Source: Candidatus Omnitrophota bacterium (GTDB taxonomy: Bacteria; Omnitrophota; Gorgyraeia; Zapsychrales; JANLHA01). From it: a stretch of DNA of 64,000 nt. The stretch is taken from positions 9,739 through 73,738 of the forward strand of contig JAHFFT010000004.1 in assembly GCA_023247795.1 (NCBI GenBank), in the 5' to 3' direction. Of this stretch, positions 1 through 64,000 are shown one piece after another (positions within the stretch are counted from its first letter, which is position 1; the number at the start of each line of letters is the position of its first letter). The position numbers and the translations under genes are program-made. The notes under the pieces are model-generated. The model was given only the letters and a program-made list of their open reading frames with translations. It made no database searches and was not told where the DNA came from.

Positions 1-1465
1 CCGCTCCTTTGGCAAATCGTTTGAACTGATACAGCTCGATCAATTCTTCGGAAACCCGCTCCTGCTCTCGGCACTTCGAACAAATTTTACGGACCAGCCG
101 CTGGCCCACAACGCCGATCAAAGAAGAAACGAGCAAAAACGGCCGCACTCCCATGTTCATCAAACGGATCAAAGAACCGGCGGCGGTCGAGGTATGCAGC
201 GTGCTAAGGACCAGATGTCCGGTCAAAGCCGCCTTGACCGCGATGTCCAGGGTCTCGGCATCGCGGATTTCGCCGATCATGATCACATCGGGGTCCTGCC
301 GCAAAACCGCGCGCAAAGTGTTGGCAAAGGTGAGATTCATGCTCGGACGGACATTGACCTGATTGACCCCTTTGATTTCATATTCAATCGGATCCTCAAC
401 CGTCACAATATTCCTCGTCGGAGTGTTGATGGATCGCAATAACGAATACATTGTCGTCGTCTTTCCACTTCCGGTGGGACCGCACGACAGGACCAATCCA
501 TGAGGACAGGCAACGCATTCCTTCAAATGTCGCAAGGCGTCATTTTCTAGACCAAGTTCATCGATGTCCAAGATATCGGCCGTGCGGTCAAGGATGCGCA
601 GAGCGGCCTTCTCACCAAACGCCGTCGGCAAAACGCTGACCCGGATATCAACCTGTCCATCATTCTCCATTTGGAAACTGAATCGGCCTTCCTGCGGCAG
701 ACGACGTTCGGCGATATCAAGATGAGCCAGGACTTTAAGCCGAGAGGTTATCGGCAAATGCAGTTCTTTTGAAAATTGATTGGCCTCCCGCAGTAGGCCA
801 TCCACCCGATAACGGACCCGCAAGACCCGCTGCATTGGTTCAATAAAAACATCGCTCGCCTTCATGCTGATCGCCTGCTGCAAAATTGTGTCGGTGAATT
901 TGATCATTGGCGCGTCGGGCGTCACGTCATCAATAAAAGTCCTTCCGGAAAAAGCACTCGGATCTTTCACCAACTCGAGAACTTCGCTTCCCTGCAGATC
1001 GTGAATGATGTCCTGAAGAATCTCGACGGAACTCGAGGAAAAATAGCGTTCGATCATTTCTTCGATCTGGGTGCGGCGGGCAATGATCGGTGTGATGTGC
1101 AAATTGGTGAGGTTCTCCACATGATCAATCGCGAAAATATTTAAGGGATCGGCCATGGCCAACGTTAGATTGTCCCCCATTTTTGAAATCGGAAGGATCT
1201 GATATTTGCTGGCGATGTCTTTGGGTAGGATATTGACCACATCGGGGTCGATTTTGATGCGTGAGATATCAATCGGTGGGACCCCTAAACCTTCACTGAG
1301 CAGGACCGTGAGCTGTTCTTCACTGATCAATTCAAGTTGGATCAAAACTTTACCAAGATCCTCGCCGGTCCTTTTCTGCCGCGCTAATGCGCGCTCAAGG
1401 TCTTGCGGCTTGATGACGCAATCACGGATGAGAATCTGCTGCAAACGTTCCTTCAATGAAAGCAT
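1..1465 (-). CDS. GspE/PilB-family type II secretion / type IV pilus assembly ATPase. N-terminus is at 1465; C-terminus runs off the window start.
   Basis: The minus-strand reverse complement translates from ATG at 1465..1463 as MLSLKERLQQILIRDCVIKPQDLERALARQ.... It has an N-terminal GspE_N/MshEN domain, then a Walker A motif GPTGSGKTTT and the conserved ATPase core (DPIEYE..., IMIGEIRD, CxxC). There is no stop before position 1. Confidence 0.85.
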   Translation of the reverse strand, partial: MLSLKERLQQILIRDCVIKPQDLERALARQKRTGEDLGKVLIQLELISEEQLTVLLSEGLGVPPIDISRIKIDPDVVNILPKDIASKYQILPISKMGDNLTLAMADPLNIFAIDHVENLTNLHITPIIARRTQIEEMIERYFSSSSVEILQDIIHDLQGSEVLELVKDPSAFSGRTFIDDVTPDAPMIKFTDTILQQAISMKASDVFIEPMQRVLRVRYRVDGLLREANQFSKELHLPITSRLKVLAHLDIAERRLPQEGRFSFQMENDGQVDIRVSVLPTAFGEKAALRILDRTADILDIDELGLENDALRHLKECVACPHGLVLSCGPTGSGKTTTMYSLLRSINTPTRNIVTVEDPIEYEIKGVNQVNVRPSMNLTFANTLRAVLRQDPDVIMIGEIRDAETLDIAVKAALTGHLVLSTLHTSTAAGSLIRLMNMGVRPFLLVSSLIGVVGQRLVRKICSKCREQERVSEELIELYQFKRFAKGA

Positions 1466-1552
1466 AATTCTCTCTCGTAGGGTCTATCTTCCATCGCCGG
1501 GAACCGTGTCCCAAGGTCCGGCTTCGGGCAAACCGGCGCTGTAAAAAATTCG

Positions 1553-2005
1553 CTACGAAAATCTGTGAAAATAACGGTCGATCGCATCTTTGATATCACC
1601 GGTTGTGCTCACAAACGTTTGTACCGAACATCCCGTAATCGATTCGACGTCATCAATGGCATTGCGATTGAGCGGATTGGACATGGCTAAGGTGAGACTT
1701 TTTCCGATTTTATCGATCGGAATCAACTGAAATTTCCGGCAGACGTCTTCGGGAACAGCGCGGACAACGTCTTCGTCGATTTCATAATTGGCCAAAGGAA
1801 GGTACGGAAATCCATATTGAGCGGTTAAAGCCTGTGCGATGTCCTCCTCGGTCGCGAATTTCAACTCAACGAGGATTTCTCCAAATAACCCGCCCTTTTC
1901 TTTCTGACGAGTCACGGCCATCGCGACCTGCTCCTGGTCAAGGACCCCCTTTTCAACCAAAAGCTCGCCGAGATGTTTATTTGTGATGCGTTTATATGTT
2001 TTCAT
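1553..2005 (-). CDS. Stand-alone GspE_N / MshEN domain protein (150 aa), a putative c-di-GMP-binding adaptor.
   Basis: The sequence HLGELLVEKGVLDQEQVAMAVTRQ...LFGEILVELKFATEEDIAQALTAQ matches the tandem MshEN motif RLGxxLLxxGxLxxxxLxxALxxQ. There is no ATPase domain. The gene lies immediately upstream, in the direction of transcription, of the PilB-like gene. Confidence 0.7.
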   Translation of the reverse strand: MKTYKRITNKHLGELLVEKGVLDQEQVAMAVTRQKEKGGLFGEILVELKFATEEDIAQALTAQYGFPYLPLANYEIDEDVVRAVPEDVCRKFQLIPIDKIGKSLTLAMSNPLNRNAIDDVESITGCSVQTFVSTTGDIKDAIDRYFHRFS

Positions 2006-2189
2006 TGCCGCAAAACGATCTTTTTAAAAAGGCTGCCTACCAACAACCCTCTGGGTGCATTTTACGTTTTAGATTTTACTATACAAAGAATGGCTTAACA
2101 ATCTAAATTGGCAAGGAATGAGAACGAGTAAGGCCGCTCAGGTTTTTAAGTCGAAGTCGTCTCCCTTTCGCGGACGGCTCTTTTCCCCT

Positions 2190-3929
2190 TCACCAAGATC
2201 CGCCGCCCCCGCCCCCGAATCCTCCCCCGCTAAAACCCCCGCCGACCGAAAATCCACCCCCGGAGGAGACGGTTTGCGGGGAAGAGTAAAAGCTGGACCC
2301 CATATGATCTAACGAACGATTGAGATCATGAACGAAATGATCAAAGATAAAAACCCCGGTATAATTTCCGGCAAACCACTGCGGCGACTGCGTATAGAGT
2401 CCGTCGAATTTGGTCGCCCATTTCGTGCTCATGCCCAAACAGATGGCATAAGGCAGCATCCGCTCGAAAACATTCTGCTGATCCGCCCTTTGGATCTTGT
2501 CCTTTTCAGTCCGCAGTAAAAATTCTTTGAACCCTAAAATCTTTGATAATATTTCCGTCCCCTCAACCGTCCGCTTCGGCATAATCACTCCAAACAGCAA
2601 AATGATCAAACTCGATAGCAGCAATGATCCCATCAACCAAGAATCATAAGCGCTGGAGAAGACACCCAAAAAAAATACAACACCGGCGATAGCGGTATAA
2701 AAGATGACAATGGCGGTCGGATGGTTCTCCAAATATTTTTTCGGCCGGAGTTCGTCTTTGATCCTTCCCTCGATCACGTCCACTTTTTCATAAAACCTAT
2801 TTTCCAGCTCGTACAATTTCACTTCGGAAGAAACAGGCTTGCCGCCAAAGATCGAACGGAGAATGATCCTTTCATACGGTTTTATCAACGCGTCGGCTTC
2901 AAAAGCCTTTAGCAAAATAAAGCTATAGTCTTTGCCGACAAAATTTTTGTCCTGTTGAACGATTTTCAAATAGCCGCGGATCGCTAAATCAATGATCGTG
3001 GCCGAGATATCACGTTGATCCAGCTTATAATCAATGAGCGTTCCCACTTCCGCAGGCTTGAGGTTGTCGGGCGCTTGGTATTCAACAACAATGCTCTTAT
3101 TCAAATGCGGATCTTTCCCAAAATGTCGCCAAAGATTGTACATCACGAAAAAGGACACGACAGGAATGAGCAAAGACCATGGCCCAATCGGCGGTTTAAC
3201 ATCATACGGATTATAAGAATGGTCTTCATTCGCTACCGATGATTGATCGAAATCGGAAACGGCCGGTGGTGTTAAAATCCCTTTCGGCACACCAACGACA
3301 ACTGTAAAACCTTCATAGGGCAGATAATTGTCGCCCGCGAACTCGATCAGTTGATCGTTGACGGCTTCACTTCTGGCATTGCTCGTTCTTGAACCTCGTC
3401 GACCGGTATAGGTGGCAATTTTGAGCGACTCCTTCGCTACGGGGACAGGTAAAAACAAAGAAACGCGGACCTGTTTGATGTTCACGTCCCACTGGTTACC
3501 GACCGCGTTCCAAAAAAGTTGATCCTGCTCAGGCAAAAAAAGGATGGCTCCCGTAACACGATAAGAAATGATGTAGGTCTGTCGGCCGGAAACGGTCCGA
3601 TAGGCGCTCCCGATCCTTAGCCGATGAACATAACCGTTATCTTCTTCCGTATAATCCCATGCCCTTCCGTTTTCATCCTGGATGGTGAAGTCGGTAAATC
3701 GCACGTTATAGGAATGGCCGTTTTCATTTTTAAAATCAATTGGAATATCGCGATAAATCCCATGCTTTGACTCGTAACCAAAATCAGCGTCGATTTTTTC
3801 GGTCACCAGAAAATGGCTGTCTTTCTCAAGCCTGATTTCAACACGATAATCCGCAATCTCCCACGCGTAGGCAGGGCTGAACATCGCGCAAAGAAAAATC
3901 GCCGAAAGAATCAACTGTCTCTGAAACAT
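2190..3929 (-). CDS. DUF2207-family membrane protein (579 aa).
   Basis: It has an N-terminal signal peptide, central TM helices, and a Gly-rich C-terminal tail GGGFSVGGGFSGGGFGGGGGGSW typical of DUF2207. It is adjacent to LemA, which is the conserved pairing. Confidence 0.75.
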   Translation of the reverse strand: MFQRQLILSAIFLCAMFSPAYAWEIADYRVEIRLEKDSHFLVTEKIDADFGYESKHGIYRDIPIDFKNENGHSYNVRFTDFTIQDENGRAWDYTEEDNGYVHRLRIGSAYRTVSGRQTYIISYRVTGAILFLPEQDQLFWNAVGNQWDVNIKQVRVSLFLPVPVAKESLKIATYTGRRGSRTSNARSEAVNDQLIEFAGDNYLPYEGFTVVVGVPKGILTPPAVSDFDQSSVANEDHSYNPYDVKPPIGPWSLLIPVVSFFVMYNLWRHFGKDPHLNKSIVVEYQAPDNLKPAEVGTLIDYKLDQRDISATIIDLAIRGYLKIVQQDKNFVGKDYSFILLKAFEADALIKPYERIILRSIFGGKPVSSEVKLYELENRFYEKVDVIEGRIKDELRPKKYLENHPTAIVIFYTAIAGVVFFLGVFSSAYDSWLMGSLLLSSLIILLFGVIMPKRTVEGTEILSKILGFKEFLLRTEKDKIQRADQQNVFERMLPYAICLGMSTKWATKFDGLYTQSPQWFAGNYTGVFIFDHFVHDLNRSLDHMGSSFYSSPQTVSSGGGFSVGGGFSGGGFGGGGGGSW

Positions 3930-3947
3930 GCGTCTCCTTCCCGATCC

Positions 3948-4511
3948 TCAAGAATTGAATTTGACCTCTGGCACTTTTCGTTCGACTGCCAGGGCGTCCA
4001 ATTGGAAAAATTCTTTGTTTCGAAAATGAAAGGCATTGGCAATGAGCGACGATGGAAACATTTGAATCATGGTATTGAAATCACGGACCACGGCGTTATA
4101 ATAACGACGGGCGGACTGAATGGTTTCCTCAATGTCGATCAAACTGGTTTGCAATCGCATGAAATTTTCATTGGCCTTCAAGTCTGGATATTTTTCAACA
4201 ACGGCAAATAATGACTTTAACGTGTTCGTCAAAAAATTTTCGGCTTGGCCTTTTTCCGCGACTCCCGATGAGCCCATCGCTTTCGCGCGCGCCTCAATGA
4301 CCGCCTGCAGTGTTGTCCGTTCATGTTTGGCATACCCTTCCACCGTGGCCACCAGATTCGGGATCAGATCATAACGTCGTTTGATTTGAATGTCCACATC
4401 CGACCAAGCATTGTCACCCCTCACCTTCAACTGAACCAATCCATTGTAAATGCTGACACCCCACATCACAAAAATCACAACAGCACACAAAATCAAAATG
4501 CCTGTCATCAT
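3948..4511 (-). CDS. lemA: LemA family protein.
   Basis: 187 aa with an N-terminal TM anchor followed by a LemA-like fold (…RRYDLIPNLV…RRYYNAVVRDFN…). Confidence 0.8.
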   Translation of the reverse strand: MMTGILILCAVVIFVMWGVSIYNGLVQLKVRGDNAWSDVDIQIKRRYDLIPNLVATVEGYAKHERTTLQAVIEARAKAMGSSGVAEKGQAENFLTNTLKSLFAVVEKYPDLKANENFMRLQTSLIDIEETIQSARRYYNAVVRDFNTMIQMFPSSLIANAFHFRNKEFFQLDALAVERKVPEVKFNS

Positions 4512-4604
4512 CGCTTTTCTCCTATTCTAGGTTCACGTATTGTCAAAAGTTTTTGCTCTAAGACTGCTTATCTTTAGTATTTACAAACATATCCATCAAT
4601 CATG

Positions 4605-4662
4605 CTTCCCTCCCCCTTGCCCCGCCTGTGGCGGGGCTGGTGGGGAGGGCTAGGGAGGGGGG
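4605..4662. repeat. C/G-rich nested palindrome. CCCCGCC-TGT-GGCGGGG is nested inside CCCTCCCC…GGGGAGGG. It ends in a G-rich block GGTGGGGAGGGCTAGGGAGGGGGG.
   Basis: Read directly from the sequence. The G-rich block is the inverted counterpart of 4802-4827. Confidence 0.6.
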
Positions 4663-4668
4663 AAATGC

Positions 4669-4812
4669 TCAATAATCTTTTAAAACTCCATCTATATTGC
4701 CTAACACTTCATTATTCCAAAATCTCACGTCTTTATATCCACGTTCTTTAAGCCATTCATCCCTCGATGCTTTAGCTTTCCCCATCAACCCTTTACCCAA
4801 TCGCCCCCTCCC
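4669..4812 (-). pseudogene. Remnant of a DUF559 (Vsr-like endonuclease) gene. Only the C-terminal ~45 codons survive.
   Basis: The minus-strand translation …GKAKASRDEWLKERGYKDVRFWNNEVLGNIDGVLKDY* matches the conserved DUF559 C-terminus (…RDAYLKSQGFxVLRFWNxEVLxNxEGVLExI). The upstream catalytic half is missing. The frame is closed by TAG at 4813-4815. Confidence 0.55.
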
Positions 4813-4837
4813 CTAACCCCTCCCACCAAGGGAGGGG
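4802..4837. repeat. C-rich inverted repeat. Its reverse complement GGTGGGAGGGGTTAGGGGAGGGGGCG is the partner of 4637-4662. It also contains the local hairpin CCCCTCCC-ACCAA-GGGAGGGG.
   Basis: Read directly. Together with 4637-4662 it brackets the DUF559 remnant as roughly 26-bp terminal inverted repeats. Confidence 0.55.
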
Positions 4838-4913
4838 AATAATACTTCCAAAATCTTCATATCATCCTCCCTCGCCATGTGTATTTTTCATAAAACTTTT
4901 GACACTATCTAGG

Positions 4914-4931
4914 TTCAACCCCCGGGGTTGG
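4914..4931. repeat. Palindrome TTCAACCCCCGGGGTTGG immediately 3' of the rodA stop codon.
   Basis: Perfect dyad. The same motif recurs at 41686 and three times at 49521-49567. Here it would encode TNPRG* directly after the rodA stop. Confidence 0.7.
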
Positions 4932-4932
4932 T

Positions 4933-6039
4933 TTAAAAAATCGTCCGTCGTTTGCTCAGGTTTAATAAAAAACCGATCATCAGGACAAAAATGAGAAACG
5001 AGGTCCGACCGTAACTCACTAAAGGCAACGTGATTCCAACCACCGGACATAACCCTAAAACCATTCCAATGTTGATCGCCACCTGCAGGGTCAAAATACC
5101 AACGATCCCGATCGTCACCTGGGTGCCGAATTTGTCTTTGACCTGCTCGGCAATGATGAAGCCGCAGGTGATGAGCATAGCATAACACGCCAAGAGAAAA
5201 ATCGTTCCCATCAACCCCCATTCCTCTCCAATCACCGAAAAAATGAAGTCGGTATGGCGCTCCGGCAAAAAATTGAGTTGGTTCTGCGTTCCCGCCAGCC
5301 ACCCCTTACCGAACAACAACCCTGAACCTATGGCAATCTTGGATTGGATGATCGTATATCCCGCCCCCAAGGGATCGATATTGGGATTCAAAAAAACCAA
5401 AAGCCGGTCCCGCTGATACGACTTCAAAATATGCCAAGCAAAAGGAACAAGGCACAAACAAACTCCCAGAAAAAAAAGGTAATGACGATAGTGAAGGCCG
5501 CTGACAAAAAGCATAATGAGAAAAATCCCAAACATCAAAATGGCGGTCCCCAAATCCGGTTGTTTGAAGATGAGCAGCATCGGCAGCAAAGTGATCAAGA
5601 GCGGAAAAAATAAATCCCTCCATAAACGCTGCGTCAAGGTTAAAAAACTGAAAGAGATCTTTGAAATGTTCTCGCTGAAATACCGGCCCAGAGCAAAAAT
5701 CAATCCCAACTTGGCCAATTCCGACGGCTGAAAACTTAAGGGACCTAAATTGATCCATCGCTGCGCTCCCAAGGCGTGACGGCCGACGACCATGACCAAC
5801 AACAGCAAAAAGACGCATCCGCCGTAAAAAAAATAGGAAAGGTCAAAAAATTTTCGATAATCAATCTGACTCAACAACTGGATGAAAACAAGGCCGACGA
5901 TCGCAAAGACCAATTGACTCGTAAATACGGTGTCAGAAACCCGTGGGTTATGATAAGAGGCGCTATAAACCGCCAAAAGCCCCATACCAATGATCAAAAT
6001 GGTCGTGATCCAGATGAAAAAAGCCAAATGCCGGCGCAT
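4933..6039 (-). CDS. rodA: Rod shape-determining protein RodA (SEDS family).
   Basis: 368 aa with ten TM segments, and it lies downstream of PBP2 with an ATGA stop/start overlap. Confidence 0.85.
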   Translation of the reverse strand: MRRHLAFFIWITTILIIGMGLLAVYSASYHNPRVSDTVFTSQLVFAIVGLVFIQLLSQIDYRKFFDLSYFFYGGCVFLLLLVMVVGRHALGAQRWINLGPLSFQPSELAKLGLIFALGRYFSENISKISFSFLTLTQRLWRDLFFPLLITLLPMLLIFKQPDLGTAILMFGIFLIMLFVSGLHYRHYLFFLGVCLCLVPFAWHILKSYQRDRLLVFLNPNIDPLGAGYTIIQSKIAIGSGLLFGKGWLAGTQNQLNFLPERHTDFIFSVIGEEWGLMGTIFLLACYAMLITCGFIIAEQVKDKFGTQVTIGIVGILTLQVAINIGMVLGLCPVVGITLPLVSYGRTSFLIFVLMIGFLLNLSKRRTIF

Positions 6040-7754
6040 CAGATGATCTCCTCTTTACGCATCTCCTGAAGCAAATACCGCGACAACATCGCCGCGTGAT
6101 AACTGGAACCACCGTATTCCAAAAAAACACAAAACGCGATTTTTTGTTTGCCGCTCAAATCATATCCGACAAACCAGGCGTGATGTTTCCGCTGCGAATT
6201 GCTTTGCGCGGTCCCGGTCTTGCCAAAAACCTCAAAACCATCCATATTGAGTATCCCGGCGGTCCCTTCGGGATCCTGCACCACCGATCTTAAACCACTG
6301 TGGACAAGATCAAAATATTTTTTGTCGATCCTGATGGATTTGATGCTGGATAAACGAACGACCTCTTGCTGACCAATTTTTTTGATCAAATGGGGCTGCA
6401 CAACTTCTCCCGACCGAGCAATGGTTGCCATCATGCGCAGCAACTGAATCGGTGTCACCAATAAATCCCCCTGCCCAATCGAAAAATTCAGGGTGTCACC
6501 GGTGTACCAGCCTCCTTGATTTTTCGACTGCCGCAAAGCCTTGCTGGGAACCAGGCCGGCGGCCTCAAACGGCAGATCGATCTTCGTCCGTTCTCCAAAT
6601 CCAAATAAACGGGCATATTTGTTGATGATGTCCGCGTCCAACTTTCTTCCTAACGTGTAGAAATAAACATTGCAGGAATGGGCAATGGCCTGCACCAGAT
6701 TTTCCACGCCATGAACATGAGCGCAAAGGAATTTCTGTTCTCCCAGCAGATAGTAACCGGGACATTGCGTTGTTGTTTGGCTGGAAATCGTGCCCGAGTC
6801 CAATCCGGCCATGGCCATCACGGCTTTAAAAACCGAGCCCGGCGGATACTGGCCCTTAACCGCGCGATCCAACATCGGTGCCGACGAGTCCGTCAAGATG
6901 CCTGGCGCCTGACTCCGCAGCTTCTGATCGCTAAAAACATTGGGGTTATAACTTGGCGAATTGACCAATCCCAAAATATCGCCGGTATCAAGATCCATGA
7001 CAATGATCGACCCCCGCTGCTCTCCTAAAATTTTTGCCGCGATCCGCTGAATATCGCCGTCGATGGTCAATTCCAGGTCTTCTCCCTTCTGCGATTCACG
7101 GACCCCTAATAAACGCACTTGTTGGCCGTGGTTATTGACTTCGATTTGCTGGCCGCCGGCCTGCCCCTGCAAATAGCGGTCATAATACGCCTCGACCCCA
7201 TCGTATCCGACCAAACTTTCCGGATTATAACCATACTCTTTAAGCTGATCTACCTTGGAGTTATCGATTTTACCGACGTAACCAAGCACGTGCGCGCCAG
7301 CCTGCTCGAATGGATAAAAACGACGAAAGGATTCTTGAATATACAGGCCGGGGAAACGGAATCGATTTTCCTCCAACAGCATCGCCACTTTTTTATCGAC
7401 GTCGTAAACGATCACAACCGGCGCGAACGCGGCGACTTTTCGCTGAAAAAAACGCTGAAGCAAATCACGTTTTTTTTCGTTGAGGGTCTCGGCCAAAAAG
7501 GCGAATAATTCCTCACTCTCCCGGATGTCTTGCGGGACCACCGCGACATCGTACGATAAACGATTATCAACTAAAGTGTCGCCATTACGGTCGCGGATCA
7601 CCCCGCGCTGCGCTTCCAAAGGAACGACCCGGATGTGATTATTAGCACTGAGATTATGAAAATAGGCTCCCCTAATGACCTGGACATAGAACAGATCAAG
7701 CGCGATCGAAATCAACAAAAATAAAGCGATTACGCGAACAATCTTGATACGCAT
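6039..7754 (-). CDS. mrdA: Penicillin-binding protein 2 (elongasome transpeptidase).
   Basis: N-terminal TM anchor, transpeptidase motifs SVFK, SCN and KTGTA, and position in the mreBCD-mrdA-rodA cluster. Confidence 0.9.
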   Translation of the reverse strand: MRIKIVRVIALFLLISIALDLFYVQVIRGAYFHNLSANNHIRVVPLEAQRGVIRDRNGDTLVDNRLSYDVAVVPQDIRESEELFAFLAETLNEKKRDLLQRFFQRKVAAFAPVVIVYDVDKKVAMLLEENRFRFPGLYIQESFRRFYPFEQAGAHVLGYVGKIDNSKVDQLKEYGYNPESLVGYDGVEAYYDRYLQGQAGGQQIEVNNHGQQVRLLGVRESQKGEDLELTIDGDIQRIAAKILGEQRGSIIVMDLDTGDILGLVNSPSYNPNVFSDQKLRSQAPGILTDSSAPMLDRAVKGQYPPGSVFKAVMAMAGLDSGTISSQTTTQCPGYYLLGEQKFLCAHVHGVENLVQAIAHSCNVYFYTLGRKLDADIINKYARLFGFGERTKIDLPFEAAGLVPSKALRQSKNQGGWYTGDTLNFSIGQGDLLVTPIQLLRMMATIARSGEVVQPHLIKKIGQQEVVRLSSIKSIRIDKKYFDLVHSGLRSVVQDPEGTAGILNMDGFEVFGKTGTAQSNSQRKHHAWFVGYDLSGKQKIAFCVFLEYGGSSYHAAMLSRYLLQEMRKEEII

Positions 7755-8215
7755 TGTCTCAATTTTTCCAAAACATAGAGGGTTACCAAACTGGTGGCAA
7801 GCATTTCCGGAATGAACACATTAAAAAAGACCTCACGAAAGTCCATGGAGAAAAACATCTCATACAAAAAATACTGGATCGTGATGTAAATCACATAAAC
7901 CAGACATACCATAAGCAGGCGCGAGGCCCGCGAGCCCGGCTGGTAAATGTACATCTTAACAATCGACGTCAAATAAGCGCTGACCATATAAGAAAAGATA
8001 TGCATGCCAAAGACTTCGACCGCAAAACTGTCTTTCAATAATCCGCCTAAGAACGCGACAAGGAGGCTGGTGCGCACGCCCCGAAAAAGATTAAAAAAGA
8101 CAATCAAGATAATCATCAAATCCGGTTTGAACCAGCGGCCAAGCCCGTTGGAAAGCGCGGACTCAATGATGAAACACAGGGTGACTAAAATGGCAATGAC
8201 GAAAAAGCGACGCAT
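7730..8215 (-). CDS. mreD: Rod shape-determining protein MreD.
   Basis: 161-aa polytopic membrane protein between mreC and mrdA. Confidence 0.7.
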   Translation of the reverse strand: MRRFFVIAILVTLCFIIESALSNGLGRWFKPDLMIILIVFFNLFRGVRTSLLVAFLGGLLKDSFAVEVFGMHIFSYMVSAYLTSIVKMYIYQPGSRASRLLMVCLVYVIYITIQYFLYEMFFSMDFREVFFNVFIPEMLATSLVTLYVLEKLRQCVSRLFA

Positions 8216-8221
8216 CCGTTT

Positions 8222-9013
8222 TCAATCCCGCTTTTGGATGACCAAGACTTCCTCAATTTGTGATATGGCCGCCGCTGGTTTGATCACGCATTCCATGACT
8301 GGACGATTGTCCAAAACTTTGACCTCAACCACTTCACCCATCAACAACCCTTCTGGAAAGGCCGAACTCAACTTCGAAGAAATAACAAAATCCCCGACCT
8401 GGACGTCGGCTTTATCAGAAAGATAGCGCATCCGGCACATCCCGTCCTGCAATGTCCCGGAAACCAACCCAACTTCACGCGAACGCTGGATCAAGGCAAT
8501 GGCGCTGAACCCTGGATCCGTCAACAAAATGACTTTACTCTTGTTATCACTGACCTCGGCAATTTTACCAATGACCCCTGAGGCATTGACCACCGGCATC
8601 CCCAACTCCACCCCGTCTTGCGTTCCCTTATCGATCACCATTGTCGCGTTCCAATTGGAAGGGTCCCGACCGACGACATTGGCCGTGACTGAAGAAAAAA
8701 TGAGTTTGCGTTTGAGGTCCAACAATTTCCCCAAGCGGCTGTTTTCACGGATCACTTCCGCCATGCCGATGAGCCGCGCTTTCAGCATCCGATTCTCTTT
8801 CCGCAAAAGCACATACTCATCAAACGTTTGATGGTAATAGAAAATCTTTTTCAATTCCCGCAACGGAAGAGTTAACAACTGTGTGGGCTTTGTTACCATG
8901 GAAATAACATTGTATTTGAGCGGAATGAATGGGGTGGAACGGATGAACAGCAAAAGGAAAGCAGCTGCAAAGATCAGGAAGTAAGCTGAAATTTTTGTCT
9001 TATTACCAAACAC
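8222..9013 (-). CDS. mreC: Rod shape-determining protein MreC.
   Basis: N-terminal TM segment, coiled-coil region and C-terminal beta domain; it follows mreB. Confidence 0.85.
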   Translation of the reverse strand: MFGNKTKISAYFLIFAAAFLLLFIRSTPFIPLKYNVISMVTKPTQLLTLPLRELKKIFYYHQTFDEYVLLRKENRMLKARLIGMAEVIRENSRLGKLLDLKRKLIFSSVTANVVGRDPSNWNATMVIDKGTQDGVELGMPVVNASGVIGKIAEVSDNKSKVILLTDPGFSAIALIQRSREVGLVSGTLQDGMCRMRYLSDKADVQVGDFVISSKLSSAFPEGLLMGEVVEVKVLDNRPVMECVIKPAAAISQIEEVLVIQKRD

Positions 9014-9123
9014 GGTTAGAAGGGGTGAAGTGTTTCAATCCTTTGCTAAGCCCATGCGCTCATCAAAGGATTCCGCCTTGAGGGTTCCCTGCGGAAAAAT
9101 TTTTTTAGCAAAGACTGCTGGGA

Positions 9124-10194
9124 TTAAAAATCCAATTTTGTCGGAACCACGATTCTCCGTCGGAGACGGGCCGGCATATTTAAGGTGTGCCCTGTTCCCA
9201 ACACAACAGCGGTGAGAGGATCATCAGCGATGTGAACAGGAAGCCCGGTTTCTTCGGCAATGCGCTTATCGATCCCGCGCAAAAGCGCCCCGCCTCCGGC
9301 CATAACAATGCCACGATCAATCAGATCCGAAGACAATTCCGGAGGTGTATTTTCCAGGGTCATTTTCGAGGCGTCAACAATAGCCTGGATCGGTTCCGCC
9401 AAGGCCTCGCGGATTTCCTCGGAAGTAACGGTAATCGTCTTCGGTAACCCAGCGATCAAATCCCTGCCCCGGACATCCATGGTCAATTCATCGTCGAGCG
9501 GATAAGCTGAACCAATGCGGATTTTGATTTCCTCGGCGGTTCGTTCGCCAATCATCAAGTTGTAAGTTTTCTTCAAATGTTCAATGATCGCCATGTCCAT
9601 TTCATCACCGGCGATGCGGATCGATTTCGCGTAAACCAGGCCCCCTAAAGAAATCACTGCCAATTCTGTTGTCCCGCCTCCGATATCGATGATCATGTTC
9701 CCAGCCGCTTCTTCCACTGGAAGCCCCACCCCGACCGCCGCGGCCTTGGGTTCTTCAATCAATTCAACCGACCGAGCACTGGCCCGTTCCGCTGAATCCC
9801 TCACCGCCCGCTTTTCAACTTCAGTAATGCCAGAAGGAATGGCTATGACGATGGCAGGTCTGACCAAAACTCTACGGCGATGGACCTTTTTGATGAAATA
9901 TTTCAACATCGCCTCCGTGATTTCAAAATCAGAAATAACGCCGTCCTTCATCGGACGAATGGCTATGATGTTGCCAGGTGTTCGGCCTAACATCTTTTTC
10001 GCTTCATCTCCAACCGCGACAACACGATTGGTGTCTTTTTCAATGGCGACAACCGAAGGTTCACACAAAACAACCCCTTCCCCTTTGACATAAATGAGGG
10101 TGTTGGCCGTGCCCAAATCAATTCCCATATCATTAGAGAACAGACCGAGGATATAGTTGAAGGCCTTGCGGAAATATTTGAGGAGCTTTGGCAT
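9124..10194 (-). CDS. mreB: Actin-like rod shape protein MreB.
   Basis: …[18 protein letters not shown]…DIGGGTTE… is the actin-fold phosphate motif. The track ORF starts at 10230; ATG at 10194 (MPKLLKYF…) is the more likely start. Confidence 0.9.
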
Positions 10195-10321
10195 TGTATG
10201 GTTAAAAAGTGGGACACTCTGAAACAACACTTAAATCTTTACTGCACAAGCACATTGATCCTGCCACAGAACGTACTCAATTTTTCGTCGATGTGTTTAG
10301 CGCGACTAAGTAATAGCAAAC

Positions 10322-10350
10322 ATACTATATGAAAACAAATTCACTGTCAA
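10322..10350 (-). promoter_or_regulatory. Candidate sigma70-type promoter upstream of mreB: TTGACA-17-TAGTAT on the minus strand.
   Basis: Revcomp TGTCAA at 10345-10350 and ATACTA at 10322-10327, about 130 nt upstream of the mreB start. Identified by eye only. Confidence 0.3.
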
Positions 10351-10366
10351 TCAAATTCAATCAATC

Positions 10367-11665
10367 TTATGGGCTTTTTTTGCAGGAAGCGCCCAATTTT
10401 TTGATGTCCTGAACAAATTTCGGATAAGATTTTGCCACACATCCAATATCTCTAACCGTCACACCGAGTTTCATGCCTAAGACGGAAAAGGCCATGGCCA
10501 GACGATGATCGTGATGAGGGTCCAACGTGACCTGCAAACTTTTTCTTGAGCCGACATCCCATGGTCGGATCAAAAGTTCATCTCCTTTTTCCTTGATGTC
10601 AGCACCAATCTTTAAAAGTTCTCGCCGAAGATCACTGATCCGGTCCGATTCTTTGACCCGGGCATGGCCGATCCCATAGAGACGGGTCGGACCCTTCGCG
10701 AATAAACCCAAGATGGCCATGATCGGCACCAAATCCGGACAGGCACGCAAAGAAAATTCTCCCCCATTTAAAGCCTGGGGCCCTTTGATCCGCAAAGAAT
10801 GGTTGGTCTTTCGATAACGCACACCCATTTGGGTTACCAGCGACAAAATTTGACCGTCGGCCTGCGGATATCGGTCGGCAAAATGACCCAAGAGCTCAAC
10901 ATCCGAATCAAGCAGAGTTGCCGCCGCCAGATGATAGGCCGCCAACCCATAATCCGATGGAACATGAAAATCTTTCAACCCTTTAAAGGACTGCCCTCCT
11001 TTGATCCGAAACTCTCGCTCGCTGCGTCGGTCAATAACGACCCCCGCGTCTTCTAAAATCCGCAACGTCATCGTTAAATAATCCGTTGAAACAACCTTGG
11101 CCCCGCTGATGCGGATGACCGAATTCCCGTCGAGCTGCGGCAAGGTGATCAACAATGCAGAAATGAACTGCGAACTGATATCCCCAGCGATCGTGTAAAG
11201 CCCCGAAGTCAATTCCCCGCCGACAAAATCAATCGGGATCCCCTCGTCTGGCCCGTCTCCCTTGATGCTCAGTCCGCGCTGACGCAGGGTTTGCAGCAAA
11301 TGATGGTTAGGCCGTCCGGCTAAAGTTCCTCGGCCTTCAATCCGCAATTTCTTAGTAAAAAGAGAAACCAATGGCAAAACAAACCGCAGGACGGTCCCAG
11401 ATTCTCCGACGTCAAGCGAACGGAGCTGGACCTTTTTTTGAGCAGCCTTAATCGAACACGTATTTTTCAAATCGCGTTTGACCAAACAGCCCAATTGCCG
11501 TGCCGCGTTTCTGGCGACCACGGCATCATCGCAATCCGAGGCCGCCCGGATGACAGATTCACCACCGCAAGCCGCCACAATGAAAGCGCGGATCGAGTAA
11601 GATTTGGAGGCCGGCAAATGAATTTTGCCTCGAAAATATTTGATGGGATTGATTTGCAGCTTCAC
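10367..11665 (-). CDS. aroA: 3-phosphoshikimate 1-carboxyvinyltransferase (EPSP synthase).
   Basis: 432 aa with the LPASKSYSIRA motif (canonical LPGSKSxSNR) and a two-domain EPSPS architecture. Confidence 0.9.
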   Translation of the reverse strand: MKLQINPIKYFRGKIHLPASKSYSIRAFIVAACGGESVIRAASDCDDAVVARNAARQLGCLVKRDLKNTCSIKAAQKKVQLRSLDVGESGTVLRFVLPLVSLFTKKLRIEGRGTLAGRPNHHLLQTLRQRGLSIKGDGPDEGIPIDFVGGELTSGLYTIAGDISSQFISALLITLPQLDGNSVIRISGAKVVSTDYLTMTLRILEDAGVVIDRRSEREFRIKGGQSFKGLKDFHVPSDYGLAAYHLAAATLLDSDVELLGHFADRYPQADGQILSLVTQMGVRYRKTNHSLRIKGPQALNGGEFSLRACPDLVPIMAILGLFAKGPTRLYGIGHARVKESDRISDLRRELLKIGADIKEKGDELLIRPWDVGSRKSLQVTLDPHHDHRLAMAFSVLGMKLGVTVRDIGCVAKSYPKFVQDIKKLGASCKKSP

Positions 11666-12570
11666 TAATTCGCTACCGACTTCATAACGACTTGATCAGC
11701 TTTTTGAATTTTATCACTGCTAAATGGCGGGATGAAATCTGCGGCTGCCATCTCTGGCAGGACTCGGGAAACTTGAACATCGCCTAAGTATTGATTGTTG
11801 CGGTAAATCCCCAAAACCGATCCTTTTTGGATCCCGTCCTGTTCTCCTAAATTGACAATGACAAAATCGGTTTCTTGATCGACGCTGATGACCCGTCCTT
11901 GCGCAGCGCCGCGATTCGAAACCACGATTTTATCCAAATCGATATTTTTTCCAAGCTGATCGTTTTGCGGGGTTACGGCTTCGGATTTCTGATCGATATC
12001 AATGACCTGAGGCATGGGTGCTGGATCTGCGGCCCCAGCGTCGCCGGGTGTAGGTGCCGCCGCCTCCGGCGCGGGCTGCGGAGCCGCACTGCTATTGCTC
12101 TGGGCTTCCTGCAACTGCTTTTCCAAGGCGCGGCTTTGTTCCGTGACTTCTTTGAGTTGCGTTTCTAATGCCTCGATCTTCTTTTGCGCCTCATCCAACT
12201 GTGACTGTGTCTGTTGACGATATTCTTCTCTTGACTGCTTTTCCTTTTCTAAAGAATCCTTGATTTCTCTATTCTCCTTTTTCATCTCTTCACGCAACCC
12301 CTGTTCCAATTCCAAATCTTCCATCAGCCCTTCAACTTTATCATTGGCTTCCTTATTTTTCTCTTCTAAAAGGAAGACCTGCTTTTTCGTATCGGTCAAC
12401 TCTTTCTGCAATTTGGCTTCAACCTGCTTGAGTTGTTCCAAATTCTCCTCAGCGGTACGGCGCAGTTGGATTTCTTGAATAAAAAAGAAAACGGAAATCG
12501 CGGTGATCGAAAGCAATAGCACCGAGATCACGCTGAGGAATATCGTTAAGGTCTTGCCGGATTTATTCAT
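11665..12570 (-). CDS. Hypothetical membrane-anchored coiled-coil protein with a Pro/Ala-rich linker and a small C-terminal beta-rich domain.
   Basis: N-terminal TM helix, about 130 aa of heptad-like E/K/Q-rich sequence, then APQPAPEAAAPTPGDAGAADPAPMP, then a C-terminal GRVISVDQETDFVIVNLGEQDGIQKGSVLGIYR segment (PRC/SH3-like pattern). No family assignment is possible by eye. Confidence 0.5.
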   Translation of the reverse strand: MNKSGKTLTIFLSVISVLLLSITAISVFFFIQEIQLRRTAEENLEQLKQVEAKLQKELTDTKKQVFLLEEKNKEANDKVEGLMEDLELEQGLREEMKKENREIKDSLEKEKQSREEYRQQTQSQLDEAQKKIEALETQLKEVTEQSRALEKQLQEAQSNSSAAPQPAPEAAAPTPGDAGAADPAPMPQVIDIDQKSEAVTPQNDQLGKNIDLDKIVVSNRGAAQGRVISVDQETDFVIVNLGEQDGIQKGSVLGIYRNNQYLGDVQVSRVLPEMAAADFIPPFSSDKIQKADQVVMKSVAN

Positions 12571-12717
12571 CCCGTTACCCCTATCTGCTTGATTTTCATT
12601 AAGTTTTAAACGTAATGGAATATCATTTTTATTATAGAAAATTCCTTTGCAAAGTAAAGCCTAATTTAGAAATTTTGTTGATCCAAATTACCTAATTGAC
12701 GGACGCCCCAAAATCTG

Positions 12718-13617
12718 CTAAACATCGCTAAATTCTATTGGCAAGACCGAATAAAACTCCAAAAAATTCTTCGTCTGCGGATGTTGAAACCCTATCCCCC
12801 GGGCGTGCAGGGCCAGGCGAGGAAAGCTTATCTTCTTCCCATATTTAGCGTCTCCCAAAATCGGATGACCAAGATACGCCATGTGGACACGGAGTTGATG
12901 GGTGCGCCCGGTTTCTGGAAACAACGCGACCAGAGAACATTTTTGCGGATAACGTTCAATCACCCGATAGGTGGTTTTCGCCGGCTTGGCTAGCTCGTCG
13001 GTGGAAATCTCTTTTTTGTCCCAATGGACCTTATGCCGGCCTAAGGCAGCATCGATCACCCCTTCATCATATTCCGGATGGCCTTGAACCAGGGCCGCAT
13101 AGCTTTTCTTAATCCGATGTTTTTCAAACTGCCTGGCCAGACGGACATGGGTCTGATCATCTTTCGCCACGATCATCAGCCCCGAGGTCTCACGATCCAG
13201 TCGATGCACAATTCCTGGACGATCTTCCTCGTTCACACTCGACAAATGAGGACAATGATAAAGCAAGGCATTGACCAGCGTCCCAGAACGGTTGTTATGT
13301 GTCGGATGAACCAGCAGTCCCGCTGGTTTATCAATCACCAACAAATGATCATCTTCATAAAAAATGTTGAGTGGGATCTTCTCGGGACGGATGGTCCGGT
13401 CAGGGGCTACGGCCTCGGTGAACTCTACGACGATGTGATCGTCCTTTTGGACCTTATAATGCGGTTTACGGATTTGGTCGTTGACCTTAACCAAACCCTC
13501 TTCAATCAATTGTTTGATGATACTGCGCGAAGGTGTCCCCGGGAGCTGTTGAGAGAGATAGCTGTCCATCCGGACCAGATGAAACGCTTCCTCGACGTCA
13601 AATGTGAGTTCTGCCAT
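12718..13617 (-). CDS. rluD: RluA-family 23S rRNA pseudouridine synthase (RluD-like).
   Basis: N-terminal S4 domain plus the catalytic motif HRLDRETSGLM. ATG at 13617 (MAELTF…) is preferred over the track start at 13671, which would overlap lspA. Confidence 0.85.
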   Translation of the reverse strand: MAELTFDVEEAFHLVRMDSYLSQQLPGTPSRSIIKQLIEEGLVKVNDQIRKPHYKVQKDDHIVVEFTEAVAPDRTIRPEKIPLNIFYEDDHLLVIDKPAGLLVHPTHNNRSGTLVNALLYHCPHLSSVNEEDRPGIVHRLDRETSGLMIVAKDDQTHVRLARQFEKHRIKKSYAALVQGHPEYDEGVIDAALGRHKVHWDKKEISTDELAKPAKTTYRVIERYPQKCSLVALFPETGRTHQLRVHMAYLGHPILGDAKYGKKISFPRLALHARGIGFQHPQTKNFLEFYSVLPIEFSDV

Positions 13618-13643
13618 AGAATTAAGGTGATAGGCAATCTTGG

Positions 13644-14132
13644 TTAGTTTTTCTTTGAAACAGGAATGCATTTGAGGGCGATGACAAACGCCCCGATCGT
13701 GATCGCGCTGTCAGCGATGTTAAAGACCGGCCACACGCGCAAATCGATAAAATCAATGACATAGCCATAGTAGATGCGATCAATGAGATTGCCGATCGCG
13801 CCGCCCAAAATCAACGAAAAGGCAAGGATGTAAAGCCGGCTCAATTTCTCGTCGTTGTGCTTATAGTAAATCACGTTATAAACCAACAGCACAATGGCAA
13901 TGACCGGGATGATGATGAAGACCGCACCCTGGTTTTTGAACAAGCCAAAGGCGATTCCGGTATTATGCACCAAGGTCATATGAAGACAGTCACGGACAAC
14001 GGGTATCGATTCTCCGGGGAAAAGGGTGTTCGAAAAAAAAATCTTTGTGAGGCGGTCAAAAAAAACAACGAGCGCAACCGTGCTTAAAGAAAGCACAATG
14101 TCAAAATAGGAACGGTTTCGGTAACTCGTCAT
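13644..14132 (-). CDS. lspA: Lipoprotein signal peptidase II.
   Basis: 162 aa, four TM segments, with conserved NxGxAFG and …NIADSAITIG… motifs. It sits next to ileS, the classic pairing. Confidence 0.85.
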   Translation of the reverse strand: MTSYRNRSYFDIVLSLSTVALVVFFDRLTKIFFSNTLFPGESIPVVRDCLHMTLVHNTGIAFGLFKNQGAVFIIIPVIAIVLLVYNVIYYKHNDEKLSRLYILAFSLILGGAIGNLIDRIYYGYVIDFIDLRVWPVFNIADSAITIGAFVIALKCIPVSKKN

Positions 14133-14178
14133 TCATCGCACCTGCGGGGGAAAGGGGGCTGTCGGGATCGAAAAAATT

Positions 14179-14586
14179 TTACAAATGGCTGCTTTTCGAT
14201 TTTTCCTTTTCCAGCTCTTCTTGGGCGGCGACGGTATATTCCGCGTAGGGGATGGCCTTCAAGCGGGCGGCCGGGATCGGTTTATGACTCTTCAAACAAA
14301 GTCCATACGACCCGTCATCAATCCGTTTTAAGGCGCTGTCAATCTTGGTCAACAATTCCCGTTCATTGGAAGCCAATCCGAGATTGAATTCCCGATCATA
14401 CATATCGGTCGCGGCATCGGCCATGTGCATCCCATGCCCGGAAGATTCTCCCGTCGACGGTTTTGAATCCACGGAATTGACTTCGTCCATATTATGGATG
14501 TCGTGAAGAAGAGCCTCTTTCATTTGCGTCAGTCTCTTCTTGAAATAATCCAATTGTGCTTTATTCATCTTTTTTTTGATTGCCAT
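14179..14586 (-). CDS. DksA/TraR-family protein with a degenerate (Cys-poor) zinc finger.
   Basis: Coiled-coil N-terminus plus a C-terminal DksA-like tail, but with a single Cys (YGLC…YTVA) where Cys4 would normally be. Confidence 0.7.
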
Positions 14587-17383
14587 GCTTCAACATCTCC
14601 TTTACAATTTGCGCACTGCGCGAGGATAAAGTTGGATAATCCGGATCATCTCCTACGTCGGTTGAGTATTTCCAAGAAAGCGCACATTTTTTCCCATCGG
14701 CCTTATGGACTTGGATCTCTAAATTCGGCCATTTGGGGTCAACCGCGGCATCGATTTTATCGATTTTTTGCACTGGCGCCTGAGAGACCACAAAATAATC
14801 GGCCAGCCGCCCTTCAAACTGATTCAAATATTTAAAAAGCTGTTCCGACGCGGTTTTAAAAATGACTTTGGCATCAAGCGAACTGCCAATCAAACCTCCG
14901 CGCCTTTGCTCTTCCAAAGCCTTCATCACAAACGGTCTTAATTCAATGAGCTGCTTAAACTTCTCGTCAATTTCCGGATTGCACCAATCGTCCGTGACAC
15001 CCAAAAATTCTAAGGCGTGGACACTCTGATGCTGCCGCATTCCGGCGTCTTTCGGCATCATTTGAAAAATTTCTTCCGCGGTGAAACATAAAATCGGCGC
15101 TAAAACCCGCACCAAATGATTCAAGATATGAAAAAGAACCGTCTGCGCCGACTTTCTTTTCTGCGATTTAGCAGGAGAAATATAAAGGCGATCCTTTAAG
15201 ATGTCAAGATAAAAATTGGAAAGGTCGTCGTTGCAAAACTGATAAATACTGCGAAAAATCCTCACGAAATCATACTGTTTATACCCCTGTTCACATTCTG
15301 CCTTTATCCGATAGGAGAGTCGATCCAAGGCCCATTGGTCGAGTTCTTCAAGCTGTTTGTAGGGAAGCTGCTCTCGATCAGCGTCAAAGTCATAAAGATT
15401 CCCTAAAAGATACCGAGCGGTATTGCGGATTTTGCGATAGGCATCGGTCAGTCTCGCCATCACCTCGTCAGAAATGCGAATATCTTCTTGATACGAACTG
15501 GACGCCACCCAAAGCCGCAAAATATCAGCCCCGCTTTTTTCAATCAAATCCAATGGCAAGATGACGTTGCCTAAGGATTTCGACATCTTCCGGCCCTGGC
15601 CATCCACCACAAAGCCGTGAGTCAGAACCCCTTTGAACGGTGCGCGGCCTTCTAAGGCGACGGCTGGGATCAGCGATGATTGAAACCATCCGCGATGCTG
15701 ATCACTGCCTTCCAAATAAAGATCAACCGGGATTTTCAAACCCATCTTGGCCTTCACCACGGCCTGATGGCTGACCCCGGAATCAAACCACACGTCGAGG
15801 ATATCAAACGTTTTTTCCCATTCGTCCGCTTTATAATTTTTTGGCAACAACTCTTCCAAAGGCTTTTGAAACCAAGCATCCGTCCCTTCCTTTTTAACGA
15901 TCTCAGCGAAATGATTGATCACGTCCGAATCCAAGACCAACTCTTCTTTGCTTCCCTTCCGTTTCAGCGCTGGAATGGGAACGCCCCAATAACGTTGGCG
16001 GGACAAACACCAGTCAGGCCGACCTAAAACCATGGATAAAATCCTTTCCTTAGCGCTAGCAGGGATCCATTCCACTTCACGTTCAATCACTTCTTTGAGA
16101 CGAGCGCGCAGATTCTCATGATCAATTTTCAAAAACCATTGCTTGGTCGCACGGAAAATGATCGGTTTTTTCGAACGCCAGGAATGCGGATAAGAATGTC
16201 GGATGTCTTCCTTGGCCAACAAATCTCCCTGTTGGAAAAGATCATCGACGATGATCGGATTCGCTTTAAAGACATGCATTCCGGTATATTTCCCAGCACC
16301 TTCGGTATAAACCCCGCGTTCGTCGACGAGCATCACCACATCCAAAAGATATTCCTTACCTGTAGCGAAATCTTCCTGACCATGCCCGGGGGCGGTATGC
16401 ACCAAACCGGTCCCATCTTCTCTGGTCACATAATCAACCGTTACGACCAGACATCTTTCTCGAAACATAAGCGGATGGCTATAACGAAATTGGACCAATT
16501 CCCGGCCGGAAAGCGTCTGCAAAATTTTAAAATCTTCAATACCAGCCTTTTTTAAAACCTTTGCAGCCAACGATTCCTCAATCACTAGGATCTCTTTCCC
16601 GATGTCAATCAAAGCGTAACGAAAATCCTTATGGACCGCGACCGCCACATTCCCGACGAGAGTCCAAGGGGTCGTTGTCCAAATGACCAATGCCAACGGT
16701 TTCTTGGGAATGGAAATCTTGCAATCATCTTGATTCTGCACCCAAAATTTAGCATACACGGTCGTCGAGGTGATCTCGTCATATTCCACTTCTGCTTCAG
16801 CCAACGCGGTCTCGTGCTCAACACACCAATTGACTGGCTTGTAATCAAGTTCGATGTAACCCTTGCTTCGCAAGGCCGAAAGCGATTTCAGGATCCAATA
16901 TTCGTATTCATGATCCAGTGTCAAATACGGATCGTCCCATTGACCAAAAATTCCCAGCCGTTTGAACTGTTCTTTTTGGATACCCACATATTTCATCGCA
17001 TAGTCATGGCAGCCCCGACGGAATTGGACTGGATCGATCTCATTTTTTCGCAGCTTCAGTTCTTTTAACAGCTGATGTTCGATCGGAAGCCCATGACAAT
17101 CCCAGCCCGGGACGTAGTGCGCATCGTACCCCTGCATGGCCCGCGATTTCACGATGATATCTTTAAGGATTTTGTTCAGGGCATGGCCCATATGGATGTC
17201 GCCGTTGGCATACGGCGGCCCGTCGTGGAGAATAAACTTTGGCTTGCCGTTCGCATTCTGACGGATCTTTTGATACAGGCCGGTCTTTTCCCAATGCGTA
17301 AGCCACTCTGGCTCTCTTTGCGCCAGATTTGCTTTCATGGAAAATTCGGTTTGGGGAAGGTTTAAAAACTTACGATAGTCCAT
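14561..17383 (-). CDS. ileS: Isoleucine--tRNA ligase.
   Basis: 940 aa with HIGH-class motif [16 protein letters not shown], and an editing-domain insertion. Confidence 0.95.
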
Positions 17384-17399
17384 AACCTTTATTCACTCT

Positions 17400-18260
17400 T
17401 CATTTCAAATATTTTCCAATCAAAACTTCCAATGCCTTCTTTTTCTCTTCAGGAATAGCCTCGGGGGCAGTGATAATCGCATTTTTTAAAGCGCTGTGCG
17501 CCTCAAAATGCTTGATCCCCGCGGCCTTAGGAATGGCTTTTTCTAAAATGCGTTTGGCGTTCACAATATTTTTTTGCAGATTGGCGATGATCATCTCGAC
17601 GGTAACCGTATCATGCCCTTCGTGCCAGCAATCATAATCCGTCACTGCCGCCAATGTCACATAAGCGATTTCCGCTTCGCGAGCCAATTTGGCCTCGGTC
17701 CCATTGGTCATGCCGATGACCGACATCCCCCAACTGCGATAAAGGTTTGATTCTGCTTTGGTCGAAAATTGCGGACCTTCCATCGTGACATACGTGCCAC
17801 CATCGTGCGCGGTCAAGCGACACTCTTGGGCGGATGACAACAAAACCTTACGTAGTTCCGACGAGAAAGGATCGGCAAAAGCCACATGGGCGACAATGCC
17901 GCCGGTAAAAAAACTACTCTCCCGCTGGCCGCGCGTCCGGTCGAGCAATTGATCTGGAACCACAAAATCCATCGGCTTCAACTCTTCTTTCAGACTGCCG
18001 CAGGCGGAAATCGAAATGATCGCATCGACCCCTAATTTCTTCATGCCGAAAATGTTGGCCCGATAATTGATTTCGCTCGGCGAAAACCGATGACCTTTTC
18101 CATGGCGGGGAAGAAAAACCACCTCAACCCCTTGATACGTCCCTAAAAGATAATGACTCGAAGGTTCACCGAAAGGTGTTGATAAATATCGGTCTTCCAG
18201 ATTCTTGATCCCATCCAAATCATACAATCCGCTTCCACCAATCACGCCGATCTTTGCCAT
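17400..18260 (-). CDS. mtnP: S-methyl-5'-thioadenosine phosphorylase.
   Basis: 286 aa with a PNP/MTAP fold (MAKIGVIGGSGLYD…, …VIGMTNGTEAKLAREAEI…). Confidence 0.85.
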   Translation of the reverse strand: MAKIGVIGGSGLYDLDGIKNLEDRYLSTPFGEPSSHYLLGTYQGVEVVFLPRHGKGHRFSPSEINYRANIFGMKKLGVDAIISISACGSLKEELKPMDFVVPDQLLDRTRGQRESSFFTGGIVAHVAFADPFSSELRKVLLSSAQECRLTAHDGGTYVTMEGPQFSTKAESNLYRSWGMSVIGMTNGTEAKLAREAEIAYVTLAAVTDYDCWHEGHDTVTVEMIIANLQKNIVNAKRILEKAIPKAAGIKHFEAHSALKNAIITAPEAIPEEKKKALEVLIGKYLK

Positions 18261-18272
18261 AGGTTTCTCCTA

Positions 18273-19058
18273 TTAACTTTTCGATAATGTCTTGGCCCGT
18301 CTTTTTGCCGCGACCAGCGCCAATTGAAAAATATGATCAATTTTTTTGCTCAGGAAAATCTTCATTGCTGCCCCAGTGGTGCCACCCTTTGAGGTGACTT
18401 TTTTACGCAGCTCTGACGGGTCTTCCTTGAGCAGTTGCCATTGCTTTAAACTTCCAAACAGCGTTTTCCGAATCAACGGGTCAGCCAAATCTTGTTTCAG
18501 ACCTAAGACCTTAGCACTCTTTTGCAGACACTCGATAAAAAGAAAAACATACGCCGGGCCGCTGCCTGATAATGCGGTCACCGCGTCCATATCTCTTTCA
18601 TCGACCACAACAACTTCTCCAACTCGACCTAGAATTTCAGACGCAATCGCGATATCCTTTGTTGTTGCATTGGGTCCACGACAAATCGCTGTTATTCCCT
18701 CACCGATCTGTGCCGGCATGTTAGGCATCGTTCGAATGATGCTCGCATCCTTGGCCAATCGTTTCGCGAAAAATCTCGTCGTGAGACCGGCCGCGATGGA
18801 AATGAAAAGCTTTCCCTTAATATCTTTGATCTCTTTCAACACATCTTCCATGGCCTGCGGTTTGACCGCGAGGATGATGATCTCATTTTCGTGTACCAAG
18901 GCCTGCAAATCCTGTGCCTTCACGTTAAATTTTTGAGCCAAAGCGGTTCGACGTCGAGGATCAGTTTCGCACACACCAACCCGATAACGCTTATGCAGCG
19001 CCTGGATCAACGCGGTTCCCATGTTCCCGCCACCGATGATGCCGATAGTTTTTTTCAT
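18273..19058 (-). CDS. proC: Pyrroline-5-carboxylate reductase.
   Basis: Rossmann motif IGIIGGGNMG plus the P5CR C-terminal dimerisation domain. ATG at 19058 is preferred over the track start. Confidence 0.85.
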   Translation of the reverse strand: MKKTIGIIGGGNMGTALIQALHKRYRVGVCETDPRRRTALAQKFNVKAQDLQALVHENEIIILAVKPQAMEDVLKEIKDIKGKLFISIAAGLTTRFFAKRLAKDASIIRTMPNMPAQIGEGITAICRGPNATTKDIAIASEILGRVGEVVVVDERDMDAVTALSGSGPAYVFLFIECLQKSAKVLGLKQDLADPLIRKTLFGSLKQWQLLKEDPSELRKKVTSKGGTTGAAMKIFLSKKIDHIFQLALVAAKRRAKTLSKS

Positions 19059-19065
19059 AGTCTCT

Positions 19066-19749
19066 TTACTCCCCAAATATCGCCCGACCGATCCTCAACA
19101 TATTCGATCCCTCTTCCAACGCGATCTTATAATCCTGCGTCATTCCCATCGAAAGATATTTCATATCCAGACGTGGATGCCCTTGCCAGCGCCGCTTACC
19201 GTCTTCAAAAATTTTGCGCAAATCGGAAAAACTCTGACGGACTACTTTTTCATCATCAACAAGCGGTGCCATGGCCATACAGCCCTGCAGACGTAGATGT
19301 GACAAGGCAAGAATCTGTTCGATTAAAATCGCGGCGTCGTCTGGAGATGCACCAAACTTTTGTGATTCTCCTGAAGTGTTGACCTGTAAAAAGATATCAA
19401 CAGTCTTCGCTGATTTTTCTGCCTGCTGCTGGATGGCCTCGGCCAAGCGCAACGAATCAACCGACTGGATGCAATCAAAAAACGTCAACGCGAGTTTCAC
19501 TTTATTAGTCTGCAAATGGCCGATCAAATGTTTGGTCACCGATGAGGTGAGGACTGGGAACTTCTTTTGCCCTTCCTGAACCTTATTTTCACCGATATGT
19601 TTCAGCCCAGCGTCGATAGCAGCCTGAATTTTATCCGTACCCGTAAACTTTGTAACGCCAACGATCGCGATTTCTTTGGGATCCCGTTTGAGCTTTTGGC
19701 AAATTCCAGCGATTTCTCCTCGAATCTGCTCAATACGATCCTTAATCAT
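19066..19749 (-). CDS. yggS: YggS/PLPHP-family pyridoxal-phosphate homeostasis protein.
   Basis: 227 aa with an alanine-racemase-N-like TIM barrel and the PLP-lysine context VGVTKF. The yggS-proC pairing is conserved. Confidence 0.85.
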   Translation of the reverse strand: MIKDRIEQIRGEIAGICQKLKRDPKEIAIVGVTKFTGTDKIQAAIDAGLKHIGENKVQEGQKKFPVLTSSVTKHLIGHLQTNKVKLALTFFDCIQSVDSLRLAEAIQQQAEKSAKTVDIFLQVNTSGESQKFGASPDDAAILIEQILALSHLRLQGCMAMAPLVDDEKVVRQSFSDLRKIFEDGKRRWQGHPRLDMKYLSMGMTQDYKIALEEGSNMLRIGRAIFGE

Positions 19750-19885
19750 TGCAATAAACTAACATAAAAGATTTCAACCGTCAATCAATGCCGTTTCTCT
19801 CTCTGGGGAGTGTCTTGGGAAGGAACAAACGACGAAGGCCTCCTAGGGTTTGTATTAAAAAGCGTATGGCAAATATCTGATATTC

Positions 19886-19981
19886 TCTCCCTTCTTCAAG
19901 GTCGCAAATTGCGTCCTTGTGAAAATTTAGGGGCAAATATCGACGACCACCCAAATTTGAGGTCGCAAATTGCGACCTCAA
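19886..19981. promoter_or_regulatory. Two copies of an operator-like palindrome GGTCGCAAATTGCGACC about 70 bp apart. The first is imperfect (CAAGGTCGCAAATTGCGTCCTTG); the second is perfect (TGAGGTCGCAAATTGCGACCTCA).
   Basis: Read directly. They lie between the yggS start and the 3' end of the Cys-rich repeat gene. Each could act as a stem-loop or as a dimer binding site. Confidence 0.4.
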
Positions 19982-20078
19982 GTTATCATATTCATTTCGC
20001 ATCAGCCGGAATATAAAGTCTGGTGGGAATCTTTTAAAAAAAGCAGGATCCGTCCCTAATTATTTCAAGAATCGGGAT

Positions 20079-20435
20079 TCAGTTACAAATTTGCTCCCAA
20101 TGCCCATCAACACATCTACCAATTTGACAGCCAATTCTAGGAATTGGTTTAATTCCACAGGACAAGGTTGGAGAGCTATCGCAAATTTGCTCCCAATAGC
20201 CATCAACACATCTACCAATTCGACAACCAATTTTAGGAATTGGTTTAATTCCACAGGACAAGGTTGGAGAGCTATCGCAAATTTGCTCCCAATAGCCATC
20301 AACACATCTGCCAACCCGACAGCCTATATTGGGAATTGGCTTTATACCGCAATTTAAGTTAGCGTTAGCATAAAATGGTGTTCCCATTACTACAATCAAA
20401 CATATAATTATTTTAACAATCAATTTACGGTTCAT
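20079..20435 (-). CDS. Secreted cysteine-rich tandem-repeat protein (118 aa). A signal peptide is followed by three 32-aa repeats with consensus CGIKPIPxIGCxxGRCVDG(Y/H)WEQIC(DSSPTLS).
   Basis: RBS AAGGAG sits 6 nt upstream of ATG at 20435. The signal peptide is MNRKLIVKIIICLIVVMGTPFYANA. Each repeat has 4 Cys (12 in total). The repeats are about 95% identical at the DNA level. Confidence 0.7.
   Translation of the reverse strand: MNRKLIVKIIICLIVVMGTPFYANANLNCGIKPIPNIGCRVGRCVDGYWEQICDSSPTLSCGIKPIPKIGCRIGRCVDGYWEQICDSSPTLSCGIKPIPRIGCQIGRCVDGHWEQICN
20086..20370. repeat. Tandem direct repeat, 3 copies of 96 bp (the third diverges at its 3' end), coding.
   Basis: The CAAATTTGCTCCCAAT… unit begins at 20086, 20182 and 20278. 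There are about 5 mismatches between copies 1 and 2. Confidence 0.9.
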
Positions 20436-20808
20436 TTTTCTCCTTTCGAAATACAGCTTCACGTAATTTCTGAATTTTAACTTCATAACTGCTGTCCTTT
20501 TTTACCTGTAAGTCAAAAAGGCGAAGCAGTTGGTCAATGCCTTTTTTTGCGTCTTCTGCCATGTCCTTATTTTGATTATTGATGTTGGCGACCGAATTAT
20601 CAAAATTAACTTTTTCTCTTTCTTGAAGACGTGGGAAGTATTCCCGCCTTGCTCCCCAATTAGTCACGAATAATGACACTAGAGACAATATGATAAAGAT
20701 TGCAAAGGTTGTAATTGTGTTAAACGGCGAGTTAAATAAAACGGTTCTACCTTTCAAATCACCCCATGTTGTAAATTTCTCTAATTCAAGAACTGACCAT
20801 TGAATCAT
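20425..20808 (-). CDS. Small single-pass membrane protein (about 127 aa), translationally coupled to the Cys-rich repeat gene.
   Basis: One TM helix (TITTFAIFIILSLVSLFVTNW) and a charged C-terminal tail. Its stop TAA (20425-27) overlaps the downstream ATG (20435) by 11 nt. The track start at 20832 is a TTG; ATG at 20808 is preferred. Confidence 0.5.
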   Translation of the reverse strand: MIQWSVLELEKFTTWGDLKGRTVLFNSPFNTITTFAIFIILSLVSLFVTNWGARREYFPRLQEREKVNFDNSVANINNQNKDMAEDAKKGIDQLLRLFDLQVKKDSSYEVKIQKLREAVFRKEKNEP

Positions 20809-20877
20809 GAAACATAACACCACAAGCGACAATCCAATCCAACCATTATATTTTTGGATTATTTTGTCTTTTACACT

Positions 20878-20895
20878 TTAGGGACGGACCCTACT
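20878..20895. repeat. REP-like motif TTTAGGGACGGACCCTAC.
   Basis: Member of the GGG(A/T)C-N-G(A/T)CCC family that recurs in intergenic sites. Confidence 0.5.
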
Positions 20896-20935
20896 TTTCG
20901 TTCAAATTTTTTTTGGAAAATGGCGTCAAAATAAA

Positions 20936-21406
20936 TTATAAGGCATCCATCTCAATTTCCAACGGTTCAATAATAGTCAAAATTTTGTCTTTGAACTTAA
21001 GATGCCCCCACGAATAATACCAGACAAACGGATCTGACCTCCATCTCCTATAGGTCCAAATTTCTTCATTAAACTTCTTTTTATTAATATTCGTTGGTTT
21101 TCCCGCTAAAGCGATTACCTGGTCTTCATTCATCCCTTTTAATAAAGTTAATTCTCGCATAGCCTCAGCTTGAAGAGAGGGTGTTTCTGGATAAGTATCT
21201 AGGTAGCTTTTAACACGATTCTTCAATTTACTCACATCAAGATATCGCTTTGAACCTTTGTAATAAGGGTTGTCTATCCATTCTTTCTCATTAAATAATT
21301 GCTTGCTTTCATATTGTCTGACATGTAATTCGGAATAAAGAGGAAAATTCCTTAAATAATTGCATCCTGAAAAAAAAATTATTACGATAATTAAAAAAAC
21401 CTTCAA
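20936..21406 (-). CDS. Lipoprotein with lipobox FFSGC.
   Basis: TTG at 21406 is preceded by AGGAGA at 6 nt and gives MKVFLIIVIIFFSGC…, a textbook lipoprotein signal. The track ATG at 21457 would add 17 aa encoded by a REP-like motif (21436-21452). Confidence 0.55.
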   Translation of the reverse strand: MKVFLIIVIIFFSGCNYLRNFPLYSELHVRQYESKQLFNEKEWIDNPYYKGSKRYLDVSKLKNRVKSYLDTYPETPSLQAEAMRELTLLKGMNEDQVIALAGKPTNINKKKFNEEIWTYRRWRSDPFVWYYSWGHLKFKDKILTIIEPLEIEMDAL

Positions 21407-21435
21407 AATTTCTCTCCTTGTTTCGTTGGAATAAC

Positions 21436-21452
21436 TAGGGGCGGACCCTAAT
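21436..21452. repeat. REP-like motif TAGGGGCGGACCCTAAT.
   Basis: Same family as 20878 and 21515. Confidence 0.5.
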
Positions 21453-21514
21453 TTCATTTTTCTTGGGGACTTTTATTAACAATTATTATAACATCATCAA
21501 CACCTCTGTCAAAA

Positions 21515-21532
21515 GTAGGGTCCGTCCCCTAT
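21515..21532. repeat. REP-like motif GTAGGGTCCGTCCCCTAT.
   Basis: Same family, in the intergenic region between the RsmB-like gene and the lipoprotein. Confidence 0.5.
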
Positions 21533-21541
21533 TTAAATAAG

Positions 21542-22480
21542 TTACGATTCTGCTGTCAGTTTGGCAATGAAAAAGCCTTCCATCACGCGATTCGGTAAAA
21601 CGCGTAGGGACAAACTCACCTGCGGATCAAAATCCCGTTTGCCCCAAGCCTTTATTGCAGGATATTGATCAATCTGGGGCACTTCGATGGGTACAACCCG
21701 CAAACGCCGCTCTGTCTTCCTTAATACCCAATCCAAAACCCCTTCATTTTCTTCCGGCGCAAACGTGCAGGTCGAATAAACAAGCGTTCCCTGTGGTTTC
21801 AAAAGCCGGGTCGCATTCAGCAAAAGCCCTCGCTGCTTCTGCACCATCTCTTTGATTTTACGCGGACTCCAATATTGATAGGATTCTGGCTCGCCTGCAA
21901 AAAAACGTCCCTCACTGCTGCAAGGGGCATCAACAAGAATCCGGTCAAACTGCTGTTGCGACCGATAGCGTCGGGCATCTAAAAACCGCGTGTGAACATT
22001 TTGAACATCAAGCAATTTCAAAACCGATTTCAATTTAAAAATCCGACCACGGATCGCTTCACAAGCCGTGATCTCTCCCTGGTTCTGCATCCGTGCGGCC
22101 AGGTGCGAGGTCTTGCTCCCCGGAGCAGCGCAAAGATCAAGCACCGCTTCTCCTGGTCGAGGATCAAGCAAGTGGACCACCAGCATACTTGACAATCCTT
22201 GCCGGTAAAAAACCCCCTGTTCACACCAGGAGTCCCAATCCTCGTCCTGTTCCGGACGTTGATTCAAGATCAGTGCTTCAGCGCACCAAGGGACACGCTG
22301 AAAAGCAATTCCCTTTTGCTTAAATAAGGAAAGGGCCTGCTCTTCTGAAATTTTTAAAGAATTGATCCTGATCGAGAAGCAGCGCGGCTGAACCAAAGAA
22401 TCTAAAACTGGGGAAGAAAATTCTGTTGGGATGATCGATTGCAGTCGTTGTAAAAATTCCGGCGGGAAGGATAAACTCAT
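21542..22480 (-). CDS. RsmB/NOP2/Sun-family rRNA (cytosine-C5) methyltransferase.
   Basis: SAM motif DLCAAPGSKT and the catalytic Cys motifs DAPCS and YSTCT. Confidence 0.8.
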   Translation of the reverse strand: MSLSFPPEFLQRLQSIIPTEFSSPVLDSLVQPRCFSIRINSLKISEEQALSLFKQKGIAFQRVPWCAEALILNQRPEQDEDWDSWCEQGVFYRQGLSSMLVVHLLDPRPGEAVLDLCAAPGSKTSHLAARMQNQGEITACEAIRGRIFKLKSVLKLLDVQNVHTRFLDARRYRSQQQFDRILVDAPCSSEGRFFAGEPESYQYWSPRKIKEMVQKQRGLLLNATRLLKPQGTLVYSTCTFAPEENEGVLDWVLRKTERRLRVVPIEVPQIDQYPAIKAWGKRDFDPQVSLSLRVLPNRVMEGFFIAKLTAES

Positions 22481-22998
22481 TTTTTCTTCATCGCGTCAAA
22501 ACGAATGCTTTTAATAGCCGTGTCAAATGCCGAACGATACTCTGAGAATGACTGCGATGCCGAGCAATAAACGTTATAAACCAAATCCCGCTCTTCGACC
22601 TCAATCAAATATTGCAAGGTTGTGATGTCCCCATGTTTGTAAATGAGCCATTCCGCGTGTCGGCCAGCAATCATGATCCGCCCCTGTTCTTGAATGGGCT
22701 GGTTCGTCCGCAGAATACGTCTGCGTTCCGACATGATGTTTGTGTCCCGGCCAGCCGTTGTCAAGCCAACAGAGATTTCCGCGCCATAAAAATCCCGCGC
22801 CCCGCCGCTAGGACTAGCATAAATGTCATAGTTGAGGGAATAGCTTTTACTCTTCGCCCAAAAATCCGGCAATTGGATCGAATACCACATGACTTCATTA
22901 TGGACACGATTCTTTTGCCAACCGCATCCTGAAAAAAATCCTGTGAGAATAAGACAGCTGGAAATGATTGATAAAACAAATGTCCGACGGTGAGGCAC
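22477..22998 (-). CDS. Lipoprotein of unknown function.
   Basis: Signal peptide with lipobox LTGFFSGC, the same FFSGC as the lipoprotein at 20936. Confidence 0.6.
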   Translation of the reverse strand: MPHRRTFVLSIISSCLILTGFFSGCGWQKNRVHNEVMWYSIQLPDFWAKSKSYSLNYDIYASPSGGARDFYGAEISVGLTTAGRDTNIMSERRRILRTNQPIQEQGRIMIAGRHAEWLIYKHGDITTLQYLIEVEERDLVYNVYCSASQSFSEYRSAFDTAIKSIRFDAMKKK

Positions 22999-23618
22999 TA
23001 AAAAAGCATCTCCTGATTGACTTGTTCAATCTTAAAATTTGGTTTCACAATCCCAAATTTTTTATACAATTCTTTAAAACTCTCGACCCGAGTTTCAAAC
23101 GCGGTATCCAAAAGCGAATTGAAGACCGCGGCCGTGGTTTGCACGTCGGCCAAGGCCCGATGCGAATCTGTGACCAAAACGCCCAGACCTCGGGCTAACG
23201 AAGGAAGGCTGTAACTGCGAAGGTGCGGGATCAATTCCTTGGCCATCTTCAAGGTATCGATGGCGGGGGTTTCTTCCCGCAACTTTCGTCCCAAAAGAGA
23301 AAGTTCATAGCAAAGAAAATCCAAATCAAATTTGATATTGTGCCCGACCAGGCAAGCCCCATTGATAAAATCGGTCATCCGCGTCAAAGCCTCTTCTCTC
23401 GACGGCGCGTCTTTGACCATGTCTACGCTAATGCCATGAAGACGTTGGGCCTCTTCTGGGATATCACGCTGTGGGTTGACCAGTGATTCAAAATGCTCGA
23501 CGATCTTTTGATTTTTGAACCGGATCGCCGCGATCTCTACGATGCGGTCTCCCCCCTCAGGGGTCAACCCCGTCGTCTCCACGTCGAAAATGACATATTC
23601 CGCTTGCTTGATATTCAA
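22998..23618 (-). CDS. DnaQ-like 3'-5' exonuclease (DEDDh).
   Basis: Exo I motif FDVETTGL, Exo II motif HNIKFDLDFL, Exo III motif HRALADV. Confidence 0.8.
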   Translation of the reverse strand: MNIKQAEYVIFDVETTGLTPEGGDRIVEIAAIRFKNQKIVEHFESLVNPQRDIPEEAQRLHGISVDMVKDAPSREEALTRMTDFINGACLVGHNIKFDLDFLCYELSLLGRKLREETPAIDTLKMAKELIPHLRSYSLPSLARGLGVLVTDSHRALADVQTTAAVFNSLLDTAFETRVESFKELYKKFGIVKPNFKIEQVNQEMLF

Positions 23619-23687
23619 TCGACGTCCTTTCCTTATTTAAAAAATTTTTCATTCGCATCTTGATCAGATGCTTTCCTTGTAAAACAC

Positions 23688-23790
23688 GATTAACGCCTTT
23701 GTGTCATTGCGAGGAGCTTTTTTGCGACGAAGCAATCTTAATCGAAAAGGGTTGCTTCGCTCCACTTCGTTGCGCTCGCAATGACAATCA
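23688..23790. repeat. Long imperfect inverted repeat: GTCATTGCGAGGAGC…GCGACGAAGCAATC against GGTTGCTTCGCTCC…CGCTCGCAATGAC. A smaller GCATCTTGATCAGATGC dyad lies at 23665-23681.
   Basis: Read directly. The outer 10-bp arms are perfect (TCATTGCGAG/CTCGCAATGA). It is intergenic between the DoxX stop and the exonuclease start. Confidence 0.5.
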
Positions 23791-23794
23791 TATG

Positions 23795-24208
23795 TTATTT
23801 CTTAATCAAACAACTGACGTTCAACTGGTCATGACTGCTGAAATACAAACCCACGCAAGCCATGAAGACATAAAAATAATTCTCCGCCGTGGTCGGGCCA
23901 TTTTTGGCCACCAACATTCCAAAGGCGAGCGAAACCAAAACCAGAGCGGACACGACCCAAGCCATCTTGAGGCGGATCCCCAAAAGCAGCCAAATCGCCA
24001 GTAGTGCCTCGACGTAGGCAATGGTATGAGCATGCAGCATGACCAAAGGCATCGGCAAAAATGAACCTTGAAACATCGCTTGATAAGCCATGACAACCTT
24101 ATCCAGCCCGCCGATAAACTTAGCTATGGCTGCCGTTCCCCAAAGCAACACAAAGGACAATCGCAGAATCAACGAGATCCAAGCCCCTTCATTCAAATTT
24201 TTGCACAT
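23795..24208 (-). CDS. DoxX-family membrane protein.
   Basis: Four TM helices in a DoxX-like pattern. ATG at 24208 is preferred. Confidence 0.65.
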   Translation of the reverse strand: MCKNLNEGAWISLILRLSFVLLWGTAAIAKFIGGLDKVVMAYQAMFQGSFLPMPLVMLHAHTIAYVEALLAIWLLLGIRLKMAWVVSALVLVSLAFGMLVAKNGPTTAENYFYVFMACVGLYFSSHDQLNVSCLIKK

Positions 24209-24228
24209 GCCTTCCTCCTCTGTTTTCA

Positions 24229-24939
24229 TCAACGCGATAACGTTGACATCAATTCTGTTGTTTTTTGTCGGTCATGCAGATAAATTTCCGGTCGCTCTTC
24301 TGCCTCCGCGAAACTCTTTTGCAAATATTGCTGAAGACGCTCTTTTTGCAATTCGTTCTTCACATCCCAGATCGGGTTCAGACTTTGATCGTTGATAACG
24401 ACGATCAAAGGCGGATTGACATAATGGGCCGCGTTGACGATCCGTTTGATAAAAAGATCAATTTCCTGCGGATCTTTGTCAAAAATATAGACATTGGGCT
24501 GAAAGGTGATTTTGCCCCATTGCTCGTCGAGAGTTTTGCGTAGCAGCCCATAACAGGAACAGTATTTGATAAGAACTTCCTGGCCGGTCTGCAGCTTGCG
24601 CGAATGATTGATGATCAGCTGGGTCAAATCCTGAAAATTGAACCGATTGATTTCATTATGCACATCAAATCCCAACAAACGGAACCGATAGACCCCATGC
24701 ACTTGCGGTGAGGCGTCCTTGACACTGCGCCCTAGCAGATCTTCACAAGCCTCCCACACGCTTTCATCGTCTTTGCGGATCACTGTCAATCCGAGCAGTG
24801 TGGCGTCGCGCTCTTCGCGACTCACCTGATAATGCTGGATTTTATCGTCGATGAATTCTTTCAGACGCACCGAGGAAAATTTCGGCAGAATCCCAAAGGT
24901 TGGTGAGCTATGAATGTCGGTATCAAATAAATTGAGCAT
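24229..24939 (-). CDS. Hypothetical protein (236 aa) directly downstream of addB.
   Basis: No motif recognised by eye. ATG at 24939 lies 10 nt after the addB stop. It is co-oriented and likely co-transcribed with addAB. Confidence 0.45.
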   Translation of the reverse strand: MLNLFDTDIHSSPTFGILPKFSSVRLKEFIDDKIQHYQVSREERDATLLGLTVIRKDDESVWEACEDLLGRSVKDASPQVHGVYRFRLLGFDVHNEINRFNFQDLTQLIINHSRKLQTGQEVLIKYCSCYGLLRKTLDEQWGKITFQPNVYIFDKDPQEIDLFIKRIVNAAHYVNPPLIVVINDQSLNPIWDVKNELQKERLQQYLQKSFAEAEERPEIYLHDRQKTTELMSTLSR

Positions 24940-24949
24940 GGATGATTTT

Positions 24950-27748
24950 TCAGCCGTCCTGAGCAAACGGCACTTGCGGATCAAGGATCTCATTCATGAT
25001 GAAATCCAAAGCGCATAGGTAATATTGATAAACTTTTTCTCTTTGTTCAAGCATTTTCGGATCTAAAAATGTTTTTACCTCCAAAGTGCACAAATTATAA
25101 AGCGCTGCGTTGACGGAGGCCTCTGGATATTGCTGCTGCAAATAATGGAAATACAACGGCAATTGGAAAGAACGGATCTGGTCCCGGATCCATTCTCGGG
25201 TGAATCCACAGCGAGAATCGATCGCGCCGGCCCGCGGCATCTGGTCCCGAGAACCGGTTTTATAATCAAGGATCAAGATTGTACCGTCGGGCATTTGATC
25301 AATCCGGTCAATGACATATTTGAATTTGATATGGCCTGCTGACAACTCGATTTTTTCCTCACAGCGATGCTCCAGAAACAGGATTTTATCGACGCGCCGT
25401 TCAGGACTGGATTGCTCATGGTCCATAAAGCGCTGCAGCCGCTCTTCCATGACCGCCTTTAACAGAAAACTGTCTGATTTCATGCTCCGGCCAAAGGTCT
25501 CGACGAATTTATGCTCAAAACTTTTCATCAAGCGCTGACGGAAAACCTCATCGATGAGTGGCTGTTTGTTCAAGAACGGCAGAAAACTCTGCTCCAAAAT
25601 CTCATGGATGAACGTGCCCACGTGTCTGGCCTCGGGCTCATCAAGGGAATCGTCCTGCTCCTCAATCCCCAAAACATAGCGCTCATAAAATTCCCAAGGA
25701 TCGTTCAGATAAGTGTTGAGACTGGAGGCAGAGTAAGACATCCTTTTTAAAAAATCGATCATCGCCGGCGTTTTTCGCATTTCCTTTTTTTGCGGCCGGC
25801 TTATGACTTCATAACCCACCGTTGCTATTTCGACCGCGTCGAGACGGTTCTGGAATTTCTGTTCTTCCCAAATCAATTCCTCAATAAAACGACTACGCTC
25901 TTTCTCTTTATTTTTCTGGTAGATCAAGTGCACATGCTTTGCCGAGGAAATGAGACGCATGAATTGATAGCGCTGGATCTCTTCTTCCAATTCAACGCGG
26001 TTGAGATCCAAACTAATCATCACGTCACGCGGGATGAGGGGCTGATAAAGTGTGAGATTCGGCAGCCGCCCTTCGTTCATGTCTAAGACAATCACATTCT
26101 CAAAATTGAGCGAACGGGTCTCAAACAACCCCAAAATCTGCAGTCCTTTCAGCGGGGAGCCTTGAAACGGGACTCGTTCACTTTCCAATTTGGTTTGAAA
26201 GACCTGAAAAATCTGTTCTGACGAGAATGGTTCATTGCGAAAGCTGGCCTGTTTCAATTCCTCAATCACATCATAGACCCGGGCGGCAATATTGAGATTG
26301 AGCGGGAAATGCTGGAGATAACTCTGTCCGACGAGGGTATCTAAAAAATTTTCTAAGCGGCTGGTGAAATCACCAAAATTCTTAATCTCGCCCCAGGCCA
26401 GAAATAAAAGTTCATGCAATTCTGCCAAAAGTTTTTCCAGATGTTCACGGTTGCTTAAGATCTGCAGACGGTCGAGCATTTCCGAGGCCGAAAGATACAG
26501 ATCATCCAGACGGAGCATATCCTCAAGATCCAAAAACAGACTACCGGAGAGCGACGACCGTTCACTACCAGTCAAAATCTCCTCGATCTTATGGACCACG
26601 ATCCGCGTTGCCGCCGCGTCACCGGTGAGTTTCAGATTCTTGATAAACGGATGTCTTAAAACCTGCAAATAATCCCGGGAATAAAATTTGCCGTTCCTTT
26701 TTGACAATTGCGCTTTGAAGATGAGTGTAAAGAGCGAGTATAGACTACTGCGCTGCAAGGGATACCCCATGGAAATATTGAAATCTTTCACCACATGACT
26801 GATCTCAGAAACCAAAGGTGTCACCAAATCCGGGGTCGGCAAAACAATGACGGTCTCCTCTGGATTCTTAATCTTTTTGAGGATCTCTCGTGCGATCCCG
26901 ACCTGCGAATGGCTGTCAAAACCTTCATAGATCTTCAGCTGAAAACCCGGCCGCTGTGGCTCATCCCCCTCGAGGATGGGGCAGGAAAAATTCTTTGCCA
27001 TCCGATCAAAGATCTGCCATTTGCGCTGATCACCTTGGAAAAACAGAACCGCCTTCTTCTGCGCTCTTAACTTCTTGATCACTTCTTCTTCACAGCGATT
27101 GAAATAAAAAAAGTTGCAGATCAGAATTTGATCAAATTCTTTGAATTCTTCCGTAAAATCACAATCTCGGCTGATCTGGGAGGCACGCAAATATTGCAGA
27201 CCACGCGAGAATTGCTTTCGCTTGAACATCTCCTGATGATACGCCTGGCGCAGAATGACAATATGCGAAAGCAGCTCATTTAAGTCCGCCGGCACTTCGT
27301 AACCGATCTGTGCGACTGATTCCACTGTCTTTAATTTTTGATCATCGATATTTTCTAGGTCGAGACTCTCGATGAAAGCCAAAATTTCTTTGGCCCAGGG
27401 TAAAAATTGGGCAAAGCGTTGACGCCCGGCAATCACCTTCGGGGTCAATTTTATCGCGAGTTGATACAACAGATAACAACTCTCCAAATCCGAAGGCACA
27501 CCGAACTTTTCCCTTTTGCGTACGATGGTGGCCATGAACTCATTGATGGAAAAAAACGTGGGCGGATAAAAACTCTTTTTCAGTCGAGTAGCAAGTTTCC
27601 GTTTTAAAAAAAGGTTTGGCCGACGGCCACCAAAGACAATGGCCAATCGATTCAACTCTCGATCCGTTGAGAGATAATGCTCATCGAGATACTCCATCAA
27701 TTGATCGAGAAAAGATTCACAAAATGAAAAGGTATGGACGTCATTCAT
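24950..27748 (-). CDS. addB: AddB-like helicase-nuclease subunit: degenerate N-terminal Walker A and a C-terminal RecB-family PD-(D/E)XK nuclease.
   Basis: About 930 aa. The C-terminus reads …YVIDRIDQMPDGTILILDYKTGS… (nuclease motif). The N-terminal VFGGRRPNLFLKR is a degenerate P-loop. ATG at 27748 overlaps the addA stop (ATGAATGA). Confidence 0.75.
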   Translation of the reverse strand: MNDVHTFSFCESFLDQLMEYLDEHYLSTDRELNRLAIVFGGRRPNLFLKRKLATRLKKSFYPPTFFSINEFMATIVRKREKFGVPSDLESCYLLYQLAIKLTPKVIAGRQRFAQFLPWAKEILAFIESLDLENIDDQKLKTVESVAQIGYEVPADLNELLSHIVILRQAYHQEMFKRKQFSRGLQYLRASQISRDCDFTEEFKEFDQILICNFFYFNRCEEEVIKKLRAQKKAVLFFQGDQRKWQIFDRMAKNFSCPILEGDEPQRPGFQLKIYEGFDSHSQVGIAREILKKIKNPEETVIVLPTPDLVTPLVSEISHVVKDFNISMGYPLQRSSLYSLFTLIFKAQLSKRNGKFYSRDYLQVLRHPFIKNLKLTGDAAATRIVVHKIEEILTGSERSSLSGSLFLDLEDMLRLDDLYLSASEMLDRLQILSNREHLEKLLAELHELLFLAWGEIKNFGDFTSRLENFLDTLVGQSYLQHFPLNLNIAARVYDVIEELKQASFRNEPFSSEQIFQVFQTKLESERVPFQGSPLKGLQILGLFETRSLNFENVIVLDMNEGRLPNLTLYQPLIPRDVMISLDLNRVELEEEIQRYQFMRLISSAKHVHLIYQKNKEKERSRFIEELIWEEQKFQNRLDAVEIATVGYEVISRPQKKEMRKTPAMIDFLKRMSYSASSLNTYLNDPWEFYERYVLGIEEQDDSLDEPEARHVGTFIHEILEQSFLPFLNKQPLIDEVFRQRLMKSFEHKFVETFGRSMKSDSFLLKAVMEERLQRFMDHEQSSPERRVDKILFLEHRCEEKIELSAGHIKFKYVIDRIDQMPDGTILILDYKTGSRDQMPRAGAIDSRCGFTREWIRDQIRSFQLPLYFHYLQQQYPEASVNAALYNLCTLEVKTFLDPKMLEQREKVYQYYLCALDFIMNEILDPQVPFAQDG

Positions 27749-30700
27749 GGACGGCCTCCACATCAAAACTGTCCAAATAAACCAGAAATCCTTTGATGGT
27801 CCTTTGCGGATAAAGCTCGGCCAAAATCTTCATGTATTCCAAAACCTGCGCTTGATTCCGTCCCTGCTGATCAAGACTCCATTTGAAATCAATGACCAAG
27901 ACGTCCTTTGCTCCGACGATGATACGGTCCGGCCTCTTGGTATGACCATAGCTGTTCACAATCTCCTGTTCGCAAAAAACCTGGCCTTCAGCCAAATCAA
28001 AAAACGGTTTTACGCGGCTGTCCTGCAAAAAATTTTTAATCCGGTCCATGACCGGGTCAATGATGTCCGTTTCTGAAAACTGCAGATCAGCCTGTGCTTT
28101 CAATTCCTGTAAGATCTCGATGAGCGGACGATCGTGCAAATTCCCAATGAACGCCAAAAGGGCATGCATGTGCTGTCCATGCAAACGCTGCCGTCGGTTC
28201 TTAAGTTCACCTGCGGAAACAAATTCATCGCGTAGAAATTCCATCCAGTCATGATATTGCGCCTGGGGAATTTTAATCAGCTCGGCCTTGGCCTCCTTGC
28301 TTTTAAAAATCGCGGTACCGGGTTGACCGTGGCGAAACCAGCTCGGCGGGATTAAAAACTTTAGAAAATTTAAATTCTGTCCAGTTCGCTGCGGGATAAA
28401 GGCATAAAGTTCTTCCTGCGGACGGGTGAGTGCTACATAAACATTGTTCAATTCGATAAAAAGGGCGTCCAAATACTGCTGACGATAGATCCGCGAAAGC
28501 CGGTCAGAAAATTTGTAATACTTTTCTTTGAGACGCAGCAGTTGGATTTGCTGACCATCGGACACCGTGACATAAGAGTATTGCTGTTCAGTCCGCGAAC
28601 CCACCTGGACCTTCATCCCCAAAAACGGCAAAATAACAACCGGGAACTCCAGACCCTTGGCCTTGTGGATCGTCAAGACTTTAACTGCGTCCCGATCTGT
28701 AATCCGGACATAAAGCTCTTCACCATCCAATCCTTCAAAATATTTGAGAAATGACGAAATATCGGCATGTTCTTGCTCCTGTTCTTTGATCAGTTCTAAA
28801 AAACGCATCAAAAAGCCCTGGTCTCCGGGAAAACGCTGCAACACCCCCAAGCGGTGATAAATGCTGACGATCATTTCATAAAGTGGATACAAACCTATGT
28901 TGCGAAAATATTCGTCAAAGTATGCTTCCCACAGTTTCGGAAACTGCTGGCGAAATTCGGTGTAGTGATAAAAGGATTCCTTTTGACGTGACCGTTCCCG
29001 AAGCTGGAAAATGAAATCGTGCCAGAACTCTTTCGTTTGTTGTGTCACACTCGCAAAGATTTCTCCGCCGATAAAGGAGATGAACGCAGCATTATCAATC
29101 GGTGAATCTAAGAATTTTAAAAAATCGATCAACTCCAAAATAATGCTATTTTCCCGAATGCTGGAGGTCCGTTCCGAGTCGACGGCAATCCCTTGCGTCA
29201 AAAGCCAATGGGTCACCTGCTCGCTTTCAGCATGGCTGCGGGTGAGGACCGCCATGTCCTGATAAACATAGCGCTGATGCAAGTCTTTGACCAATCCTAA
29301 CAATTTCTCGTGGATGACTTCATCGCGCTCATCTTTGTTCGCGATATCAATGAATTCGAACTGAACATAGCCATCCAGCTTTTCTTGATGGACCTCTTGC
29401 TGAGCGTGCTGAAAGACCTGCTCCAACCGCTTAAAATCTGTCTCATTGAATTGGATGGCAGACGCGCTTCGATTTTTGCTTTCCTCATGATTGGTCTTTT
29501 CCTGAATGAACCGCTTTAAATTTATAATTGAAAAAATCTGATTATTGAATTCCACGACAGCCTTTTGGCTCCGCCAGTTTTTCACTAAGACTTCGCGATG
29601 CAGCTGCGTTGAGGAAAACGATTCAGTGACCTCGTCGAACAGCCGGGCGTCTCCTCCGCGGAAATCATAGATCGCCTGTTTGCGATCGCCAACATAATAC
29701 AAAGAACCGGCCGCGGCCAGGGACTCCTCGATCAAAGGGTAAAGGTTCTTCCACTGCAAACGGCTGGTATCTTGAAATTCATCCCATAGGTAATGGCGAA
29801 ACCTCGTGGCCAGACGAAAATACAATTCTTCAACACTGAGCTGCCCTTGCTCAAAGAGCAGACGCGCTTTTCGGTTTAGTTCGTCGAGGAAAACAACATC
29901 CTCTTTCATGCAAATCTGCAAGAGCGATTGGTGCACCGGCTCAAAAATCCCAAGATAAGGATCAAACAATGACACCGCTTCCTCTTCGCACAGCTCGATC
30001 AAATGCTGATGGATCTGAGCCCATAACCGATCAAGTTCCGAAGGGACTTTCGCGTCTTTTCTTAGAGGGATTTCACTTCGCGCGAAATAATCGGAAACAC
30101 TGTCAATATCGAAAGACTGTTCGTGCTTCTTTAAAAATTGTTCAATGCCCTTTCGGAAACTGGCGTTGGTTTCCTCAGGAAGCTGGTCGAAAAGTTTTTT
30201 CATTGCTGACAAAATCAGACGCTTTTTTTTAATCAGGTCTTCTGGAGCAAAAGGCGATCTTTTAAAGTCGTGGGCATAAACATTCTTTAGCTGATTGAGA
30301 GAATAAAGGATGGCCAGGATATCCTTTTTCGGGAACCAGTTGCCGCGATTTTCCAAATACAGGTAATTGTGCAAAAAATGTCGGAATAACTTTTGCAATG
30401 GTTCCTGGTGTTGCGCCTGATCAATGACACTGTCCAAGGCCTGTTCCAAATAGACAATGGCATTGTTACGGATCTGAAAATGCGTTGTCAACCCCAACTT
30501 AAACGCGCAACCGAGAAGAAAGGAATTGATCAATTTGTCGATCGTCTGGACTTGAAAATAGTGATAGTGATGAATGATCGATTCCATCATCTGAAAAGCG
30601 ATCTTACTGGCCTGCACCTGACTCAAGCCGATCGAACGCAAAATGTCTTTCTCCTCGACCGGACTCAAATCCTGAAAAGCGATCCGTTTGAGCAGCTGCA

Positions 30701-30911
30701 GAATCCTGGCCTTCATCGCAAAGGCGGCTTTATTGGTGAACGTGACTGCCAGCAGCGTCTGAAAATTCCTGGGGTCGGCGACAAACGAGGGATGGAATAA
30801 CAGCTGGACATAGCGCTGGGCCAAGGCATAAGTCTTCCCCGAGCCGGCCGAGGCCTCAACCATGCGGATTTCTGGAAATTCAAAAATTTTTGCCGAAGAA
30901 GGATTCATCAA
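27741..30911 (-). CDS. addA: AddA-like UvrD/Rep superfamily-1 helicase with a C-terminal RecB-type nuclease.
   Basis: 1056 aa. Walker A is EASAGSGKTY. SF1 helicase motifs are present. The C-terminal sequence is RPDRIIVGAKDVLVIDFKWSL. Confidence 0.8.
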   Translation of the reverse strand: MMNPSSAKIFEFPEIRMVEASAGSGKTYALAQRYVQLLFHPSFVADPRNFQTLLAVTFTNKAAFAMKARILQLLKRIAFQDLSPVEEKDILRSIGLSQVQASKIAFQMMESIIHHYHYFQVQTIDKLINSFLLGCAFKLGLTTHFQIRNNAIVYLEQALDSVIDQAQHQEPLQKLFRHFLHNYLYLENRGNWFPKKDILAILYSLNQLKNVYAHDFKRSPFAPEDLIKKKRLILSAMKKLFDQLPEETNASFRKGIEQFLKKHEQSFDIDSVSDYFARSEIPLRKDAKVPSELDRLWAQIHQHLIELCEEEAVSLFDPYLGIFEPVHQSLLQICMKEDVVFLDELNRKARLLFEQGQLSVEELYFRLATRFRHYLWDEFQDTSRLQWKNLYPLIEESLAAAGSLYYVGDRKQAIYDFRGGDARLFDEVTESFSSTQLHREVLVKNWRSQKAVVEFNNQIFSIINLKRFIQEKTNHEESKNRSASAIQFNETDFKRLEQVFQHAQQEVHQEKLDGYVQFEFIDIANKDERDEVIHEKLLGLVKDLHQRYVYQDMAVLTRSHAESEQVTHWLLTQGIAVDSERTSSIRENSIILELIDFLKFLDSPIDNAAFISFIGGEIFASVTQQTKEFWHDFIFQLRERSRQKESFYHYTEFRQQFPKLWEAYFDEYFRNIGLYPLYEMIVSIYHRLGVLQRFPGDQGFLMRFLELIKEQEQEHADISSFLKYFEGLDGEELYVRITDRDAVKVLTIHKAKGLEFPVVILPFLGMKVQVGSRTEQQYSYVTVSDGQQIQLLRLKEKYYKFSDRLSRIYRQQYLDALFIELNNVYVALTRPQEELYAFIPQRTGQNLNFLKFLIPPSWFRHGQPGTAIFKSKEAKAELIKIPQAQYHDWMEFLRDEFVSAGELKNRRQRLHGQHMHALLAFIGNLHDRPLIEILQELKAQADLQFSETDIIDPVMDRIKNFLQDSRVKPFFDLAEGQVFCEQEIVNSYGHTKRPDRIIVGAKDVLVIDFKWSLDQQGRNQAQVLEYMKILAELYPQRTIKGFLVYLDSFDVEAVHE

Positions 30912-31006
30912 TCACGAAGGAAGGATTGTTCAAATCGGAAATGAGCCGAAGGTTGTCCTAGAAGGACTCCCTCAGCCTTAACAGTGCTCATCTTAATGGA
31001 TGGCCC

Positions 31007-32344
31007 CTATTTCATCAACAACAAAAGCATGTCCGCGAGTTCGGGGTCGATTTGCTGCAAATATTTAAATTCCCGTCTGGCCGAATCATGATCTTTGAGC
31101 ATCGCGTAAGCGAATCCCAAATGATAATGAGCCTGCTTATGATCGCTGTTCCGACGGAGAACTTCTTTAAAACAACGGACCGAATCCTTAAACCGCTTCA
31201 ACTTAAGATTGGCCATGCCTAACTGAAACTGCGCCTCCTGATTTGTCGGCTTCACCCTCACGGCCTTTTGCAACGCCTCCCTGGCGTCTTCCCATCGTTC
31301 CAGTTTCGCCAGATAAAGCTGACCCATATGGAAATAGATTTCATCGTCCTTGACCAATCGGCAGGCATTATTAAAGGCTTGCAGCGCATCTTCATAGCGG
31401 CCAAGATTATTGTAAATCAAACCGATTTGTTTGTAGGCATCGCTTTGTTCCGGGTTCAAATGAATCACTTTACGGAAGGAATCTTGTGCCTCTTGATCAC
31501 AGCCCAAGGCCTGATAGGCTAGACCCAACGCGTAATAAGCCTGCCAATGAACAAGATCGATTCCGATGGCATTCTTCAATTGTTCAACCGCCTTATGAAA
31601 GGCTTTGCTTTCATAAAAAATTTTTCCCAAATGATAATGAAAACTGGCCTCTTGCGGACTAACCATAATGGCCTTTTCTAAAGCAGCGACTGCGTCCTGG
31701 TGCTGGCCCAGTCGAGCGTACGCGAGTCCAAGATTGAAATAACTTTTAGAGTCAGGAAGACCGATGGGCTTAAAACGAAGCTGGGCTAAAAAAGCCCGCC
31801 AGCGGTTTCGATCAAAATCAGACCGAAATTTTTCCAATACTTCGGGGACCGTTAAAAACCCGACGTACGTCAAAAGCACGACAAAATTAAAATAAAGTCG
31901 GAAAAAATAATCTAAAAAATGTTGATCCCCCCATTTCATCGTCGCCAAAAAAATCAGAACAACAAAATGGACAATGCACATGACGATGAATGATGACCGG
32001 GCAACGGCATTCAATCTGAGAATGCCCGCGCCGCAGCTGATCGCCATGAAGATCCAAATCAAGTACGAGGTGGCGTCCTCTTTCAAATAGCCAACCATAA
32101 AATCCAAAGGGAAGACCGCGCCCATGGCGATGAAATTGCGATATTTCTGCCAGTAACTGTCATCGGGCTGAAAATGCAGAACCAAAATGAGGAGATTGAA
32201 AACAATGATGCTCCAACCGATAAGCTTGATGCTTAATAAGTTGTCTTTAGTTGCCATATGTGCGGAATGCCGACCATCGCTGTTACGGGAAAGAGATTGG
32301 AACATGAACTCGACAACACTTCGCGTGCAGCCGATCAGCGCCAA
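31007..32344 (-). CDS. Polytopic membrane protein with a C-terminal TPR-repeat domain.
   Basis: About five N-terminal TM helices followed by at least six TPR repeats (AxxxLGxAYxxLGxxxEAxxxFxKAL pattern). The start is uncertain (track 32344; alternative ATG at 32257). Confidence 0.6.
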   Translation of the reverse strand: MALIGCTRSVVEFMFQSLSRNSDGRHSAHMATKDNLLSIKLIGWSIIVFNLLILVLHFQPDDSYWQKYRNFIAMGAVFPLDFMVGYLKEDATSYLIWIFMAISCGAGILRLNAVARSSFIVMCIVHFVVLIFLATMKWGDQHFLDYFFRLYFNFVVLLTYVGFLTVPEVLEKFRSDFDRNRWRAFLAQLRFKPIGLPDSKSYFNLGLAYARLGQHQDAVAALEKAIMVSPQEASFHYHLGKIFYESKAFHKAVEQLKNAIGIDLVHWQAYYALGLAYQALGCDQEAQDSFRKVIHLNPEQSDAYKQIGLIYNNLGRYEDALQAFNNACRLVKDDEIYFHMGQLYLAKLERWEDAREALQKAVRVKPTNQEAQFQLGMANLKLKRFKDSVRCFKEVLRRNSDHKQAHYHLGFAYAMLKDHDSARREFKYLQQIDPELADMLLLLMK

Positions 32345-32395
32345 GAACTCTTCTTTTTGGTCGTCGGGTCAATTGGGACAACAATGAAAAATTTA

Positions 32396-32896
32396 TTAAA
32401 GTTCTTCTGCCTCTGCCTTCTGTTTGGCTTTTCTTCTCTTTTCAAAAACTCCCTTAATCACATCCACAAGCAGTTCGGTCGTGAAAGGCTTGGAGACATA
32501 GTCATCGACGCCGTAAGCCTCGGATAAAGCATCCGCGCCTTTCGCTTCCGGCAGATTTCCCCGGCCTTTGGTCATGGGATTGTTCGGCTGCCATTTGAAT
32601 TCGTCCTTTTTTTTGTTATAAATCATCTCCCCTTTACCGCTCACCATGACAATGGGGATGTCTTTTGTTGCCGGATTTTTTCGAAGAATGGCCGCGACCT
32701 CATCTCCTCTGCGGCCCGGCATCACAACATCCACAAGGACAATATCCGGCTTTTCCCGCTGAACCAGTGTTTCCGCTTCCAACGCGTTTGACGTTGTCAC
32801 GACCTCAAACCCTCCGGTATCTTCCAGGTTTCCTTTCACCATAAGGCAAAGGTCTGGTTCATCGTCGATCATAACAATTTTTTTCTTTTCCGGCAT
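32396..32896 (-). CDS. Single-domain response regulator (REC only) with an internal insertion.
   Basis: IVMIDDEPD…DIVLVDVVMPG…SKPF marks the acidic pocket, phospho-Asp and Lys. AGGAGGA sits upstream of ATG at 32896. There is no output domain. Confidence 0.8.
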   Translation of the reverse strand: MPEKKKIVMIDDEPDLCLMVKGNLEDTGGFEVVTTSNALEAETLVQREKPDIVLVDVVMPGRRGDEVAAILRKNPATKDIPIVMVSGKGEMIYNKKKDEFKWQPNNPMTKGRGNLPEAKGADALSEAYGVDDYVSKPFTTELLVDVIKGVFEKRRKAKQKAEAEEL

Positions 32897-32918
32897 AAAT
32901 ATCCTCCTTGAATGATTG

Positions 32919-34967
32919 TTAAATTTTCGCTCTCGTTTCATCCTCTGCCGGCTGTAACAGACTTTGATCTTCCACCGGCAAGGTGATCGTAAACGTCGTC
33001 CCTTTATCGATCTTGCTTTCAACACTGATGTGCCCATGGTGCCGCTCGACGATCAAATAGACCGTGCTCAACCCCAGGCCTGTTCCTTTGCCCGGTTCCT
33101 TGGTCGTATAAAAAGGATCAAATATCTTCGGAAGACGATTTTCCGGAATTCCCTCACCAGTGTCCTTGATTTTGATGACTACCTGCCCTTGATCTTGCGA
33201 TCCCTTTTTTGGGATATGATGACCGACCACAATTTCAATGTCACCGCCCCGCGGCATCGCGTCAATGGCATTGGCCATCAAATCAAAAATAGCCTGCTCA
33301 AGCATCAGCTGATCCCCGTAAACAATTTTTTGGGCAATGGAACAGCTTTCGTGGATCTGAACATTATTCAATTGCGCGTTGTTGCGGATCAAAGACACCG
33401 ATTCATGGATCACCTGACAAATGTCGACGGGCTTCATATCCATCTGCGAAGAACGGGAGTATTTCAAGATCGAGGTAACAACATCATTGGCCCGCTGTGA
33501 GGCGCTTTTAACGATTTTGATGTAAGGCATTTCCTCTTCTTCATTCCTTTTGATCGCCGCTTTCTCTAACCGCTCCATGCCCTGCATGATCACCGCCAAA
33601 GGATTTTTGATTTCGTGAGCGAACCCGGCGGCCAAGGTTCCGATCGTCGCCATTTTCTCGATTTGAATCATCTGCTGCTGCGTTTCCTTCAATTGTCGAT
33701 ACGCCCTTTCCCGCTCCTGAACCATGGCCTTGAGAGCATTCGCGTTGGTTAACAAATTTTTATTTAACGTCCTCAATTCATCTTCAAATCCTTTACGTTT
33801 GGTGATATCGCTTCTGATCGAAACATATTGGAAAGGCTGTCCATTCTCATCGAGCAGAGGGACAATGGTGCTGTCAACCCAATAAAACGTCCCGTCTTTT
33901 GCCCGATTCCTGATCTCTCCCTTCCAGACTTTTCCGTTGGCAATCGTCTTCCATAAATTCCGAAAAAAATCTTTCGGATGATATCCGGAGTTGATGATCC
34001 GATGATCTTGGCCCAACAGTTCCTTGCGGCTGTATTGCGAGATCTCACAAAATTTATCATTGGCATAAATGATCTTGCCCGCCGGGTCAGTGATCGCCAC
34101 AATCGCGTGCTGGTCCAGCCCCGACTTGATGTTCTCCAGCTCCCGCAGCGATTGATCTAGTTTGGCGGCCAAGCGCTTACGTTCGCGGATGTCCCGCATG
34201 ATACCGATCGATCCCGTGATTTCACCGTCGGGATTTTTCAAAACACTGATGGAGATGTCAATATCAATCAAATTTCCGTCTTTATCATAAACCTGCGTTT
34301 CCAGATGACGGTCTTTCCCATACTGGCGGATTTGATAAGACCGGATCCGTTTCCATTCTTCGGGAGGATATAAGGAACGGACCGTCTTGTTGAGCAATTC
34401 TTTTGTTTCAAAACCCAATAAATTCACGGCCAGCTTATTGCAGGCGACGATCCGTTCCTTTTCATCGGCAAAGGTGATCGCAACGGCCGAATTATGAAAA
34501 ATCGTCCGGAATCTTTCTTCTGACTCACGGATCTTTTCGATGTTCGCCAAAAGCTGGGTTTCGCGTTTCGCAAGTAAGGCTTCCAGGCTTTCCTGGTAGC
34601 GGCGCATGATGTCCCGCAACGAGACCATACCAACGATCGCACCATTTTGGGTGACCGGCAGATGACGGATATTTTTCTGCCGCATCAATTCCAAAACTTC
34701 ACCGTAACTCTCGTCGTGTTCGACAGTGATGAGGTTTTTGGTCATGATGTCGGCCATCATGGTGTCCTTCAATCGTTCCGGTCTGGCCACATCGAGTTTA
34801 GCCAAGAGGTCCCGTTCGGTAAAAATACCGATGGGCTCATCCTGGCGATCCCTGACCAAAAGCGCGCCGATTTTCTCTCGGCGCATGAGTTTGAGCGATT
34901 CGATGAGCGGAGTATCATCAACGACCGAGATGATACTTTTTGTCATATATTCTGAGATAGGTTTCAT
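32919..34967 (-). CDS. Sensor histidine kinase: CBS pair + PAS domains + HisKA + HATPase_c.
   Basis: Two N-terminal CBS modules, the H-box FAHEIKNPL, and G1/G2 boxes (DTGEGIP, GTGLGLS). It has no TM segment, so it is a cytoplasmic sensor. Confidence 0.85.
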   Translation of the reverse strand: MKPISEYMTKSIISVVDDTPLIESLKLMRREKIGALLVRDRQDEPIGIFTERDLLAKLDVARPERLKDTMMADIMTKNLITVEHDESYGEVLELMRQKNIRHLPVTQNGAIVGMVSLRDIMRRYQESLEALLAKRETQLLANIEKIRESEERFRTIFHNSAVAITFADEKERIVACNKLAVNLLGFETKELLNKTVRSLYPPEEWKRIRSYQIRQYGKDRHLETQVYDKDGNLIDIDISISVLKNPDGEITGSIGIMRDIRERKRLAAKLDQSLRELENIKSGLDQHAIVAITDPAGKIIYANDKFCEISQYSRKELLGQDHRIINSGYHPKDFFRNLWKTIANGKVWKGEIRNRAKDGTFYWVDSTIVPLLDENGQPFQYVSIRSDITKRKGFEDELRTLNKNLLTNANALKAMVQERERAYRQLKETQQQMIQIEKMATIGTLAAGFAHEIKNPLAVIMQGMERLEKAAIKRNEEEEMPYIKIVKSASQRANDVVTSILKYSRSSQMDMKPVDICQVIHESVSLIRNNAQLNNVQIHESCSIAQKIVYGDQLMLEQAIFDLMANAIDAMPRGGDIEIVVGHHIPKKGSQDQGQVVIKIKDTGEGIPENRLPKIFDPFYTTKEPGKGTGLGLSTVYLIVERHHGHISVESKIDKGTTFTITLPVEDQSLLQPAEDETRAKI

Positions 34968-35066
34968 GATTTATACCGTGCTTGCAAGAGTAGTATATCG
35001 TATGAAAGGCGAATTCAGCAAGCGACGAAGTGAAAAATTTCGGGAGCAAAATACGGATAACTCATA

Positions 35067-35094
35067 GGGGACAGACCCTAAAGGGTCAGTCCCC
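35067..35094. repeat. REP-like hairpin GGGGACAGACCCT-AA-AGGGTCAGTCCCC overlapping the trmH stop codon.
   Basis: 13-bp arms with one mismatch. The right arm encodes the C-terminal LGD* of the TrmH-like gene. Confidence 0.6.
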
Positions 35095-35622
35095 AAGCTT
35101 CGCAAACTGCGAGCGGATCTGATACGCCACGACCCCAAAGGCAACCGCGGCATTGAGCGAATTCTTCGCACCGGCCATCGGGATTTCCACGGCACCATCG
35201 CAAAGGGAGAGGAGTTCCAGTGAGATCCCTTCAATTTCATTGCCAACAATCAGACAGATCGGAAAAAGAACTTCAAACTGATCAAAATTAAGACTTTGCT
35301 CAGTCTGCTCCAAAGCAATAATGGCGTAGCCTTGGTCTTTCAAAGACCTCACAACGGCAAGGACATCGTGGGAGTGCTCCCAGGGAACACGGTCTTCGGC
35401 TCCGAGGGCAGTTTTCGTAATCTGCGACTGGGGAGGAAAACCGGTAATCCCGCAGAGCCAGAGTTTTTCCACTCCCACTCCGTCAGCGGTCCGGAAAATG
35501 GCACCGACGTTGTGTAGGCTTCTGATATTATCCAAAACAACAATTAACGGAATGGCCTTTTCCTTTGCTCGGTGCTGCTGACGGTCAACAATTTCCTGAT
35601 GAGTTAATTTGCGCATTCTCAA
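35086..35622 (-). CDS. SpoU/TrmH-family RNA 2'-O-methyltransferase.
   Basis: 178 aa with a SPOUT knot (…LDNIRSLHNVGAIFRTAD…, …IVGNEIEGIS…). Confidence 0.75.
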   Translation of the reverse strand: MRMRKLTHQEIVDRQQHRAKEKAIPLIVVLDNIRSLHNVGAIFRTADGVGVEKLWLCGITGFPPQSQITKTALGAEDRVPWEHSHDVLAVVRSLKDQGYAIIALEQTEQSLNFDQFEVLFPICLIVGNEIEGISLELLSLCDGAVEIPMAGAKNSLNAAVAFGVVAYQIRSQFAKLGD

Positions 35623-35637
35623 AATTTCAACGGGCCT

Positions 35638-36510
35638 TCATATTCTCATAATGATCGGATTAAAAGCCTTAGCAGCGACCAGAACGCGATCACCGACATG
35701 CCAATCTTTCGCTTCATCTTCGGTCGCGACAACCTTCGTCAAATGATTTCCGATTTGGACCGTCACAATATTAAGGAAATCTTCCCTCTTGAGCTCCAGG
35801 ATATTCCCCACAAATTTGAATTTGCCGCTCAAGGCCTCTTCTCCAAAAATCGCGCTTGGTTTGCCGGAACGACTGATCTTCCCTTGTTCTAAAATAAAAA
35901 TTTGGCTGGAAATTTTAAAAATTTCACTCAAGTCATGTGTGACAAAAACAGTTGGGATCTTAAGACGCTCATAAAGAGCGAGGATTTCATCCTGCAATTT
36001 CAGTCGTAGCTCCAAATCCAAGGAGGAAAGCGGTTCGTCCAATAAAAAAATCTTTGGTTTCCTTAACAAAGCCCTGATCAACGCCACCCGCTGTTTTTGC
36101 CCGCCAGAAAGTGTGTCGGGTTTGCGATCTTTCAGTTCCGTGAGCCGCGCCATTTCTAACAACTCCTGAATCATCCCCTCTTCCTCTTTGTCTTTAAGGG
36201 CGTACCGCAAATTTTCCAGGATGGTCATGTTCGGAAAAAGATTGTAATCTTGAAAAACAAAACTGATTTGCCTTTCTTGAACAGGCCGGTTGATGCCTTT
36301 GTCGCTGTCAAACCAGACTTCATCCTCCACTTGGATGAACCCCTCTTCGGGATCGGTCAAACCCGCGATCATTCGCAGAATCGTTGTCTTGCCAGCGCCC
36401 GATGGGCCAAAAAGGGTTATCAATTCCTTATCGGCTATCTGAAAATCCACCGCAAGCCGCATTGGGCCGTGACTTGTCAGCAAACTTTTCTTGGCCCTTA
36501 CTTTTATCAT
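35638..36510 (-). CDS. modC: Molybdate/tungstate ABC transporter ATP-binding protein with a C-terminal TOBE domain.
   Basis: Walker A GPSGAGKTT, signature LSGGQKQRV, and a C-terminal TOBE/Mop domain. Confidence 0.8.
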   Translation of the reverse strand: MIKVRAKKSLLTSHGPMRLAVDFQIADKELITLFGPSGAGKTTILRMIAGLTDPEEGFIQVEDEVWFDSDKGINRPVQERQISFVFQDYNLFPNMTILENLRYALKDKEEEGMIQELLEMARLTELKDRKPDTLSGGQKQRVALIRALLRKPKIFLLDEPLSSLDLELRLKLQDEILALYERLKIPTVFVTHDLSEIFKISSQIFILEQGKISRSGKPSAIFGEEALSGKFKFVGNILELKREDFLNIVTVQIGNHLTKVVATEDEAKDWHVGDRVLVAAKAFNPIIMRI

Positions 36511-37181
36511 GACATGACCTTGAAATCTTTTTTATTGACAACATTCAAAACAAATAAAATTCCAAAGGAAATTAAAAACAAGACACCCGAATAGAAATTG
36601 GCGGTCGTATAGTTCAACGCTTCAACCTCGCCAAAAATCGCGATGGACGCCACCCGTGTTTCGCCGGGGATATTTCCGCCAATCATCAAAACCACACCGA
36701 ATTCTCCAACGGTATGGGCAAAGGCCATCACGATCCCCGTCCATAGAGCCGGTTTGATGTTCGGGAGAATGACTTTTAATAAAGTTTCCCTTTTCGACTT
36801 TCCCAACGCATAAGAAGCTTCAATTAAAGACTTCGGGAAACTCTGAAAGCCAGCTTTAATGGGATTAACCATAAACGGTAAGCTGAATAACACCGATCCA
36901 ATCACCAATCCCCAAAATGTAAAAACGACTTTGATATGAAAAAATGTTTCTAGAAAACTTCCTAAAAACGAGCGTGGGCTAAAAAAAAGGAGGATATAAA
37001 AACCTAACACCGTAGGCGGCAGCACCAGCGGCATGCTGACGAGCGGCTCGATGACATATTTCCATTTACTGCGGGTCAACGCAATCCAATAGGCAAGCGG
37101 AATCCCGATGAGCATCAGAATGACCGTCGTCACCAATGCCAATTTGAATGTCAGAATCAGTGGGTTCCAATCAAGGCTCAT
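36507..37181 (-). CDS. modB: Molybdate ABC transporter permease.
   Basis: 224 aa, five or six TM helices, with the EAA-like loop (…EASYALGKSKRETLLKVILP…). Confidence 0.8.
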   Translation of the reverse strand: MSLDWNPLILTFKLALVTTVILMLIGIPLAYWIALTRSKWKYVIEPLVSMPLVLPPTVLGFYILLFFSPRSFLGSFLETFFHIKVVFTFWGLVIGSVLFSLPFMVNPIKAGFQSFPKSLIEASYALGKSKRETLLKVILPNIKPALWTGIVMAFAHTVGEFGVVLMIGGNIPGETRVASIAIFGEVEALNYTTANFYSGVLFLISFGILFVLNVVNKKDFKVMS

Positions 37182-37585
37182 GCGGGGTTCTTCATCAATG
37201 TCACTTCATTGGTTTTAACCAGCCACTCCACTTCTTCTTTGTCTTTGAGTTTCATTTGCAGCACGGATTGCGTTGAGATGATCGACTCAATCGTGTGACT
37301 TCTATAGCGAAGCGTGACCTTGGCTAAAATCGGGCCTTTGTCTATTTTCGTGACCACGGATTTAAAGCGATTTCGGAAACTGATCATGCCAGTCAAATCT
37401 TTTGCGATCCCGACTTCAGTTTCCTTAAAAAGCAGCGTCACGGCATCTTTGATTTTGTAATTCGCGCCTCCCATCTTTCCTTCCAAAACGATGGAACTAA
37501 AAACATCTCCCTCAACATCCACATGAATGATCGAGATGTTATCTGATGATTGGATGTCCTTAATTTTTCCTTTGAGTTTGTTCAT
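37178..37585 (-). CDS. Di-TOBE (Mop) molbindin-like protein.
   Basis: Two tandem TOBE-like beta domains (MNKLKGKIKDI… and a second half). ATG at 37585 is preferred. Confidence 0.7.
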   Translation of the reverse strand: MNKLKGKIKDIQSSDNISIIHVDVEGDVFSSIVLEGKMGGANYKIKDAVTLLFKETEVGIAKDLTGMISFRNRFKSVVTKIDKGPILAKVTLRYRSHTIESIISTQSVLQMKLKDKEEVEWLVKTNEVTLMKNPA

Positions 37586-37640
37586 GCTAACCTCTACGGG
37601 TTGAATTATAAAAAATCCCACTGACCCCTATTATTCACGC

Positions 37641-38402
37641 TTATTGTGGCAAAACATAACCGTATTTTTTAAAAATTTCTCCGGCCGCATTGGAATAAAG
37701 AAAATCAAAAAATTTTTTGGCGTCTTCCAAATTTCCTTTCCGCGCCTGTTTGAGGATGACAACACCCTGCGCGATCGGTTCATAAGCGGCCTTTTCGATT
37801 TCGATCCATTGCCCCTGATCCTTCATGTTGGGGGCCAGCACAATCGATTTGGCTGTCACGCCAACATCAGCGGCTTTGGACATGATGAATTGATTCGTCT
37901 GCGCGACGCTTTCACCGTAAACAAATTTTTTGTTGACCTTCGAATAAAGATTGTAATATTTGATCGCGTTAACGGCTTGACGCCCATAGGGCGCGGTCTT
38001 AGGAGAGGCAATGGCTATTTTCCCGACGGTGGGATCACCGAGGACCTTGATCCCTTTTGACAGATCCACGCCATTCATCGTCCAAAGCACCAAAGTTCCA
38101 TAAGCGTAAATCTTCGGGGCATTGTACGTGAGACCTTCCTTCTCTAACGTCTGCGGATAATCCATGTCCGCGGACAGAAAAATATCAAATGGCGCGCCGT
38201 TTTCGATCTGTGCCGTAAATTTGCCTGATGATCCAATGATCTGCTTTACGGCAATCCCTGTTTCTTTCTGAAATTCCGCTTTCAGTTCTTCAAACGTGTA
38301 TTGAACATTGGCGGCCACGGCAACGGTCAGATCCCCGGCAAAGGCATACACCGAGGAGCATAAAATAAAAAAAACCGATAACGCAAATGATTTGATTTTC
38401 AT
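37641..38402 (-). CDS. modA: Molybdate-binding periplasmic protein.
   Basis: Signal peptide plus a ModA-like SBP fold (…AANVQYTFEEL…SSG… pattern). Confidence 0.8.
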   Translation of the reverse strand: MKIKSFALSVFFILCSSVYAFAGDLTVAVAANVQYTFEELKAEFQKETGIAVKQIIGSSGKFTAQIENGAPFDIFLSADMDYPQTLEKEGLTYNAPKIYAYGTLVLWTMNGVDLSKGIKVLGDPTVGKIAIASPKTAPYGRQAVNAIKYYNLYSKVNKKFVYGESVAQTNQFIMSKAADVGVTAKSIVLAPNMKDQGQWIEIEKAAYEPIAQGVVILKQARKGNLEDAKKFFDFLYSNAAGEIFKKYGYVLPQ

Positions 38403-38419
38403 GATGATCCTCTGTTATT

Positions 38420-39736
38420 TTAAAATTTAAAAGCCATTTGTGAATAAAACCAATCAACGTCATCATGCGCGCCACTGTCTTTCACATATTCACCGGAAAA
38501 GAAATGCGCGTAACCGGATTCCCATTTGATATTTTTATTAAGATCGTAATACACGCGTAAAGAGAGCTCAGAACCGACAAAATACCCTCTATCGCCACTG
38601 GTTTTTGAACGCACGGCTGTTCCTGATGAGTTATACCAAGAATCAAATTTGCTATTAAGCCAGAAAAAATCGACTTGCGGCGTGAACTTGAATTTCTCTG
38701 TTGGCGAGAATGTCATGCTCACTTCCGGATTCCGCATATTTTGCCAGCGAAAAAAATCTAAAAGCCCATAAAGTTCATGGGTGGATTGATACAATGGTAT
38801 GAAAGTATTATTGACGCTGTCATTGGGATCTTTATCACCGGAGGCCTCATCATAAGCCGCCATCATCTTAGGTTTCCATTGAACAGCTTCCCAACTTTTT
38901 ATCACATCCGCATGAAACGCGTAAGCCTTAATCTCTTTCTTCATAACGGTTGCCGATCCGGTGTGACCGAATTGATACGGCACTTCAATATCCAGGACGG
39001 CACCTTCCGCGATATTGGTTTGCAGCCTCGCTCCGGCGGTATACCGCTGGATGTCATTTCTTCCCTTAATATCTTTCATCTCCAAAAAATAAGTCTCGAC
39101 CAGCGGGGCCATCTTGTGCTTTTGATATCCGCTGTAAATCCCAGTTAAAAATTCTTCCGACCGAGAATTATTGAATTTATCATCATCGTATTTGACATCC
39201 TGACCATAAATCAAATCCGCCCACAAACCAACGTTTTGATAATGAAGCACTCCTCCATCAAAGGCGCGGATGCGATTAGCCCAAACAGGCGCGGCGATCA
39301 ATCTCCCCTTGCCGTATTTCAATTCCTGACGACCGACCTTAATATCAAAATCAGAGCCTAAAATATTGTGCAGGTTCGCGTAAGCTTGATGCAAATCAAA
39401 ATCGTCGACTTGATTGGCGGCCGCTTTAATCTGATAGCCACCCGTTTGGGTATCCAATCCTTCTAAAAAAATATCTGCCTTGGGTTTGAGGTATTCATCC
39501 ATTAAACTCGCTAAGCCGCCCAAACGAAAACGGTGATAGAACTGACTGCCATTGTCTTTGCGGCTTTGATTGAAATCAAAATCTTTTTTATACTCATAAC
39601 GAAATCGCTCTTCACCGGTCATTTTAAAATTCCATCGCGAGAATTCCGGTTTATCATCGGCACAAATTAACGATAGCCTGGTCCAGATCAGTAACATGAA
39701 AATTATTAAAATTTTAAAATTTTTCAAAAATTTCAT
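38420..39736 (-). CDS. Alginate-export (AlgE-like) family outer-membrane beta-barrel porin.
   Basis: Signal peptide MKFLKNFKILIIFMLLIW…, an aromatic-rich beta-strand pattern, and a C-terminal …YSQMAFKF (OMP terminal Phe). ATG at 39736 is preferred over the track start at 39859. Confidence 0.6.
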   Translation of the reverse strand: MKFLKNFKILIIFMLLIWTRLSLICADDKPEFSRWNFKMTGEERFRYEYKKDFDFNQSRKDNGSQFYHRFRLGGLASLMDEYLKPKADIFLEGLDTQTGGYQIKAAANQVDDFDLHQAYANLHNILGSDFDIKVGRQELKYGKGRLIAAPVWANRIRAFDGGVLHYQNVGLWADLIYGQDVKYDDDKFNNSRSEEFLTGIYSGYQKHKMAPLVETYFLEMKDIKGRNDIQRYTAGARLQTNIAEGAVLDIEVPYQFGHTGSATVMKKEIKAYAFHADVIKSWEAVQWKPKMMAAYDEASGDKDPNDSVNNTFIPLYQSTHELYGLLDFFRWQNMRNPEVSMTFSPTEKFKFTPQVDFFWLNSKFDSWYNSSGTAVRSKTSGDRGYFVGSELSLRVYYDLNKNIKWESGYAHFFSGEYVKDSGAHDDVDWFYSQMAFKF

Positions 39737-39749
39737 CTCATCTATCCTT

Positions 39750-40322
39750 TCATTTTTTCGAACGTATTCCGATTGACCAAATGTCCAATACCCCCTCCAG
39801 AGCATCGGCGAAAGAAATCCGCTCCTTCTCCAAAAATTCCGGATTAAGAACCTGATCAATCGCCCCCATATACATCCTTACAGCCAAGGCTGAATTGATC
39901 TTGCGAAACTTTCTCTTTTTGATCCCCTCTTCGATCAAGGCTTTAATTTCGAAAATCTTCTCGTTGCGAAAATTGAGAAAGCGCGTCCACAAATCCGGCA
40001 ATTCGGATTTGATGTCTCCTAAAAAACGCTCAAACCAGGGAGCTAACCGCTGTTGTAGAAAAAAAATATTTTTGGAAATGACTTCAACCGGGTCTTTGTG
40101 ACTTTCCTCTATTAAGGAAAGTTCGTGGTTAATCTCTTTCTCTAACCGGCCGAAAATGGCTTCGGCCATTTCGATTTTACTGGTGAAATGTTTATAGATG
40201 GTGTTCTTGCTCATGACCAAATCCTGAGCGATCTCATCCATCGTCACCTTGCGATAACCGAACTTTAACATCCGGCCCATCGCGGCATCCAGAATCCGTT
40301 CGCGGGTTAAATCTTTCGACAT
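39750..40322 (-). CDS. TetR-family transcriptional regulator.
   Basis: N-terminal HTH RERILDAAMGRMLKFGYRKVTMDEIAQDLVMSKNTIYKHF. ATG at 40322. Confidence 0.8.
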   Translation of the reverse strand: MSKDLTRERILDAAMGRMLKFGYRKVTMDEIAQDLVMSKNTIYKHFTSKIEMAEAIFGRLEKEINHELSLIEESHKDPVEVISKNIFFLQQRLAPWFERFLGDIKSELPDLWTRFLNFRNEKIFEIKALIEEGIKKRKFRKINSALAVRMYMGAIDQVLNPEFLEKERISFADALEGVLDIWSIGIRSKK

Positions 40323-40340
40323 CGCCGCCCCCTTCATAAT

Positions 40341-40375
40341 TAACGTAAAATACTAATTGCGTATTTTTAGTATCC
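40341..40375. promoter_or_regulatory. Candidate TetR operator: overlapping dyads AAAATAC-TAATTGCG-GTATTTT and TACTAA…TTAGTA.
   Basis: Palindromes 20-50 nt upstream of the tetR start. Identified by eye only. Confidence 0.35.
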
Positions 40376-40438
40376 TATATGTTGCGGCGACACTTGTCCA
40401 TAAAATATTGCTGATAGAAATTTGTATGGAGGAACAAT

Positions 40439-40479
40439 AAAAAAATTGCCGGCCACCCCGCCTAAGCGGGACAACCGGC
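40439..40479 (-). terminator. Rho-independent terminator for gap: GC-rich hairpin GCCGGCCACCCCGC-CTAA-GCGGGACAACCGGC followed on the minus strand by a U7 tract.
   Basis: The hairpin lies about 45 nt 3' of the gap stop. The plus-strand A7 run at 40439-40445 is read as a T-tract on the coding strand. Confidence 0.55.
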
Positions 40480-40523
40480 TATTTTATTAAAATGCTAACC
40501 GAGATGTCCTTATTGCTGAAACC

Positions 40524-41627
<1,104 letters not shown>

Positions 41628-41685
41628 TTATTTTCTCTGCGCCGGGGCAACAGGGGACCACACCCCGGGAGTCCAACTCCCCATG

Positions 41686-41703
41686 TTCAACCCCGGGGGT
41701 TGG
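41686..41703. repeat. Palindrome TTCAACCCCGGGGGTTGG overlapping the fmt stop. It encodes the fmt C-terminal residues NPRG*.
   Basis: Same motif as 4914-4931. Confidence 0.7.
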
Positions 41704-42631
41704 TTAATACAGTACCCACGGATATTTTATGGCCGGCAATGAATGTCCTGATCTCCATTGGTTTTGCCGATTCCAGATGGACCTTTTTGATCAACAAGGC
41801 GCCGCGGCCGGCTTGGACAATCACCCCGCCCTCATTGACCTCAATGACCTCGCCGGCTTGTTTGCTCGTCGCTAGGCCTTTGCTCGTTTCCGTCTCTAAA
41901 ATCTTAAGCTGCCGGCCTTCCCAATACGTATAAGCCGAAGGCCACGGGACAAGGCCGCGGACCAGGTTATGGATCTGTGCGGCCGGTAACCGCCAATCAA
42001 TCAATCCCAGCTCTTTGGTTAACTTTGGGGCTAAGCTGACCTGACGATCATCTTGCTTCTTTCGTCGAACCTGCCCTTTTTCAAAAGCAGTTACCGCATC
42101 AAGCAGGATGTCTGCTCCCAATACAGCTAATTTTGTTCTCAACGTGACCGCGTTATCATTTTCTTGGATCGCGATACTCGACTGCGAAACAATATCCCCG
42201 GCATCCATCTGCTCGTTCATTTGGATCACCGTGACACCGGTTTCCTTTTCACCTTTTAGGATCGCCCAATTGATCGGTGCTGCCCCGCGATATTTTGGCA
42301 GTAAAGACGCGTGAACATTGATCGCTCCCAACCGCGGTATGCCCAAAATCCGGCCCGGCAAAATTTGGCCGTAAGCAATCACGATGAAAAGATCAGCTTG
42401 ATAAGACTGCAATTGTTTGGCCCATTTTGGTTCGCTGAAATCCGGCGGCTGCAAACAATCCATCCCCTGCTCTTGGGCCAAAACCTTAATCACGGACGCT
42501 GTTACTTTCAACCCACGGCCCTTGGGCCGATCCGGCTGAGTGACTGCGGCCACGATTTTCTGCCCTGAATCGATCAACTTTTTCAGACTGACCGCTGCAA
42601 AATCATCACTGCCGAAAAAAATGATTTTCAT
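41687..42631 (-). CDS. fmt: Methionyl-tRNA formyltransferase.
   Basis: N-terminal formyltransferase fold (…NVHASLLPKYRGAAPI…) plus a C-terminal tRNA-binding domain. Confidence 0.9.
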   Translation of the reverse strand: MKIIFFGSDDFAAVSLKKLIDSGQKIVAAVTQPDRPKGRGLKVTASVIKVLAQEQGMDCLQPPDFSEPKWAKQLQSYQADLFIVIAYGQILPGRILGIPRLGAINVHASLLPKYRGAAPINWAILKGEKETGVTVIQMNEQMDAGDIVSQSSIAIQENDNAVTLRTKLAVLGADILLDAVTAFEKGQVRRKKQDDRQVSLAPKLTKELGLIDWRLPAAQIHNLVRGLVPWPSAYTYWEGRQLKILETETSKGLATSKQAGEVIEVNEGGVIVQAGRGALLIKKVHLESAKPMEIRTFIAGHKISVGTVLTNPRG

Positions 42632-42656
42632 GTTCTCCTATCCATTCTCATCTAGT

Positions 42657-42688
42657 GTGGGGACAGTCCCTAAAGGGACGGTCCCCAC
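42657..42688. repeat. REP-like hairpin GTGGGGACAGTCCCT-AA-AGGGACGGTCCCCAC.
   Basis: 15-bp arms with one mismatch. Intergenic between the priA stop and the fmt start. Confidence 0.6.
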
Positions 42689-42695
42689 ACCACAT

Positions 42696-44461
42696 TTACG
42701 GATCCACGTTGATCGTAACGATAACACCTTTCTTATTTTTAAACCCACGAATAACCGGCCGGATCCGCTTGATCAACTTCTCCACGAACACGGTCTTTAA
42801 CATTATAGAAAACCGATACTGTTTACGCAACTTGAAGGAACCCACCGCTTGTGGATCAAAGATCTGTTCCTGCTTGGTCAAACATGAAGTTAACGCCGCG
42901 TATAGCTGATTGGCTAAATCAGCAACAACATCTTCTTTTTTTCCTCGAAGCTGGATAGAAATGAAATGTTGATATGGCGGAAATCCTAAGTTCCGACGGT
43001 GTTTCAATTCTTGTTGATAAAATCCCGCAAAATCCGCCTTCCCCACCGACGCCAACGTATATTCCTGGGGCTGATAAGTCTGGATCACCAACTTTTTCTG
43101 CGCCACCTGACGAAAATGCATGAGCAGACTGAAGACCCGATGCGCCGAATGGAAATCAAAACGATTGAGCTCTGAATCAATCGCCAACACGGCCAGCAGA
43201 CGCGGATGAATACGCCGCAAATGTTTCACAACCGCTTGTGTTGCCACAATCACATTGGCCTCTTCAGGAAACCGGGCAGATTCCTGATCAAACCTTGCCA
43301 CTCGCGCGTAAGGAAAAAATTTCTTCAAGTCGGCTTCGACCTTGACCACACTGGCCTGCCAATTCTGCAAACGCCGCTCCTGGTCAGAACCCGCAGCCGG
43401 TGGATAAAAATATTTGATTTGATCGTTACGGGTTTCTTCCCGCGGCCCCTTACGGTTAAAAAAAACCACCACCTTACCGTCGTTGGCCAACGCTTCTTCA
43501 ATGTGATTGATCATCGGGTAAGACAAATACGTTCCTTTTCGCGGTTTATAATTCGCCAGGTCAACGATCGTGGTATCAGCCCATTGCTTATTCAAAAAAA
43601 TCTCGACGCTAATTTTTTTCTTTTTAATTATCCCCCACAATTCAGGAGAAGGGCAGGGACTGACAAACACCACATCACATCCCTCGAATTTCTGACGCAT
43701 AAAAACCACGTCCCGGGTCTGATAGCGTGGAGATTGCTCCTGCTTGTAGGCACTGTTGTCTTCTTCATCCATAACAATCAACCCCAATTGATCGACAGGA
43801 GCAAAAACCGCGGAACGCGTCCCCACCACGACCCTTGATGTTCCGTTTTTGATGCTCGTCCACTGCACCAACTCTTCGCTGGGTTTCAACTTTCTATCAA
43901 TCACCGCGGCGATTACGGCGCACGCGCCTTCAATCATGGATTTGACACTTTCAATCAAATTCACTTCCGGGACCAAGACAATGACGCCCCGGCCTTGCGC
44001 CAAAGCATCTTTGATTTTTTTAAAACAACTGGCCAGCGCCCATCACCCTGCTGATCATGGCACAAAATGGTTTCTCCTTGCTGTTGGGGAACCGGATCAT
44101 CCCGACGAGCAGCAAAGTTTGAGACCGTTTTGCGTCGAAGGACCGCGGGCAGACTGCTTTCAATCGCCTCGCCCCAGGAGCAACCGTAATAATCACTGAA
44201 TGTTTTTGCCAAGGTGAGTTGTGTTGCAGATAGCGCCGGATCAAGTTCGTCGAGAAGTGCCAATACCGGCTTTAAATTTTTGATGGGACTTTGTTTCCGC
44301 AAACCGATCACGTAACCGATCGTTTTACGGAACGCAAACGAAACATAAACCCGCTGCCCTTCTTTGACTTTGTCTCGAAACGCTTCCGGCAAAAAATAAT
44401 CAAACGGCCCTTCGACCGGCAATCCAAGTACAACTTGGGCGATGCGATTGTTCATTTTCAA
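42696..44461 (-). pseudogene. priA: Primosomal protein N' (PriA) split into two ORFs by a -1 frameshift in a 7-nt homopolymer. It also has an atypical Walker A.
   Basis: The N-terminal ORF (44461→43961) ends …ETILCHDQQGDGRWPVVLKK|SKMLW…. Adding one T/A to the T7 run at 44016-44022 gives …VVLKKIKDALAQGRGVIVLVPEVNLIE…, continuous with the 42696..44003 ORF (helicase motif II MDEED, C-terminal Zn/CTD region). GDGRW replaces the canonical GSGKT. Confidence 0.75.
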
Positions 44462-44478
44462 ATGCGGGTTGAATTTGG

Positions 44479-45570
44479 TTAAGATGCTGTGACGAATGCT
44501 GCGATATCTCTGGCCGCATGCGGTTTAGCAAGAACAGCGATTTTTTCTTTAACGGCGGATAATTCGGATTGAGAGACCTGGTAGCGTCGCAGCACTTCTG
44601 CCATCTTATCTATCGGGACATCGCTCAGACCGACGCCATATTCTTTCAAAATTTGAACGTTGTGCTGTTCCTGGCCGGGAATGGCGCTAAAAAATATCAA
44701 GGGCAGTCCGCAGACCAGACCTTCGGAAATGGATAAACCACCCGGCTTGGTGATCATCGCGTCAGCGGCTTTCATCAGTTCGTCCATATTGTCGACCAAA
44801 CCCTGCACTTTGACAAGCTCTCTTTTCCAGCGGCCGAGCCGACGGTAAAGATTTTTGTTGTGTCCGCAGACCACGATGATCTGAAACCCGTCCAAGGCTT
44901 CAATCACCTCATCAATCGGGCCGATGCCGAAGGAACCCGTCGCTACCAGCACGGTAAAAACATCGGGCTGCAATCCCAGACGGCGGCGTAAGGCCGAAAC
45001 ATCGACCGATTCCGCGAAGCGATGGTCGGTCGGAATGCCGGTGACTTTGATCTGACCAGCCGCGACCCCCAGTAGCTGCAATTTTGTCTTTGTCCGGTCG
45101 CAAGCCACCGCGTAGAAATCGATCCCCTTTGACACCCAGATGCTGTGGACATCAAAATCGGTAATGACCGCTATGACTTGCGAATGGATTTTGTCGCTCC
45201 GTTTCAAATAAGAAGCCACTTCGTTGGGAAAAAAGTGGGCTGAATAAATTTGATCAAACTGCTCTTTGATCAAAAACTTGTGCAAACCAAAACCCATGAC
45301 GGAATTTTGCGTCCGTCGAAGGAACCTGACAACCGGCCCAAACCATTTTTGATCCAACAGTTCAAACACCACTTTCCAAATCCAAGGGAAATGAGAAATC
45401 ATCACCGTGTAGGAACCGCTGTAAAACGGTTTATACCCTTTGCAGGTATGGTCAAGCGCATCGACGATCCGGACATCATGGGACCCTTGTTTTTTGAGTT
45501 CGGCAAAAATGGCCTCAGCGGCTCGACGATGGCCGGCACCAGCGGTTGCGTGAATCACCAATATTTTCAT
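44479..45570 (-). CDS. MGDG-synthase-like / UgtP-type diacylglycerol glycosyltransferase (GT28).
   Basis: N-terminal MGDG_synth domain (…HATAGAGHRRAAEAI…) plus a C-terminal GT28_C domain. Confidence 0.75.
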   Translation of the reverse strand: MKILVIHATAGAGHRRAAEAIFAELKKQGSHDVRIVDALDHTCKGYKPFYSGSYTVMISHFPWIWKVVFELLDQKWFGPVVRFLRRTQNSVMGFGLHKFLIKEQFDQIYSAHFFPNEVASYLKRSDKIHSQVIAVITDFDVHSIWVSKGIDFYAVACDRTKTKLQLLGVAAGQIKVTGIPTDHRFAESVDVSALRRRLGLQPDVFTVLVATGSFGIGPIDEVIEALDGFQIIVVCGHNKNLYRRLGRWKRELVKVQGLVDNMDELMKAADAMITKPGGLSISEGLVCGLPLIFFSAIPGQEQHNVQILKEYGVGLSDVPIDKMAEVLRRYQVSQSELSAVKEKIAVLAKPHAARDIAAFVTAS

Positions 45571-46199
45571 TTTCGCTTCGCAAACTTTACGGGTTTTCTT
45601 GCGGTAAGAAGCGGACGGGACGTTTTTTTGCGAGGCGCCGGTTTACCGTTGCCATCGAGGATAACTTTGACGGCCTCCAAAAGGTCTTTGGTGATGGTGT
45701 CCGGATGGACTTTCCATTTTCGCATATACCGACGATCTTCGCGTCCAGAGAGAACAAAGATCGTCTTGCAACCGGCATTATGTCCGGCAAGGATGTCGGT
45801 CTCGGTATCACCGACAAAATAAGTTTTTCCAGCCGACCGTAAATTTTTATTCATCGACCGCAGGGCCTCACGAATAAAACCAATGCCTGGCTTACGGTAA
45901 TCGCAGTGTTGTCCGCCGCGGGCAATGGCATAATAAACCCGGTCGATCTTGCCGCCGGCCCTCTCCACTTCACGGAACATCTTGATCGTAATCTGGCTGA
46001 GTTTGTTCTGGCTGTAAACACCCTTCTCGATGCCAGCCTGATTGGAAATCACGACGATCTTGTAACCAGCCTGGGTCAAACGCTGGATGGCCTCGAGCGA
46101 GCCAGGGATGAAATGAAAATCCTTAGCACGGGTAACGTAATTGCCGTTTCCCGGGAATTTATTGATGACACCATCGCGATCTAGGAAGACTAATTTCAT
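45567..46199 (-). CDS. gmhB: HAD-IIIA phosphatase (D,D-heptose-1,7-bisphosphate phosphatase GmhB-like) with a basic C-terminal tail.
   Basis: The MKLVFLDRDGVIN motif and …GDTETD…. Confidence 0.75.
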   Translation of the reverse strand: MKLVFLDRDGVINKFPGNGNYVTRAKDFHFIPGSLEAIQRLTQAGYKIVVISNQAGIEKGVYSQNKLSQITIKMFREVERAGGKIDRVYYAIARGGQHCDYRKPGIGFIREALRSMNKNLRSAGKTYFVGDTETDILAGHNAGCKTIFVLSGREDRRYMRKWKVHPDTITKDLLEAVKVILDGNGKPAPRKKTSRPLLTARKPVKFAKRK

Positions 46200-46333
46200 T
46201 GCCTTTCTCTAAAATCAAACGCTGTCAAGCTTTTTTTATGGACGTGGGGTCAGCGAGGAATTGCGCTCAAACCCGTATAAGTATAATTGAAAAACAATGG
46301 CGGGATCAATGGAAATAGGAAGTTTTTTCAAAT

Positions 46334-46366
46334 CTGGGGGACAGCCCCTGAAGGGGCCGTTCCCAG
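46334..46366. repeat. REP-like hairpin CTGGGGGACAGCCCCT-GA-AGGGGCCGTTCCCAG.
   Basis: Imperfect member of the GGGGAC-N-GTCCCC family; intergenic. Confidence 0.5.
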
Positions 46367-46383
46367 TCTTTCGATCTTACTTT

Positions 46384-47487
46384 TTACACCAACTCGGCCA
46401 GCGTTTGACAAACATAATCCACTTGTTCCTGGCTCATGTGCGGGAACATCGGCAATGATAAAACCTCTTCACAAAGCTGTTCGGCAAACGGCAAATCGCC
46501 TTTTTTGTATCCAGCGTCGATGTAAGCCTCTTGCAGATGCAGCGCGATTGGGTAATGGATGAGAACGTCGATCCCGCGCTTTTTCATTTCTTCCATGATC
46601 TTGTCGCGTTTCTTAAGCCGCACGGCAAAGGTCTGGAAGACATGGCTGCGATCAGATTTGATTTTCGGCAGGCCCACCTTACCTTGCAGTTTTCCTAATC
46701 CTTTGAAGTACCGCTCAGCGACTTTATTGCGTAGGCAGTTCCATTCATCCAGATATTTCAACTTCTCGGCGAGGACCACGGCTTGCACGGTATCCAAACG
46801 CGAATTATATCCCTTGATCGAATGTTCATACCGGTTCTTCCGGCCATAATCGCGCAGCATGGTCACTTTTTCAAAAATCTTCTGATCATTGGTCACGACC
46901 ATTCCCCCGTCGCCAAATCCGCCCAGGCTCTTCGTCGGATAAAAACTAAAGCAACCGACCTGCCCCAACGACCCGGCCTTTTTCCCTTGATACGTGGCCC
47001 CATGCGCCTGACAGGCATCTTCGATGACCGCAATGTTTCGTTTCGCGGCCAGCGCGTTGATTTCCTTCATATTCGCGGCTTGACCATAAATATGGACGGG
47101 GATGATCGCTTTCGTCTTACTGGTAATGGCTTTCTTTACACCGTCAGGATCCAGATTATACGTTTCCGGTTCACTGTCCACAAACACCGGCTTAGCTCCG
47201 GTATAAGAAACACAAAGCGCTGTGGCGATGAACGTAAACGTCGGCAAAATCACTTCGTCGCCGGGCTTGATGTCTAAAGCCGACACCGCCAGATATAGCG
47301 CGTCAGTTCCGGAGTTAACGCCCACTCCATGCTTACAACCGCAATAGCGGGCAAAATCCTTTTCAAAATCCTGGGCCTCTTCTCCAAGAATAAAATTGCC
47401 CTTTTCAAAAACGGCATTGAGACCTTTATGCATTTCGGTCTTGATGGTCTCGTATTGGGGACGAAAGTCAATGAACGGAACTTTCAT
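46384..47487 (-). CDS. DegT/DnrJ/EryC1/StrS-family PLP-dependent sugar aminotransferase.
   Basis: 367 aa with an AAT fold-I (…GVNSGTDALYLA…, …YPTKSLG… Lys region). Confidence 0.85.
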   Translation of the reverse strand: MKVPFIDFRPQYETIKTEMHKGLNAVFEKGNFILGEEAQDFEKDFARYCGCKHGVGVNSGTDALYLAVSALDIKPGDEVILPTFTFIATALCVSYTGAKPVFVDSEPETYNLDPDGVKKAITSKTKAIIPVHIYGQAANMKEINALAAKRNIAVIEDACQAHGATYQGKKAGSLGQVGCFSFYPTKSLGGFGDGGMVVTNDQKIFEKVTMLRDYGRKNRYEHSIKGYNSRLDTVQAVVLAEKLKYLDEWNCLRNKVAERYFKGLGKLQGKVGLPKIKSDRSHVFQTFAVRLKKRDKIMEEMKKRGIDVLIHYPIALHLQEAYIDAGYKKGDLPFAEQLCEEVLSLPMFPHMSQEQVDYVCQTLAELV

Positions 47488-47518
47488 GAAAAACCAACCT
47501 TTCTTTAATAGTTACATG

Positions 47519-47586
47519 TCTCCAGTCTCAAGTGACAAGTAACTTGTGACATGGAACTTAAGACTTGTCACTTGAAACTGGAGACT
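47519..47586. repeat. Inverted repeat with 21-bp arms (CTCCAGTCTCAAGTGACAAGT / ACTTGTCACTTGAAACTGGAG, one mismatch) containing three ACTTGT(C/G)AC-type half-sites.
   Basis: It spans the GT9 stop codon and the GT9-to-aminotransferase intergenic spacer. Confidence 0.55.
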
Positions 47587-48646
47587 GCAATATTTGCTCC
47601 ACTTTTTCCAAAACATCTTTCACTTCGATGTTCTTTAAACAACTGATGTGATCACAGCTCGCCCGACGAAAATGACGGTAACACGGCCGGCAGGCAATAT
47701 TGCTGGTAACCACCGCGTGTCCTTCCGGCGGATACGGACCGTACACCTGCTCGGGAACGGGTCCGAAGATCGAAACGGTTTTGGTGCCGACAGCGGCCGC
47801 CATATGCAGCGGCCCGCCGTCATTGGTGATGACCAAATCACAGCGCTCTAAAATGGCCGCAGTCTGCAGCAAAGAATTTTCCGCGCAAACCGCGGCCGGC
47901 CGATGGGCCATTCTATCAGAAACCCCTTGCAGCAGTTTTTTTTCCTTCTCACTGCCCATCAAAAAAATCCGGGCATGGTATTTTTCAATCAATTGATCAA
48001 CGAGCTGAGAAAATTTCTCCGGTGCCCAGCGTTTATACAAAGCATCATGACCCCAACTCGCCCCGCCCGCCGGGAAAACAGCCATCGCCAGCTCCCCGCG
48101 CCCAACACCATGTTTGATCAAAAAACTTTCCGCCCAATCCTGGTCCTGTTTCGCCAAAGGCAATTTCATCTGCCTGGTTTGGATCGGAACGGCGAGTTCC
48201 CGCAAAAGATCAAGATAGCAATCGACGACGTGCTTTTTCTCGTAGCCAAAGAACGAAATTTTCTTTGTCAAAAAACGGCCGCGATTACGAAAATCAAATC
48301 CCACTCGCCGCGGGATGCCTGCCCCAAAAGACAAAAAACCCATAAAGCCATTGAGCGAAAGATCCATCACCAAATCGTAATGTTCCCTTTTGATGTCCTG
48401 AACCAAATTAAAAATCTTTTGCAAATACTGGAACTTTGATTTTTGTTGTATGGACTGCCATTCGTCGCGTTCATAAACATGAACCTTATGTAAAGATGGA
48501 TGTCGCTCGAGGAATTGGGCCGCGCGGCGATTCGCCAAATAACCGATTTGGATTTTTGGCGAATGCGCTTTCAAATTCTCAATCAACGGGGTCGTAAAGA
48601 GAACATCGCCGATACCATAAATATTGATGATAAGAACTTTTTCCAT
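47558..48646 (-). CDS. Glycosyltransferase family 9 (heptosyltransferase-like).
   Basis: N-terminal …INIYGIGDVLFTTPLI… and a C-terminal GT-B half, as in RfaC/RfaF. Confidence 0.8.
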   Translation of the reverse strand: MEKVLIINIYGIGDVLFTTPLIENLKAHSPKIQIGYLANRRAAQFLERHPSLHKVHVYERDEWQSIQQKSKFQYLQKIFNLVQDIKREHYDLVMDLSLNGFMGFLSFGAGIPRRVGFDFRNRGRFLTKKISFFGYEKKHVVDCYLDLLRELAVPIQTRQMKLPLAKQDQDWAESFLIKHGVGRGELAMAVFPAGGASWGHDALYKRWAPEKFSQLVDQLIEKYHARIFLMGSEKEKKLLQGVSDRMAHRPAAVCAENSLLQTAAILERCDLVITNDGGPLHMAAAVGTKTVSIFGPVPEQVYGPYPPEGHAVVTSNIACRPCYRHFRRASCDHISCLKNIEVKDVLEKVEQILQSPVSSDKS

Positions 48647-48656
48647 CCCAACCTTT

Positions 48657-49499
48657 TCATTGAACCGCTGTTTTACCGCGCTTAGAAGTTTTATAGCGAA
48701 CCCTTAACCACTTGAATGGATGATACCAAAATTTGCCATTGATCAGCCGCCAATCGGCCTGACTGAGCTCGTGCTGGGCAACGCGTTCTTCCATGACCTT
48801 GGGATGCGTTCCCAAATACGCCGGGAATCGATTGAGATCGCCGTAAGAATATTTTTCTATTCGCTCTTCCGAGCGGAGTGTGGCAAAACCGATATTTTCG
48901 GCATTGACCCGACGCTGCGTCATGATCTCTTCTGGATGCACCCAGCCGTAATGATACAAAAGACAACTCGTGGCCCGATGTCGCAACCGCTGTTGGTCTT
49001 TGCGTCGGAACCCCGCGGCGTCACCGCAAGACTCCACTTGCCCGCTATTTTTAACAATCCGTTCGCTCTTTTGAAACCATCCGTAATCGATCCGATAACG
49101 GTAATAACTTCCATAAAAATGCAGCCAACGCAGCCGTAAGGCATCCACTTGATCGTCGTGAAGATATTTGCGCATGCAGTTTAAAAGCGGCCGATGGTCT
49201 TTTTCGTGAATGACTTCATCCGACTGCAGATAAAACGCCCAATCGCCAGAGCATTCGGCCAAGGCCCGATTGGTTTCATCGGCCAAGACCGTTGCCCCAA
49301 AATTCATGTCCCAAACGGATTGGATGATCCGGATTTTGGGGTCACGCAAGGTCTTGAGCAATGCCATCGTCCCATCTTCTGAATCCCCGACGTTGATGAT
49401 GAATTCGTCACAGATCGGTAGAATCGACTGGATTGATTCTAAAATGGGGTAATTGTATTTGATCACATTGCGGGCAATGGTGAATCCGCTGATTTTCAT
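48657..49499 (-). CDS. Glycosyltransferase family 2-like protein.
   Basis: MKISGFTIARN… with DxD-type …VGDSEDGT…. The track start at 49538 is a TTG inside a palindrome; ATG at 49499 is preferred. Confidence 0.65.
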   Translation of the reverse strand: MKISGFTIARNVIKYNYPILESIQSILPICDEFIINVGDSEDGTMALLKTLRDPKIRIIQSVWDMNFGATVLADETNRALAECSGDWAFYLQSDEVIHEKDHRPLLNCMRKYLHDDQVDALRLRWLHFYGSYYRYRIDYGWFQKSERIVKNSGQVESCGDAAGFRRKDQQRLRHRATSCLLYHYGWVHPEEIMTQRRVNAENIGFATLRSEERIEKYSYGDLNRFPAYLGTHPKVMEERVAQHELSQADWRLINGKFWYHPFKWLRVRYKTSKRGKTAVQ

Positions 49500-49520
49500 A
49501 TCATGAAATGTGCTTTTCCA

Positions 49521-49567
49521 CGCACCCCCGGGGTTCAACTCCCGGGGTTAAACCCCGGGGGTGTGCG
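49521..49567. repeat. Triple copy of the CCCGGGG palindrome: CGCACCCCCGGGGTTCAACTCCCGGGGTTAAACCCCGGGGGTGTGCG.
   Basis: It overlaps the GT4 stop (encoding …TPGV*) and is the same motif family as 4914 and 41686. Confidence 0.7.
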
Positions 49568-50681
49568 TTGAGGATTTGAATAAATCTTGATAAACACCCA
49601 ACGTCTCTATCGCGGTCTTCGTGAACGAAAAATCCTGAGCGCGTTTGAGCGCTTTTTTCTGCAAGCCGACTTTCAGCTCCCTATTCTCGATAACATTCGT
49701 TATCGCCTGGGCGATTTTATCCGGATCATAAGGATCGACTGTTAAAGCCCCGTCGGCGGCGATTTCCGGACAGGAGGAAACATTCGATGTCACCACCGCG
49801 GCCCCGCAGCAAAACGCCTCAATGATTGGAAACCCAAATCCCTCATAAAACGACGGAAAAACAAAACACTCGGCCAAATTGTAACAGCGGCGCAAATCGT
49901 CGTCCGAGACGAACCCCGGAAAAATCACACTGTCCTGCAAATATAAATTTTTAACCGCCTCGTCCATCCCTTCCAACATCCAACCCTTCATGCCGGCCAC
50001 GACAAGCTTACCTTTGAATTTTCCATCTTCTTTCAAAATCGAAAAAGCCAACAAAAGATTTTTTAAGTTCTTGCGCGGTTCTATCGTCCCGACAAACAAA
50101 AGGAAAGGCGGTTCAATGCCTTTTTTCTTTAAGCTCGTCCTTCCCTTTTCAAGCGCTTCGCCCTCAAGAGGGAAAAAAGTGGTTTTATCAACCCCTTGGT
50201 ACACCATCTTGACCCGCTGTTGATCAACCGGAAAAAAATGGTTAAGGTCCTTCAACGTGCTTTGCGAACAGCAAATGATCTGATCGGCGCGCTCAACCAC
50301 CGCCTGCATCTGTTTTTCCGTCGTGTCAATGGTCTGCTGAGTGTGTCCCTGTGGATAGGTCCGATAAACCAAGTCGTGCACGGTAACAACAACCTTGGCC
50401 TTGTTGATATGGATCATGTCTGGTGATGGGGAATGGTAAATGTCAACCGTTTGCAACGTTTGGTCAATGCCTTGACCGAGCCAATCGATCTTCACCAAAA
50501 AATTTTTAGCGTCAAAATGCGGGACATGACGTTTGAAATCGAAATATTTCTTCTGAGCGTAAAGCCAATATTCATTTTGCTGATCCAATTCACTCAAAGA
50601 CTTGACCAAATTATACGCGTACCGGCCGATCCCGGCGTAATTCAACTTTAAAAATGAACGGCAATTGATCGCGATGCGCAT
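49548..50681 (-). CDS. Glycosyltransferase family 4 (GT-B, Glycos_transf_1).
   Basis: …FVGTIEPRKN… and …FPSFYEGFGFPIIEA… (EX7E motif). Confidence 0.85.
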   Translation of the reverse strand: MRIAINCRSFLKLNYAGIGRYAYNLVKSLSELDQQNEYWLYAQKKYFDFKRHVPHFDAKNFLVKIDWLGQGIDQTLQTVDIYHSPSPDMIHINKAKVVVTVHDLVYRTYPQGHTQQTIDTTEKQMQAVVERADQIICCSQSTLKDLNHFFPVDQQRVKMVYQGVDKTTFFPLEGEALEKGRTSLKKKGIEPPFLLFVGTIEPRKNLKNLLLAFSILKEDGKFKGKLVVAGMKGWMLEGMDEAVKNLYLQDSVIFPGFVSDDDLRRCYNLAECFVFPSFYEGFGFPIIEAFCCGAAVVTSNVSSCPEIAADGALTVDPYDPDKIAQAITNVIENRELKVGLQKKALKRAQDFSFTKTAIETLGVYQDLFKSSTHTPGV

Positions 50682-50688
50682 GAACCGG

Positions 50689-51852
50689 CTATTTCCGTTT
50701 CTTTAAAAAATTCCGCACGGTTTCGACGACGTAATCCATTTGGTCCAATTCGAGGTCCTGATGGATGCCGATATGAAAACCATGATCGCCGCAATATTCC
50801 GCCTCGGGGAAATCACCGATTTTATGTCCTAAAAATCGATAACCGGGACACTGGGTCGGCATGGAATAAAAAAGATTGCGCGAGTCAATCCCCGCGCCGT
50901 CAAGATCGGCAACCAGATCGTCTTTCGTAAATGGTTGGCCTTCCCTCAAAATGATCGAAAACGCGTGCGGCCCGATCTTTTCCCCTTTCTCTTCTTTAAT
51001 GAAAATGAACTGCTCTTCAAACCGCGCAAACTTTTCAATCAGATAGAGCAGGTTCCGACGACGTTTCTTTAAGGTCTCCTGAAAAATTCTGATGTTCCCA
51101 ATGCCGACCGCGGCCTCAAGTTCATTCATCTTTGCTGAAAAACCAATCCGCTGAAAATCAAATTTACCAACGATGCCATGATTGCGAAGTGAGCGCAGGA
51201 TTCCGGCCATCTTCTCATCATTGGTGATCACAATACCGCCTTCGATCGTGGTAACGATATGCGCCGCGTACAAACTGAAGGCCGCCATCTGCCCAAAGGT
51301 CCCCAACAACTGACCGTTAAGTTCGGCACCATGGGCCTCGGCCGTATCTTCAATCACAAACAACTTATGCCTTTTCGCGATGGCCATGATTTCTTTCATC
51401 GCTGCCGGCTTGCCCATCAAATGCACCGGCATGATGGCCTTGGTTTTCTTGGTGATCACTGCCTCGATTTTATTGACGTCGATATTAAGGGTCTCTCTTT
51501 TGACGTCCACAAAGACCGGCTGGAACCCAGCTTGAAAAACCGCGTTGCCAGTCGCGACAAACGATAACGCCGGGACAATCACCTCATCTTCGCGCTTCGC
51601 GCCATAATCATACAAAACCGCCAGACTCAACGCGTCCGCGTCGGTGCCGCTGCTGACCGCGACCGCGTCCTTCACCCCAAACAACTGAGCAAAACGCTCT
51701 TCAAATTCCCGCACGTATTTCCCGCGTGTCACCATTTTTATGTCAAGGGCTTCATCGATCAATCGACGGGACTCATCGGTGATCGAAACGGTGCCGAAAG
51801 GATTTTTATACTTCACTTTTTTTTCCAAATTCTCGTGGGGCTGCGGCTTCAA
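50689..51852 (-). CDS. Second DegT/DnrJ/EryC1/StrS-family sugar aminotransferase.
   Basis: 387 aa with fold-I PLP motifs (…AVSSGTDADALSLA…). Confidence 0.85.
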   Translation of the reverse strand: MKPQPHENLEKKVKYKNPFGTVSITDESRRLIDEALDIKMVTRGKYVREFEERFAQLFGVKDAVAVSSGTDADALSLAVLYDYGAKREDEVIVPALSFVATGNAVFQAGFQPVFVDVKRETLNIDVNKIEAVITKKTKAIMPVHLMGKPAAMKEIMAIAKRHKLFVIEDTAEAHGAELNGQLLGTFGQMAAFSLYAAHIVTTIEGGIVITNDEKMAGILRSLRNHGIVGKFDFQRIGFSAKMNELEAAVGIGNIRIFQETLKKRRRNLLYLIEKFARFEEQFIFIKEEKGEKIGPHAFSIILREGQPFTKDDLVADLDGAGIDSRNLFYSMPTQCPGYRFLGHKIGDFPEAEYCGDHGFHIGIHQDLELDQMDYVVETVRNFLKKRK

Positions 51853-52574
51853 AGCAGATGTCCTTTTCCTAAAATTTTTTGGGCTTGTTCGTATCGTTCC
51901 GGGGTCCCGATATCTAGAAGTCTTTCTTTGATCACATGGCCGTACAATCGCTGTCCGATCAATTTTGAAAACACGTCATATTCAAGCGAACAGGGTTTCT
52001 TGTCAGGAAAATGAGAAAAAATTTTTCTTTGGAAGCAATAAATCCCGGCGTTCATCAGCCGGCAATTTTTTTTCTGACTGGCCGCTTCTTTTTCGAGAAA
52101 GGAGCAGATTTGCCCATCTGGTTTCAACTCAATTTTTCCGACGTCCTGGCGCTCATCTTCCATCACAACCAGAGTTGCCAAAGCCCGCTTGGCTTGGTGA
52201 AACGCGAATAAGTCCTGATAAGCGAGATCACAAAAAGAATCCCCATTGAGGGCAAAAAAAGTATCGCTTTTGATCAATCTTTGAGCATTTTTAAGCGCCC
52301 CGCCGGTTCCTAACGGCTCGGTCTCTCTCGAAAACGCGATTTCTAGCCCTAAATTGTTTTTGCTATAATAGTCCTCAACTTGACTGGCCTCAAATCCGGT
52401 ACACAAAATGAACCGGCTAAAACCCTGCCCCTGTAAATATCGCAAGAGCAGGTTCAAAAAAGGCTCCGATTTGATCTGCGCCATGGTCTTTTGTTGGTTG
52501 CCGATCCGCTCACGCAGACGTTTACCCAAACCACCGCAGAGGATCAACATATCGTGGGATTTGAGATTTGACAT
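51849..52574 (-). CDS. hddC: Sugar-1-phosphate nucleotidyltransferase (HddC-like D,D-heptose-1-P guanylyltransferase candidate).
   Basis: The LILCGGLGKRL nucleotide-binding loop, and it neighbours the HddA-like kinase and GmhB-like phosphatase. Confidence 0.7.
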   Translation of the reverse strand: MSNLKSHDMLILCGGLGKRLRERIGNQQKTMAQIKSEPFLNLLLRYLQGQGFSRFILCTGFEASQVEDYYSKNNLGLEIAFSRETEPLGTGGALKNAQRLIKSDTFFALNGDSFCDLAYQDLFAFHQAKRALATLVVMEDERQDVGKIELKPDGQICSFLEKEAASQKKNCRLMNAGIYCFQRKIFSHFPDKKPCSLEYDVFSKLIGQRLYGHVIKERLLDIGTPERYEQAQKILGKGHLL

Positions 52575-52665
52575 GGTATTTCTCAAAAATGGCCTGGAAC
52601 GGCTTTACACCTATGCTATGATACCAACAAAGATTTAATAAGCAACCAAATTATTCTCGAGCATT

Positions 52666-54378
52666 ATGACCAATCGACTCGCTTCCTTTTCCCAAAAGAT
52701 GGTTCCTTTCTTTTCACAAGTTCCTTGTTTTGGGGATGTTACATTCCTGTCCTTATTGACAATCCTGCTGGTCTTCCAACCCCACTATCTTCATGGAGAG
52801 CTGGACATTTTTGAATGGGGGATTTATCTTCCCGGGATCCAGGCACTTTTAGACGGCCAAGTGCCTTATCGCGACTTTTTTCTCCTACGCGGGCCGCTTG
52901 AACTTTATATCCCTACCAGCTTGATGACCATTTTCGGAAAAAATTTCAGCATTTTATCCACCTATTTTTACGTTGGCACAGTCATCACCCTCATCATCTG
53001 CATTCTTCTCGCTAAGGAAATCTTCCGCACCCGATTTCTTTTATACCTCTTTGTTCCCATCTTAGTCACAAAAACTTTTCCAAGGGTAGTTTTTCATATT
53101 TGGGGCGGGATGCGTTATGGATGGGGATTGCTGGCCATTCTCTTTTTTCTTTACTTCCTAAAAAAACGGCGTCCACTTTGGATGATCTTAGCCGGTGGCA
53201 GCGCGGCACTGGCGGCGTTGACTAGCATTGAAATCGGATTCTGCGCGGCCATGGGTATCGTTTGCTGTCCCATCTTCTTCTTTCTTCTAAAAAAACAAAC
53301 GTTCGCGGAAAGCTTGACCGCCATTCAATCCTTCGCGATCGGATTTTGTATTCCCGTGTTGCCATGGATTTTTTACGCTTTCACCCATCACGGCCTGCTT
53401 CCTTATATTGAAACGACGCTGACCGTGGTCACGCAAATGCCCCAGGTCTTTCCGGATTATCTGCTCGACAACCATCCGCAAGGTTGGCGACAATGGTTAT
53501 CTTCGCTCATCCCGGCCGCTGCGGATTTCAAATATTTTTCTCCGGCCTGGGCCTATATTTTTACATTTTTCTATCTGGCGCTGCGTTATAAAAAAAATAG
53601 ATTAACTGACAACCAGCTCCTCGTCTTTCCCCTTTGGTTTTATGGATTGGCCCTATTCCTTTCTTCTTTACGTAAAATTGGGGCGGCCCAATTTGAGATG
53701 TCTTTGCAACCGGAAAAACTCCTGCTCTTCTTTTTGCTAGAAGAAATTTACCTTCGCCTGAACAAAAGTGCGAACTTCCCCCGAACCTTCAAAACCTATG
53801 GCGTTCTCATCTTTACTCTTACCTTGATCATAACAACGCTGTCGACGGCGGTCCTCAAACTCACCAAACGCTCTTACCCGTTTCGCTGCCTCAGCCACTG
53901 GCTCAACAATAAAAATTCCGATGATGCCATTCCCTTCCCATTCTACGTACCGCGGGACCAGGCCCAAACCCTGGGACTTCCTCGGGTTTACGGACGTATC
54001 GTCCCCGACTGGCAGGCCAAAGAATTGAATGAATTGAATGCGTTCCTTCAAAAACATACCAAAGACAAGGAAGCTGTTTTTATGTTTCCAGAACTGGGGA
54101 CCTACAGCTTTATCTTCAACCGGCCTCAGGTGGGAAGGTTCGGCAATGCCTCTTTTTCCTGGTTGAGTGAAAAATGGTTTCAAGAGCTCATGCAAGACTT
54201 AAAGACGCGAAGCCCTCGCTACGCGATTCTTGCCAAAAAACCTGCCCCGACGCTAAATGCCTACCTGAAATTAGAACGGAATCAAAAAAAATTTGGTGAG
54301 ATGAAAGGCTACATTCTCAAAAACTATCATTCCATCTTATCAACTCAAAACTGTGACGTTTTTGAAAAAAATGGGTGA
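52666..54378 (+). CDS. Large polytopic membrane protein (570 aa) with a C-terminal soluble domain. It resembles a GT39/GT83 (ArnT/PMT-like) glycosyltransferase or a glycan polymerase.
   Basis: About 12 predicted TM helices and then roughly 180 aa of soluble C-terminus. It is the only plus-strand gene and is convergent with the hddA-like gene (6-nt gap). Confidence 0.55.
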   Translation: MTNRLASFSQKMVPFFSQVPCFGDVTFLSLLTILLVFQPHYLHGELDIFEWGIYLPGIQALLDGQVPYRDFFLLRGPLELYIPTSLMTIFGKNFSILSTYFYVGTVITLIICILLAKEIFRTRFLLYLFVPILVTKTFPRVVFHIWGGMRYGWGLLAILFFLYFLKKRRPLWMILAGGSAALAALTSIEIGFCAAMGIVCCPIFFFLLKKQTFAESLTAIQSFAIGFCIPVLPWIFYAFTHHGLLPYIETTLTVVTQMPQVFPDYLLDNHPQGWRQWLSSLIPAAADFKYFSPAWAYIFTFFYLALRYKKNRLTDNQLLVFPLWFYGLALFLSSLRKIGAAQFEMSLQPEKLLLFFLLEEIYLRLNKSANFPRTFKTYGVLIFTLTLIITTLSTAVLKLTKRSYPFRCLSHWLNNKNSDDAIPFPFYVPRDQAQTLGLPRVYGRIVPDWQAKELNELNAFLQKHTKDKEAVFMFPELGTYSFIFNRPQVGRFGNASFSWLSEKWFQELMQDLKTRSPRYAILAKKPAPTLNAYLKLERNQKKFGEMKGYILKNYHSILSTQNCDVFEKNG

Positions 54379-54384
54379 GAGGTT

Positions 54385-55383
54385 TTAGGACACGCGGCCG
54401 GTATTGGGCTGGTAAAAAATGATCTGGCTTCCCAGGGTTTCAAATTTGAAGGGGACTTCTAGGAATTTTCTTAACTTCAGGCGAACATTCTGCTGTCTTT
54501 CCGGCGCAACAAAAAGAAGAACAAACCCGCCGCCACCGGCCCCAAGCAATTTTCCACCGATGGCCCCGGCCTTGCGGGCGGTATTGTAAATCTCATCAAT
54601 GTGCGGTGTGGTTATTTTCTCGGACAACGTCCGCTTCAACTGCCAAGATTCATGCAACAATTTTCCAAACGCTCTCATATCTTTGTTTTGTAAAATCTTA
54701 AGCGCCTCTTGCGTCAGGTCATAGATGGATTTCAATTCTTTTTGCTTATTCGCGATATTTTTAACCTGATGGGCGGCGATCTGTGAGGCGGTCCGGGAGA
54801 AACCGCTAAAAAACATCATGAGATGATTTTGCAAATCCTGCAGGGTCTGCTTATTCGCGGTCACTTTACGGACCCGCAAATGATGCTGCCCCCCGAATTC
54901 GATGTAATTGAACCCACCGTAAGCGGCCAAGGTCTGGTCCTGACACCCAACATTTTCTTTGCACATCTCCTGTTCGATCGTAATGGCCTCCCTTGCCAAC
55001 TGTTCATCCGTCGGCATAACCCCTTTCAAGGCATAAAGGCTGTTTAATAACCCAACGGTGAATGATGAACTTGATCCCAATCCGGTGCGGGCCGGTAGGT
55101 CTCCGTCGTGATGGATTTCGATCCCCTGCTCAATTTTCAAAAATTTCAAAACTTCCCTTACCGCGGGATGCTTGATCTTTGAATGCCGCTGGACATGTTC
55201 GGTCTTCGAATAAATGATCCGCGACTTGTGTTCAAAAAATGGCGGCAAATATCGGCAGGTGATGTAGCAGTATTTATCAATGGTGGTGGCCAAGACCGCA
55301 CCTTTGTGTTTTTCAAACCAACCGGGATAATCGGTGCCTCCGCCGAAAAACGAAACCCGAAAGGGTGTGCGGCTAATGATCAT
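54385..55383 (-). CDS. hddA: GHMP kinase (D-glycero-alpha-D-manno-heptose-7-phosphate kinase HddA-like).
   Basis: N-terminal RTPFRVSFFGGGTDYP and the GHMP motif PARTGLGSSSS. Confidence 0.8.
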   Translation of the reverse strand: MIISRTPFRVSFFGGGTDYPGWFEKHKGAVLATTIDKYCYITCRYLPPFFEHKSRIIYSKTEHVQRHSKIKHPAVREVLKFLKIEQGIEIHHDGDLPARTGLGSSSSFTVGLLNSLYALKGVMPTDEQLAREAITIEQEMCKENVGCQDQTLAAYGGFNYIEFGGQHHLRVRKVTANKQTLQDLQNHLMMFFSGFSRTASQIAAHQVKNIANKQKELKSIYDLTQEALKILQNKDMRAFGKLLHESWQLKRTLSEKITTPHIDEIYNTARKAGAIGGKLLGAGGGGFVLLFVAPERQQNVRLKLRKFLEVPFKFETLGSQIIFYQPNTGRVS

Positions 55384-56894
55384 CGTAGGATTTCCTTTTC
55401 TTCCAAAAGTTTACGTCTCAATTTGATTTTAGTGGATTTACCTGTTTCATCAACCGCAATCTGTCCGAATTTTTTCTTTAACAAATTAAGGAAAGCGGGA
55501 TTGGTATGATATTTTAACCAAGCCTCATCGCGAAAACGCAAGACTTCCGCGGCCGTGAGGTATTTGGTCGGCAAGGGCTGCGTCTCATAAGAATGCTGAG
55601 AATATCCCGCGTAGGTTTCCGGAAGTTTCCATCCTTGCTGTCTGGCAATGCCATACAGGGGACTTCCCGGATACGCCATCGCGCTATAAAAATTGGCCAT
55701 CTCGGTGTTCATCTCCATGGCCAGGTCGAGCGTCATTTGCATGCTGTCCCTATCGTCCTCGGGCAATCCGAAAATATAATTGGCCGCGACATTGATACCG
55801 GCATCGCGGATTTTCTTGACGACCGCGCGGATGTCCACATCGTCAAAGCGGCCCTTGGTGACATCTTTGCGGACTTTGGTATTGCCGCTCTCGATCCCTA
55901 AGGCCAGATAATTGACCCCAGCTTTTTTCAGGATCGCTAAATAATTTTCTTTGACGGTATCGACGCGGGAATAACACCAGATGTTAAAATCAAACCCGCG
56001 TTCAATGATCAACTCACATAATTTCATGAAATGATTGGGGTTCAAAACAAACAGCTCGTCGGCGATCTTGATATTTTTAATCCCCAGTTTCGCGAATATC
56101 TCAAAATCGCGAATGATGAATTCCGGTTCCCAGTAACGAAAGACCGCGCTGCCGTCGGCATATTCATTTTCCTGACGGTTGATGATGTTGATCATGCAAA
56201 AGGAACATTTCATCGGGCAGCCGAGGCTCGTATAAAGTGCGGCAAAGGGCGCTCGCTCACAACCATTGGGCATGGCGTGCCAAAGCGCGGTGCGGTAATT
56301 TTTCATCGGCAACTTATCCCAGATGACACCGGAAAGTTCGGAAGACAAATCCTGCTTGGCAACAATCAGCGAAGGAGGATTGAGAATGATCTGACCGTTG
56401 TCTCGATGACCCAAACCCGGCACCTGATCAAGTTTATCATTCAGGTTGGTCAGTAAAAGAAAAGAAATGGTATAAACCCCTTCATTCTGGCAGACCAGGT
56501 CGATAAAGGGATGATTCTCCATCACCTCGCGAGGGAGCGCCGCCACATGTCCACCGACAAAAAGAATTTTTATTCCCGGAGATCCTTGTTTGACCTTTTC
56601 AGCAAGGTTCACCGCGCCCGCCATGTTTTGCGAACTGGCCGACGGCTGCTGGCCGTAGACGACGAAACAAGCCACCCGCGGATTTGCTTCCTTGACTTTC
56701 TGGGCGGCGGCAACATCGTCCAGATGCAAGGCTTCACAATCCAAGATGTCCGCGCCAAATCCCCGCTTCAAACAATGGGCGGTCAGCATCCCAGCCCAAA
56801 TCGGCGGCTCAACCGCGGAAAAATCTTCGCTCAAATCCTGATAAATTTTTTTTGCGGCATTGGGATGGATGAAGAGGATATCACATTTTTTCAT
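55380..56894 (-). CDS. Cobalamin-binding (class B) radical SAM enzyme.
   Basis: N-terminal B12-binding Rossmann domain plus the CPMKCSFC motif (Cx3Cx2C) and a TIM-barrel core. Confidence 0.85.
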   Translation of the reverse strand: MKKCDILFIHPNAAKKIYQDLSEDFSAVEPPIWAGMLTAHCLKRGFGADILDCEALHLDDVAAAQKVKEANPRVACFVVYGQQPSASSQNMAGAVNLAEKVKQGSPGIKILFVGGHVAALPREVMENHPFIDLVCQNEGVYTISFLLLTNLNDKLDQVPGLGHRDNGQIILNPPSLIVAKQDLSSELSGVIWDKLPMKNYRTALWHAMPNGCERAPFAALYTSLGCPMKCSFCMINIINRQENEYADGSAVFRYWEPEFIIRDFEIFAKLGIKNIKIADELFVLNPNHFMKLCELIIERGFDFNIWCYSRVDTVKENYLAILKKAGVNYLALGIESGNTKVRKDVTKGRFDDVDIRAVVKKIRDAGINVAANYIFGLPEDDRDSMQMTLDLAMEMNTEMANFYSAMAYPGSPLYGIARQQGWKLPETYAGYSQHSYETQPLPTKYLTAAEVLRFRDEAWLKYHTNPAFLNLLKKKFGQIAVDETGKSTKIKLRRKLLEEKEILR

Positions 56895-56966
56895 TGGCGA
56901 TGGTGGGCATCAATCTTTCCGCAAGGATTATAGATGATGATCTCTGCCTACGGCAATCTTAATATC

Positions 56967-59900
56967 TTAAAAATTCAATTGGGCCCTCAAGGACACATCG
57001 AGCGAACGCTCGTCATGCCCATTTCCAAGCAAGGTATCAATAGCTAAAAGCTTATCCGCCTGTCCGCCGATCTGAAACTGACAACTGTTTTTAAAATAAG
57101 TGCTTTGGGTGATATCATTCAAAAAAATAGCGCTGGTCAAACGGACTTTCTTGTTCAAGTTAGCTCCAACTGAGACATATTTCTCAACGGTCTCTCGGAT
57201 GCCAGCATTGTCCCAGCTAGACAATCCGGTAGAAATATCGAATCGATGTGCCCCAACCTGGCGCTCAATGCTTGTTCCGATGATATCGGTCAAGTTGTCT
57301 AAATTCTGCTCCCAGAAAAATCGTGATTGAAAACCCAAAAATTTGCTTTCTGAAAAATATTTTAAAAATTGAAAATCCCCGAACTCTTTTCCTTCCATCT
57401 CAAGACCCAATTTGAAATTTTTCAATAGCGTGACGCTAGGGCGCAAGGCGATAAGTTCATTGATGTCCTTGCCTATCTCGAGCTGGACATCCTGACCGAA
57501 AGGATCGAGATGAATGCCAGAACGGACATCGGTCGCGTAATTTATGGGCTTATAAAAATCCAATGGGCCCTTCAGCCCATCAATCCCTTGGAATTCAACT
57601 TCAAATTCATGATTCACCAACCCTAAGGGGACATAGGGCATCAAATCCACGTCGGTATACCAAAATTCGCCCGGAGATTTGACCGATCCCCCAAGAATGA
57701 TCCCGGGGATCACAACGCTATTATCCTCCTCTTTAAAACTGCCTTCATAACCAATTTCCGTTTTCCGAAAGGGAACAAAATCCTTTTCCGCGGCCGTTAG
57801 GTTAAGGTCTTGCCCCAATGTGTTTTTTTTACGAACATCGTAACTCAAAAGCGATGGATTGAATTGATTGACAGAAAAAGGGGACTGATAACCGTCCCGC
57901 ACGCTCAATAACATGTCGTCATAAAATCGGTAGGCGTAGGCCAATCCTTTGATTTGCACATCAAAACTGCTGGAATCAAAAAGACGGTCTTTGAAATACG
58001 CGTAATACCGATCCGCGGGCGATGTCATATTGAGCGCGGTACGGGAATATTTATCCAAGACCGGGACATTGACGTCAATGATTCCGCTGTCATAACCCAA
58101 AAAGAGATTTTCCGCCCCCAAAATTCGCCGGGAAGAAGATTCATTAAACTGGACCTGAGATGGGGCCCATAAATGATCAACGCCTGAGAAGCTGTTCGAG
58201 GCTGTACTAGGTTCAAGGATGGACATCCCCATATCGTACAACAGCACCCGTTCTTTCTGCTGCAACGCGTCTTCTAAGTTCCGATCCAACATCCCCTCAA
58301 GAAACAGATAAAGCTGCTGCGAATCATCGGCGTTGATGATACGAATAAGGTCTTCATCGGTCAGACTGAATTCACCAACATCCCAAGCCAATGACAATAG
58401 AAGATTGTTCCATTTGGGATCGCTGAATTTGAGTCGTCCTTTGGCCAGTTCGCGAGGATTAAAATCAATCTCTTCCAAAACAGAACGGATCGCGTCGTCC
58501 CGCGCGGCGATCGTAAAATCAAATTCGCCATTCTTGATCTGATCAACATCTTCTTGAACAATCTGCTTGATATCGTCGAGCGGGGCCGTATGGACCTTCA
58601 TGATATAGCTCTGATCGGTGTTCAAGCTCAAGACATTCGCGAGTTGATCAAAACGCAGATTCGTATGATCGAGATTCAACGCAAAGAAATCGTTCTTATA
58701 ATTCGCGATGTTAATGGGCATCGTGTTATTTCGGGGAGCGTCCATCTGCAAATGCAGCCGGTTGTCATTGGAATCAAATTTGACATATCCATCGCGGGAG
58801 ATATCAAGCACCAGACGATAACCATTCATCTCAGCATGAAAAGCCCGCTCTTGGCTGTCGAATGCCAGGTGATTCTCATCCGCCGTGCCCCAATGAAAAT
58901 CAAAATCCAAATCAGCGCCAAACTCTCTTTCGAGAACATCAAGGGCCCCGTTCAGATCCCCGTGGATGAAATCATTGATTTCAGAATTATCCAATAAAAT
59001 CTTTTCTCCATCGGATTTGGTCAACAACAATTCTCTTTGCGTTTCTCCATTGACCGACTGCTCATGATAAGAAAACTCTTTTTCGTTCATCTTGCCATAG
59101 ACCTTAAACAACCCTTTACCTTTCTCAAAGAAGAGCGATCCGTTCAATTCCTCGCCGAACAAGGTCAGATATCCCTGCAGCATTTCTTTATCGTGTTGGA
59201 TCTTTTCAAATTGGAATTGCTGATTATCCCATATAGTCCCGGCTCCTTTAAGAACGTCACCGTATTTTTCCAAAGAAAATTGCGCGATGTCCTTATCCAG
59301 CAAACTCGTCTGCAATACAAAACTTTTTTTGTTGGCAATAGGATCAAAATCCTTCTTTAAAGTAAGAAGTCCTTTGCCCAAATCTAATAAATGTCCTGAG
59401 TCAATGCCTGAAGATAAAGCTTCCCCTTGGCTGGGCAGCGCGGGATGCCCCTCGCTGTCTGACGTCCACGGCTCATCGATCTTCAGCATTCCTTTGGATG
59501 GAATAATTCCAGCCGAAACTTCTTCCATCCCCGTTCGAAAAAAGGAGGCGTCGAGATATTGGGACAAACTTTGAAGATGGTCTGCCCAGCCTCCTATCCC
59601 TTGATCCATCATTGTGTCGAAAGACTCTTTGATTGAAGTTTGATCCGGCAAGACAATGGATAGGTTCACCGACGGCCGAGCGTCATCAATCATCGACAGG
59701 AACTGCTGGCTCTCGAAACCTTTGAATAAACTTTTGGGATTGAAAGAAATGGCGTCGAGCTTTCGAGTTGCCTTATTGTAACGATAGGCCAATACCTGAT
59801 CATTCTGATAACGCCCATAATAAATCTTGTCGTCGCTAAAAATATTGATCTGCCTTTGCTCACGCCCGCGGCTGTAAATCCCTGTCAAGAACGGAGCGTC

Positions 59901-61595
59901 CTCGCGAGTCAAAAACAACGCGGATAGACCGCTGCGCAGAGAAATGGCATCGAGCTTGCCATGCGGGGTTGCTAAAGCAATGCTGCGGCCATTGTCATTC
60001 TTAATAAAATTGATAAAATCCTTCCTCCCGGTTTCTCTATTGGCATAGCTTGCCCCGTACCGACTGGATTGAGCAAATGCTGAAATGCCTTCCGACGAAG
60101 AATTGATGGAAACGGTCCCCTCGTGGTCTTTATATGCGAGGTTTAGATTTTTATAAGCTTGCTCGCCGCGGTCATACTGGCTCAAATAAAAATGATTTTC
60201 ATCCAAACTCGCGTATAGATATTTAGCATAAGTCCCCAAGCTCAAATGGCTTTGCCCGCCGGAATTCCCGCCGGTCAGGTATTGATATTGTCCACTCTTC
60301 CGGTCGTGATGTGCCAGATACACGTTCCCCTTCTGATAGGCTCCATAGAGTGTGTCCTTCAAGAATGAAGAACTGGCGGTCATCCGACCCTGGTTCTGAT
60401 AAAAATTGAAAAATTTAAAACTTTTATAATCTTTGTCCGTCACATAACCCAATAAAGAATTTTGATCCTGCCGCAAATAAAATCGCTCGTTCTCCCCGTC
60501 AGCACTGATCTGTGTCCGCGCACCATCATGACGAACGTCGACATCCATAAACACATCATTGATTTTCTGAAGACCCGCATCAACTTTTAACAAAGGATTT
60601 TGCAAGGCCCCTTCGGCTAACGTTGGTATCTCAATCGTTTGCTCCCATTGTTTGTTGTCATAATAATATTTTGGCAACTCTTCGATTTTGTCCGTTATCT
60701 TGTCCCTGTAAAATTCGAGCGACCCCAAATCTTCATAGAGAATTGATTTTGGCAAAAGGGACGTATGAGATCCAACACTCCAATGATCCAATATATCTCG
60801 CGCTTTGTGCCCATCGTCAAAAACATTTTTTTTATAGTGGTTTAAAATATCCTCCTTTTCTCCAATATCAACATCCCCGAGATATGATCTGATTTTCTTT
60901 TCCTGCGAGGTCACAGTCTCTGACAAAAGACCCAATTCTTCTACATCATATTTCCGTAAAAGAGCTCGACGGAAGCCGGGTCGTGAAATATGACCGAACT
61001 TCCTATCGAGTATTGAAAAGCGCGATTTCGCCGAAGAGACCAGAGATTTTACGTCCAGCGGAGTTTCAACGAGGTCCTTCTTACCAGTGACTTGACTGAG
61101 GAAGCGCGGGGTTTTTTGGTAAAAACGAGTGAGATCGATCTTGCCAAGAATAGTATTTTCATCTGTCGACATGGAAAAAAAATCTTTCCCTTGCTCTACC
61201 ATATGCTTAACATTTACGGATGGATCTTTCTGTTCAGCCTGAACGCTTTCCTGATCTTCGGAAGTTTCCACTCTAGCTTTTTCATGAAGCACGGTCTGCA
61301 GGATCCAATAATCGGTCTTTTCCAAAATAAAATCAACCTTAGGTTGGTTCTTTTTCGATGTGGCCTGACCAGAAATCTCCCCATTCGATGTGGTGGCCTG
61401 CCAATATAAATCCCGATCCTGAGACCAAACATTGAGATCGTAATGATGGCCGGCAGAGGCTGGTAAACCGTGAACGGTGATGGAGAGATTGTCAGTGTTG
61501 CCAGAGGCATACGCCGAATGGGCTTGCGGCGCGCATAATAGCAAACCGAAAATATACCAGAAAAAAAAATTTCGTAAAAAAAGCATCCCATTCAT
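56967..61595 (-). CDS. Giant secreted protein (1542 aa) of unknown function with an OMP-like C-terminus.
   Basis: Signal peptide MNGMLFLRNFFFWYIFGLLLCAPQAHSAYA. Aromatic-rich beta-type composition throughout. The C-terminus is …SLDVSLRAQLNF (terminal Phe, alternating hydrophobic residues). There are no recognisable enzymatic motifs. Confidence 0.6.
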   Translation of the reverse strand: MNGMLFLRNFFFWYIFGLLLCAPQAHSAYASGNTDNLSITVHGLPASAGHHYDLNVWSQDRDLYWQATTSNGEISGQATSKKNQPKVDFILEKTDYWILQTVLHEKARVETSEDQESVQAEQKDPSVNVKHMVEQGKDFFSMSTDENTILGKIDLTRFYQKTPRFLSQVTGKKDLVETPLDVKSLVSSAKSRFSILDRKFGHISRPGFRRALLRKYDVEELGLLSETVTSQEKKIRSYLGDVDIGEKEDILNHYKKNVFDDGHKARDILDHWSVGSHTSLLPKSILYEDLGSLEFYRDKITDKIEELPKYYYDNKQWEQTIEIPTLAEGALQNPLLKVDAGLQKINDVFMDVDVRHDGARTQISADGENERFYLRQDQNSLLGYVTDKDYKSFKFFNFYQNQGRMTASSSFLKDTLYGAYQKGNVYLAHHDRKSGQYQYLTGGNSGGQSHLSLGTYAKYLYASLDENHFYLSQYDRGEQAYKNLNLAYKDHEGTVSINSSSEGISAFAQSSRYGASYANRETGRKDFINFIKNDNGRSIALATPHGKLDAISLRSGLSALFLTREDAPFLTGIYSRGREQRQINIFSDDKIYYGRYQNDQVLAYRYNKATRKLDAISFNPKSLFKGFESQQFLSMIDDARPSVNLSIVLPDQTSIKESFDTMMDQGIGGWADHLQSLSQYLDASFFRTGMEEVSAGIIPSKGMLKIDEPWTSDSEGHPALPSQGEALSSGIDSGHLLDLGKGLLTLKKDFDPIANKKSFVLQTSLLDKDIAQFSLEKYGDVLKGAGTIWDNQQFQFEKIQHDKEMLQGYLTLFGEELNGSLFFEKGKGLFKVYGKMNEKEFSYHEQSVNGETQRELLLTKSDGEKILLDNSEINDFIHGDLNGALDVLEREFGADLDFDFHWGTADENHLAFDSQERAFHAEMNGYRLVLDISRDGYVKFDSNDNRLHLQMDAPRNNTMPINIANYKNDFFALNLDHTNLRFDQLANVLSLNTDQSYIMKVHTAPLDDIKQIVQEDVDQIKNGEFDFTIAARDDAIRSVLEEIDFNPRELAKGRLKFSDPKWNNLLLSLAWDVGEFSLTDEDLIRIINADDSQQLYLFLEGMLDRNLEDALQQKERVLLYDMGMSILEPSTASNSFSGVDHLWAPSQVQFNESSSRRILGAENLFLGYDSGIIDVNVPVLDKYSRTALNMTSPADRYYAYFKDRLFDSSSFDVQIKGLAYAYRFYDDMLLSVRDGYQSPFSVNQFNPSLLSYDVRKKNTLGQDLNLTAAEKDFVPFRKTEIGYEGSFKEEDNSVVIPGIILGGSVKSPGEFWYTDVDLMPYVPLGLVNHEFEVEFQGIDGLKGPLDFYKPINYATDVRSGIHLDPFGQDVQLEIGKDINELIALRPSVTLLKNFKLGLEMEGKEFGDFQFLKYFSESKFLGFQSRFFWEQNLDNLTDIIGTSIERQVGAHRFDISTGLSSWDNAGIRETVEKYVSVGANLNKKVRLTSAIFLNDITQSTYFKNSCQFQIGGQADKLLAIDTLLGNGHDERSLDVSLRAQLNF

Positions 61596-61800
61596 TGGTC
61601 ATTTTCCCAATTCTTGGACAAGTGATTAGGATTACCCCTTTTGATAAAAACGATGAAAATTGATGAGAGAAAAAGGAGGAATCAAATTAGAAACATGAAG
61701 TAAGTATATAGTGCTGAGGAGGGAATTGCAAGAAAATTACATTACGAACATAACTATTTATAAATAAATAACTTACAAGCTTTTAAACATGTTATCAACA

Positions 61801-61812
61801 GGGGACTGTCCC
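61801..61812. repeat. REP-like palindrome GGGGACTGTCCC abutting the epimerase stop codon.
   Basis: GGGAC-T-GTCCC is a perfect dyad; the stop TAG (61812-14) shares its last nucleotide. Confidence 0.5.
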
Positions 61813-62762
61813 TAAATATTTGTCAATGCCGTGTGCAAGGAGCGCTCTCGACCAAGGACGGTAAAGGCCTTGATCAATTCCTCAATTCCTGCGGCTAAGG
61901 AAACTCGCGGTTTGAAACCGGCCTTTTCAATCTTTGCGTTGCTGACAATGTAATCGCGTTGGTCCGGGTCTTTGCCGGTCTTGGACTCACGGATCTCTAA
62001 ATCAGGGACAAATTTTTTGATCTGCTGACATAACTCAAGCTTGCTTAAGTTGGCGTCGCTCAACCCCACATTGTAAGCCTGATCTTTCATCTTTTTAAAA
62101 TTCTTCAACCCCAAAAGGAAGGCAGCGGAAATGTCCCGCACATGGATGTAATTGCGCATGAAATGCGCCTCAAACAATTCAATTCGTTTTTCAAACAGCG
62201 CCCGATAGGTAAAATCATTGACCAACAAATCCAAACGCATGCGCGGACTGACACCAAAGACCGTTGCCAATCTTAAGGTGATGCTCCCGCCCGCCTGCAA
62301 AAGCAACTCTTCCGCCTGCACCTTAAGCCGGCCGTAAAGTGAGACCGGTCGTAAGGGGGTGTCCTCAGTACAAAATTTCCCCTTTTCTCCGACTCCATAA
62401 CCACTGTTGGTCGTCGGATAAATGATGATTTGCTGCTTTGATCGTAGCTTGAGGATCAATTGCACAGCATCAATAATAACGCTTTTAGCTTTTTGGGGGT
62501 CTTTATCGCACAATGGGGCCCCGGTCAGACAGGCCAGAGGAAAAATAGCGTCGACATTTCTAAGCAAAGGGGCTAAAACTTTTGCATCACCAGCATCACC
62601 GCGAATGATGCGTAGACGCTGATCATGACAGCAATCCAAAAGCGAATTTTGCTGATACATGAAATTATCAAGCACCGTGACCTCATGCCCCGCTTGCAAT
62701 AACGTTGGTGTTAGGACCGCACCTATGTATCCAGCCCCACCGGTGATTAAGATTTTCATCAT
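61812..62762 (-). CDS. NAD-dependent epimerase/dehydratase (extended SDR).
   Basis: ILITGGAGYIG Rossmann motif and the YxxxK catalytic dyad. Confidence 0.8.
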   Translation of the reverse strand: MMKILITGGAGYIGAVLTPTLLQAGHEVTVLDNFMYQQNSLLDCCHDQRLRIIRGDAGDAKVLAPLLRNVDAIFPLACLTGAPLCDKDPQKAKSVIIDAVQLILKLRSKQQIIIYPTTNSGYGVGEKGKFCTEDTPLRPVSLYGRLKVQAEELLLQAGGSITLRLATVFGVSPRMRLDLLVNDFTYRALFEKRIELFEAHFMRNYIHVRDISAAFLLGLKNFKKMKDQAYNVGLSDANLSKLELCQQIKKFVPDLEIRESKTGKDPDQRDYIVSNAKIEKAGFKPRVSLAAGIEELIKAFTVLGRERSLHTALTNI

Positions 62763-62879
62763 TGAACTCACAGTCAGAATTATTACCAGGGCCCCAGAAA
62801 CCCTGCGACCCAGAAACTCATGATAACTCTCCTAAAACTGGGACTCTGGGCAACTGGCGCGCTGGGGAACTTTCCCTGT

Positions 62880-63800
62880 TCACTTTTTTAACCATTCATA
62901 TGTTCTTTCAATGCCCTCGGGCAAAGACACCTTTGACCGCCAACCCAAGCCATGAATCTTACGGCTATCCAATAATTTTTGATAAACTCCATCCGATTTG
63001 GTCGGATCAAATTCCAGGTGTCCACGAAAACCGGTAACCCGCGCAATGGTTTGCGCCAATTCCAGAATAGAGACATCAGCCCCGTATCCTACGTTCATGA
63101 TATCCTGCCCGTCATACCGCTCCATTAAAAATAAGCACGCCTCCACAAAATCCTCGCTGAACAGGAATTCTCGTCGTGGACGGCCGCTGCCCCAGACCGT
63201 TACCGCATCCTTATCTCCTTTAACCGCCTCTGAAAACTTCTGCAACAAAGCACCCAAGACATGCGCCTTTTGCGGATCCGTGTCACTACCTGGCCCATAA
63301 ACCGTGGCGGGAATCATCACGATCGCGTTAAAACCATACTGCTGACGATACGCCTGACACTGTTTGATGCCAGCCAATTTTGCCAAAGCATACGGCTCGC
63401 TAGTCTCTTCCAAGGGACCTGTCAGCAAAGATTCTTCCTTGATGGGTTGAGCAGCGTCCTTTGGATAAACACAGGAACTCCCTATGTACAAAAGCTTCTT
63501 GGTTCCATGCCGACGTGCGGCCTCCATGACATTCGCCTGGCTCATCACATTGCAATAGAAAAATTCTCCCGCGTGCTCTTGATTAGCTTGGATGCCTCCC
63601 GAACGGACCGAACCTAAAAATACATACTCCGGCTTTTCTCTTTGAAAAAAATGATCGACCTGTTGTTGGTTCAAGACATCGAGTGGTCTTTCTGAGGAGG
63701 AAAATACTTTTGTGAAACCCCTGCTGCGCAACCCTTCCACCAAAGACCGTTCAAGAACATCTCCATGACCGACAACTAAAATCTTTGATGAATGCTCCAT
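62880..63800 (-). CDS. fcl: GDP-L-fucose synthase (GDP-4-keto-6-deoxymannose 3,5-epimerase/4-reductase).
   Basis: KILVVGHGDV (degenerate GxxGxxG Rossmann, as in Fcl), …SSCVYP…, YALAK. ATG at 63800 is preferred. Confidence 0.8.
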   Translation of the reverse strand: MEHSSKILVVGHGDVLERSLVEGLRSRGFTKVFSSSERPLDVLNQQQVDHFFQREKPEYVFLGSVRSGGIQANQEHAGEFFYCNVMSQANVMEAARRHGTKKLLYIGSSCVYPKDAAQPIKEESLLTGPLEETSEPYALAKLAGIKQCQAYRQQYGFNAIVMIPATVYGPGSDTDPQKAHVLGALLQKFSEAVKGDKDAVTVWGSGRPRREFLFSEDFVEACLFLMERYDGQDIMNVGYGADVSILELAQTIARVTGFRGHLEFDPTKSDGVYQKLLDSRKIHGLGWRSKVSLPEGIERTYEWLKK

Positions 63801-63816
63801 CGATGCCGTGCCCATT

Positions 63817-63999
63817 TCATTTTTCGTTATAAAAATTCCCATGCTCAATCAGCAAGGTTGATTTGCTGTCCTCACGCTCGATGGCATGTTGATAAGCGGG
63901 AAAAATGGCCTCCGGCTCTTCCAATTCAATGACCTCGATCCAGGAAAACATCTTACGAAACCCCTCGGCGTAATTGCCAACGTGCTGATGACCAGGATG
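63817..63999 (-). CDS. 3' end (last 60 codons) of an unidentified upstream gene in the same operon.
   Basis: The minus-strand frame reads …HPGHQHVGNYAEGFRKMFSWIEVIELEEPEAIFPAYQHAIEREDSKSTLLIEHGNFYNEK* and is open to the window edge. It is not recognisably Gmd. Confidence 0.4.
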   Translation of the reverse strand, partial: HPGHQHVGNYAEGFRKMFSWIEVIELEEPEAIFPAYQHAIEREDSKSTLLIEHGNFYNEK

Positions 64000-64000
64000 A

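Follow-up and report, generated by a model that had tools for sequence, protein, structure and literature searches.

A separately encoded MshEN protein of Candidatus Omnitrophota as candidate detached c-di-GMP-sensing module for a type IVa-like pilus motor

Introduction

Together with PilZ and the recently added ComFB family, MshEN is among the few broadly distributed c-di-GMP receptor domains (PMC12448109), and nearly all work on it concerns fusions to ATPases or glycosyltransferases. The domain is defined by a 5-residue spacer between two 24-residue motifs (PMC5013675). In Vibrio cholerae MshE (VcMshE; 5HTL), where it is fused to the ATPase, the motifs carry a stacking arginine at position 1 (R9, R38), a glycine at position 3 (G11, G40) and a terminal glutamine at position 24 (Q32, Q61), with leucine triads at positions 2, 17 and 21. 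The G11L substitution makes binding undetectable, G40I weakens it 72-fold and Q32A/Q61A about 10-fold, while L29V alone costs about 4-fold in affinity (PMC5013675 supplement).

PilF of Thermus thermophilus (GSPII-A/B/C; 8PDK, 9G1W, 6EJF) has binding- and non-binding-type MshEN domains before its pilus ATPase, all on one chain and with the non-binding domain first. GSPII-B, with K167 and L196 at position 1, binds at 6 nM; the consensus was widened to (R/K/L)LG, and a hydrophobic first residue is said to predict high affinity (PMC11731258). GSPII-A remains non-binding even with its consensus fully restored, its site being blocked by helix alpha-1, which is extended and stabilised there by an N-cap (PMC12002112). 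Judging from GSPII-A, motif compliance is not sufficient for c-di-GMP binding.

In the PilB-PilZ-FimX system of Xanthomonas and Pseudomonas (7LKM, 7LKO), FimX, a degenerate EAL domain, is the sensor and has a PilZ protein as its adaptor; neither is homologous to the ATPase. PA3740 of Pseudomonas aeruginosa, described as a swarming-motility protein, comprises MshEN_N and a highly diverged T2SSE_N1 without an ATPase; its c-di-GMP binding is listed as experimental, not predicted, and an LxxxLxxQ binding motif was identified (Wang et al., PMC5013675). Our full-text literature searches (stand-alone MshEN, Omnitrophota pili and c-di-GMP, PA3740) found no study of MshEN-only proteins, so the remark of an initial annotation that they have been little studied appears correct. 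Here, we describe such a protein from Omnitrophota, a mostly uncultivated phylum, encoded in a 64-kb stretch of DNA (64,000 nt, hereafter the window).

Results

The initial annotation had proposed that a free 150-aa MshEN protein, here SA1, adjoins a PilB/GspE-type ATPase, here PilB1. The open reading frames, the MshEN and T2SSE matches and the paralogy of the two N-terminal domains all bear this out. The features are as follows.

2005..1553, minus strand: SA1, free-standing MshEN protein of 150 aa (open reading frame; stop codon at 1553-1555)
1556..1816, minus strand: MshEN_C (T2SSE_N1-like) subdomain of SA1, residues 64-150 (the Pfam MshEN match spans 64-147)
1466..1552, no strand assigned: spacer of 87 nt between SA1 and PilB1, non-coding and without a terminator-like site
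1..1465, minus strand: PilB1, PilB/GspE-family ATPase, first 488 codons (the open reading frame runs off the left window edge)
458..481, minus strand: Walker A motif GPTGSGKT of PilB1 (translation)
260..295, minus strand: PilB1 stretch DPDVIMIGEIRD, putative Walker B / Asp-box region (sequence pattern; the label is our assignment)

SA1 is encoded 5' of PilB1 on the same strand, 87 nt away. It matches Pfam MshEN (PF05157) with 77.1 bits (1e-21), above the curated gathering score of 23.1, and NCBIfam NF053729 'c-di-GMP_motif' with 58 bits, above the cut-off of 38. MshEN is its only profile match; as it has neither PilZ nor a degenerate EAL/GGDEF domain, it is not a member of the PilZ/FimX-type adaptors. 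Its working mode may nevertheless resemble that of these trans-acting adaptors of PilB. The AF2 model (pLDDT 79.9) shows four N-terminal helices (MshEN_N) and, after these, three helix-flanked beta strands (MshEN_C). Its best PDB matches are 5HTL, 9G1W, 6EJF and 7LKM (TM 0.70-0.85), led by chain 5HTL_B (TM 0.80/0.85, rmsd 1.9 Å). Helix 1 of the model begins at residue 9, two residues ahead of motif position 1, a start that is compatible with a blocked state and with an apo state alike. The MshEN_C subdomain is very highly conserved, with many invariant columns, and is the probable protein-contact surface.

PilB1 is 573 aa long on another contig. Its window part matches T2SSE (2e-112), MshEN (76.8 bits, 1e-21; cut-off 23.1) and NF053729 (47.5 bits, above the cut-off of 38). 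On TIGR02538, the type IVa PilB equivalog with a cut-off of 675.65, the truncated window protein scores 523.9 bits, and full-length orthologues of PilB1 and of PilB2, the second ATPase of related loci, score 624.7 and 637.1, both below the cut-off. The same orthologues also stay below the cut-off of the GspE model TIGR02533 (587.6 and 605.9 against 630.25). From these scores, the window ATPase is best described as PilB/GspE-family, nearest PilB. The N-domain of PilB1 is a paralogue of SA1 (35% identity over 141 aa, E 1e-30).

Both proteins had been said to carry the consensus RLxxxLLxxGxxxxxxLxxALxxQ twice. Neither does, although the similarity behind this claim is far above chance (HMM E 1e-12 to 1e-21), and the consensus breaks down differently in each: SA1 is without the arginines, and PilB1 is without the Gly11 equivalent and has a degraded motif II. 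The motifs were placed by translation and gapless alignment to 5HTL.

1904..1975, minus strand: SA1 motif I, residues 11-34, HLGELLVEKGVLDQEQVAMAVTRQ
1889..1903, minus strand: linker KEKGG between the SA1 motifs, five residues
1817..1888, minus strand: SA1 motif II, residues 40-63, LFGEILVELKFATEEDIAQALTAQ
1376..1447, minus strand: PilB1 motif I, residues 7-30, RLQQILIRDCVIKPQDLERALARQ
1289..1360, minus strand: PilB1 motif II, residues 36-59, DLGKVLIQLELISEEQLTVLLSEG

Residues 9-70 of SA1 align without gaps to residues 7-68 of VcMshE (5HTL), and the linker has exactly the 5-residue length that defines MshEN. In motif I, R9 of VcMshE is replaced by His11 and both L25 and L29 by Val, while Gly13 and Gln34 correspond to G11 and Q32. 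In motif II, R38 is replaced by Leu40, L39 by Phe, G47 (position 10) by Lys and L54 by Ile, while Gly42 and Gln63 correspond to G40 and Q61. SA1 thus keeps the position-3 glycine and the position-24 glutamine in both motifs, and the residues at positions 2, 17 and 21 are all hydrophobic (L12, V27, V31, F41, I56 and L60 in the window protein). The valine at the L29 position speaks against binding, given the cost of about 4-fold that L29V alone has in VcMshE. Both motif arginines are gone (H11, L40). The leucine of motif II falls inside the extended (R/K/L) set; the His or Gln found at position 1 of motif I in SA1 proteins falls outside it, and also outside the relaxed [RKPN] set. Loss of the key arginines had been put forward as grounds for refutation, and formally SA1 shows it. 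This is no longer a valid test and does not disqualify SA1, since PilF GSPII-B has lysine and leucine at these positions and still reaches 6 nM (PMC11731258).

In PilB1, the arginine at position 1 of motif I and the terminal glutamine (Q30) are present, and the residues equivalent to G11 and G18 of VcMshE are Gln (Q9) and Cys. Motif II has R38 replaced by Asp (position 1), G47 by Glu (position 10) and Q61 by Gly (Gly59). PilB1 therefore lacks the position-3 glycine of motif I and the position-24 glutamine of motif II, although its linker, KRTGE, gives the same spacing as in SA1.

We then took a census of these determinants across 83 related loci, all from Candidatus Omnitrophota, with 83 SA1, 76 PilB1 and 68 PilB2 proteins and 31 copies of SA2, the second free MshEN protein of the locus. 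In SA1, the positions of G11, G40 and Q61 are invariant (83/83 each) and that of Q32 is Gln in 78/83; in SA2, all four are invariant (31/31 each). Position 1 of SA1 is mostly Gln (40) or His (30) in motif I and Leu in 82/83 in motif II, where position 10 is Lys in 56, Gly in 14 and Asn in 7. By contrast, glycine at the G11 position is found in none of the 76 PilB1 proteins (K29, Q28, T10, L5, I2) and at the G40 position in four, the window PilB1 among them (Ser in 65). Position 1 of PilB1 motif II is Glu in 50, Arg in 9 and Asp in 6, and the Q61 position is occupied by Gly, Ser or Ala (G52, S13). PilB2 has lost the position-3 glycine from both motifs (Gly in 0/68 at G11 and 2/68 at G40) and has Glu at Q61. 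Against the NF053729 cut-off of 38, SA1 scores 58-62 bits, SA2 59.7, the PilB1 N-domain 45-48 and the PilB2 N-domain 26.6-28.4.

The view of the ATPase's own N-domain as a competent c-di-GMP site is thus not supported, the Gly11 equivalent being absent in 76/76 orthologues and PilB2 N-domains scoring under the profile cut-off. For PilB1, loss of binding is a prediction only, since its N-domains still pass the profile cut-off. Mean pairwise identity is highest in the cluster for SA1 (0.69), followed by the ATPase cores (0.67) and the two ATPase N-domains (0.58 and 0.56). Since free SA1 keeps those parts of the pocket that cannot be changed and the motor's own domain has lost them, the sensor is probably a separate subunit.

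The identical SA1 protein is present on three independent contigs. Contigs carrying it are at most 4.3 kb long and the window stops inside the ATPase, so gene context was taken from the loci of relatives. The gene order in the 83 loci is rodA–[GGDEF-like]–SA1–PilB1–PilB2–[second free MshEN]–PilC, with SA1 followed by PilB1 in 81/83 and with PilC, PilM, PilN, PilO, Secretin and N_methyl genes downstream. SA1 is a separate open reading frame throughout, mostly 147-153 aa long with its own Met start and stop, and the gap to PilB1 is mostly -4 to +8 nt in relatives, some of the genes overlapping. Upstream of SA1 in the window, we found the following candidate.

2073..2107, minus strand: weak candidate promoter of the operon, two sigma-70-like hexamer pairs that overlap each other, some 70-100 nt before the start of SA1

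Around the genes, scans for promoters and terminators gave no more than shuffled sequence would lead one to expect; the 4 sigma-70-like sites, against 2.0 expected, are not significant by themselves.

We looked at c-di-GMP turnover genes in the loci of relatives. In seven loci and in L089, PilB2 and PilC are separated by a (REC-)HD-GYP gene, and in L068 this slot is occupied by a REC-GGEEF cyclase. The canonical RYGGDEF cyclase of L090, which has an RxxD site, shares 4 nt with the beginning of the MshEN gene. A GGDEF-family gene is also found upstream of SA1 in 37/78 loci; it was rejected as a cyclase and is not counted as evidence of c-di-GMP synthesis, because it is degenerate, with the signature RFGDHEF and no RxxD I-site. 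Within the 64-kb window, no GGDEF, EAL, HD-GYP or PilZ signature was detected, and neither a c-di-GMP riboswitch nor any other Rfam family reached its gathering score; the window itself holds nothing that directly indicates c-di-GMP turnover.

On one metagenome contig (locus L088), SA1 and PilB1 are naturally fused. In this single 765-aa protein (P0134), an SA1-like domain with canonical RxG/RLG motifs (41% identity) is joined through a low-complexity linker of 45 aa to a PilB1 orthologue with degenerate motifs (46% identity); a PilB2 orthologue (51%) and PilC follow. In loci L089-L091, divergent free MshEN proteins (42-45% identity) show the same split beside ATPases with the same degenerate motifs. 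Altogether, these results support the earlier view that the 150-aa module, separately encoded, is functionally tied to the PilB-type ATPase next to it; residue conservation and gene context back a link of this module to c-di-GMP.

Discussion

We propose, with a probability of about 0.6 and from domain identity, fold, residue conservation, synteny, the natural fusion and the neighbouring c-di-GMP enzymes, that SA1 serves a type IVa-like pilus motor of Candidatus Omnitrophota as a detached N-terminal module that senses c-di-GMP. We infer that the four-helix bundle of SA1 would bind c-di-GMP in the manner of MshE and PilF. The backbone NH groups of Gly13-Glu14 and Gly42-Glu43 would hold the Hoogsteen edges of the guanines. 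One side of each base would be stacked by the triads L12/I56/L60 and F41/V27/V31 and the other covered by His11 and Leu40 instead of arginine, and Gln34 and Gln63 would bind the ribose-phosphate ring. Liganded SA1 could then dock through MshEN_C onto the PilB1 hexamer, and possibly onto PilB2 or the PilM/PilC platform, and in this way license or tune pilus extension. The N-domains of the ATPases would no longer sense c-di-GMP and would be left with only a structural or docking role. A variant of this scheme, which we consider distinctly improbable, is that the ligand-loaded free proteins, one or both of SA1 and SA2, act as exchangeable keys choosing which PilB motor engages PilM/PilC. Sensing would here have moved off both motors, fed locally by an operon-encoded cyclase or HD-GYP, and would serve as a selection switch instead of on/off activation of one ATPase.

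It is possible, if unlikely, that SA1 is a nucleotide-blind structural GSPII module, comparable to PilF GSPII-A or XpsE-N, which links the PilB ATPases with the PilM/PilC platform or sets their spacing, and which keeps Gly, Gln and Leu for four-helix folding only. GSPII-A is indeed non-binding despite a near-perfect motif I, even with the consensus restored, and helix alpha-1 of the SA1 model is N-terminally extended. Moreover, SA1 is without both arginines, has a motif I His/Gln outside the published consensus sets at position 1, and has a catalytically degenerate GGDEF-like upstream neighbour. However, if Gly and Gln were needed for folding only, one would expect them also in the N-domains of the ATPases, whose fold is the same, and these have almost wholly lost G11, G40 and Q61, which SA1 and SA2 kept everywhere. 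HD-GYP and active GGDEF genes within or overlapping the operon in several lineages also argue against a purely structural module, as does the motif II leucine, which matches the highest-affinity binder known (PilF GSPII-B).

The initial annotation had also raised a sink or decoy role, in which free SA1 would buffer c-di-GMP, or would take the platform site of the PilB N-domain and so inhibit pilus assembly, with no productive ATPase complex. SA1 is a small soluble paralogue of that domain with a C-subdomain homologous to the GspL-contacting domain of type II secretion (matches 2BH1, 4PHT), and its gene leads the operon, which makes at least equimolar production probable. We regard this role as very doubtful, and less likely than a detached sensor subunit, because a natural SA1-PilB1 fusion exists, unexpected for an inhibitor or buffer, and because no other protein of the cluster is as conserved as SA1. 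Constant retention beside PilB1, together with a conservation exceeding that of the motor, fits an obligate subunit better, and a sink would have no need of the strongly conserved C-subdomain. As for the 150-aa frame being an artefact, a fragment of an (MshEN)2-T2SSE gene left by a frameshift or assembly error, such fused proteins do exist (P0134; domain-architecture table in PMC5013675). This origin, and that of a pseudogene, was rejected as effectively refuted and is practically negligible: the same separate open reading frame recurs in 83 loci, relatives are encoded in at least 477 species genomes, the protein is identical on three contigs, and in the window 87 nt of non-coding spacer follow the SA1 stop codon.

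The detached sensor module resembles and departs from known systems in several ways. Like the VcMshE domain, SA1 has a two-subdomain fold (TM 0.80-0.85) with two 24-residue motifs, a 5-residue linker, position-3 glycines, terminal glutamines and hydrophobic residues at the triad positions; unlike it, SA1 is a separate polypeptide with the stacking arginines replaced (His/Gln, Leu) and with Lys at position 10 of motif II. Binding- and non-binding-type domains coexist as in PilF, and the position-1 leucine of motif II is shared with GSPII-B (L196). In Omnitrophota, however, the binding-type domain is a gene product of its own and the degenerate one stays on the ATPase, and the fused protein of L088 has the order binder, degenerate domain, ATPase, unlike PilF. 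SA1 is proposed to work on the same principle as PilB-PilZ-FimX, with the difference that the putative sensor is paralogous to the N-domain which the ATPase itself carries. PA3740 is likewise essentially an MshEN-type module; in contrast to that of PA3740, which we compared by description only, the C-subdomain of SA1 is canonical and strongly conserved, and the SA1 gene opens a PilB-PilB-PilC operon.

Across the 83 loci of this phylum, the sensing determinants are thus found only on separately encoded MshEN proteins, the motor-borne copies having decayed. If binding and docking are true, this would be a clean natural system that separates ligand sensing from the mechanics of a type IV pilus motor. 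His/Gln and Leu would then join the position-1 variants in the rules for predicting MshEN binding, and a large pool of unannotated MshEN-only proteins would become candidate c-di-GMP receptors. The annotation of pilus ATPases in such genomes would also change, as the presence of MshEN could not be equated with c-di-GMP responsiveness.

More than 3500 homologues of SA1 were found, and the best 120 are all 141-213 aa long with 59-100% identity. Among the best 150 matches of a search of cluster representatives, 57 are at most 215 aa long, and the motifs are intact in most of these. A cluster look-up for ten divergent short homologues yielded hardly any organism names, one being Omnitrophota and one Wallbacteria (a partial GspE).

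A free MshEN protein beside a PilB/GspE-family ATPase

ORF finding at the left edge of the window gave a small protein (SA1) followed by an ATPase:

2005..1553 (-): SA1 ORF, 150 aa
87 nt: spacer between SA1 and the ATPase ORF
start 1465 (-): ATPase ORF, 488 codons visible, cut by the left window edge
458-481 (-): Walker A motif GPTGSGKT of the ATPase

MshEN is the sole Pfam match of SA1 (1e-21), and the ATPase matches both T2SSE (2e-112) and MshEN (1e-21). With these ORFs and matches, the small MshEN protein and the ATPase of the initial annotation are real and located as it had reported. An artefactual origin of the SA1 ORF is effectively excluded. SA1 and the ATPase N-domain are paralogues (35% identity across 141 residues), and they score 58 and 47.5 bits, respectively, with NF053729, the 53-residue NCBIfam 'c-di-GMP_motif' model (cut-off 38 bits). 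Upstream of SA1 on the same strand, Pfam matches identified DUF2207, LemA, RodA, PBP2, MreD, MreC, and MreB. Between rodA and SA1, at 2190-4511 (-), LemA (187 aa) and DUF2207 (579 aa, with a Gly-rich C-terminus) form a pair that looks like a lineage-specific insertion, its slot being filled by a GGDEF-like gene or nothing in 83 related loci.

Residue equivalences were set by gapless alignment of SA1 to residues 7-68 of Vibrio cholerae MshE (VcMshE, PDB 5HTL). In translation, SA1 carries HLGELLVEKGVLDQEQVAMAVTRQ as motif I, the linker KEKGG, and LFGEILVELKFATEEDIAQALTAQ as motif II, and the ATPase carries RLQQILIRDCVIKPQDLERALARQ, KRTGE, and DLGKVLIQLELISEEQLTVLLSEG. The initial annotation had read the MshEN consensus twice in each protein; in the alignment, neither protein has it twice. 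The observation is partly confirmed, holding for the genes and their positions and not for the twofold consensus, and its interpretation is partly supported. The departures are opposite. SA1 keeps G11, G40, Q32, and Q61 and has lost the arginines (R9->H, L25->V, L29->V, R38->L, L39->F, G47->K, L54->I), whereas the ATPase has lost one glycine and one glutamine of the consensus (G11->Q, G18->C, R38->D, G47->E, Q61->G).

In its ligand complex, MshE binds the guanines through backbone amides, those of the Gly at position 3 and of the residue after it; leucine triads stack against one guanine face, and the position-1 Arg stacks on the opposite face without hydrogen bonds (PMC5013675). In VcMshE, binding is undetectable for G11L and reduced 72-fold for G40I, ~10-fold for Q32A/Q61A, >10-fold for single Leu-to-Ala changes, and 4-fold for L29V (PMC5013675 supplement). 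Arg9 substitutions cost at most ~5-fold. With Lys and Leu at its two position-1 sites, GSPII-B of Thermus thermophilus PilF has an affinity of 6 nM, and putting Arg back weakens binding; its authors widened the consensus to (R/K/L)LG... and proposed that a hydrophobic first residue gives very high affinity (PMC11731258). By these rules, the SA1 substitutions would be mild or even favourable, and G11->Q in the ATPase should be disabling for c-di-GMP binding.

Conserved gene order and partition of the binding residues

The order in the 83 loci is PBP2, RodA, an optional HAMP-GAF-GGDEF-like gene, SA1, a first ATPase (PilB1, ~575 aa, the orthologue of the window ATPase), a second, paralogous ATPase (PilB2, ~569 aa), an optional second free MshEN protein (SA2, in 31 of the 64 loci reaching PilC), and PilC; pilins, PilM/N/O, and a secretin lie downstream of PilC in relatives. 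PilB1 is directly 3' of SA1 in 81/83 loci, with gaps mostly of -4 to +8 nt. PilB1 and PilB2 are PilB/GspE-family motors of a type IVa-like pilus cluster, a family label chosen because their orthologues (624.7 and 637.1) score just below the equivalog cut-off (675.65) of TIGR02538 (PilB), the closest model. In one locus (L075, 7321-10839), a single 1173-aa ORF covers PilB1 and PilB2; it is either a true fusion of the two motors or the product of an assembly error or frameshift.

The key result is the partition of binding DETERMINANTS between the free proteins and the motors.

Census of binding residues (VcMshE numbering) and NF053729 scores
SA1: Gly at G11 83/83 and at G40 83/83; Q61 always Gln; position 1 Q/H (motif I), L (motif II); 58-62 bits
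SA2: Gly at G11 31/31 and at G40 31/31; Q61 always Gln; position 1 L/R/F, Y/F/L; 60 bits
PilB1 N-domain: Gly at G11 0/76 (K/Q/T/L/I); Ser at G40 in 65/76; G/S/A at Q61; position 1 R, E/D; 45-48 bits
PilB2 N-domain: Gly at G11 0/68 (I/L/V); Asp/Glu/Arg at G40; Glu at Q61 in 59/68; position 1 K/R, S/G/P; 27-28 bits

The ranking of scores parallels the residue census. Of all the cluster proteins, SA1 is also the best conserved, with a mean pairwise identity of 0.69 (ATPase cores 0.67, ATPase N-domains 0.58 and 0.56, SA2 0.51).

Fold and breadth of the family

An AF2 model of SA1 from 32 family members (mean pLDDT 79.9) best matched c-di-GMP-bound MshE in the PDB (5HTL_B, TM 0.80/0.85, rmsd 1.9 A), followed by the PilF GSPII domains and the N-domain of Xanthomonas citri PilB in complex with PilZ. 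More than 3500 homologues were found. Among the best 120, lengths were 141-213 aa (<170 aa in 119/120), identities were 71-80% save for the identical sequence and one 213-aa match (59%), and the named members were Candidatus Omnitrophota. Relatives are encoded in at least 477 genomes (one genome per species scanned), the best 80 all being from MAGs of Omnitrophota, some of them under the label 'uncultured Planctomycetales'. K10, L12, G13, Q34, L40, G42, Q63, and long C-subdomain stretches are invariant, pointing to a very constrained family.

Among 1.84 billion cluster representatives searched, 22,122 matched, and 57 of the best 150 were at most 215 aa long. These short proteins had G11 in 50, G40 in 49, Q32 in 45, Q61 in 51, and Leu at motif II position 1 in 27; part of them are probably fragments, and two are without the N-terminal motifs altogether. 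Since this search found so many short proteins, MshEN-only proteins are a large, unstudied class; literature searches found no study of them, and the architecture table of Wang et al. has no plain MshEN-only entry, only PA3740 with a diverged C-subdomain (PMC5013675). Five other representatives (P0123, P0127, P0137, P0196, P0248; ~1300 aa) have an unusual multi-MshEN architecture of 5-7 tandem repeats, and the PilB-type Walker A pattern G[PS]TGSGK[ST] is absent from them.

Neighbouring c-di-GMP enzymes

A GGDEF-like gene lies upstream of SA1 in 37/78 loci (8571-10004 in L003 and 36 others), often overlapping the SA1 start. It encodes a membrane HAMP-GAF-GGDEF-family protein with a conserved RFGDHEF in place of the signature and no RxxD I-site; for these reasons it was not counted as a cyclase, and it probably is not one. 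Genuine turnover enzymes occur in other lineages. The SA2 slot, between PilB2 and PilC, holds a gene for a (REC-)HD-GYP phosphodiesterase (Pfam HD_5, HHE...GYP signature) in seven loci (L073, 13943-15016; L074, L075, L081-L084) and in L089 (9821-10861), and in L068 a REC-GGEEF cyclase with a 1383-aa GGDEF-like protein. L090 has a canonical RYGGDEF cyclase, with an RxxD site, whose gene shares 4 nt with the beginning of the free MshEN gene. The divergent free MshEN proteins of L089-L091 (42-45% identity) are again encoded ahead of ATPases whose motifs have a non-Gly residue at position 3.

A putative detached sensor of the pilus motor

A 765-aa protein of locus L088 (P0134) is a natural fusion in three parts: residues 4-149 are SA1-like (41% identity) and SA2-like (43%) with canonical motifs, a Gly/Asn/Lys-rich linker of 45 residues follows, and residues 193-758, whose motifs are degenerate (G->I), are orthologous to PilB1 (46% identity, 548 bits vs 463 for PilB2). 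The next genes encode a PilB2 orthologue (51%) and PilC. This Rosetta-stone fusion implies that SA1 and PilB1 would function as a single unit. Either a fission gave rise to the split arrangement, or a fusion to the joined one. We propose, with a probability of about 0.6, that SA1 is a detached c-di-GMP-sensing subunit of the PilB1 motor, perhaps also of PilB2. SA1 would bind c-di-GMP as MshE and PilF do and, docked on the motor or the platform by way of its conserved C-subdomain, would license pilus extension. That SA1 serves instead as a sink or decoy, as had been suggested initially, seems improbable to us.

It is rather unlikely, though less so, that SA1 is a ligand-blind structural module. 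The sequence rules are necessary and not sufficient, since PilF GSPII-A does not bind even with its consensus fully restored, its pocket being blocked by an N-cap-stabilised extension of helix alpha-1 (PMC12002112); helix 1 of the SA1 model starts at residue 9, compatible with both the apo and the blocked state. However, if the role were folding only, the ATPase N-domains would be expected to retain the residues too, yet they share the fold and have lost what SA1 and SA2 keep. Among the computational arguments, this asymmetry speaks most strongly for a ligand-binding role of the free proteins, one that the motor-borne domains would have given up.

A sensing SA1 would resemble the PilZ-FimX system of Xanthomonas and Pseudomonas, which likewise acts on a PilB with a ligand-blind N-domain, except that the putative sensor is here a paralogue of that domain. 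Neither fold nor chemistry is new; the arrangement is a clear, phylum-wide rearrangement of a major c-di-GMP receptor that can be tested directly.

Other genes of the window

Neither a c-di-GMP turnover enzyme nor a riboswitch was found in the 64-kb window. The only signalling protein among its annotated ORFs is a 682-aa CBS-PAS-PAS-HisKA-HATPase sensor histidine kinase (32919-34967, -). A large uncharacterised protein, in a region that otherwise holds housekeeping genes, is encoded by a 1542-aa ORF (56967-61595, -) without a Pfam-A match at E <= 1e-4. A 570-aa ORF without a Pfam match (52666-54378, +) appears to be the sole long plus-strand gene, since almost all other long ORFs that do not overlap are on the minus strand. 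Finally, an adjacent 1056-aa UvrD-type helicase and 938-aa protein with a PD-(D/E)XK nuclease domain (24950-30911, -) resemble an AddAB-like helicase-nuclease.

Follow-up and report, generated by a model that had tools for sequence, protein, structure and literature searches.

Positions 4536-4909 of the window (the whole 64-kb stretch of DNA that was analysed) are very probably one dead copy of a non-autonomous IS6-like MITE, or mobile insertion cassette, that carried a DUF559 gene as cargo. We place the probability of this reading at about 0.85. The inserted unit is 374 bp long and is read on the minus strand, which is sense for both rodA and lemA. On this reading, the element is a dead mobile relic and not a regulatory device, and it accounts for the unusually long, GC-spiked spacer in the cell-shape operon. 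The features of the locus, in the order in which the sense strand is read, are as follows.

4910..4917, minus strand: target-site duplication on the rodA side, TGAACCTA on the minus strand, 8/8 identical to 4528-4535 and abutting the element end
4892..4909, minus strand: outer terminal repeat, 'ATGAA' end, GATAGTGTCAAAAGTTTT (nhmmer E=3.6e-8)
4813..4871, minus strand: subterminal leader, with an SD-like GGGAGG at 4866-4871 and a short ORF at 4813-4860 (MKILEVLFPSLGGRG, then a stop) that enters the G-rich arm
4805..4839, minus strand: upstream arm of the inner repeat, CCCCTCCC/GGGAGGGG hairpin plus GGGGAGGGGG, with a G-quadruplex motif at 4804-4824 and the Shine-Dalgarno sequence (SD) of the DUF559 ORF
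4669..4800, minus strand: DUF559 remnant ORF, 43 codons from a native TTG start, stop codon 4669-4671, Pfam-matching part 4675-4773
4761..4762, minus strand: approximate junction of a 183-nt in-frame deletion, placed by alignment A2 with the full-length copies L028 and L037
4606..4663, minus strand: downstream arm of the inner repeat, CCCCCCTCCCTAGCCCTCCCC...GGGGGAGGG, with an added GC hairpin at 4620-4636 in its loop
4554..4605, minus strand: subterminal right arm containing AAAGATAAGCAGTCTTAGAGC, which aligns with the right arms of L028 and L037
4536..4553, minus strand: outer terminal repeat, lemA-side end, AAAACTTTTGACAATACG (nhmmer E=0.05)
4528..4535, minus strand: target-site duplication on the lemA side, TGAACCTA
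4509..4523, minus strand: lemA SD AGGAG (4519-4523) and start codon (4509-4511), host sequence that defines the insertion site

Insertion site in the rodA-lemA spacer

A repeat scan revealed a perfect direct repeat (4526-4535 / 4908-4917) that directly flanks an outer inverted repeat. The initial annotation had proposed a decayed insertion in the rodA-lemA spacer, and the outer repeats together with the 8-bp duplication support it. When the element is removed in silico, the spacer is 39 nt long, and the lemA SD starts 4 nt after the end of the target duplication. LemA was identified by Pfam (E=6e-59). The exact RodA protein has no database record. The search for an empty rodA-lemA site gave none: at 80-73% identity, the nearest relatives of LemA are preceded by other genes, and the element block is not present at them. 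A search of the plasmid collection gave no match. The Chunjie MITE of Geobacter uraniireducens also sits between operon genes without destroying the operon, and the likeness to the present case is that of a bacterial MITE between operon genes.

No terminator-like site was found anywhere in 4300-5200. No promoter-like site was found in the rodA-lemA spacer, and both promoter-like matches fall within lemA. The strong RNA structure that had been suggested for this region was recovered by prediction: the spacer RNA folds at -138 kcal/mol, against -110.7 +/- 5.1 kcal/mol for shuffled sequences (z = -5.4). Such a fold, lying between co-oriented genes with no predicted terminator, could mark a cis-regulatory RNA native to the rodA-lemA operon, for example an attenuator, a processing site, or a riboswitch. 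This explanation is, however, highly unlikely. Rfam 15 returned no family, and its best scores were 19-22 bits against gathering scores of 71-93. The spacer also contains a fragment of a protein gene and is flanked by a target duplication. Moreover, the same sequence occurs upstream of unrelated genes elsewhere and is absent from the LemA relatives. The alignment of the whole spacer with full-length copies contradicts a native RNA as well.

Outer termini and probable IS6-like affiliation

The outer inverted repeat (4538-4553 / 4892-4907) is 16 nt long with 15/16 positions matching, and was overlooked in the initial annotation. Comparison with the family extends the outer terminal repeats to 18 nt, with the core TGTCAAAAGTTTT. 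The 'ATGAA' end was scored with an nhmmer profile built from 115 family left ends. The same terminus is present in loci L008-L048 and L049-L167, and it lies downstream of the transposase gene in the autonomous relatives. Right-arm sequences were also read in L041 and L169. The tips of the window copy are GA.../CG..., compared with GG in the family, while the TGT and CAAAA motifs are kept. The window copy shows several features of a MITE: terminal inverted repeats, a flanking duplication, a length of 374 bp, and no transposase. It is the only copy of the element in the 64-kb window, where tblastn with the L066 transposase and IS1 InsA/InsB as queries found no transposase.

Autonomous copies were located by ORF inspection and tblastn. 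L066:200-1999 is a 1.8-kb element whose 18-bp terminal repeat is perfect and whose target duplication reads AATAGTAT. Its 278-aa gene product matches Pfam DDE_Tnp_IS240 above the cutoff (E=1.4e-11). The best NCBIfam model for this transposase is the IS6 family transposase, with 67 bits against a cutoff of 125; 'IS6-like' denotes a distant relative here and not a certified member. Homologous transposase genes stand beside the same terminus in L112, L070, and L094, and a decayed one is found in L089. An IS1 origin of the ends was considered and rejected. The resemblance to IS1A amounts to only 15/24 nt, and the collected loci contain no InsA/InsB homologue; instead, an IS6-like transposase lies between the same ends.

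Mobile insertion cassettes (MICs), such as MIC231 of Bacillus cereus, have IS-type repeats, a target duplication, and a passenger gene, lack a transposase, and are mobilised in trans. The present element resembles them in its IS-type ends, its duplication, and its passenger, but the IS family is different. The passenger here, a small nuclease gene bracketed by an inverted repeat of its own, is truncated in the window copy.

The hallmarks of IS6 elements given in a review of the family are an 8-bp duplication, repeats of 15-20 bp, a GG tip, and cTGTt and caaa motifs (PMC7986276). The consensus of the present family, GGTAgTGTCAAAAGTTTT, carries the GG tip, cTGTt, and caaa. Two IS6-family MITEs are recorded in ISfinder according to the same review. 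The 8-bp duplication, the conserved short repeats, and the DDE_Tnp_IS240 transposase of the autonomous relative are common to IS6/IS26 and the present elements, whereas the L066 element, at 1.8 kb, is longer than most of the family (about 0.8 kb).

DUF559 remnant

The spacer contains a minus-strand ORF of 38 codons when counted from an internal ATG, with a frame that continues upstream to a TAG, as had been noted at the outset. From the native TTG the ORF comprises 43 codons (4669-4800), and the TAG is at 4813-4815. The peptide, ...ASRDEWLKERGYKDVRFWNNEVLGNIDGVLKDY, matches Pfam PF04480 (DUF559) with E=2e-7 and 31.3 bits against a cutoff of 20.6, and covers only profile positions 71-103 of 109. 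The (V/I)E(V/L)DGGQH block and everything N-terminal of it are absent (alignment A1). The initial assignment of a DUF559 C-terminal remnant without its catalytic half was thus correct. A complete domain carries ...IVDF...(V/I)E(V/L)DGGQH, which the window copy lacks, having lost 183 nt that L028 and L037 retain. The remnant has 224 relatives at E<=1e-3 in phmmer. The top phmmer match (P0121), a TPR-repeat protein, was regarded as spurious.

The window spacer aligns from terminus to terminus with the full-length L028 and L037 at a mean column identity of 72%. The sole large gap is one of 183 columns (about 173-355), which lies inside the DUF559 gene (alignment A2). This end-to-end match agrees with the earlier description of a MITE-like relic, and intact relatives exist elsewhere. 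The passenger gene is intact in L028, L037, L168, and L169, and the intact L028 relative matches PDB 3HRL with E=2e-21. No nuclease can be produced from the window copy because the in-frame deletion took the catalytic half. There is next to no chance that the locus is a juxtaposition of low-complexity G/C runs with a spurious short ORF. The ORF is indeed short and its Pfam match spans only 33 residues, but the Pfam score is above the curated cutoff, only 0.04 occurrences of the 19-nt motif are expected by chance, and the spacer aligns end to end with intact copies.

The genes annotated or read beside DUF559 copies (window, L168-L171) included no cytosine methyltransferase, intron, or intein context. 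Only two DUF559 loci and one member of the element family were found in viral contigs. Many database DUF559 proteins run into PLPNPLP..GEG tails, which are translated repeats, and many others are fragments; translation of the repeat accounts for many such database 'proteins'. Vsr/DUF559 and I-Bth0305I have been grouped together, and 'No HGT observed' is listed for the clade (PMC3424549); in contrast, the DUF559 gene lies on a transposable element here. The fragment resembles the Vsr/DUF559 proteins (3HRL, E. coli Vsr, and, from PMC12907096, Caulobacter VsrA) in its match to PF04480, but the window copy is without the catalytic half.

On the favoured reading, the history of the locus is as follows. 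The element entered the rodA-lemA spacer of about 39 nt and duplicated the 8 bp TGAACCTA, with the duplication ending 4 nt upstream of the lemA SD. A DDE transposase of the L066 type, supplied in trans, would have acted on the 18-nt terminal repeats. A 183-nt in-frame deletion then removed the catalytic half of the passenger. What is left is a strongly structured 374-nt insert between rodA and lemA, probably transcribed together with them. Each G-rich arm is predicted to be able to fold as a hairpin and has a G-quadruplex motif. The insert may still affect the expression of lemA.

Inner G-rich inverted repeat

The G-rich inverted repeat described in the initial annotation is genuine (4638-4662 / 4804-4828, 25 nt, 80% complementary, 141 nt apart), as are the local hairpins reported for both arms, which are CCCCTCCC/GGGAGGGG at 4817-4837 and CCCCGCC-TGT-GGCGGGG at 4620-4636. 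The role of element termini that had been given to this repeat did not hold: the true ends of the inserted unit are about 70-100 bp farther out on each side (4536-4909). As judged by sequence comparison, the G-rich repeats are an inner conserved inverted repeat of about 36 nt that brackets the DUF559 gene, and the upstream arm doubles as its SD.

Four 8-mers (GGGAGGGG, GGGGAGGG, and their complements) were scanned over the whole 64-kb window, and all occurrences (7/7) fall inside 4608-4837. The window contains three canonical G-quadruplex motifs, and two of them are the G-rich arms. The candidate G-quadruplex sequence of the repeat is GGGAGGGGTTAGGGGAGGGGG, and the motif of the downstream arm is at 4633-4655 on the plus strand. 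The upstream arm is identical to the family arm, TTCCCCTCCCCTTGTGGGAGGGGTTAGGGGAGGGG, at 33/35 positions. In L014 and L028 the DUF559 start codon is located a few nucleotides 3' of the upstream arm, and in L028, L037, L169, and L171, too, the downstream arm comes after the stop codon of DUF559. A leader equivalent to that of the window, MK(N/D)SPPLVGGVRGG..., is present in L028, L037, and L014; the window leader has a 13-nt insertion (alignment A2).

If the G-rich repeats (4637-4662 / 4802-4827) were terminal repeats, the mobile unit would be about 4605-4837. The arms are genuine inverted repeats, and a Chlamydiae MAG (L170) carries the DUF559 gene and its G-rich arms but not the outer TGTCAAAAGTTTT ends. 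The same holds for a Doudnabacteria MAG (L171) on the downstream side, the one that is visible there. However, no target duplication lies beside the G-rich arms in the window, whereas a perfect 8-bp duplication flanks the outer repeats. Homology to other copies also runs 70-100 nt past each G-rich arm to the outer termini, and the upstream arm provides the DUF559 ORF with its ribosome-binding region. Terminal G-rich repeats are thus very unlikely. A DUF559 unit bounded by the G-rich repeats has some merit one level down, because the module also exists without the outer ends.

In REP/RAYT systems, REP hairpins flank an HUH/Y1 transposase, and further REP copies are dispersed. By analogy, the inner unit might itself be a selfish module, in which the nuclease recognises or cuts its own hairpin or G-quadruplex repeats. 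On this view, the module would first have entered an IS6-like MITE, and the composite would then have spread. The proposal rivals only the reading of DUF559 as passive cargo, and we consider it possible while leaning against it. The likeness to REPtrons is that of a small nuclease-type gene flanked by better-conserved, inverted, GC-rich hairpin repeats. The left arm of L170 is identical to that of L028 at 35/35 positions, compared with 70% for the ORF core, and the right arm of L171 is identical at 35/36, compared with 66% for the ORF. The occurrence of the module both with and without outer ends points in the same direction, as do the fragments and PLPNPLP..GEG read-throughs among the many database DUF559 proteins. 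In addition, independent deletions in L021, L117, and P0122 begin at the G-rich arm, and unrelated high-GC DUF559 genes (L005, L006) are flanked on both sides by hairpin repeats of other sequence, CCCTCTCC...GGAGAGGG.

On the other hand, RAYT is an HUH/Y1 enzyme while DUF559 is PD-(D/E)XK, and the likeness is anatomical only. The 64-kb window contains no dispersed or further G-rich hairpins outside the module, and the analysis yielded neither an insertion footprint, an empty site, nor dispersed solo hairpins. The conservation of the arms could also reflect their roles in ribosome binding and in an RNA stem. DUF559 proteins are not known to transpose or to home, and the only functional report found concerns a Vsr-like repair nuclease (PMC12907096). 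The tie of DUF559 to conserved G-rich hairpin repeats is a testable lead for a huge family of uncharacterised nucleases.

Distribution and mobility of the element family

The IS6-like family to which the window copy is assigned was followed through its ends. The consensus of the 18-nt terminal repeats is GGTAGTGTCAAAAGTTTT, and the family of termini is present in at least 15 phylum-level groups. Species-representative genomes gave more than 119 exact 19-mer matches, which is a lower bound, with several copies per MAG. The metagenome Ga0265296 contains at least 13 near-identical left ends, mostly at contig ends, and the family accounts for assembly breaks at such sites. Three matches in coding sequence, two from Pedobacter (L083, L084) and one from an uncultured Bacilli MAG (L149), were excluded as chance matches. 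Many copies have variable central hairpins or DUF559 cargo. All-against-all blastn found no long sequence common to the regions downstream of the left ends.

Among 26 complete copies of the family, the 8-bp duplication is perfect in 7 and matches at 6/8 positions or more in 12, where chance predicts 0.011 per copy. Perfect 8-bp duplications are present in L011, L050, L153, L158, and L161, and also in L133. In L082, two tandem elements are accompanied by three copies of one target, TTAAATT, which recalls IS26 insertion beside an existing copy. Movement in the IS6 family is thought to proceed by cointegrate formation; the elements here are short MITEs with simple insertions.

Placement relative to the Shine-Dalgarno sequence

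The lemA-side geometry of the window copy recurs across the family. An SD, a start codon, and the start of an ORF are located 17-24 nt past the element end at 19/27 complete right ends. As a control, the outward flanks of left ends were inspected, and 0/139 have this SD geometry (Fisher p=5e-19). About 4 nt separate the duplication from the SD that follows, and the gene concerned is co-oriented. The fixed SD distance and orientation across many phyla would represent an unusual target choice and a recurrent rewiring of gene 5' ends. The SD-proximal position may reflect the choice of target rather than selection after insertion. To our knowledge, no mechanism for reading an SD in target DNA is known, and we know of no SD-position rule reported for Chunjie.

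We tentatively propose that a subgroup of these elements chooses its targets by reading the translation-initiation region, and that DUF559 with its G-quadruplex-prone repeats is a self-contained selfish module riding them; the odds of this combined proposal fall only a little short of even. The target-reading part would apply across phyla, to IS6-like elements and to the MITEs or cassettes derived from them, with the same end always facing the gene. If the proposal is true, a simple DDE element would be integrating at gene starts with specificity for both site and orientation, and the proposal would give the very large DUF559 family of 'unknown function' its first functional context.

SD-proximal, orientation-specific placement and a constrained DUF559/G-rich module appear to be undescribed in the searchable literature. 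The terminal-repeat string was not found there in a relevant context, and the DUF559 literature searched describes neither mobility nor flanking repeats. A large MITE census has no mention of start codon, ribosome, Nitrospir-, or Omnitroph- (PMC11602168). For the few terms searched, the consulted passages of the IS6/IS26 review likewise show no fixed-distance, one-orientation SD preference (PMC7986276).

An outward hybrid promoter built on the TTGACA of the terminal repeat was also considered and rejected, since the sequence 17 nt downstream is the SD (AGGAGG) and not a -10 box. The sequence type of the window copy adjoins unrelated genes elsewhere, in other organisms. When positions are counted from the start of the duplication, a GG peak appears at +13/+14.

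Structure of the rodA-lemA insertion

The rodA-lemA spacer lies in a group of co-oriented genes:

2190-3929, minus strand: DUF2207 protein
3948-4511, minus strand: LemA (Pfam E=6e-59)
4512-4932, minus strand: rodA-lemA spacer of 421 nt, holding the element
4528-4535 and 4910-4917, minus strand: 8-bp target duplication TGAACCTA, from comparison with other copies
4933-6039, minus strand: RodA (Pfam FTSW_RODA_SPOVE, E=2e-97)
6039-7754, minus strand: PBP2

A repeat scan found an outer 16-nt inverted repeat, TATTGTCAAAAGTTTT / AAAACTTTTGACACTA, at 4538-4553 / 4892-4907 (15/16), with a perfect direct repeat immediately outside it. The element boundaries, set by comparison with other copies, are 4536 and 4909, a length of 374 bp. 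Judged from sequence, the outer repeats and the duplication, which went unremarked in the initial annotation, are the real ends of an inserted element. Removal of the element and one duplicate leaves a rodA-lemA spacer of 39 nt, ordered as stop codon, 15 nt, TGAACCTA, GAAT, AGGAG, 7 nt, and ATG, an ordinary operon junction. Elsewhere in the window, the terminal-repeat core has a single near-match (26423-26435, TGCCAAAAGTTTT, one mismatch), which has no partner and no family features and was judged to be due to chance.

The window is part of a Candidatus Omnitrophota genome, and the closest named relatives of its LemA are Omnitrophota MAG proteins. This lemA gene is on just one other public contig, from Logan SRR14366766 (L001), which ends inside the small GC hairpin in the downstream G-rich arm (L001:1-25 = window 4602-4626); assemblies break at the element.

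The DUF559 remnant and its G-rich arms

Within the element, a minus-strand ORF (4669-4800) has 43 codons from a TTG and 38 from an internal ATG, and its frame is open upstream as far as a TAG at 4813-4815. All features named in the initial annotation are present in the sequence. It had described this 38-codon ORF and its frame as the C-terminus of a DUF559 protein without the catalytic N-terminal half, and the profile search agrees. The remnant peptide scores 31.3 bits against Pfam DUF559 (curated threshold 20.6, E=2e-7) over profile positions 71-103 of 109 only, and alignment with relatives showed that the (V/I)E(V/L)DGGQH block is absent together with the whole region N-terminal of it.

The G-rich inverted repeat around this ORF (4638-4662 / 4804-4828; 25 nt, 80% complementary) is no mere effect of base composition. 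Four GGGAGGGG-type 8-mers were scanned over the 64-kb window and together occur seven times, each time inside 4608-4837. The chance expectation of the 19-nt motif is 0.04, and two of the three canonical G-quadruplex motifs in the window are the two arms. The third (2206-2240) lies, with a local C-run cluster, in the DNA coding for the glycine-rich C-terminal tail of the DUF2207 protein (GGGFSVGGGFSGGGFGGGGGGSW; 2190-2260, minus strand). The repeat had been taken for the terminal inverted repeats of a MITE-like relic; it is real, but the arms are internal, with the true ends at 4536 and 4909.

The strong RNA structure suggested earlier is also predicted here, the spacer RNA being far more stably folded than its shuffled controls (z = -5.4). 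The two arms can pair in a long G:C-rich stem and the outer repeats in a further stem, and the lemA Shine-Dalgarno (SD) sequence is unpaired in the predicted minimum-energy fold. A small GC hairpin (4620-4636) has additionally been gained in the loop of the window downstream arm.

Intact relatives and the internal deletion

A metagenome scan combining the outer repeat with the first C-run (TGTCAAAAGTTTTN{40,70}CCCCTCCC) returned 42 loci, of which about 20 were clear relatives. At least 13 near-identical left ends (the 'ATGAA' end, on the rodA side in the window) came from one metagenome (Ga0265296). Most of them lie at contig ends, where a repeat that breaks assemblies would be expected. Two loci, L028 and L037, hold full-length elements whose DUF559 ORF is intact. 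Alignment A2 between these and the window spacer runs from terminus to terminus except for one 183-column gap inside the DUF559 gene; therefore, the window copy derives from such an element by internal deletion. This deletion keeps the reading frame and joins the gene's own ribosome-binding region and TTG start to the final ~33 residues. Compared with L028 and L037, the window copy has a 13-nt insertion (TTTGGAAGTATTA; 4843-4855, minus strand) in the leader, just past the start of a short ORF, whose frame it shifts. Omnitrophota MAGs hold additional intact copies that have both outer ends (L168 and L169), and the target duplication of L169 is CAAGAATA(A).

The window copy most likely does nothing as a gene. 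Its nuclease is gutted, and no transposase gene is present in the 64-kb window. The insert probably remains within the rodA-lemA transcript. Neither a promoter-like site in the spacer nor a terminator-like site in the scanned region was found. The window feature itself is rated an ordinary dead relic.

The inner module

In intact copies, an arm of ~36 nt (TTCCCCTCCCCTTGTGGGAGGGGTTAGGGGAGGGG) lies directly upstream of the DUF559 start codon and provides its SD, and the inverted partner (CCCCCTCCCTAACCCTCCCCACAAGGGGGAGGGAAT) lies downstream of the ORF end. A Chlamydiae MAG locus (L170) carries DUF559 and the arms without the outer ends. A Doudnabacteria MAG locus (L171) has no outer end downstream of the module, and its contig begins too near upstream to judge that side. 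The arms are better conserved than the gene: 35/35 identical against 70% for the ORF core in L170, and 35/36 against 66% for the ORF in L171. Independent deletions begin at the G-rich arm in L021, L117, and database protein P0122, suggesting that the repeat is deletion-prone.

Unrelated high-GC DUF559 genes (L005 and L006, two IMG/VR contigs) have long palindromic hairpin repeats on both sides (L005:1140-1250 and 1625-1740; L006:1-100 and 510-690) of a different pyrimidine/purine-rich type (GACCCTCACCCC..CCCTCTCCCGCAAGCGGGAGAGGG; CCCCTCTCCTGCTGCGACTAGGCGGC...). Many database DUF559 entries are short fragments or read through past the stop region into PLPNPLP..GEG tails (P0122-P0131, P0134, P0197, and P0265); such tails are translated flanking C/G-rich repeat and so probably annotation artefacts. 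The best phmmer score to the 47-aa fragment belonged to P0121, an 830-aa TPR-repeat protein rejected as a spurious repeat-driven match (eight matched stretches, GEWDKAIGYYEQSL...).

A second, different small element occupies the upstream G-rich hairpin loop at L023:10936-11060 and L045:575-770, with ends ~GAGACTGGGTCA ... TGGCACAGTCTC / CTGGGTCA... and the exact site CCCCTCCCCTTG^...GGGAGGGG. Each copy is from a different metagenome, pointing to a further element family with this hairpin as its target.

The nearest known kind for the cargo is the Vsr/DUF559 PD-(D/E)XK group (PMC3424549), and an intact DUF559 relative matches PDB 3HRL (E=2e-21). REP/RAYT units have a similar anatomy, but the module fails their defining enzymology. 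In the searchable literature, no report was found that places DUF559 on mobile elements or describes repeats flanking it.

An autonomous relative with IS6 affinity

A 1.8-kb element (L066:200-1999) is bounded by perfect 18-bp terminal repeats of the family sequence, and its 8-bp duplication (AATAGTAT) is also perfect. The encoded protein of 278 aa has a DDE_Tnp_IS240 domain (E=1.4e-11, above the Pfam cutoff), and its best NCBIfam model, 'IS6 family transposase', gives 67 bits, below the curated 125. Homologous genes adjoin the same terminus in L112 (51% identity), L070, and L094, and L089 holds a decayed homologue. According to the IS6-family review PMC7986276, IS6 elements are marked by target repeats of 8 bp and by terminal repeats of 15-20 bp that carry a GG tip together with cTGTt and caaa motifs. 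The consensus of the present family fits these hallmarks, and the review also mentions two MITEs for IS6. Because a DDE_Tnp_IS240 transposase lies between the same ends and the consensus fits, the outer element is classed by sequence as IS6-like, its transposase being only a distant relative. IS6-family MITEs and mobile insertion cassettes are the nearest known kinds. An IS1 origin of the ends (resemblance 15/24 nt) was dropped. The searchable literature yielded no report of the terminal repeat.

Distribution across bacteria

An exact 19-mer (TGTCAAAAGTTTTATGAAR) scanned over one genome per species matched at least 119 stretches. Collection scans found exact matches only, so counts are lower bounds biased to conserved left ends. 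With MAG labels taken as deposited, record titles among the matches listed carry at least 15 phylum-level labels, including Nitrospirota, Omnitrophota, Deltaproteobacteria/Desulfobacterota, Acidobacteriota, Clostridia, PVC groups, Calditrichota, Cytophagia, Spirochaetota, Elusimicrobiota, Actinomycetota, and Nitrospinae. The matches also include one isolate (Thermodesulfovibrio sp. N1), single-cell genomes, and contigs of megabase scale; therefore, the spread does not stem from faulty binning.

Left ends from 115 copies give the consensus GGTAgTGTCAAAAGTTTTATGAAAAA. Interiors of the 98 scorable copies were C/G-rich blocks (27), a CCACAGAG...CTCTGTGG hairpin (16), or other (55). Complete copies span 92 to ~620 bp between terminal-repeat cores, and their flanking octamers were identical at six or more of eight positions in 12/26 (chance ~0.011 per copy) and perfect in 7/26. 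One Deltaproteobacteria MAG (GL140_5_metabat_391) has at least 10 identical left ends, each ending with its contig ~134 nt into the element (L051, L091, L095, L110, L122, L130, L131, L144, and L154), probably a longer multi-copy element with an unassembled interior.

Position relative to the Shine-Dalgarno sequence

Outward from the right end (the lemA side in the window), complete copies show the 8-bp duplication and, ~4 nt beyond it, an SD ahead of the start codon of a host gene in the same orientation. When an SD-like motif, a start codon lying 12-40 nt past the end, and an ORF of 60 codons or more were all required, 19/27 right ends qualified, against 0/139 for the outward-facing flanks of left ends (Fisher p=5e-19), demonstrating the association of element, SD, and start codon. 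The start codon lay 20-24 nt past the element in 17 of these 19, and the window copy fits the rule exactly. The reconstructed target profile has GG at +13/+14 from the duplication start, preceded by an A-rich run, and no conserved position upstream.

The downstream genes read are mutually unrelated (LemA in the window; L028, L037, and L045 judged by differing N-terminal sequences). Both autonomous or decayed-autonomous copies with the relevant end visible (L066 and L089) follow the rule. Two tandem elements at L082:2812-3275 have three copies of the target octamer (G/A)TTAAATT, the outcome expected if a single SD-defined site were used repeatedly. At L046:1-330 and L110:1-140, left ends are nested or in tandem in a similar way.

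We infer that this association arises from target choice on the part of the transposition machinery and not from selection acting on insertions afterwards; we know of no mechanism for such SD-linked choice. No report of MITEs placed relative to the SD was found in the searchable literature, and the family revealed by the window copy is rated as having an unusual, testable target rule. Right ends (e.g., window 4519-4546; L158:5634-5670) also carry an outward TTGACA in the terminal repeat ~17 nt from the host SD, the classical -35/-10 spacing; the downstream hexamer is AGGAGG and not a -10 box.

What the first reader, a model, noticed from the sequence alone, without database searches (positions are those of the whole stretch)
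4914..49567. Recurrent CCCCGGGG palindrome (TTCAACCCCCGGGGTTGG) that encodes protein C-termini
Seen directly: the same GC palindrome occurs at 4914-4931 (immediately after the rodA stop, where it would read TNPRG*), at 41686-41703 (where it actually encodes the fmt C-terminal residues NPRG plus the stop), and three times in 49521-49567. There it encodes the GT4 C-terminal TPGV* and also creates an artefactual TTG start MNPGGAW for the downstream GT2 ORF. This small palindromic element inserts at, and overwrites, the 3' ends of genes, donating the last few codons and a stop. That behaviour is known for REP/BIME-like elements and some MITEs but is not usually annotated. It can also mislead start-codon prediction, as with the GT2 gene.
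Basis: seen in the sequence. Interest (0 to 1): 0.55.

Follow-up and report, generated by a model that had tools for sequence, protein, structure and literature searches.

The report
Short palindromic repeats hugging gene ends
A 13-base GC-rich palindrome (AACCCCSGGGGTT), alone or in small arrays, sits right at the stop codons of several unrelated genes in this uncultured Omnitrophota bacterium; it is a REP-like dispersed repeat, real and new for this phylum but of an ordinary, well-known kind.

Summary
A palindromic unit AACCCCSGGGGTT lies at three places in the window, all on the 3' side of minus-strand genes. There is one unit 1 nt after the rodA stop. One intact unit plus two decayed ones overlap the last 5 codons and stop of fmt. 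A three-unit, 14-nt-period array supplies the last 5 codons and stop of a GT4 gene and creates a false TTG start for the next GT2 gene.

The window comes from an Omnitrophota MAG. A sister genome (93-97% identical) has the element at all three sites and at two unrelated operon junctions, queE|queF and thiH|thiF. At queE|queF the sister has 4 units and the window's own genome has 1. More distant syntenic Omnitrophota lack it at these junctions, and one carries it at a different junction. The residues it encodes lie beyond the conserved ends of fmt and GT4.

I read it as a REP/BIME-like dispersed palindromic repeat with variable copy number. It would be transcribed into stem-loops (arrays -36 to -43 kcal/mol) with no U-tract. 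It lacks the GTAG/CGTC tag of classical REPs, and no RAYT could be looked for. Actual insertion that "overwrites" gene ends is plausible but not shown. Interest is modest.

The parts
4914..4931 (-). Single palindromic unit (mRNA sense CCAACCCCGGGGGTTGAA) that starts 1 nt after the rodA stop codon (4933-4935).
   Evidence: It is conserved in the sister genome (L022/L073), where it fills most of a roughly 40-nt rodA-lemA spacer. As RNA it forms only a 6-bp triloop hairpin; the 51-nt stretch around it folds at -11.4 kcal/mol (z -0.8).
41686..41703 (-). Intact unit overlapping the fmt 3' end. It encodes T-N-P-R-G and the TGA stop (41687-41689).
   Evidence: The tail lies beyond the conserved fmt core. 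It is identical in the sister genome L070/L036.
41660..41685 (-). Two decayed units (plus strand CACCCCGGGAGTC and CAACTCCCCATGT) directly downstream of the intact fmt unit in the direction of transcription.
Evidence: Read from the sequence. The region does not fold better than shuffles (z -0.37).
41599..41627 (-). Promoter-like site (TTTGCA-17-TATAAT with TG) for the downstream gap gene, just past the element.
   Evidence: The TATGTTATAAT box is also present in L070 and L066. It places the fmt element at the end of a transcription unit.
49521..49567 (-). Three-unit array with a 14-nt period between GT4 and GT2 (units at 49523, 49537 and 49551). The outer units pair into a long stem-loop in RNA.
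   Evidence: I4: 20-nt arms, 90% complementary; period 14, 2.8 copies. Fold -39.7 kcal/mol, z -5.0. It is present in the sister genome with 3 substitutions, all in the linkers between units. It is absent from the syntenic GT4-GT2 spacer of L068.
49548..49550 (-). GT4 stop codon (TAA), formed by the linker between units 1 and 2. The last codons, HTPGV, come from unit 1.
49497..49499 (-). Likely true ATG start of the GT2 gene. The TTG at 49536-49538 inside the array is a mechanical ORF-extension artefact.
   Evidence: TTG ORF of 293 aa. Searches give 280-aa and 282-aa gene calls in relatives. One search shows the sequence MKISGFT / MMISGFT.

Best explanation
The motif is a lineage-restricted family of dispersed short palindromic repeats of the REP/BIME type.

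Anatomy (shown):
- The unit is a 13-nt palindrome, AACCCCSGGGGTT, often with outer flanks CC/TTC...GG/GAA.
- It occurs singly or as head-to-tail arrays of 2-4 units with an exact 14-nt period.
- Units lie in the short spacer just 3' of a gene, starting from 16 nt before to about 30 nt after the stop codon.
- The spacer may be inside an operon (GT4|GT2, queE|queF, thiH|thiF) or at the end of a transcription unit (fmt|gap).
- Where the upstream protein has a dispensable tail, the reading frame runs on into the element, which then supplies about 5 codons and the stop.

Behaviour (shown): the same unit sits at non-homologous junctions within one genome and at different junctions in different Omnitrophota lineages. 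Unit number changes between close strains.

Mechanism (inferred):
- Arrays grow and shrink by slippage or recombination between units. The 42-nt difference at queE|queF is exactly 3 periods.
- How new sites are seeded is unknown.
- The element is transcribed with the upstream gene. Neighbouring units pair into a very stable GC stem-loop without a U-tract.
- That stem-loop most likely acts as a barrier to 3'->5' exonucleases, as a partial attenuator, or as both. It would raise the level of the upstream cistron relative to the downstream one, as shown for E. coli REPs (my own knowledge).
- Because it sits within a ribosome footprint of the stop codon, it may also affect termination.
For: - Recurrence in the window at three 3'-end junctions.
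- The same units sit at two junctions not homologous to any window locus, queE|queF and thiH|thiF, in the 93-97% identical sister MAG nzgw298.
- The 18-mer is concentrated in four MAGs, against coding or scattered hits elsewhere.
- Units are spaced exactly 14 nt apart in every array.
- Copy number differs: 4 units in L020 and L072 against 1 unit in the window's own genome (L071). Gene calls give spacers of 46 nt against 89 nt.
- Presence and absence at orthologous junctions. The GT4|GT2 spacer of L068 and the fmt 3' flanks of L066 and L052 lack it. L052/L043 carry one unit between a 175-aa gene and DegT, where the window's genes overlap by 4 nt.
- Position. In the spacers that are long enough to tell, the element is next to the upstream stop and not the downstream start. 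Distances from the stop against distances to the next start: fmt overlapping vs ~135 nt, L013 10 vs 152, L015 27 vs 327, L017 16 vs 245.
- RNA folds of the arrays are -36 to -43 kcal/mol, z -4.4 to -6.9.
- Published REP behaviour matches. REPs lie mostly downstream of ORFs, between unidirectional or convergent genes, often as adjacent units that fold together, and their termini often supply the stop codon (PMC3733652).
Against: - Only 5 junctions are known in this species-level lineage, and genome-wide copy number could not be counted.
- No transposase or RAYT was seen. None is evident in the window ORFs by inspection; this was not an HMM test.
- The unit (13-19 nt) is shorter than classical REPs and has no GTAG/CGTC tag.
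- A perfect palindrome with a single central base suits a dimeric DNA-binding protein as well as it suits an RNA hairpin.
- Single units fold weakly (z not significant).
- The three substitutions in the sister genome's GT4|GT2 array break the inner part of the long stem rather than compensating.
- There are no expression data.
Confidence: 0.55

Rival explanations
1. The units are neutral or selfish, slippage-prone palindromic repeats with no host function. They persist next to stop codons only because that is the one place in tight spacers where they do not damage promoters, ribosome-binding sites or coding cores.
For: - A 1-versus-4 unit polymorphism between close strains with no obvious consequence.
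- Decayed units at fmt.
- Patchy distribution among Omnitrophota lineages.
- Coding overlap is limited to non-conserved tails.
Against: - The same core is kept in MAGs of 47-56% G+C that are far apart.
- Unit cores are unchanged between the two sister genomes, while the linkers differ. That sample is tiny.
- This rival differs from the best explanation only on function, not on what the element is.
Confidence: 0.2
2. They are factor-independent transcription terminators, or 3'-end hairpins that evolved in place at each gene and are not a repeat family with a common origin.
For: - They lie immediately 3' of genes.
- At fmt a strong promoter-like site follows.
- At the same fmt junction another lineage (L068) has a different GC hairpin.
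- In a CPR genome (L029) nearly the same palindrome is followed by T-runs, as in an ordinary terminator.
Against: - No T-run follows any copy in this lineage. The terminator scan picks up none of them, yet it finds a classical terminator after gap at 40479-40448.
- Three of the five junctions are inside operons of functionally linked genes (queE-queF, thiH-thiF, GT4-GT2).
- Identical 13-18-mers at unlinked loci and 14-nt periodic arrays are not expected from independent origin.
Confidence: 0.12
3. They are DNA sites for a dimeric protein, such as a transcription factor, a nucleoid protein, or a restriction-modification or recombination enzyme that recognises ACCCCSGGGGT.
For: - The unit is a perfect palindrome around a single free central base, with no room for a loop. 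That is the classical layout of a homodimer site.
- The core is conserved across distant MAGs.
- The inner CCSGG is an NciI/ScrFI-type restriction sequence (my own knowledge).
Against: - Position follows the upstream stop codon, not the downstream promoter or start.
- The flanking genes have no common function.
- Tandem arrays with variable unit number, and the T/A variants that appear as reverse-complement pairs in adjacent units (L020), fit hairpin pairing better than a set of operators.
- No candidate binding-protein gene is linked to any copy.
Confidence: 0.1
4. It is a chance recurrence of a GC-rich palindrome.
For: - CCCCGGGG alone is only marginally enriched.
- By my own rough estimate, about 3 pairs of 18-mers that match with one mismatch are expected somewhere in 64 kb.
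Against: - The three window loci are all at gene 3' ends.
- There are 14-nt periodic arrays.
- The same units occur at further junctions in the sister genome, and hits cluster in four MAGs.
Confidence: 0.03

Closest known systems
REP / BIME elements (repetitive extragenic palindromes; E. coli PU/BIME, Pseudomonas REPs, the GTAG and CGTC superfamilies of Di Nocera et al. 2013, PMC3733652)
   Same: - Short GC-rich palindromes dispersed over many unrelated intergenic sites.
- Mostly downstream of ORFs, between co-directional genes.
- Often adjacent units that fold together into larger hairpins.
- Sometimes overlap gene ends and supply the stop codon.
- Plausibly transcribed.
   Different: - The unit is 13-19 nt and perfectly symmetric, not a 20-40 nt imperfect palindrome.
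- There is no unpaired GTAG or CGTC tag.
- Units are packed at a fixed 14-nt period rather than separated by the linker motifs of BIMEs.
- Copy number appears to be tens at most, not hundreds.
- Any link to a RAYT is unknown.
REPINs mobilised by RAYT transposases (Bertels and Rainey 2011, PMC3116915)
   Same: Doublets of inverted palindromic units that form a hairpin in single-stranded DNA or in mRNA, spread through extragenic space.
   Different: - REPINs have two REPs separated by a spacer and a cognate RAYT gene flanked by REPs.
- Here the units abut, arrays hold 1-4 units, and no RAYT could be looked for.
Intrinsic (Rho-independent) terminators
   Same: A GC-rich stem-loop immediately 3' of a gene.
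   Different: - There is no U-tract.
- Several copies lie inside operons.
- The sequence is shared between loci.
Short tandem repeats with variable copy number (VNTR/minisatellite-like arrays)
   Same: Head-to-tail units with a fixed 14-nt period, and a unit number that differs between close strains (1 versus 4).
   Different: The unit is itself a palindrome, and the same unit is dispersed over many loci, singly as well as in arrays.

Membership tests
REP (GTAG/CGTC-tagged repetitive extragenic palindromes) | Imperfect palindrome of 20-40 bp | tested here: not met
   The unit is a perfect 13-nt palindrome, 15-19 nt with flanks. Only arrays reach 40-56 nt.
REP (GTAG/CGTC-tagged repetitive extragenic palindromes) | Unpaired GTAG or CGTC tetranucleotide at one end (PMC3733652) | tested here: not met
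   The flanks are CCAAC / TTCAAC, TAA, or locus-specific. No GTAG or CGTC tag is seen in any of the copies aligned by eye.
REP (GTAG/CGTC-tagged repetitive extragenic palindromes) | High copy number, extragenic | tested here: inconclusive
   There are 3 loci in 64 kb and 5 junctions known in the lineage, all extragenic or overlapping only gene tails. Whole genomes could not be scanned.
REP (GTAG/CGTC-tagged repetitive extragenic palindromes) | Predominantly downstream of ORFs, between unidirectional or convergent genes | tested here: met
   Of the 13 sites checked in the five motif-rich genomes (window plus four MAGs), 11 start within about 30 nt after a stop codon or overlap it. One lies 33 nt after the stop with a second unit closer, and one (L018) may lie upstream of its gene. 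One of the junctions is convergent.
REPIN/RAYT system | Cognate RAYT (Y1/HUH transposase) gene flanked by the repeats | not testable with these tools
   Only 64 kb of this genome and about 8-kb pieces of relatives were available. No transposase-like ORF was evident in the window by inspection, and no HMM test was run.
REPIN/RAYT system | Inverted REP doublet with a spacer, forming a hairpin | tested here: inconclusive
   Adjacent units do pair into long hairpins. They abut at a 14-nt period without a spacer, and their orientation (judged from the central base and the T/A variants) is mixed, for example -,+,+,- in L020.
Intrinsic terminator | GC-rich stem-loop followed at once by a U-tract | tested here: not met
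   The stems are present, but no T-run follows. None of the copies is listed by the terminator scan, which does find the gap terminator at 40479-40448.
Intrinsic terminator | Located at the end of transcription units | tested here: not met
   True for fmt|gap. False for queE|queF, thiH|thiF and GT4|GT2, which are operon-internal spacers of 48-89 nt.
MITE | Terminal inverted repeats plus a target-site duplication; size roughly 50-500 bp | tested here: not met
   No duplication or terminal repeats flank the units. By contrast, the unrelated 373-bp insertion at 4536-4908 has both.
Variable-number tandem repeat | Head-to-tail units whose number varies between strains | tested here: met
   TRF gives period 14. 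Spacing is exactly 14 nt in all arrays. There are 1 versus 4 units at queE|queF.
DNA uptake sequences | Very high density (about one per kb), in both genic and intergenic DNA | tested here: not met
   Density is about one locus per 20 kb, and only at gene 3' ends.

The most novel reading that the evidence does not exclude
The AACCCCSGGGGTT core is kept across distant Omnitrophota (and perhaps other PVC) lineages because a host factor recognises it. It would then be a phylum-specific signal for 3'-end formation, RNA processing or attenuation that needs no U-tract. Its strength would be set by the number of 14-nt units, so that slippage (1 <-> 4 units) tunes the ratio of upstream to downstream cistrons inside operons. 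It would spread without a RAYT.
Probability: 0.12. Interest if true: 0.55.

Novelty: new variant of a known kind. Interest (0 to 1): 0.33.

Why it matters
Practically, it matters for annotation of Omnitrophota MAGs. These units lengthen ORFs by a few codons, supply stop codons, create false TTG/GTG starts (GT2 here, queF and thiF in the sister genome) and break short-read assemblies; the Logan contig L071 ends 44 nt past the queE stop, just after the unit. Biologically, the literature search found no repeat families described for Omnitrophota. An untagged, 14-nt-periodic palindromic repeat that varies in copy number inside operons would be a compact case for testing whether REP-like hairpins set the relative levels of cistrons, and how such repeats spread without an obvious transposase. 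It does not change any general concept. REPs that overlap stop codons are already documented.

Tried and rejected
- tRNA-like reading: GGTTCAAC resembles a T-loop, but ARAGORN finds no tRNA in the window and the would-be T-stem does not pair.
- Known RNA families: no Rfam match at gathering score anywhere in the window.
- Viral origin: the 18-mer is absent from the viral contig collection.
- 'Conserved in many phyla': 9 of the 25 hits outside the four enriched MAGs are gltB coding sequence ([21 protein letters not shown]), so they reflect protein conservation and not the element. Two Burkholderiales hits share another context. Most other hits are single coding or scattered sites.
- CPR hits: in L029 related palindromes are followed by T-runs and look like ordinary terminators. 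I did not count them as family members.
- Orientation bias (CCAAC next to the stop): 6 of 8 informative single units. This is not significant, and it is partly imposed by my asymmetric search pattern.
- Strand inference from G-U versus C-A asymmetry: the evidence conflicts. The GT4 array favours the sense strand and single units slightly favour the antisense strand.
- Empty-site test in the sister genome: the thiH|thiF junction could only be recovered from the nzgw298-type population (L074 is identical to L008). P0364 is not on record, and the ENA contigs carried no DNA.
- The metagenome scan mostly re-found the same MAG loci.
- Literature: nothing on palindromic repeats in Omnitrophota. The paper on REPs near stop codons and trans-translation (Liang, Rudd and Deutscher 2015) is not in the library and is cited from memory only.

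Full report
**1. Observation**

Nearly all genes in the window are on the minus strand.
- 4914-4931 is TTCAACCCCCGGGGTTGG.
- 41686-41703 is TTCAACCCCGGGGGTTGG, with the same flanks and the central base switched.
- Three units lie in 49521-49567.

Pfam confirms the neighbouring genes: rodA (4933-6039) with PBP2 upstream and LemA downstream; fmt (41687-42631) between priA and gap; and a GT4 (49548-50681) followed by a GT2.

The rodA stop is 1 nt from the unit. The fmt frame reads TNPRG* through the unit. The GT4 frame reads HTPGV*, with the TAA formed by the linker between units 1 and 2.

The mechanical ORF for GT2 starts at a TTG inside the array (293 aa). The in-frame ATG at 49499 gives 280 aa, as called in relatives.

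Small corrections:
- Read-through after rodA would give TNPGG*.
- Two decayed units at 41660-41685 were missed.
- The array is a 14-nt tandem repeat (TRF).

**2. Is it more than chance?**

Within the window the evidence is suggestive but post hoc. The independent test was a scan of 185,579 species genomes for TTCAACCCCSGGGGTTGG. It returned 36 places, about the 35 I estimated by hand for random sequence of that size, but they are far from evenly spread:
- 4 in Candidatus Omnitrophota nzgw298;
- 3 in Omnitrophica AM5_bin-0692;
- 2 each in two MAGs labelled Planctomycetia.

Nine of the remaining hits are one conserved stretch of gltB coding sequence in other phyla. In the four enriched MAGs the sites are intergenic.

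**3. Source and relatives**

nzgw298 is 93-97% identical to the window over three contigs (L022/L073 = window 4043-7751; L036/L070 = 39792-51054). fmt and GT4 homologues are named Omnitrophota/Omnitrophica by their sources. The window is therefore from an Omnitrophota MAG, held in the protein index on a 92,223-bp contig.

**4. Anatomy of the family**

The unit is AACCCCSGGGGTT. Variants are AACTCCCGGGGTT and its reverse complement AACCCCGGGAGTT. In every array the units start exactly 14 nt apart.

The sister genome carries the element at all three window loci. It also carries it at two junctions that are not homologous to any window locus:
- queE-[4 units]-queF (L020);
- thiH-[3 units]-thiF (L008).

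Both start 0-3 nt after a TAA stop.

As RNA in the sense of the genes, the arrays fold into long GC stems. In the longer stretches:
- -39.7 kcal/mol for GT4|GT2;
- -43.1 kcal/mol for queE|queF;
- -43.0 kcal/mol for thiH|thiF;
- z-scores from -4.4 to -6.9.

Single units give only a 6-bp triloop hairpin and do not stand out from shuffles. No copy is followed by a T-run. The terminator scan lists none of them, although it finds a textbook terminator after gap.

**5. Dynamics**

*Copy number.* The window's own genome was traced through the QueE protein cluster (sample SRR14366766 / ERZ27297570). At queE|queF it has one unit, TAACCCCAACTCCCGGGGTGTCAAATGGGG. nzgw298 and a third assembly (L072) have four. 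The gene calls give spacers of 46 nt against 89 nt in L072. The 42-nt difference in the sequences is exactly three periods and lies between AAC microhomologies, as expected for slippage or unit-to-unit recombination.

*Presence and absence at orthologous junctions.*
- The syntenic GT4|GT2 spacer of L068 (65% protein identity) has no palindrome.
- The fmt 3' flanks of L066 and L052 have none.
- L068 has a different GC hairpin (GGGGACGGT...ACCGTCCCC) at the fmt 3' flank.
- The Hainich groundwater contigs L052/L043 are about 70% identical to the window and syntenic with it. They carry one unit between the stop of a 175-aa gene and the DegT start. At that junction the window's genes overlap by 4 nt.

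So the same unit occupies different junctions in different lineages. That is how a dispersed repeat behaves. It is not how a cis-element tied to particular genes behaves.

**6. The coding overlap**

Among the 120 best fmt homologues, only the window protein and its 92% sister end in NPRG. Among the 120 best GT4 homologues, only the window protein ends in TPGV. Both proteins end in variable tails after a conserved anchor:
- fmt ...F..GH plus a median of 9 residues, against 13 in the window;
- GT4 ...VY plus a median of 6 residues, against 13 in the window.

The frames therefore run on into the element by about the 5 codons it encodes, and nothing conserved is replaced. The insertion event itself is not documented, because the only close relative already has the element at these sites.

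**7. Position**

In spacers long enough to tell, the element is next to the upstream stop and not the downstream start:

| Junction | Distance from upstream stop | Distance to downstream start |
|---|---|---|
| fmt | overlapping | ~135 nt |
| L013 | 10 nt | 152 nt |
| L015 | 27 nt | 327 nt |
| L017 | 16 nt | 245 nt |

At fmt a strong promoter-like site for gap follows. Three of the five junctions in this lineage lie inside operons of functionally linked genes. That argues against full terminators and matches what is described for REP/BIME elements.

**8. Comparison with known families**

Di Nocera et al. (PMC3733652) describe REPs as follows:
- 20-40-bp palindromes tagged by GTAG or CGTC;
- mostly downstream of ORFs, between unidirectional or convergent genes;
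- often adjacent units in opposite orientation that can fold into larger structures;
- termini that often supply the stop codon of the flanking ORF.

Bertels and Rainey (PMC3116915) define REPINs and their RAYT transposases.

The present family shares location, dispersal, hairpin-forming neighbours and stop-codon overlap. It fails the length and tag criteria, is packed at a fixed 14-nt period, and could not be tested for a RAYT. I therefore say it works like a REP/BIME, and I file it as an untagged variant, not a member of the GTAG/CGTC superfamilies. A literature search found nothing on such repeats in Omnitrophota.

**9. Mechanism: shown and inferred**

Shown:
- recurrence;
- 3'-end position;
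- arrays with a 14-nt period;
- copy-number change between close strains;
- lineage-specific junctions;
- coding overlap limited to variable tails;
- strong predicted RNA stems for the arrays and no U-tract.

Inferred:
- The element is transcribed with the upstream gene.
- It acts as a 3'-exonuclease barrier or partial attenuator. This rests on my own knowledge of E. coli REPs. RNase R and PNPase targeting of REP-containing mRNAs is mentioned in PMC12320835.
- It may influence termination, because it lies within a ribosome footprint of the stop codon (Liang, Rudd and Deutscher 2015, from memory).
- Array size changes by slippage.

Unknown: how new junctions are seeded.

**10. Verdict**

The feature is real and correctly observed. 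It is best described as a REP-like dispersed palindromic repeat that is new for Omnitrophota. Its main immediate value is for annotation (false starts, lengthened tails, assembly breaks). Biological interest is modest.

Noticed in passing
window 20046, 20881, 21438, 21518, 35068-35093, 42650-42695, 46338-46364, 61802, ~62866: A second, more frequent family of short GC palindromes also sits next to stop codons. The consensus is roughly TAGGG(G)ACNGTCCC(C)TA, single or as doublets that form hairpins. The doublet between the priA stop and the fmt start sits in a 79-nt spacer stretch that folds at about -40 kcal/mol. There are 9 matches with up to 1 mismatch against 1.2 expected. Some copies begin GTAG, and one supplies the TAG stop of gene 61812-62771. 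A related hairpin sits at the fmt 3' end of L068. This may be a genuine GTAG-tagged REP family.
   Followed up: partly
window 4536-4908: A 373-bp insertion is absent from the sister genome (L022/L073). It is flanked by a 9-bp direct repeat, CTAGGTTCA, and by imperfect terminal inverted repeats (TATTGTCAAAAGTTTT / TAGTGTCAAAAGTTTT). It carries a C-terminal DUF559 remnant (Pfam E 2e-7) between GC-rich stretches of the CCCCTCCC / GGGAGGGG type. It landed directly beside the rodA palindrome, and the duplicated target includes the unit's TTCA flank. No other copy is present in the DNA held.
   Followed up: partly
window ~44012-44018 (priA, 42696-44461, minus strand): priA is split into two overlapping ORFs by a 1-nt deletion in an A-run, compared with the sister genome (TTTTAAA-AAAATC versus TTTTAAATAAAATC). 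The ENA assembly of the same population calls an intact 586-aa PriA. This is probably a homopolymer assembly error and not a pseudogene.
   Followed up: partly
window 47518-47585: An unrelated inverted repeat with 23-nt arms (96% complementary, 22-nt loop) overlaps the 3' end of the GT9 heptosyltransferase gene (47558-48646). It is only about 80% conserved in the sister genome, against about 93% overall.
   Followed up: no
L029 3760-3815, 4850-4905, 5040-5080 (Roizmanbacteria MAG): Three copies of a hairpin, TCCAAC(T/C)CCGG(A/G)GGTTGGA, are followed by T-runs. Two of them share about 40 nt of upstream sequence (..ATTGTGACGATATTTCC..). This looks like a repeated element that ends in a terminator in a CPR genome.
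   Followed up: no
window 20079-20486: A small ORF encodes a signal-peptide-like N-terminus followed by three near-identical Cys-rich repeats of about 32 aa (..CGIKPIP.IGCR.GRCVDGYWEQICDSSPTLS..), seen in the translation.
   Followed up: no
L052 7354-7393: The Hainich relative has another stop-adjacent hairpin with the same CCCCCGGGG core but different flanks (CCTATCCCGCCCCCGGGGTAGGGTAGG), in a 40-nt spacer.
   Followed up: no
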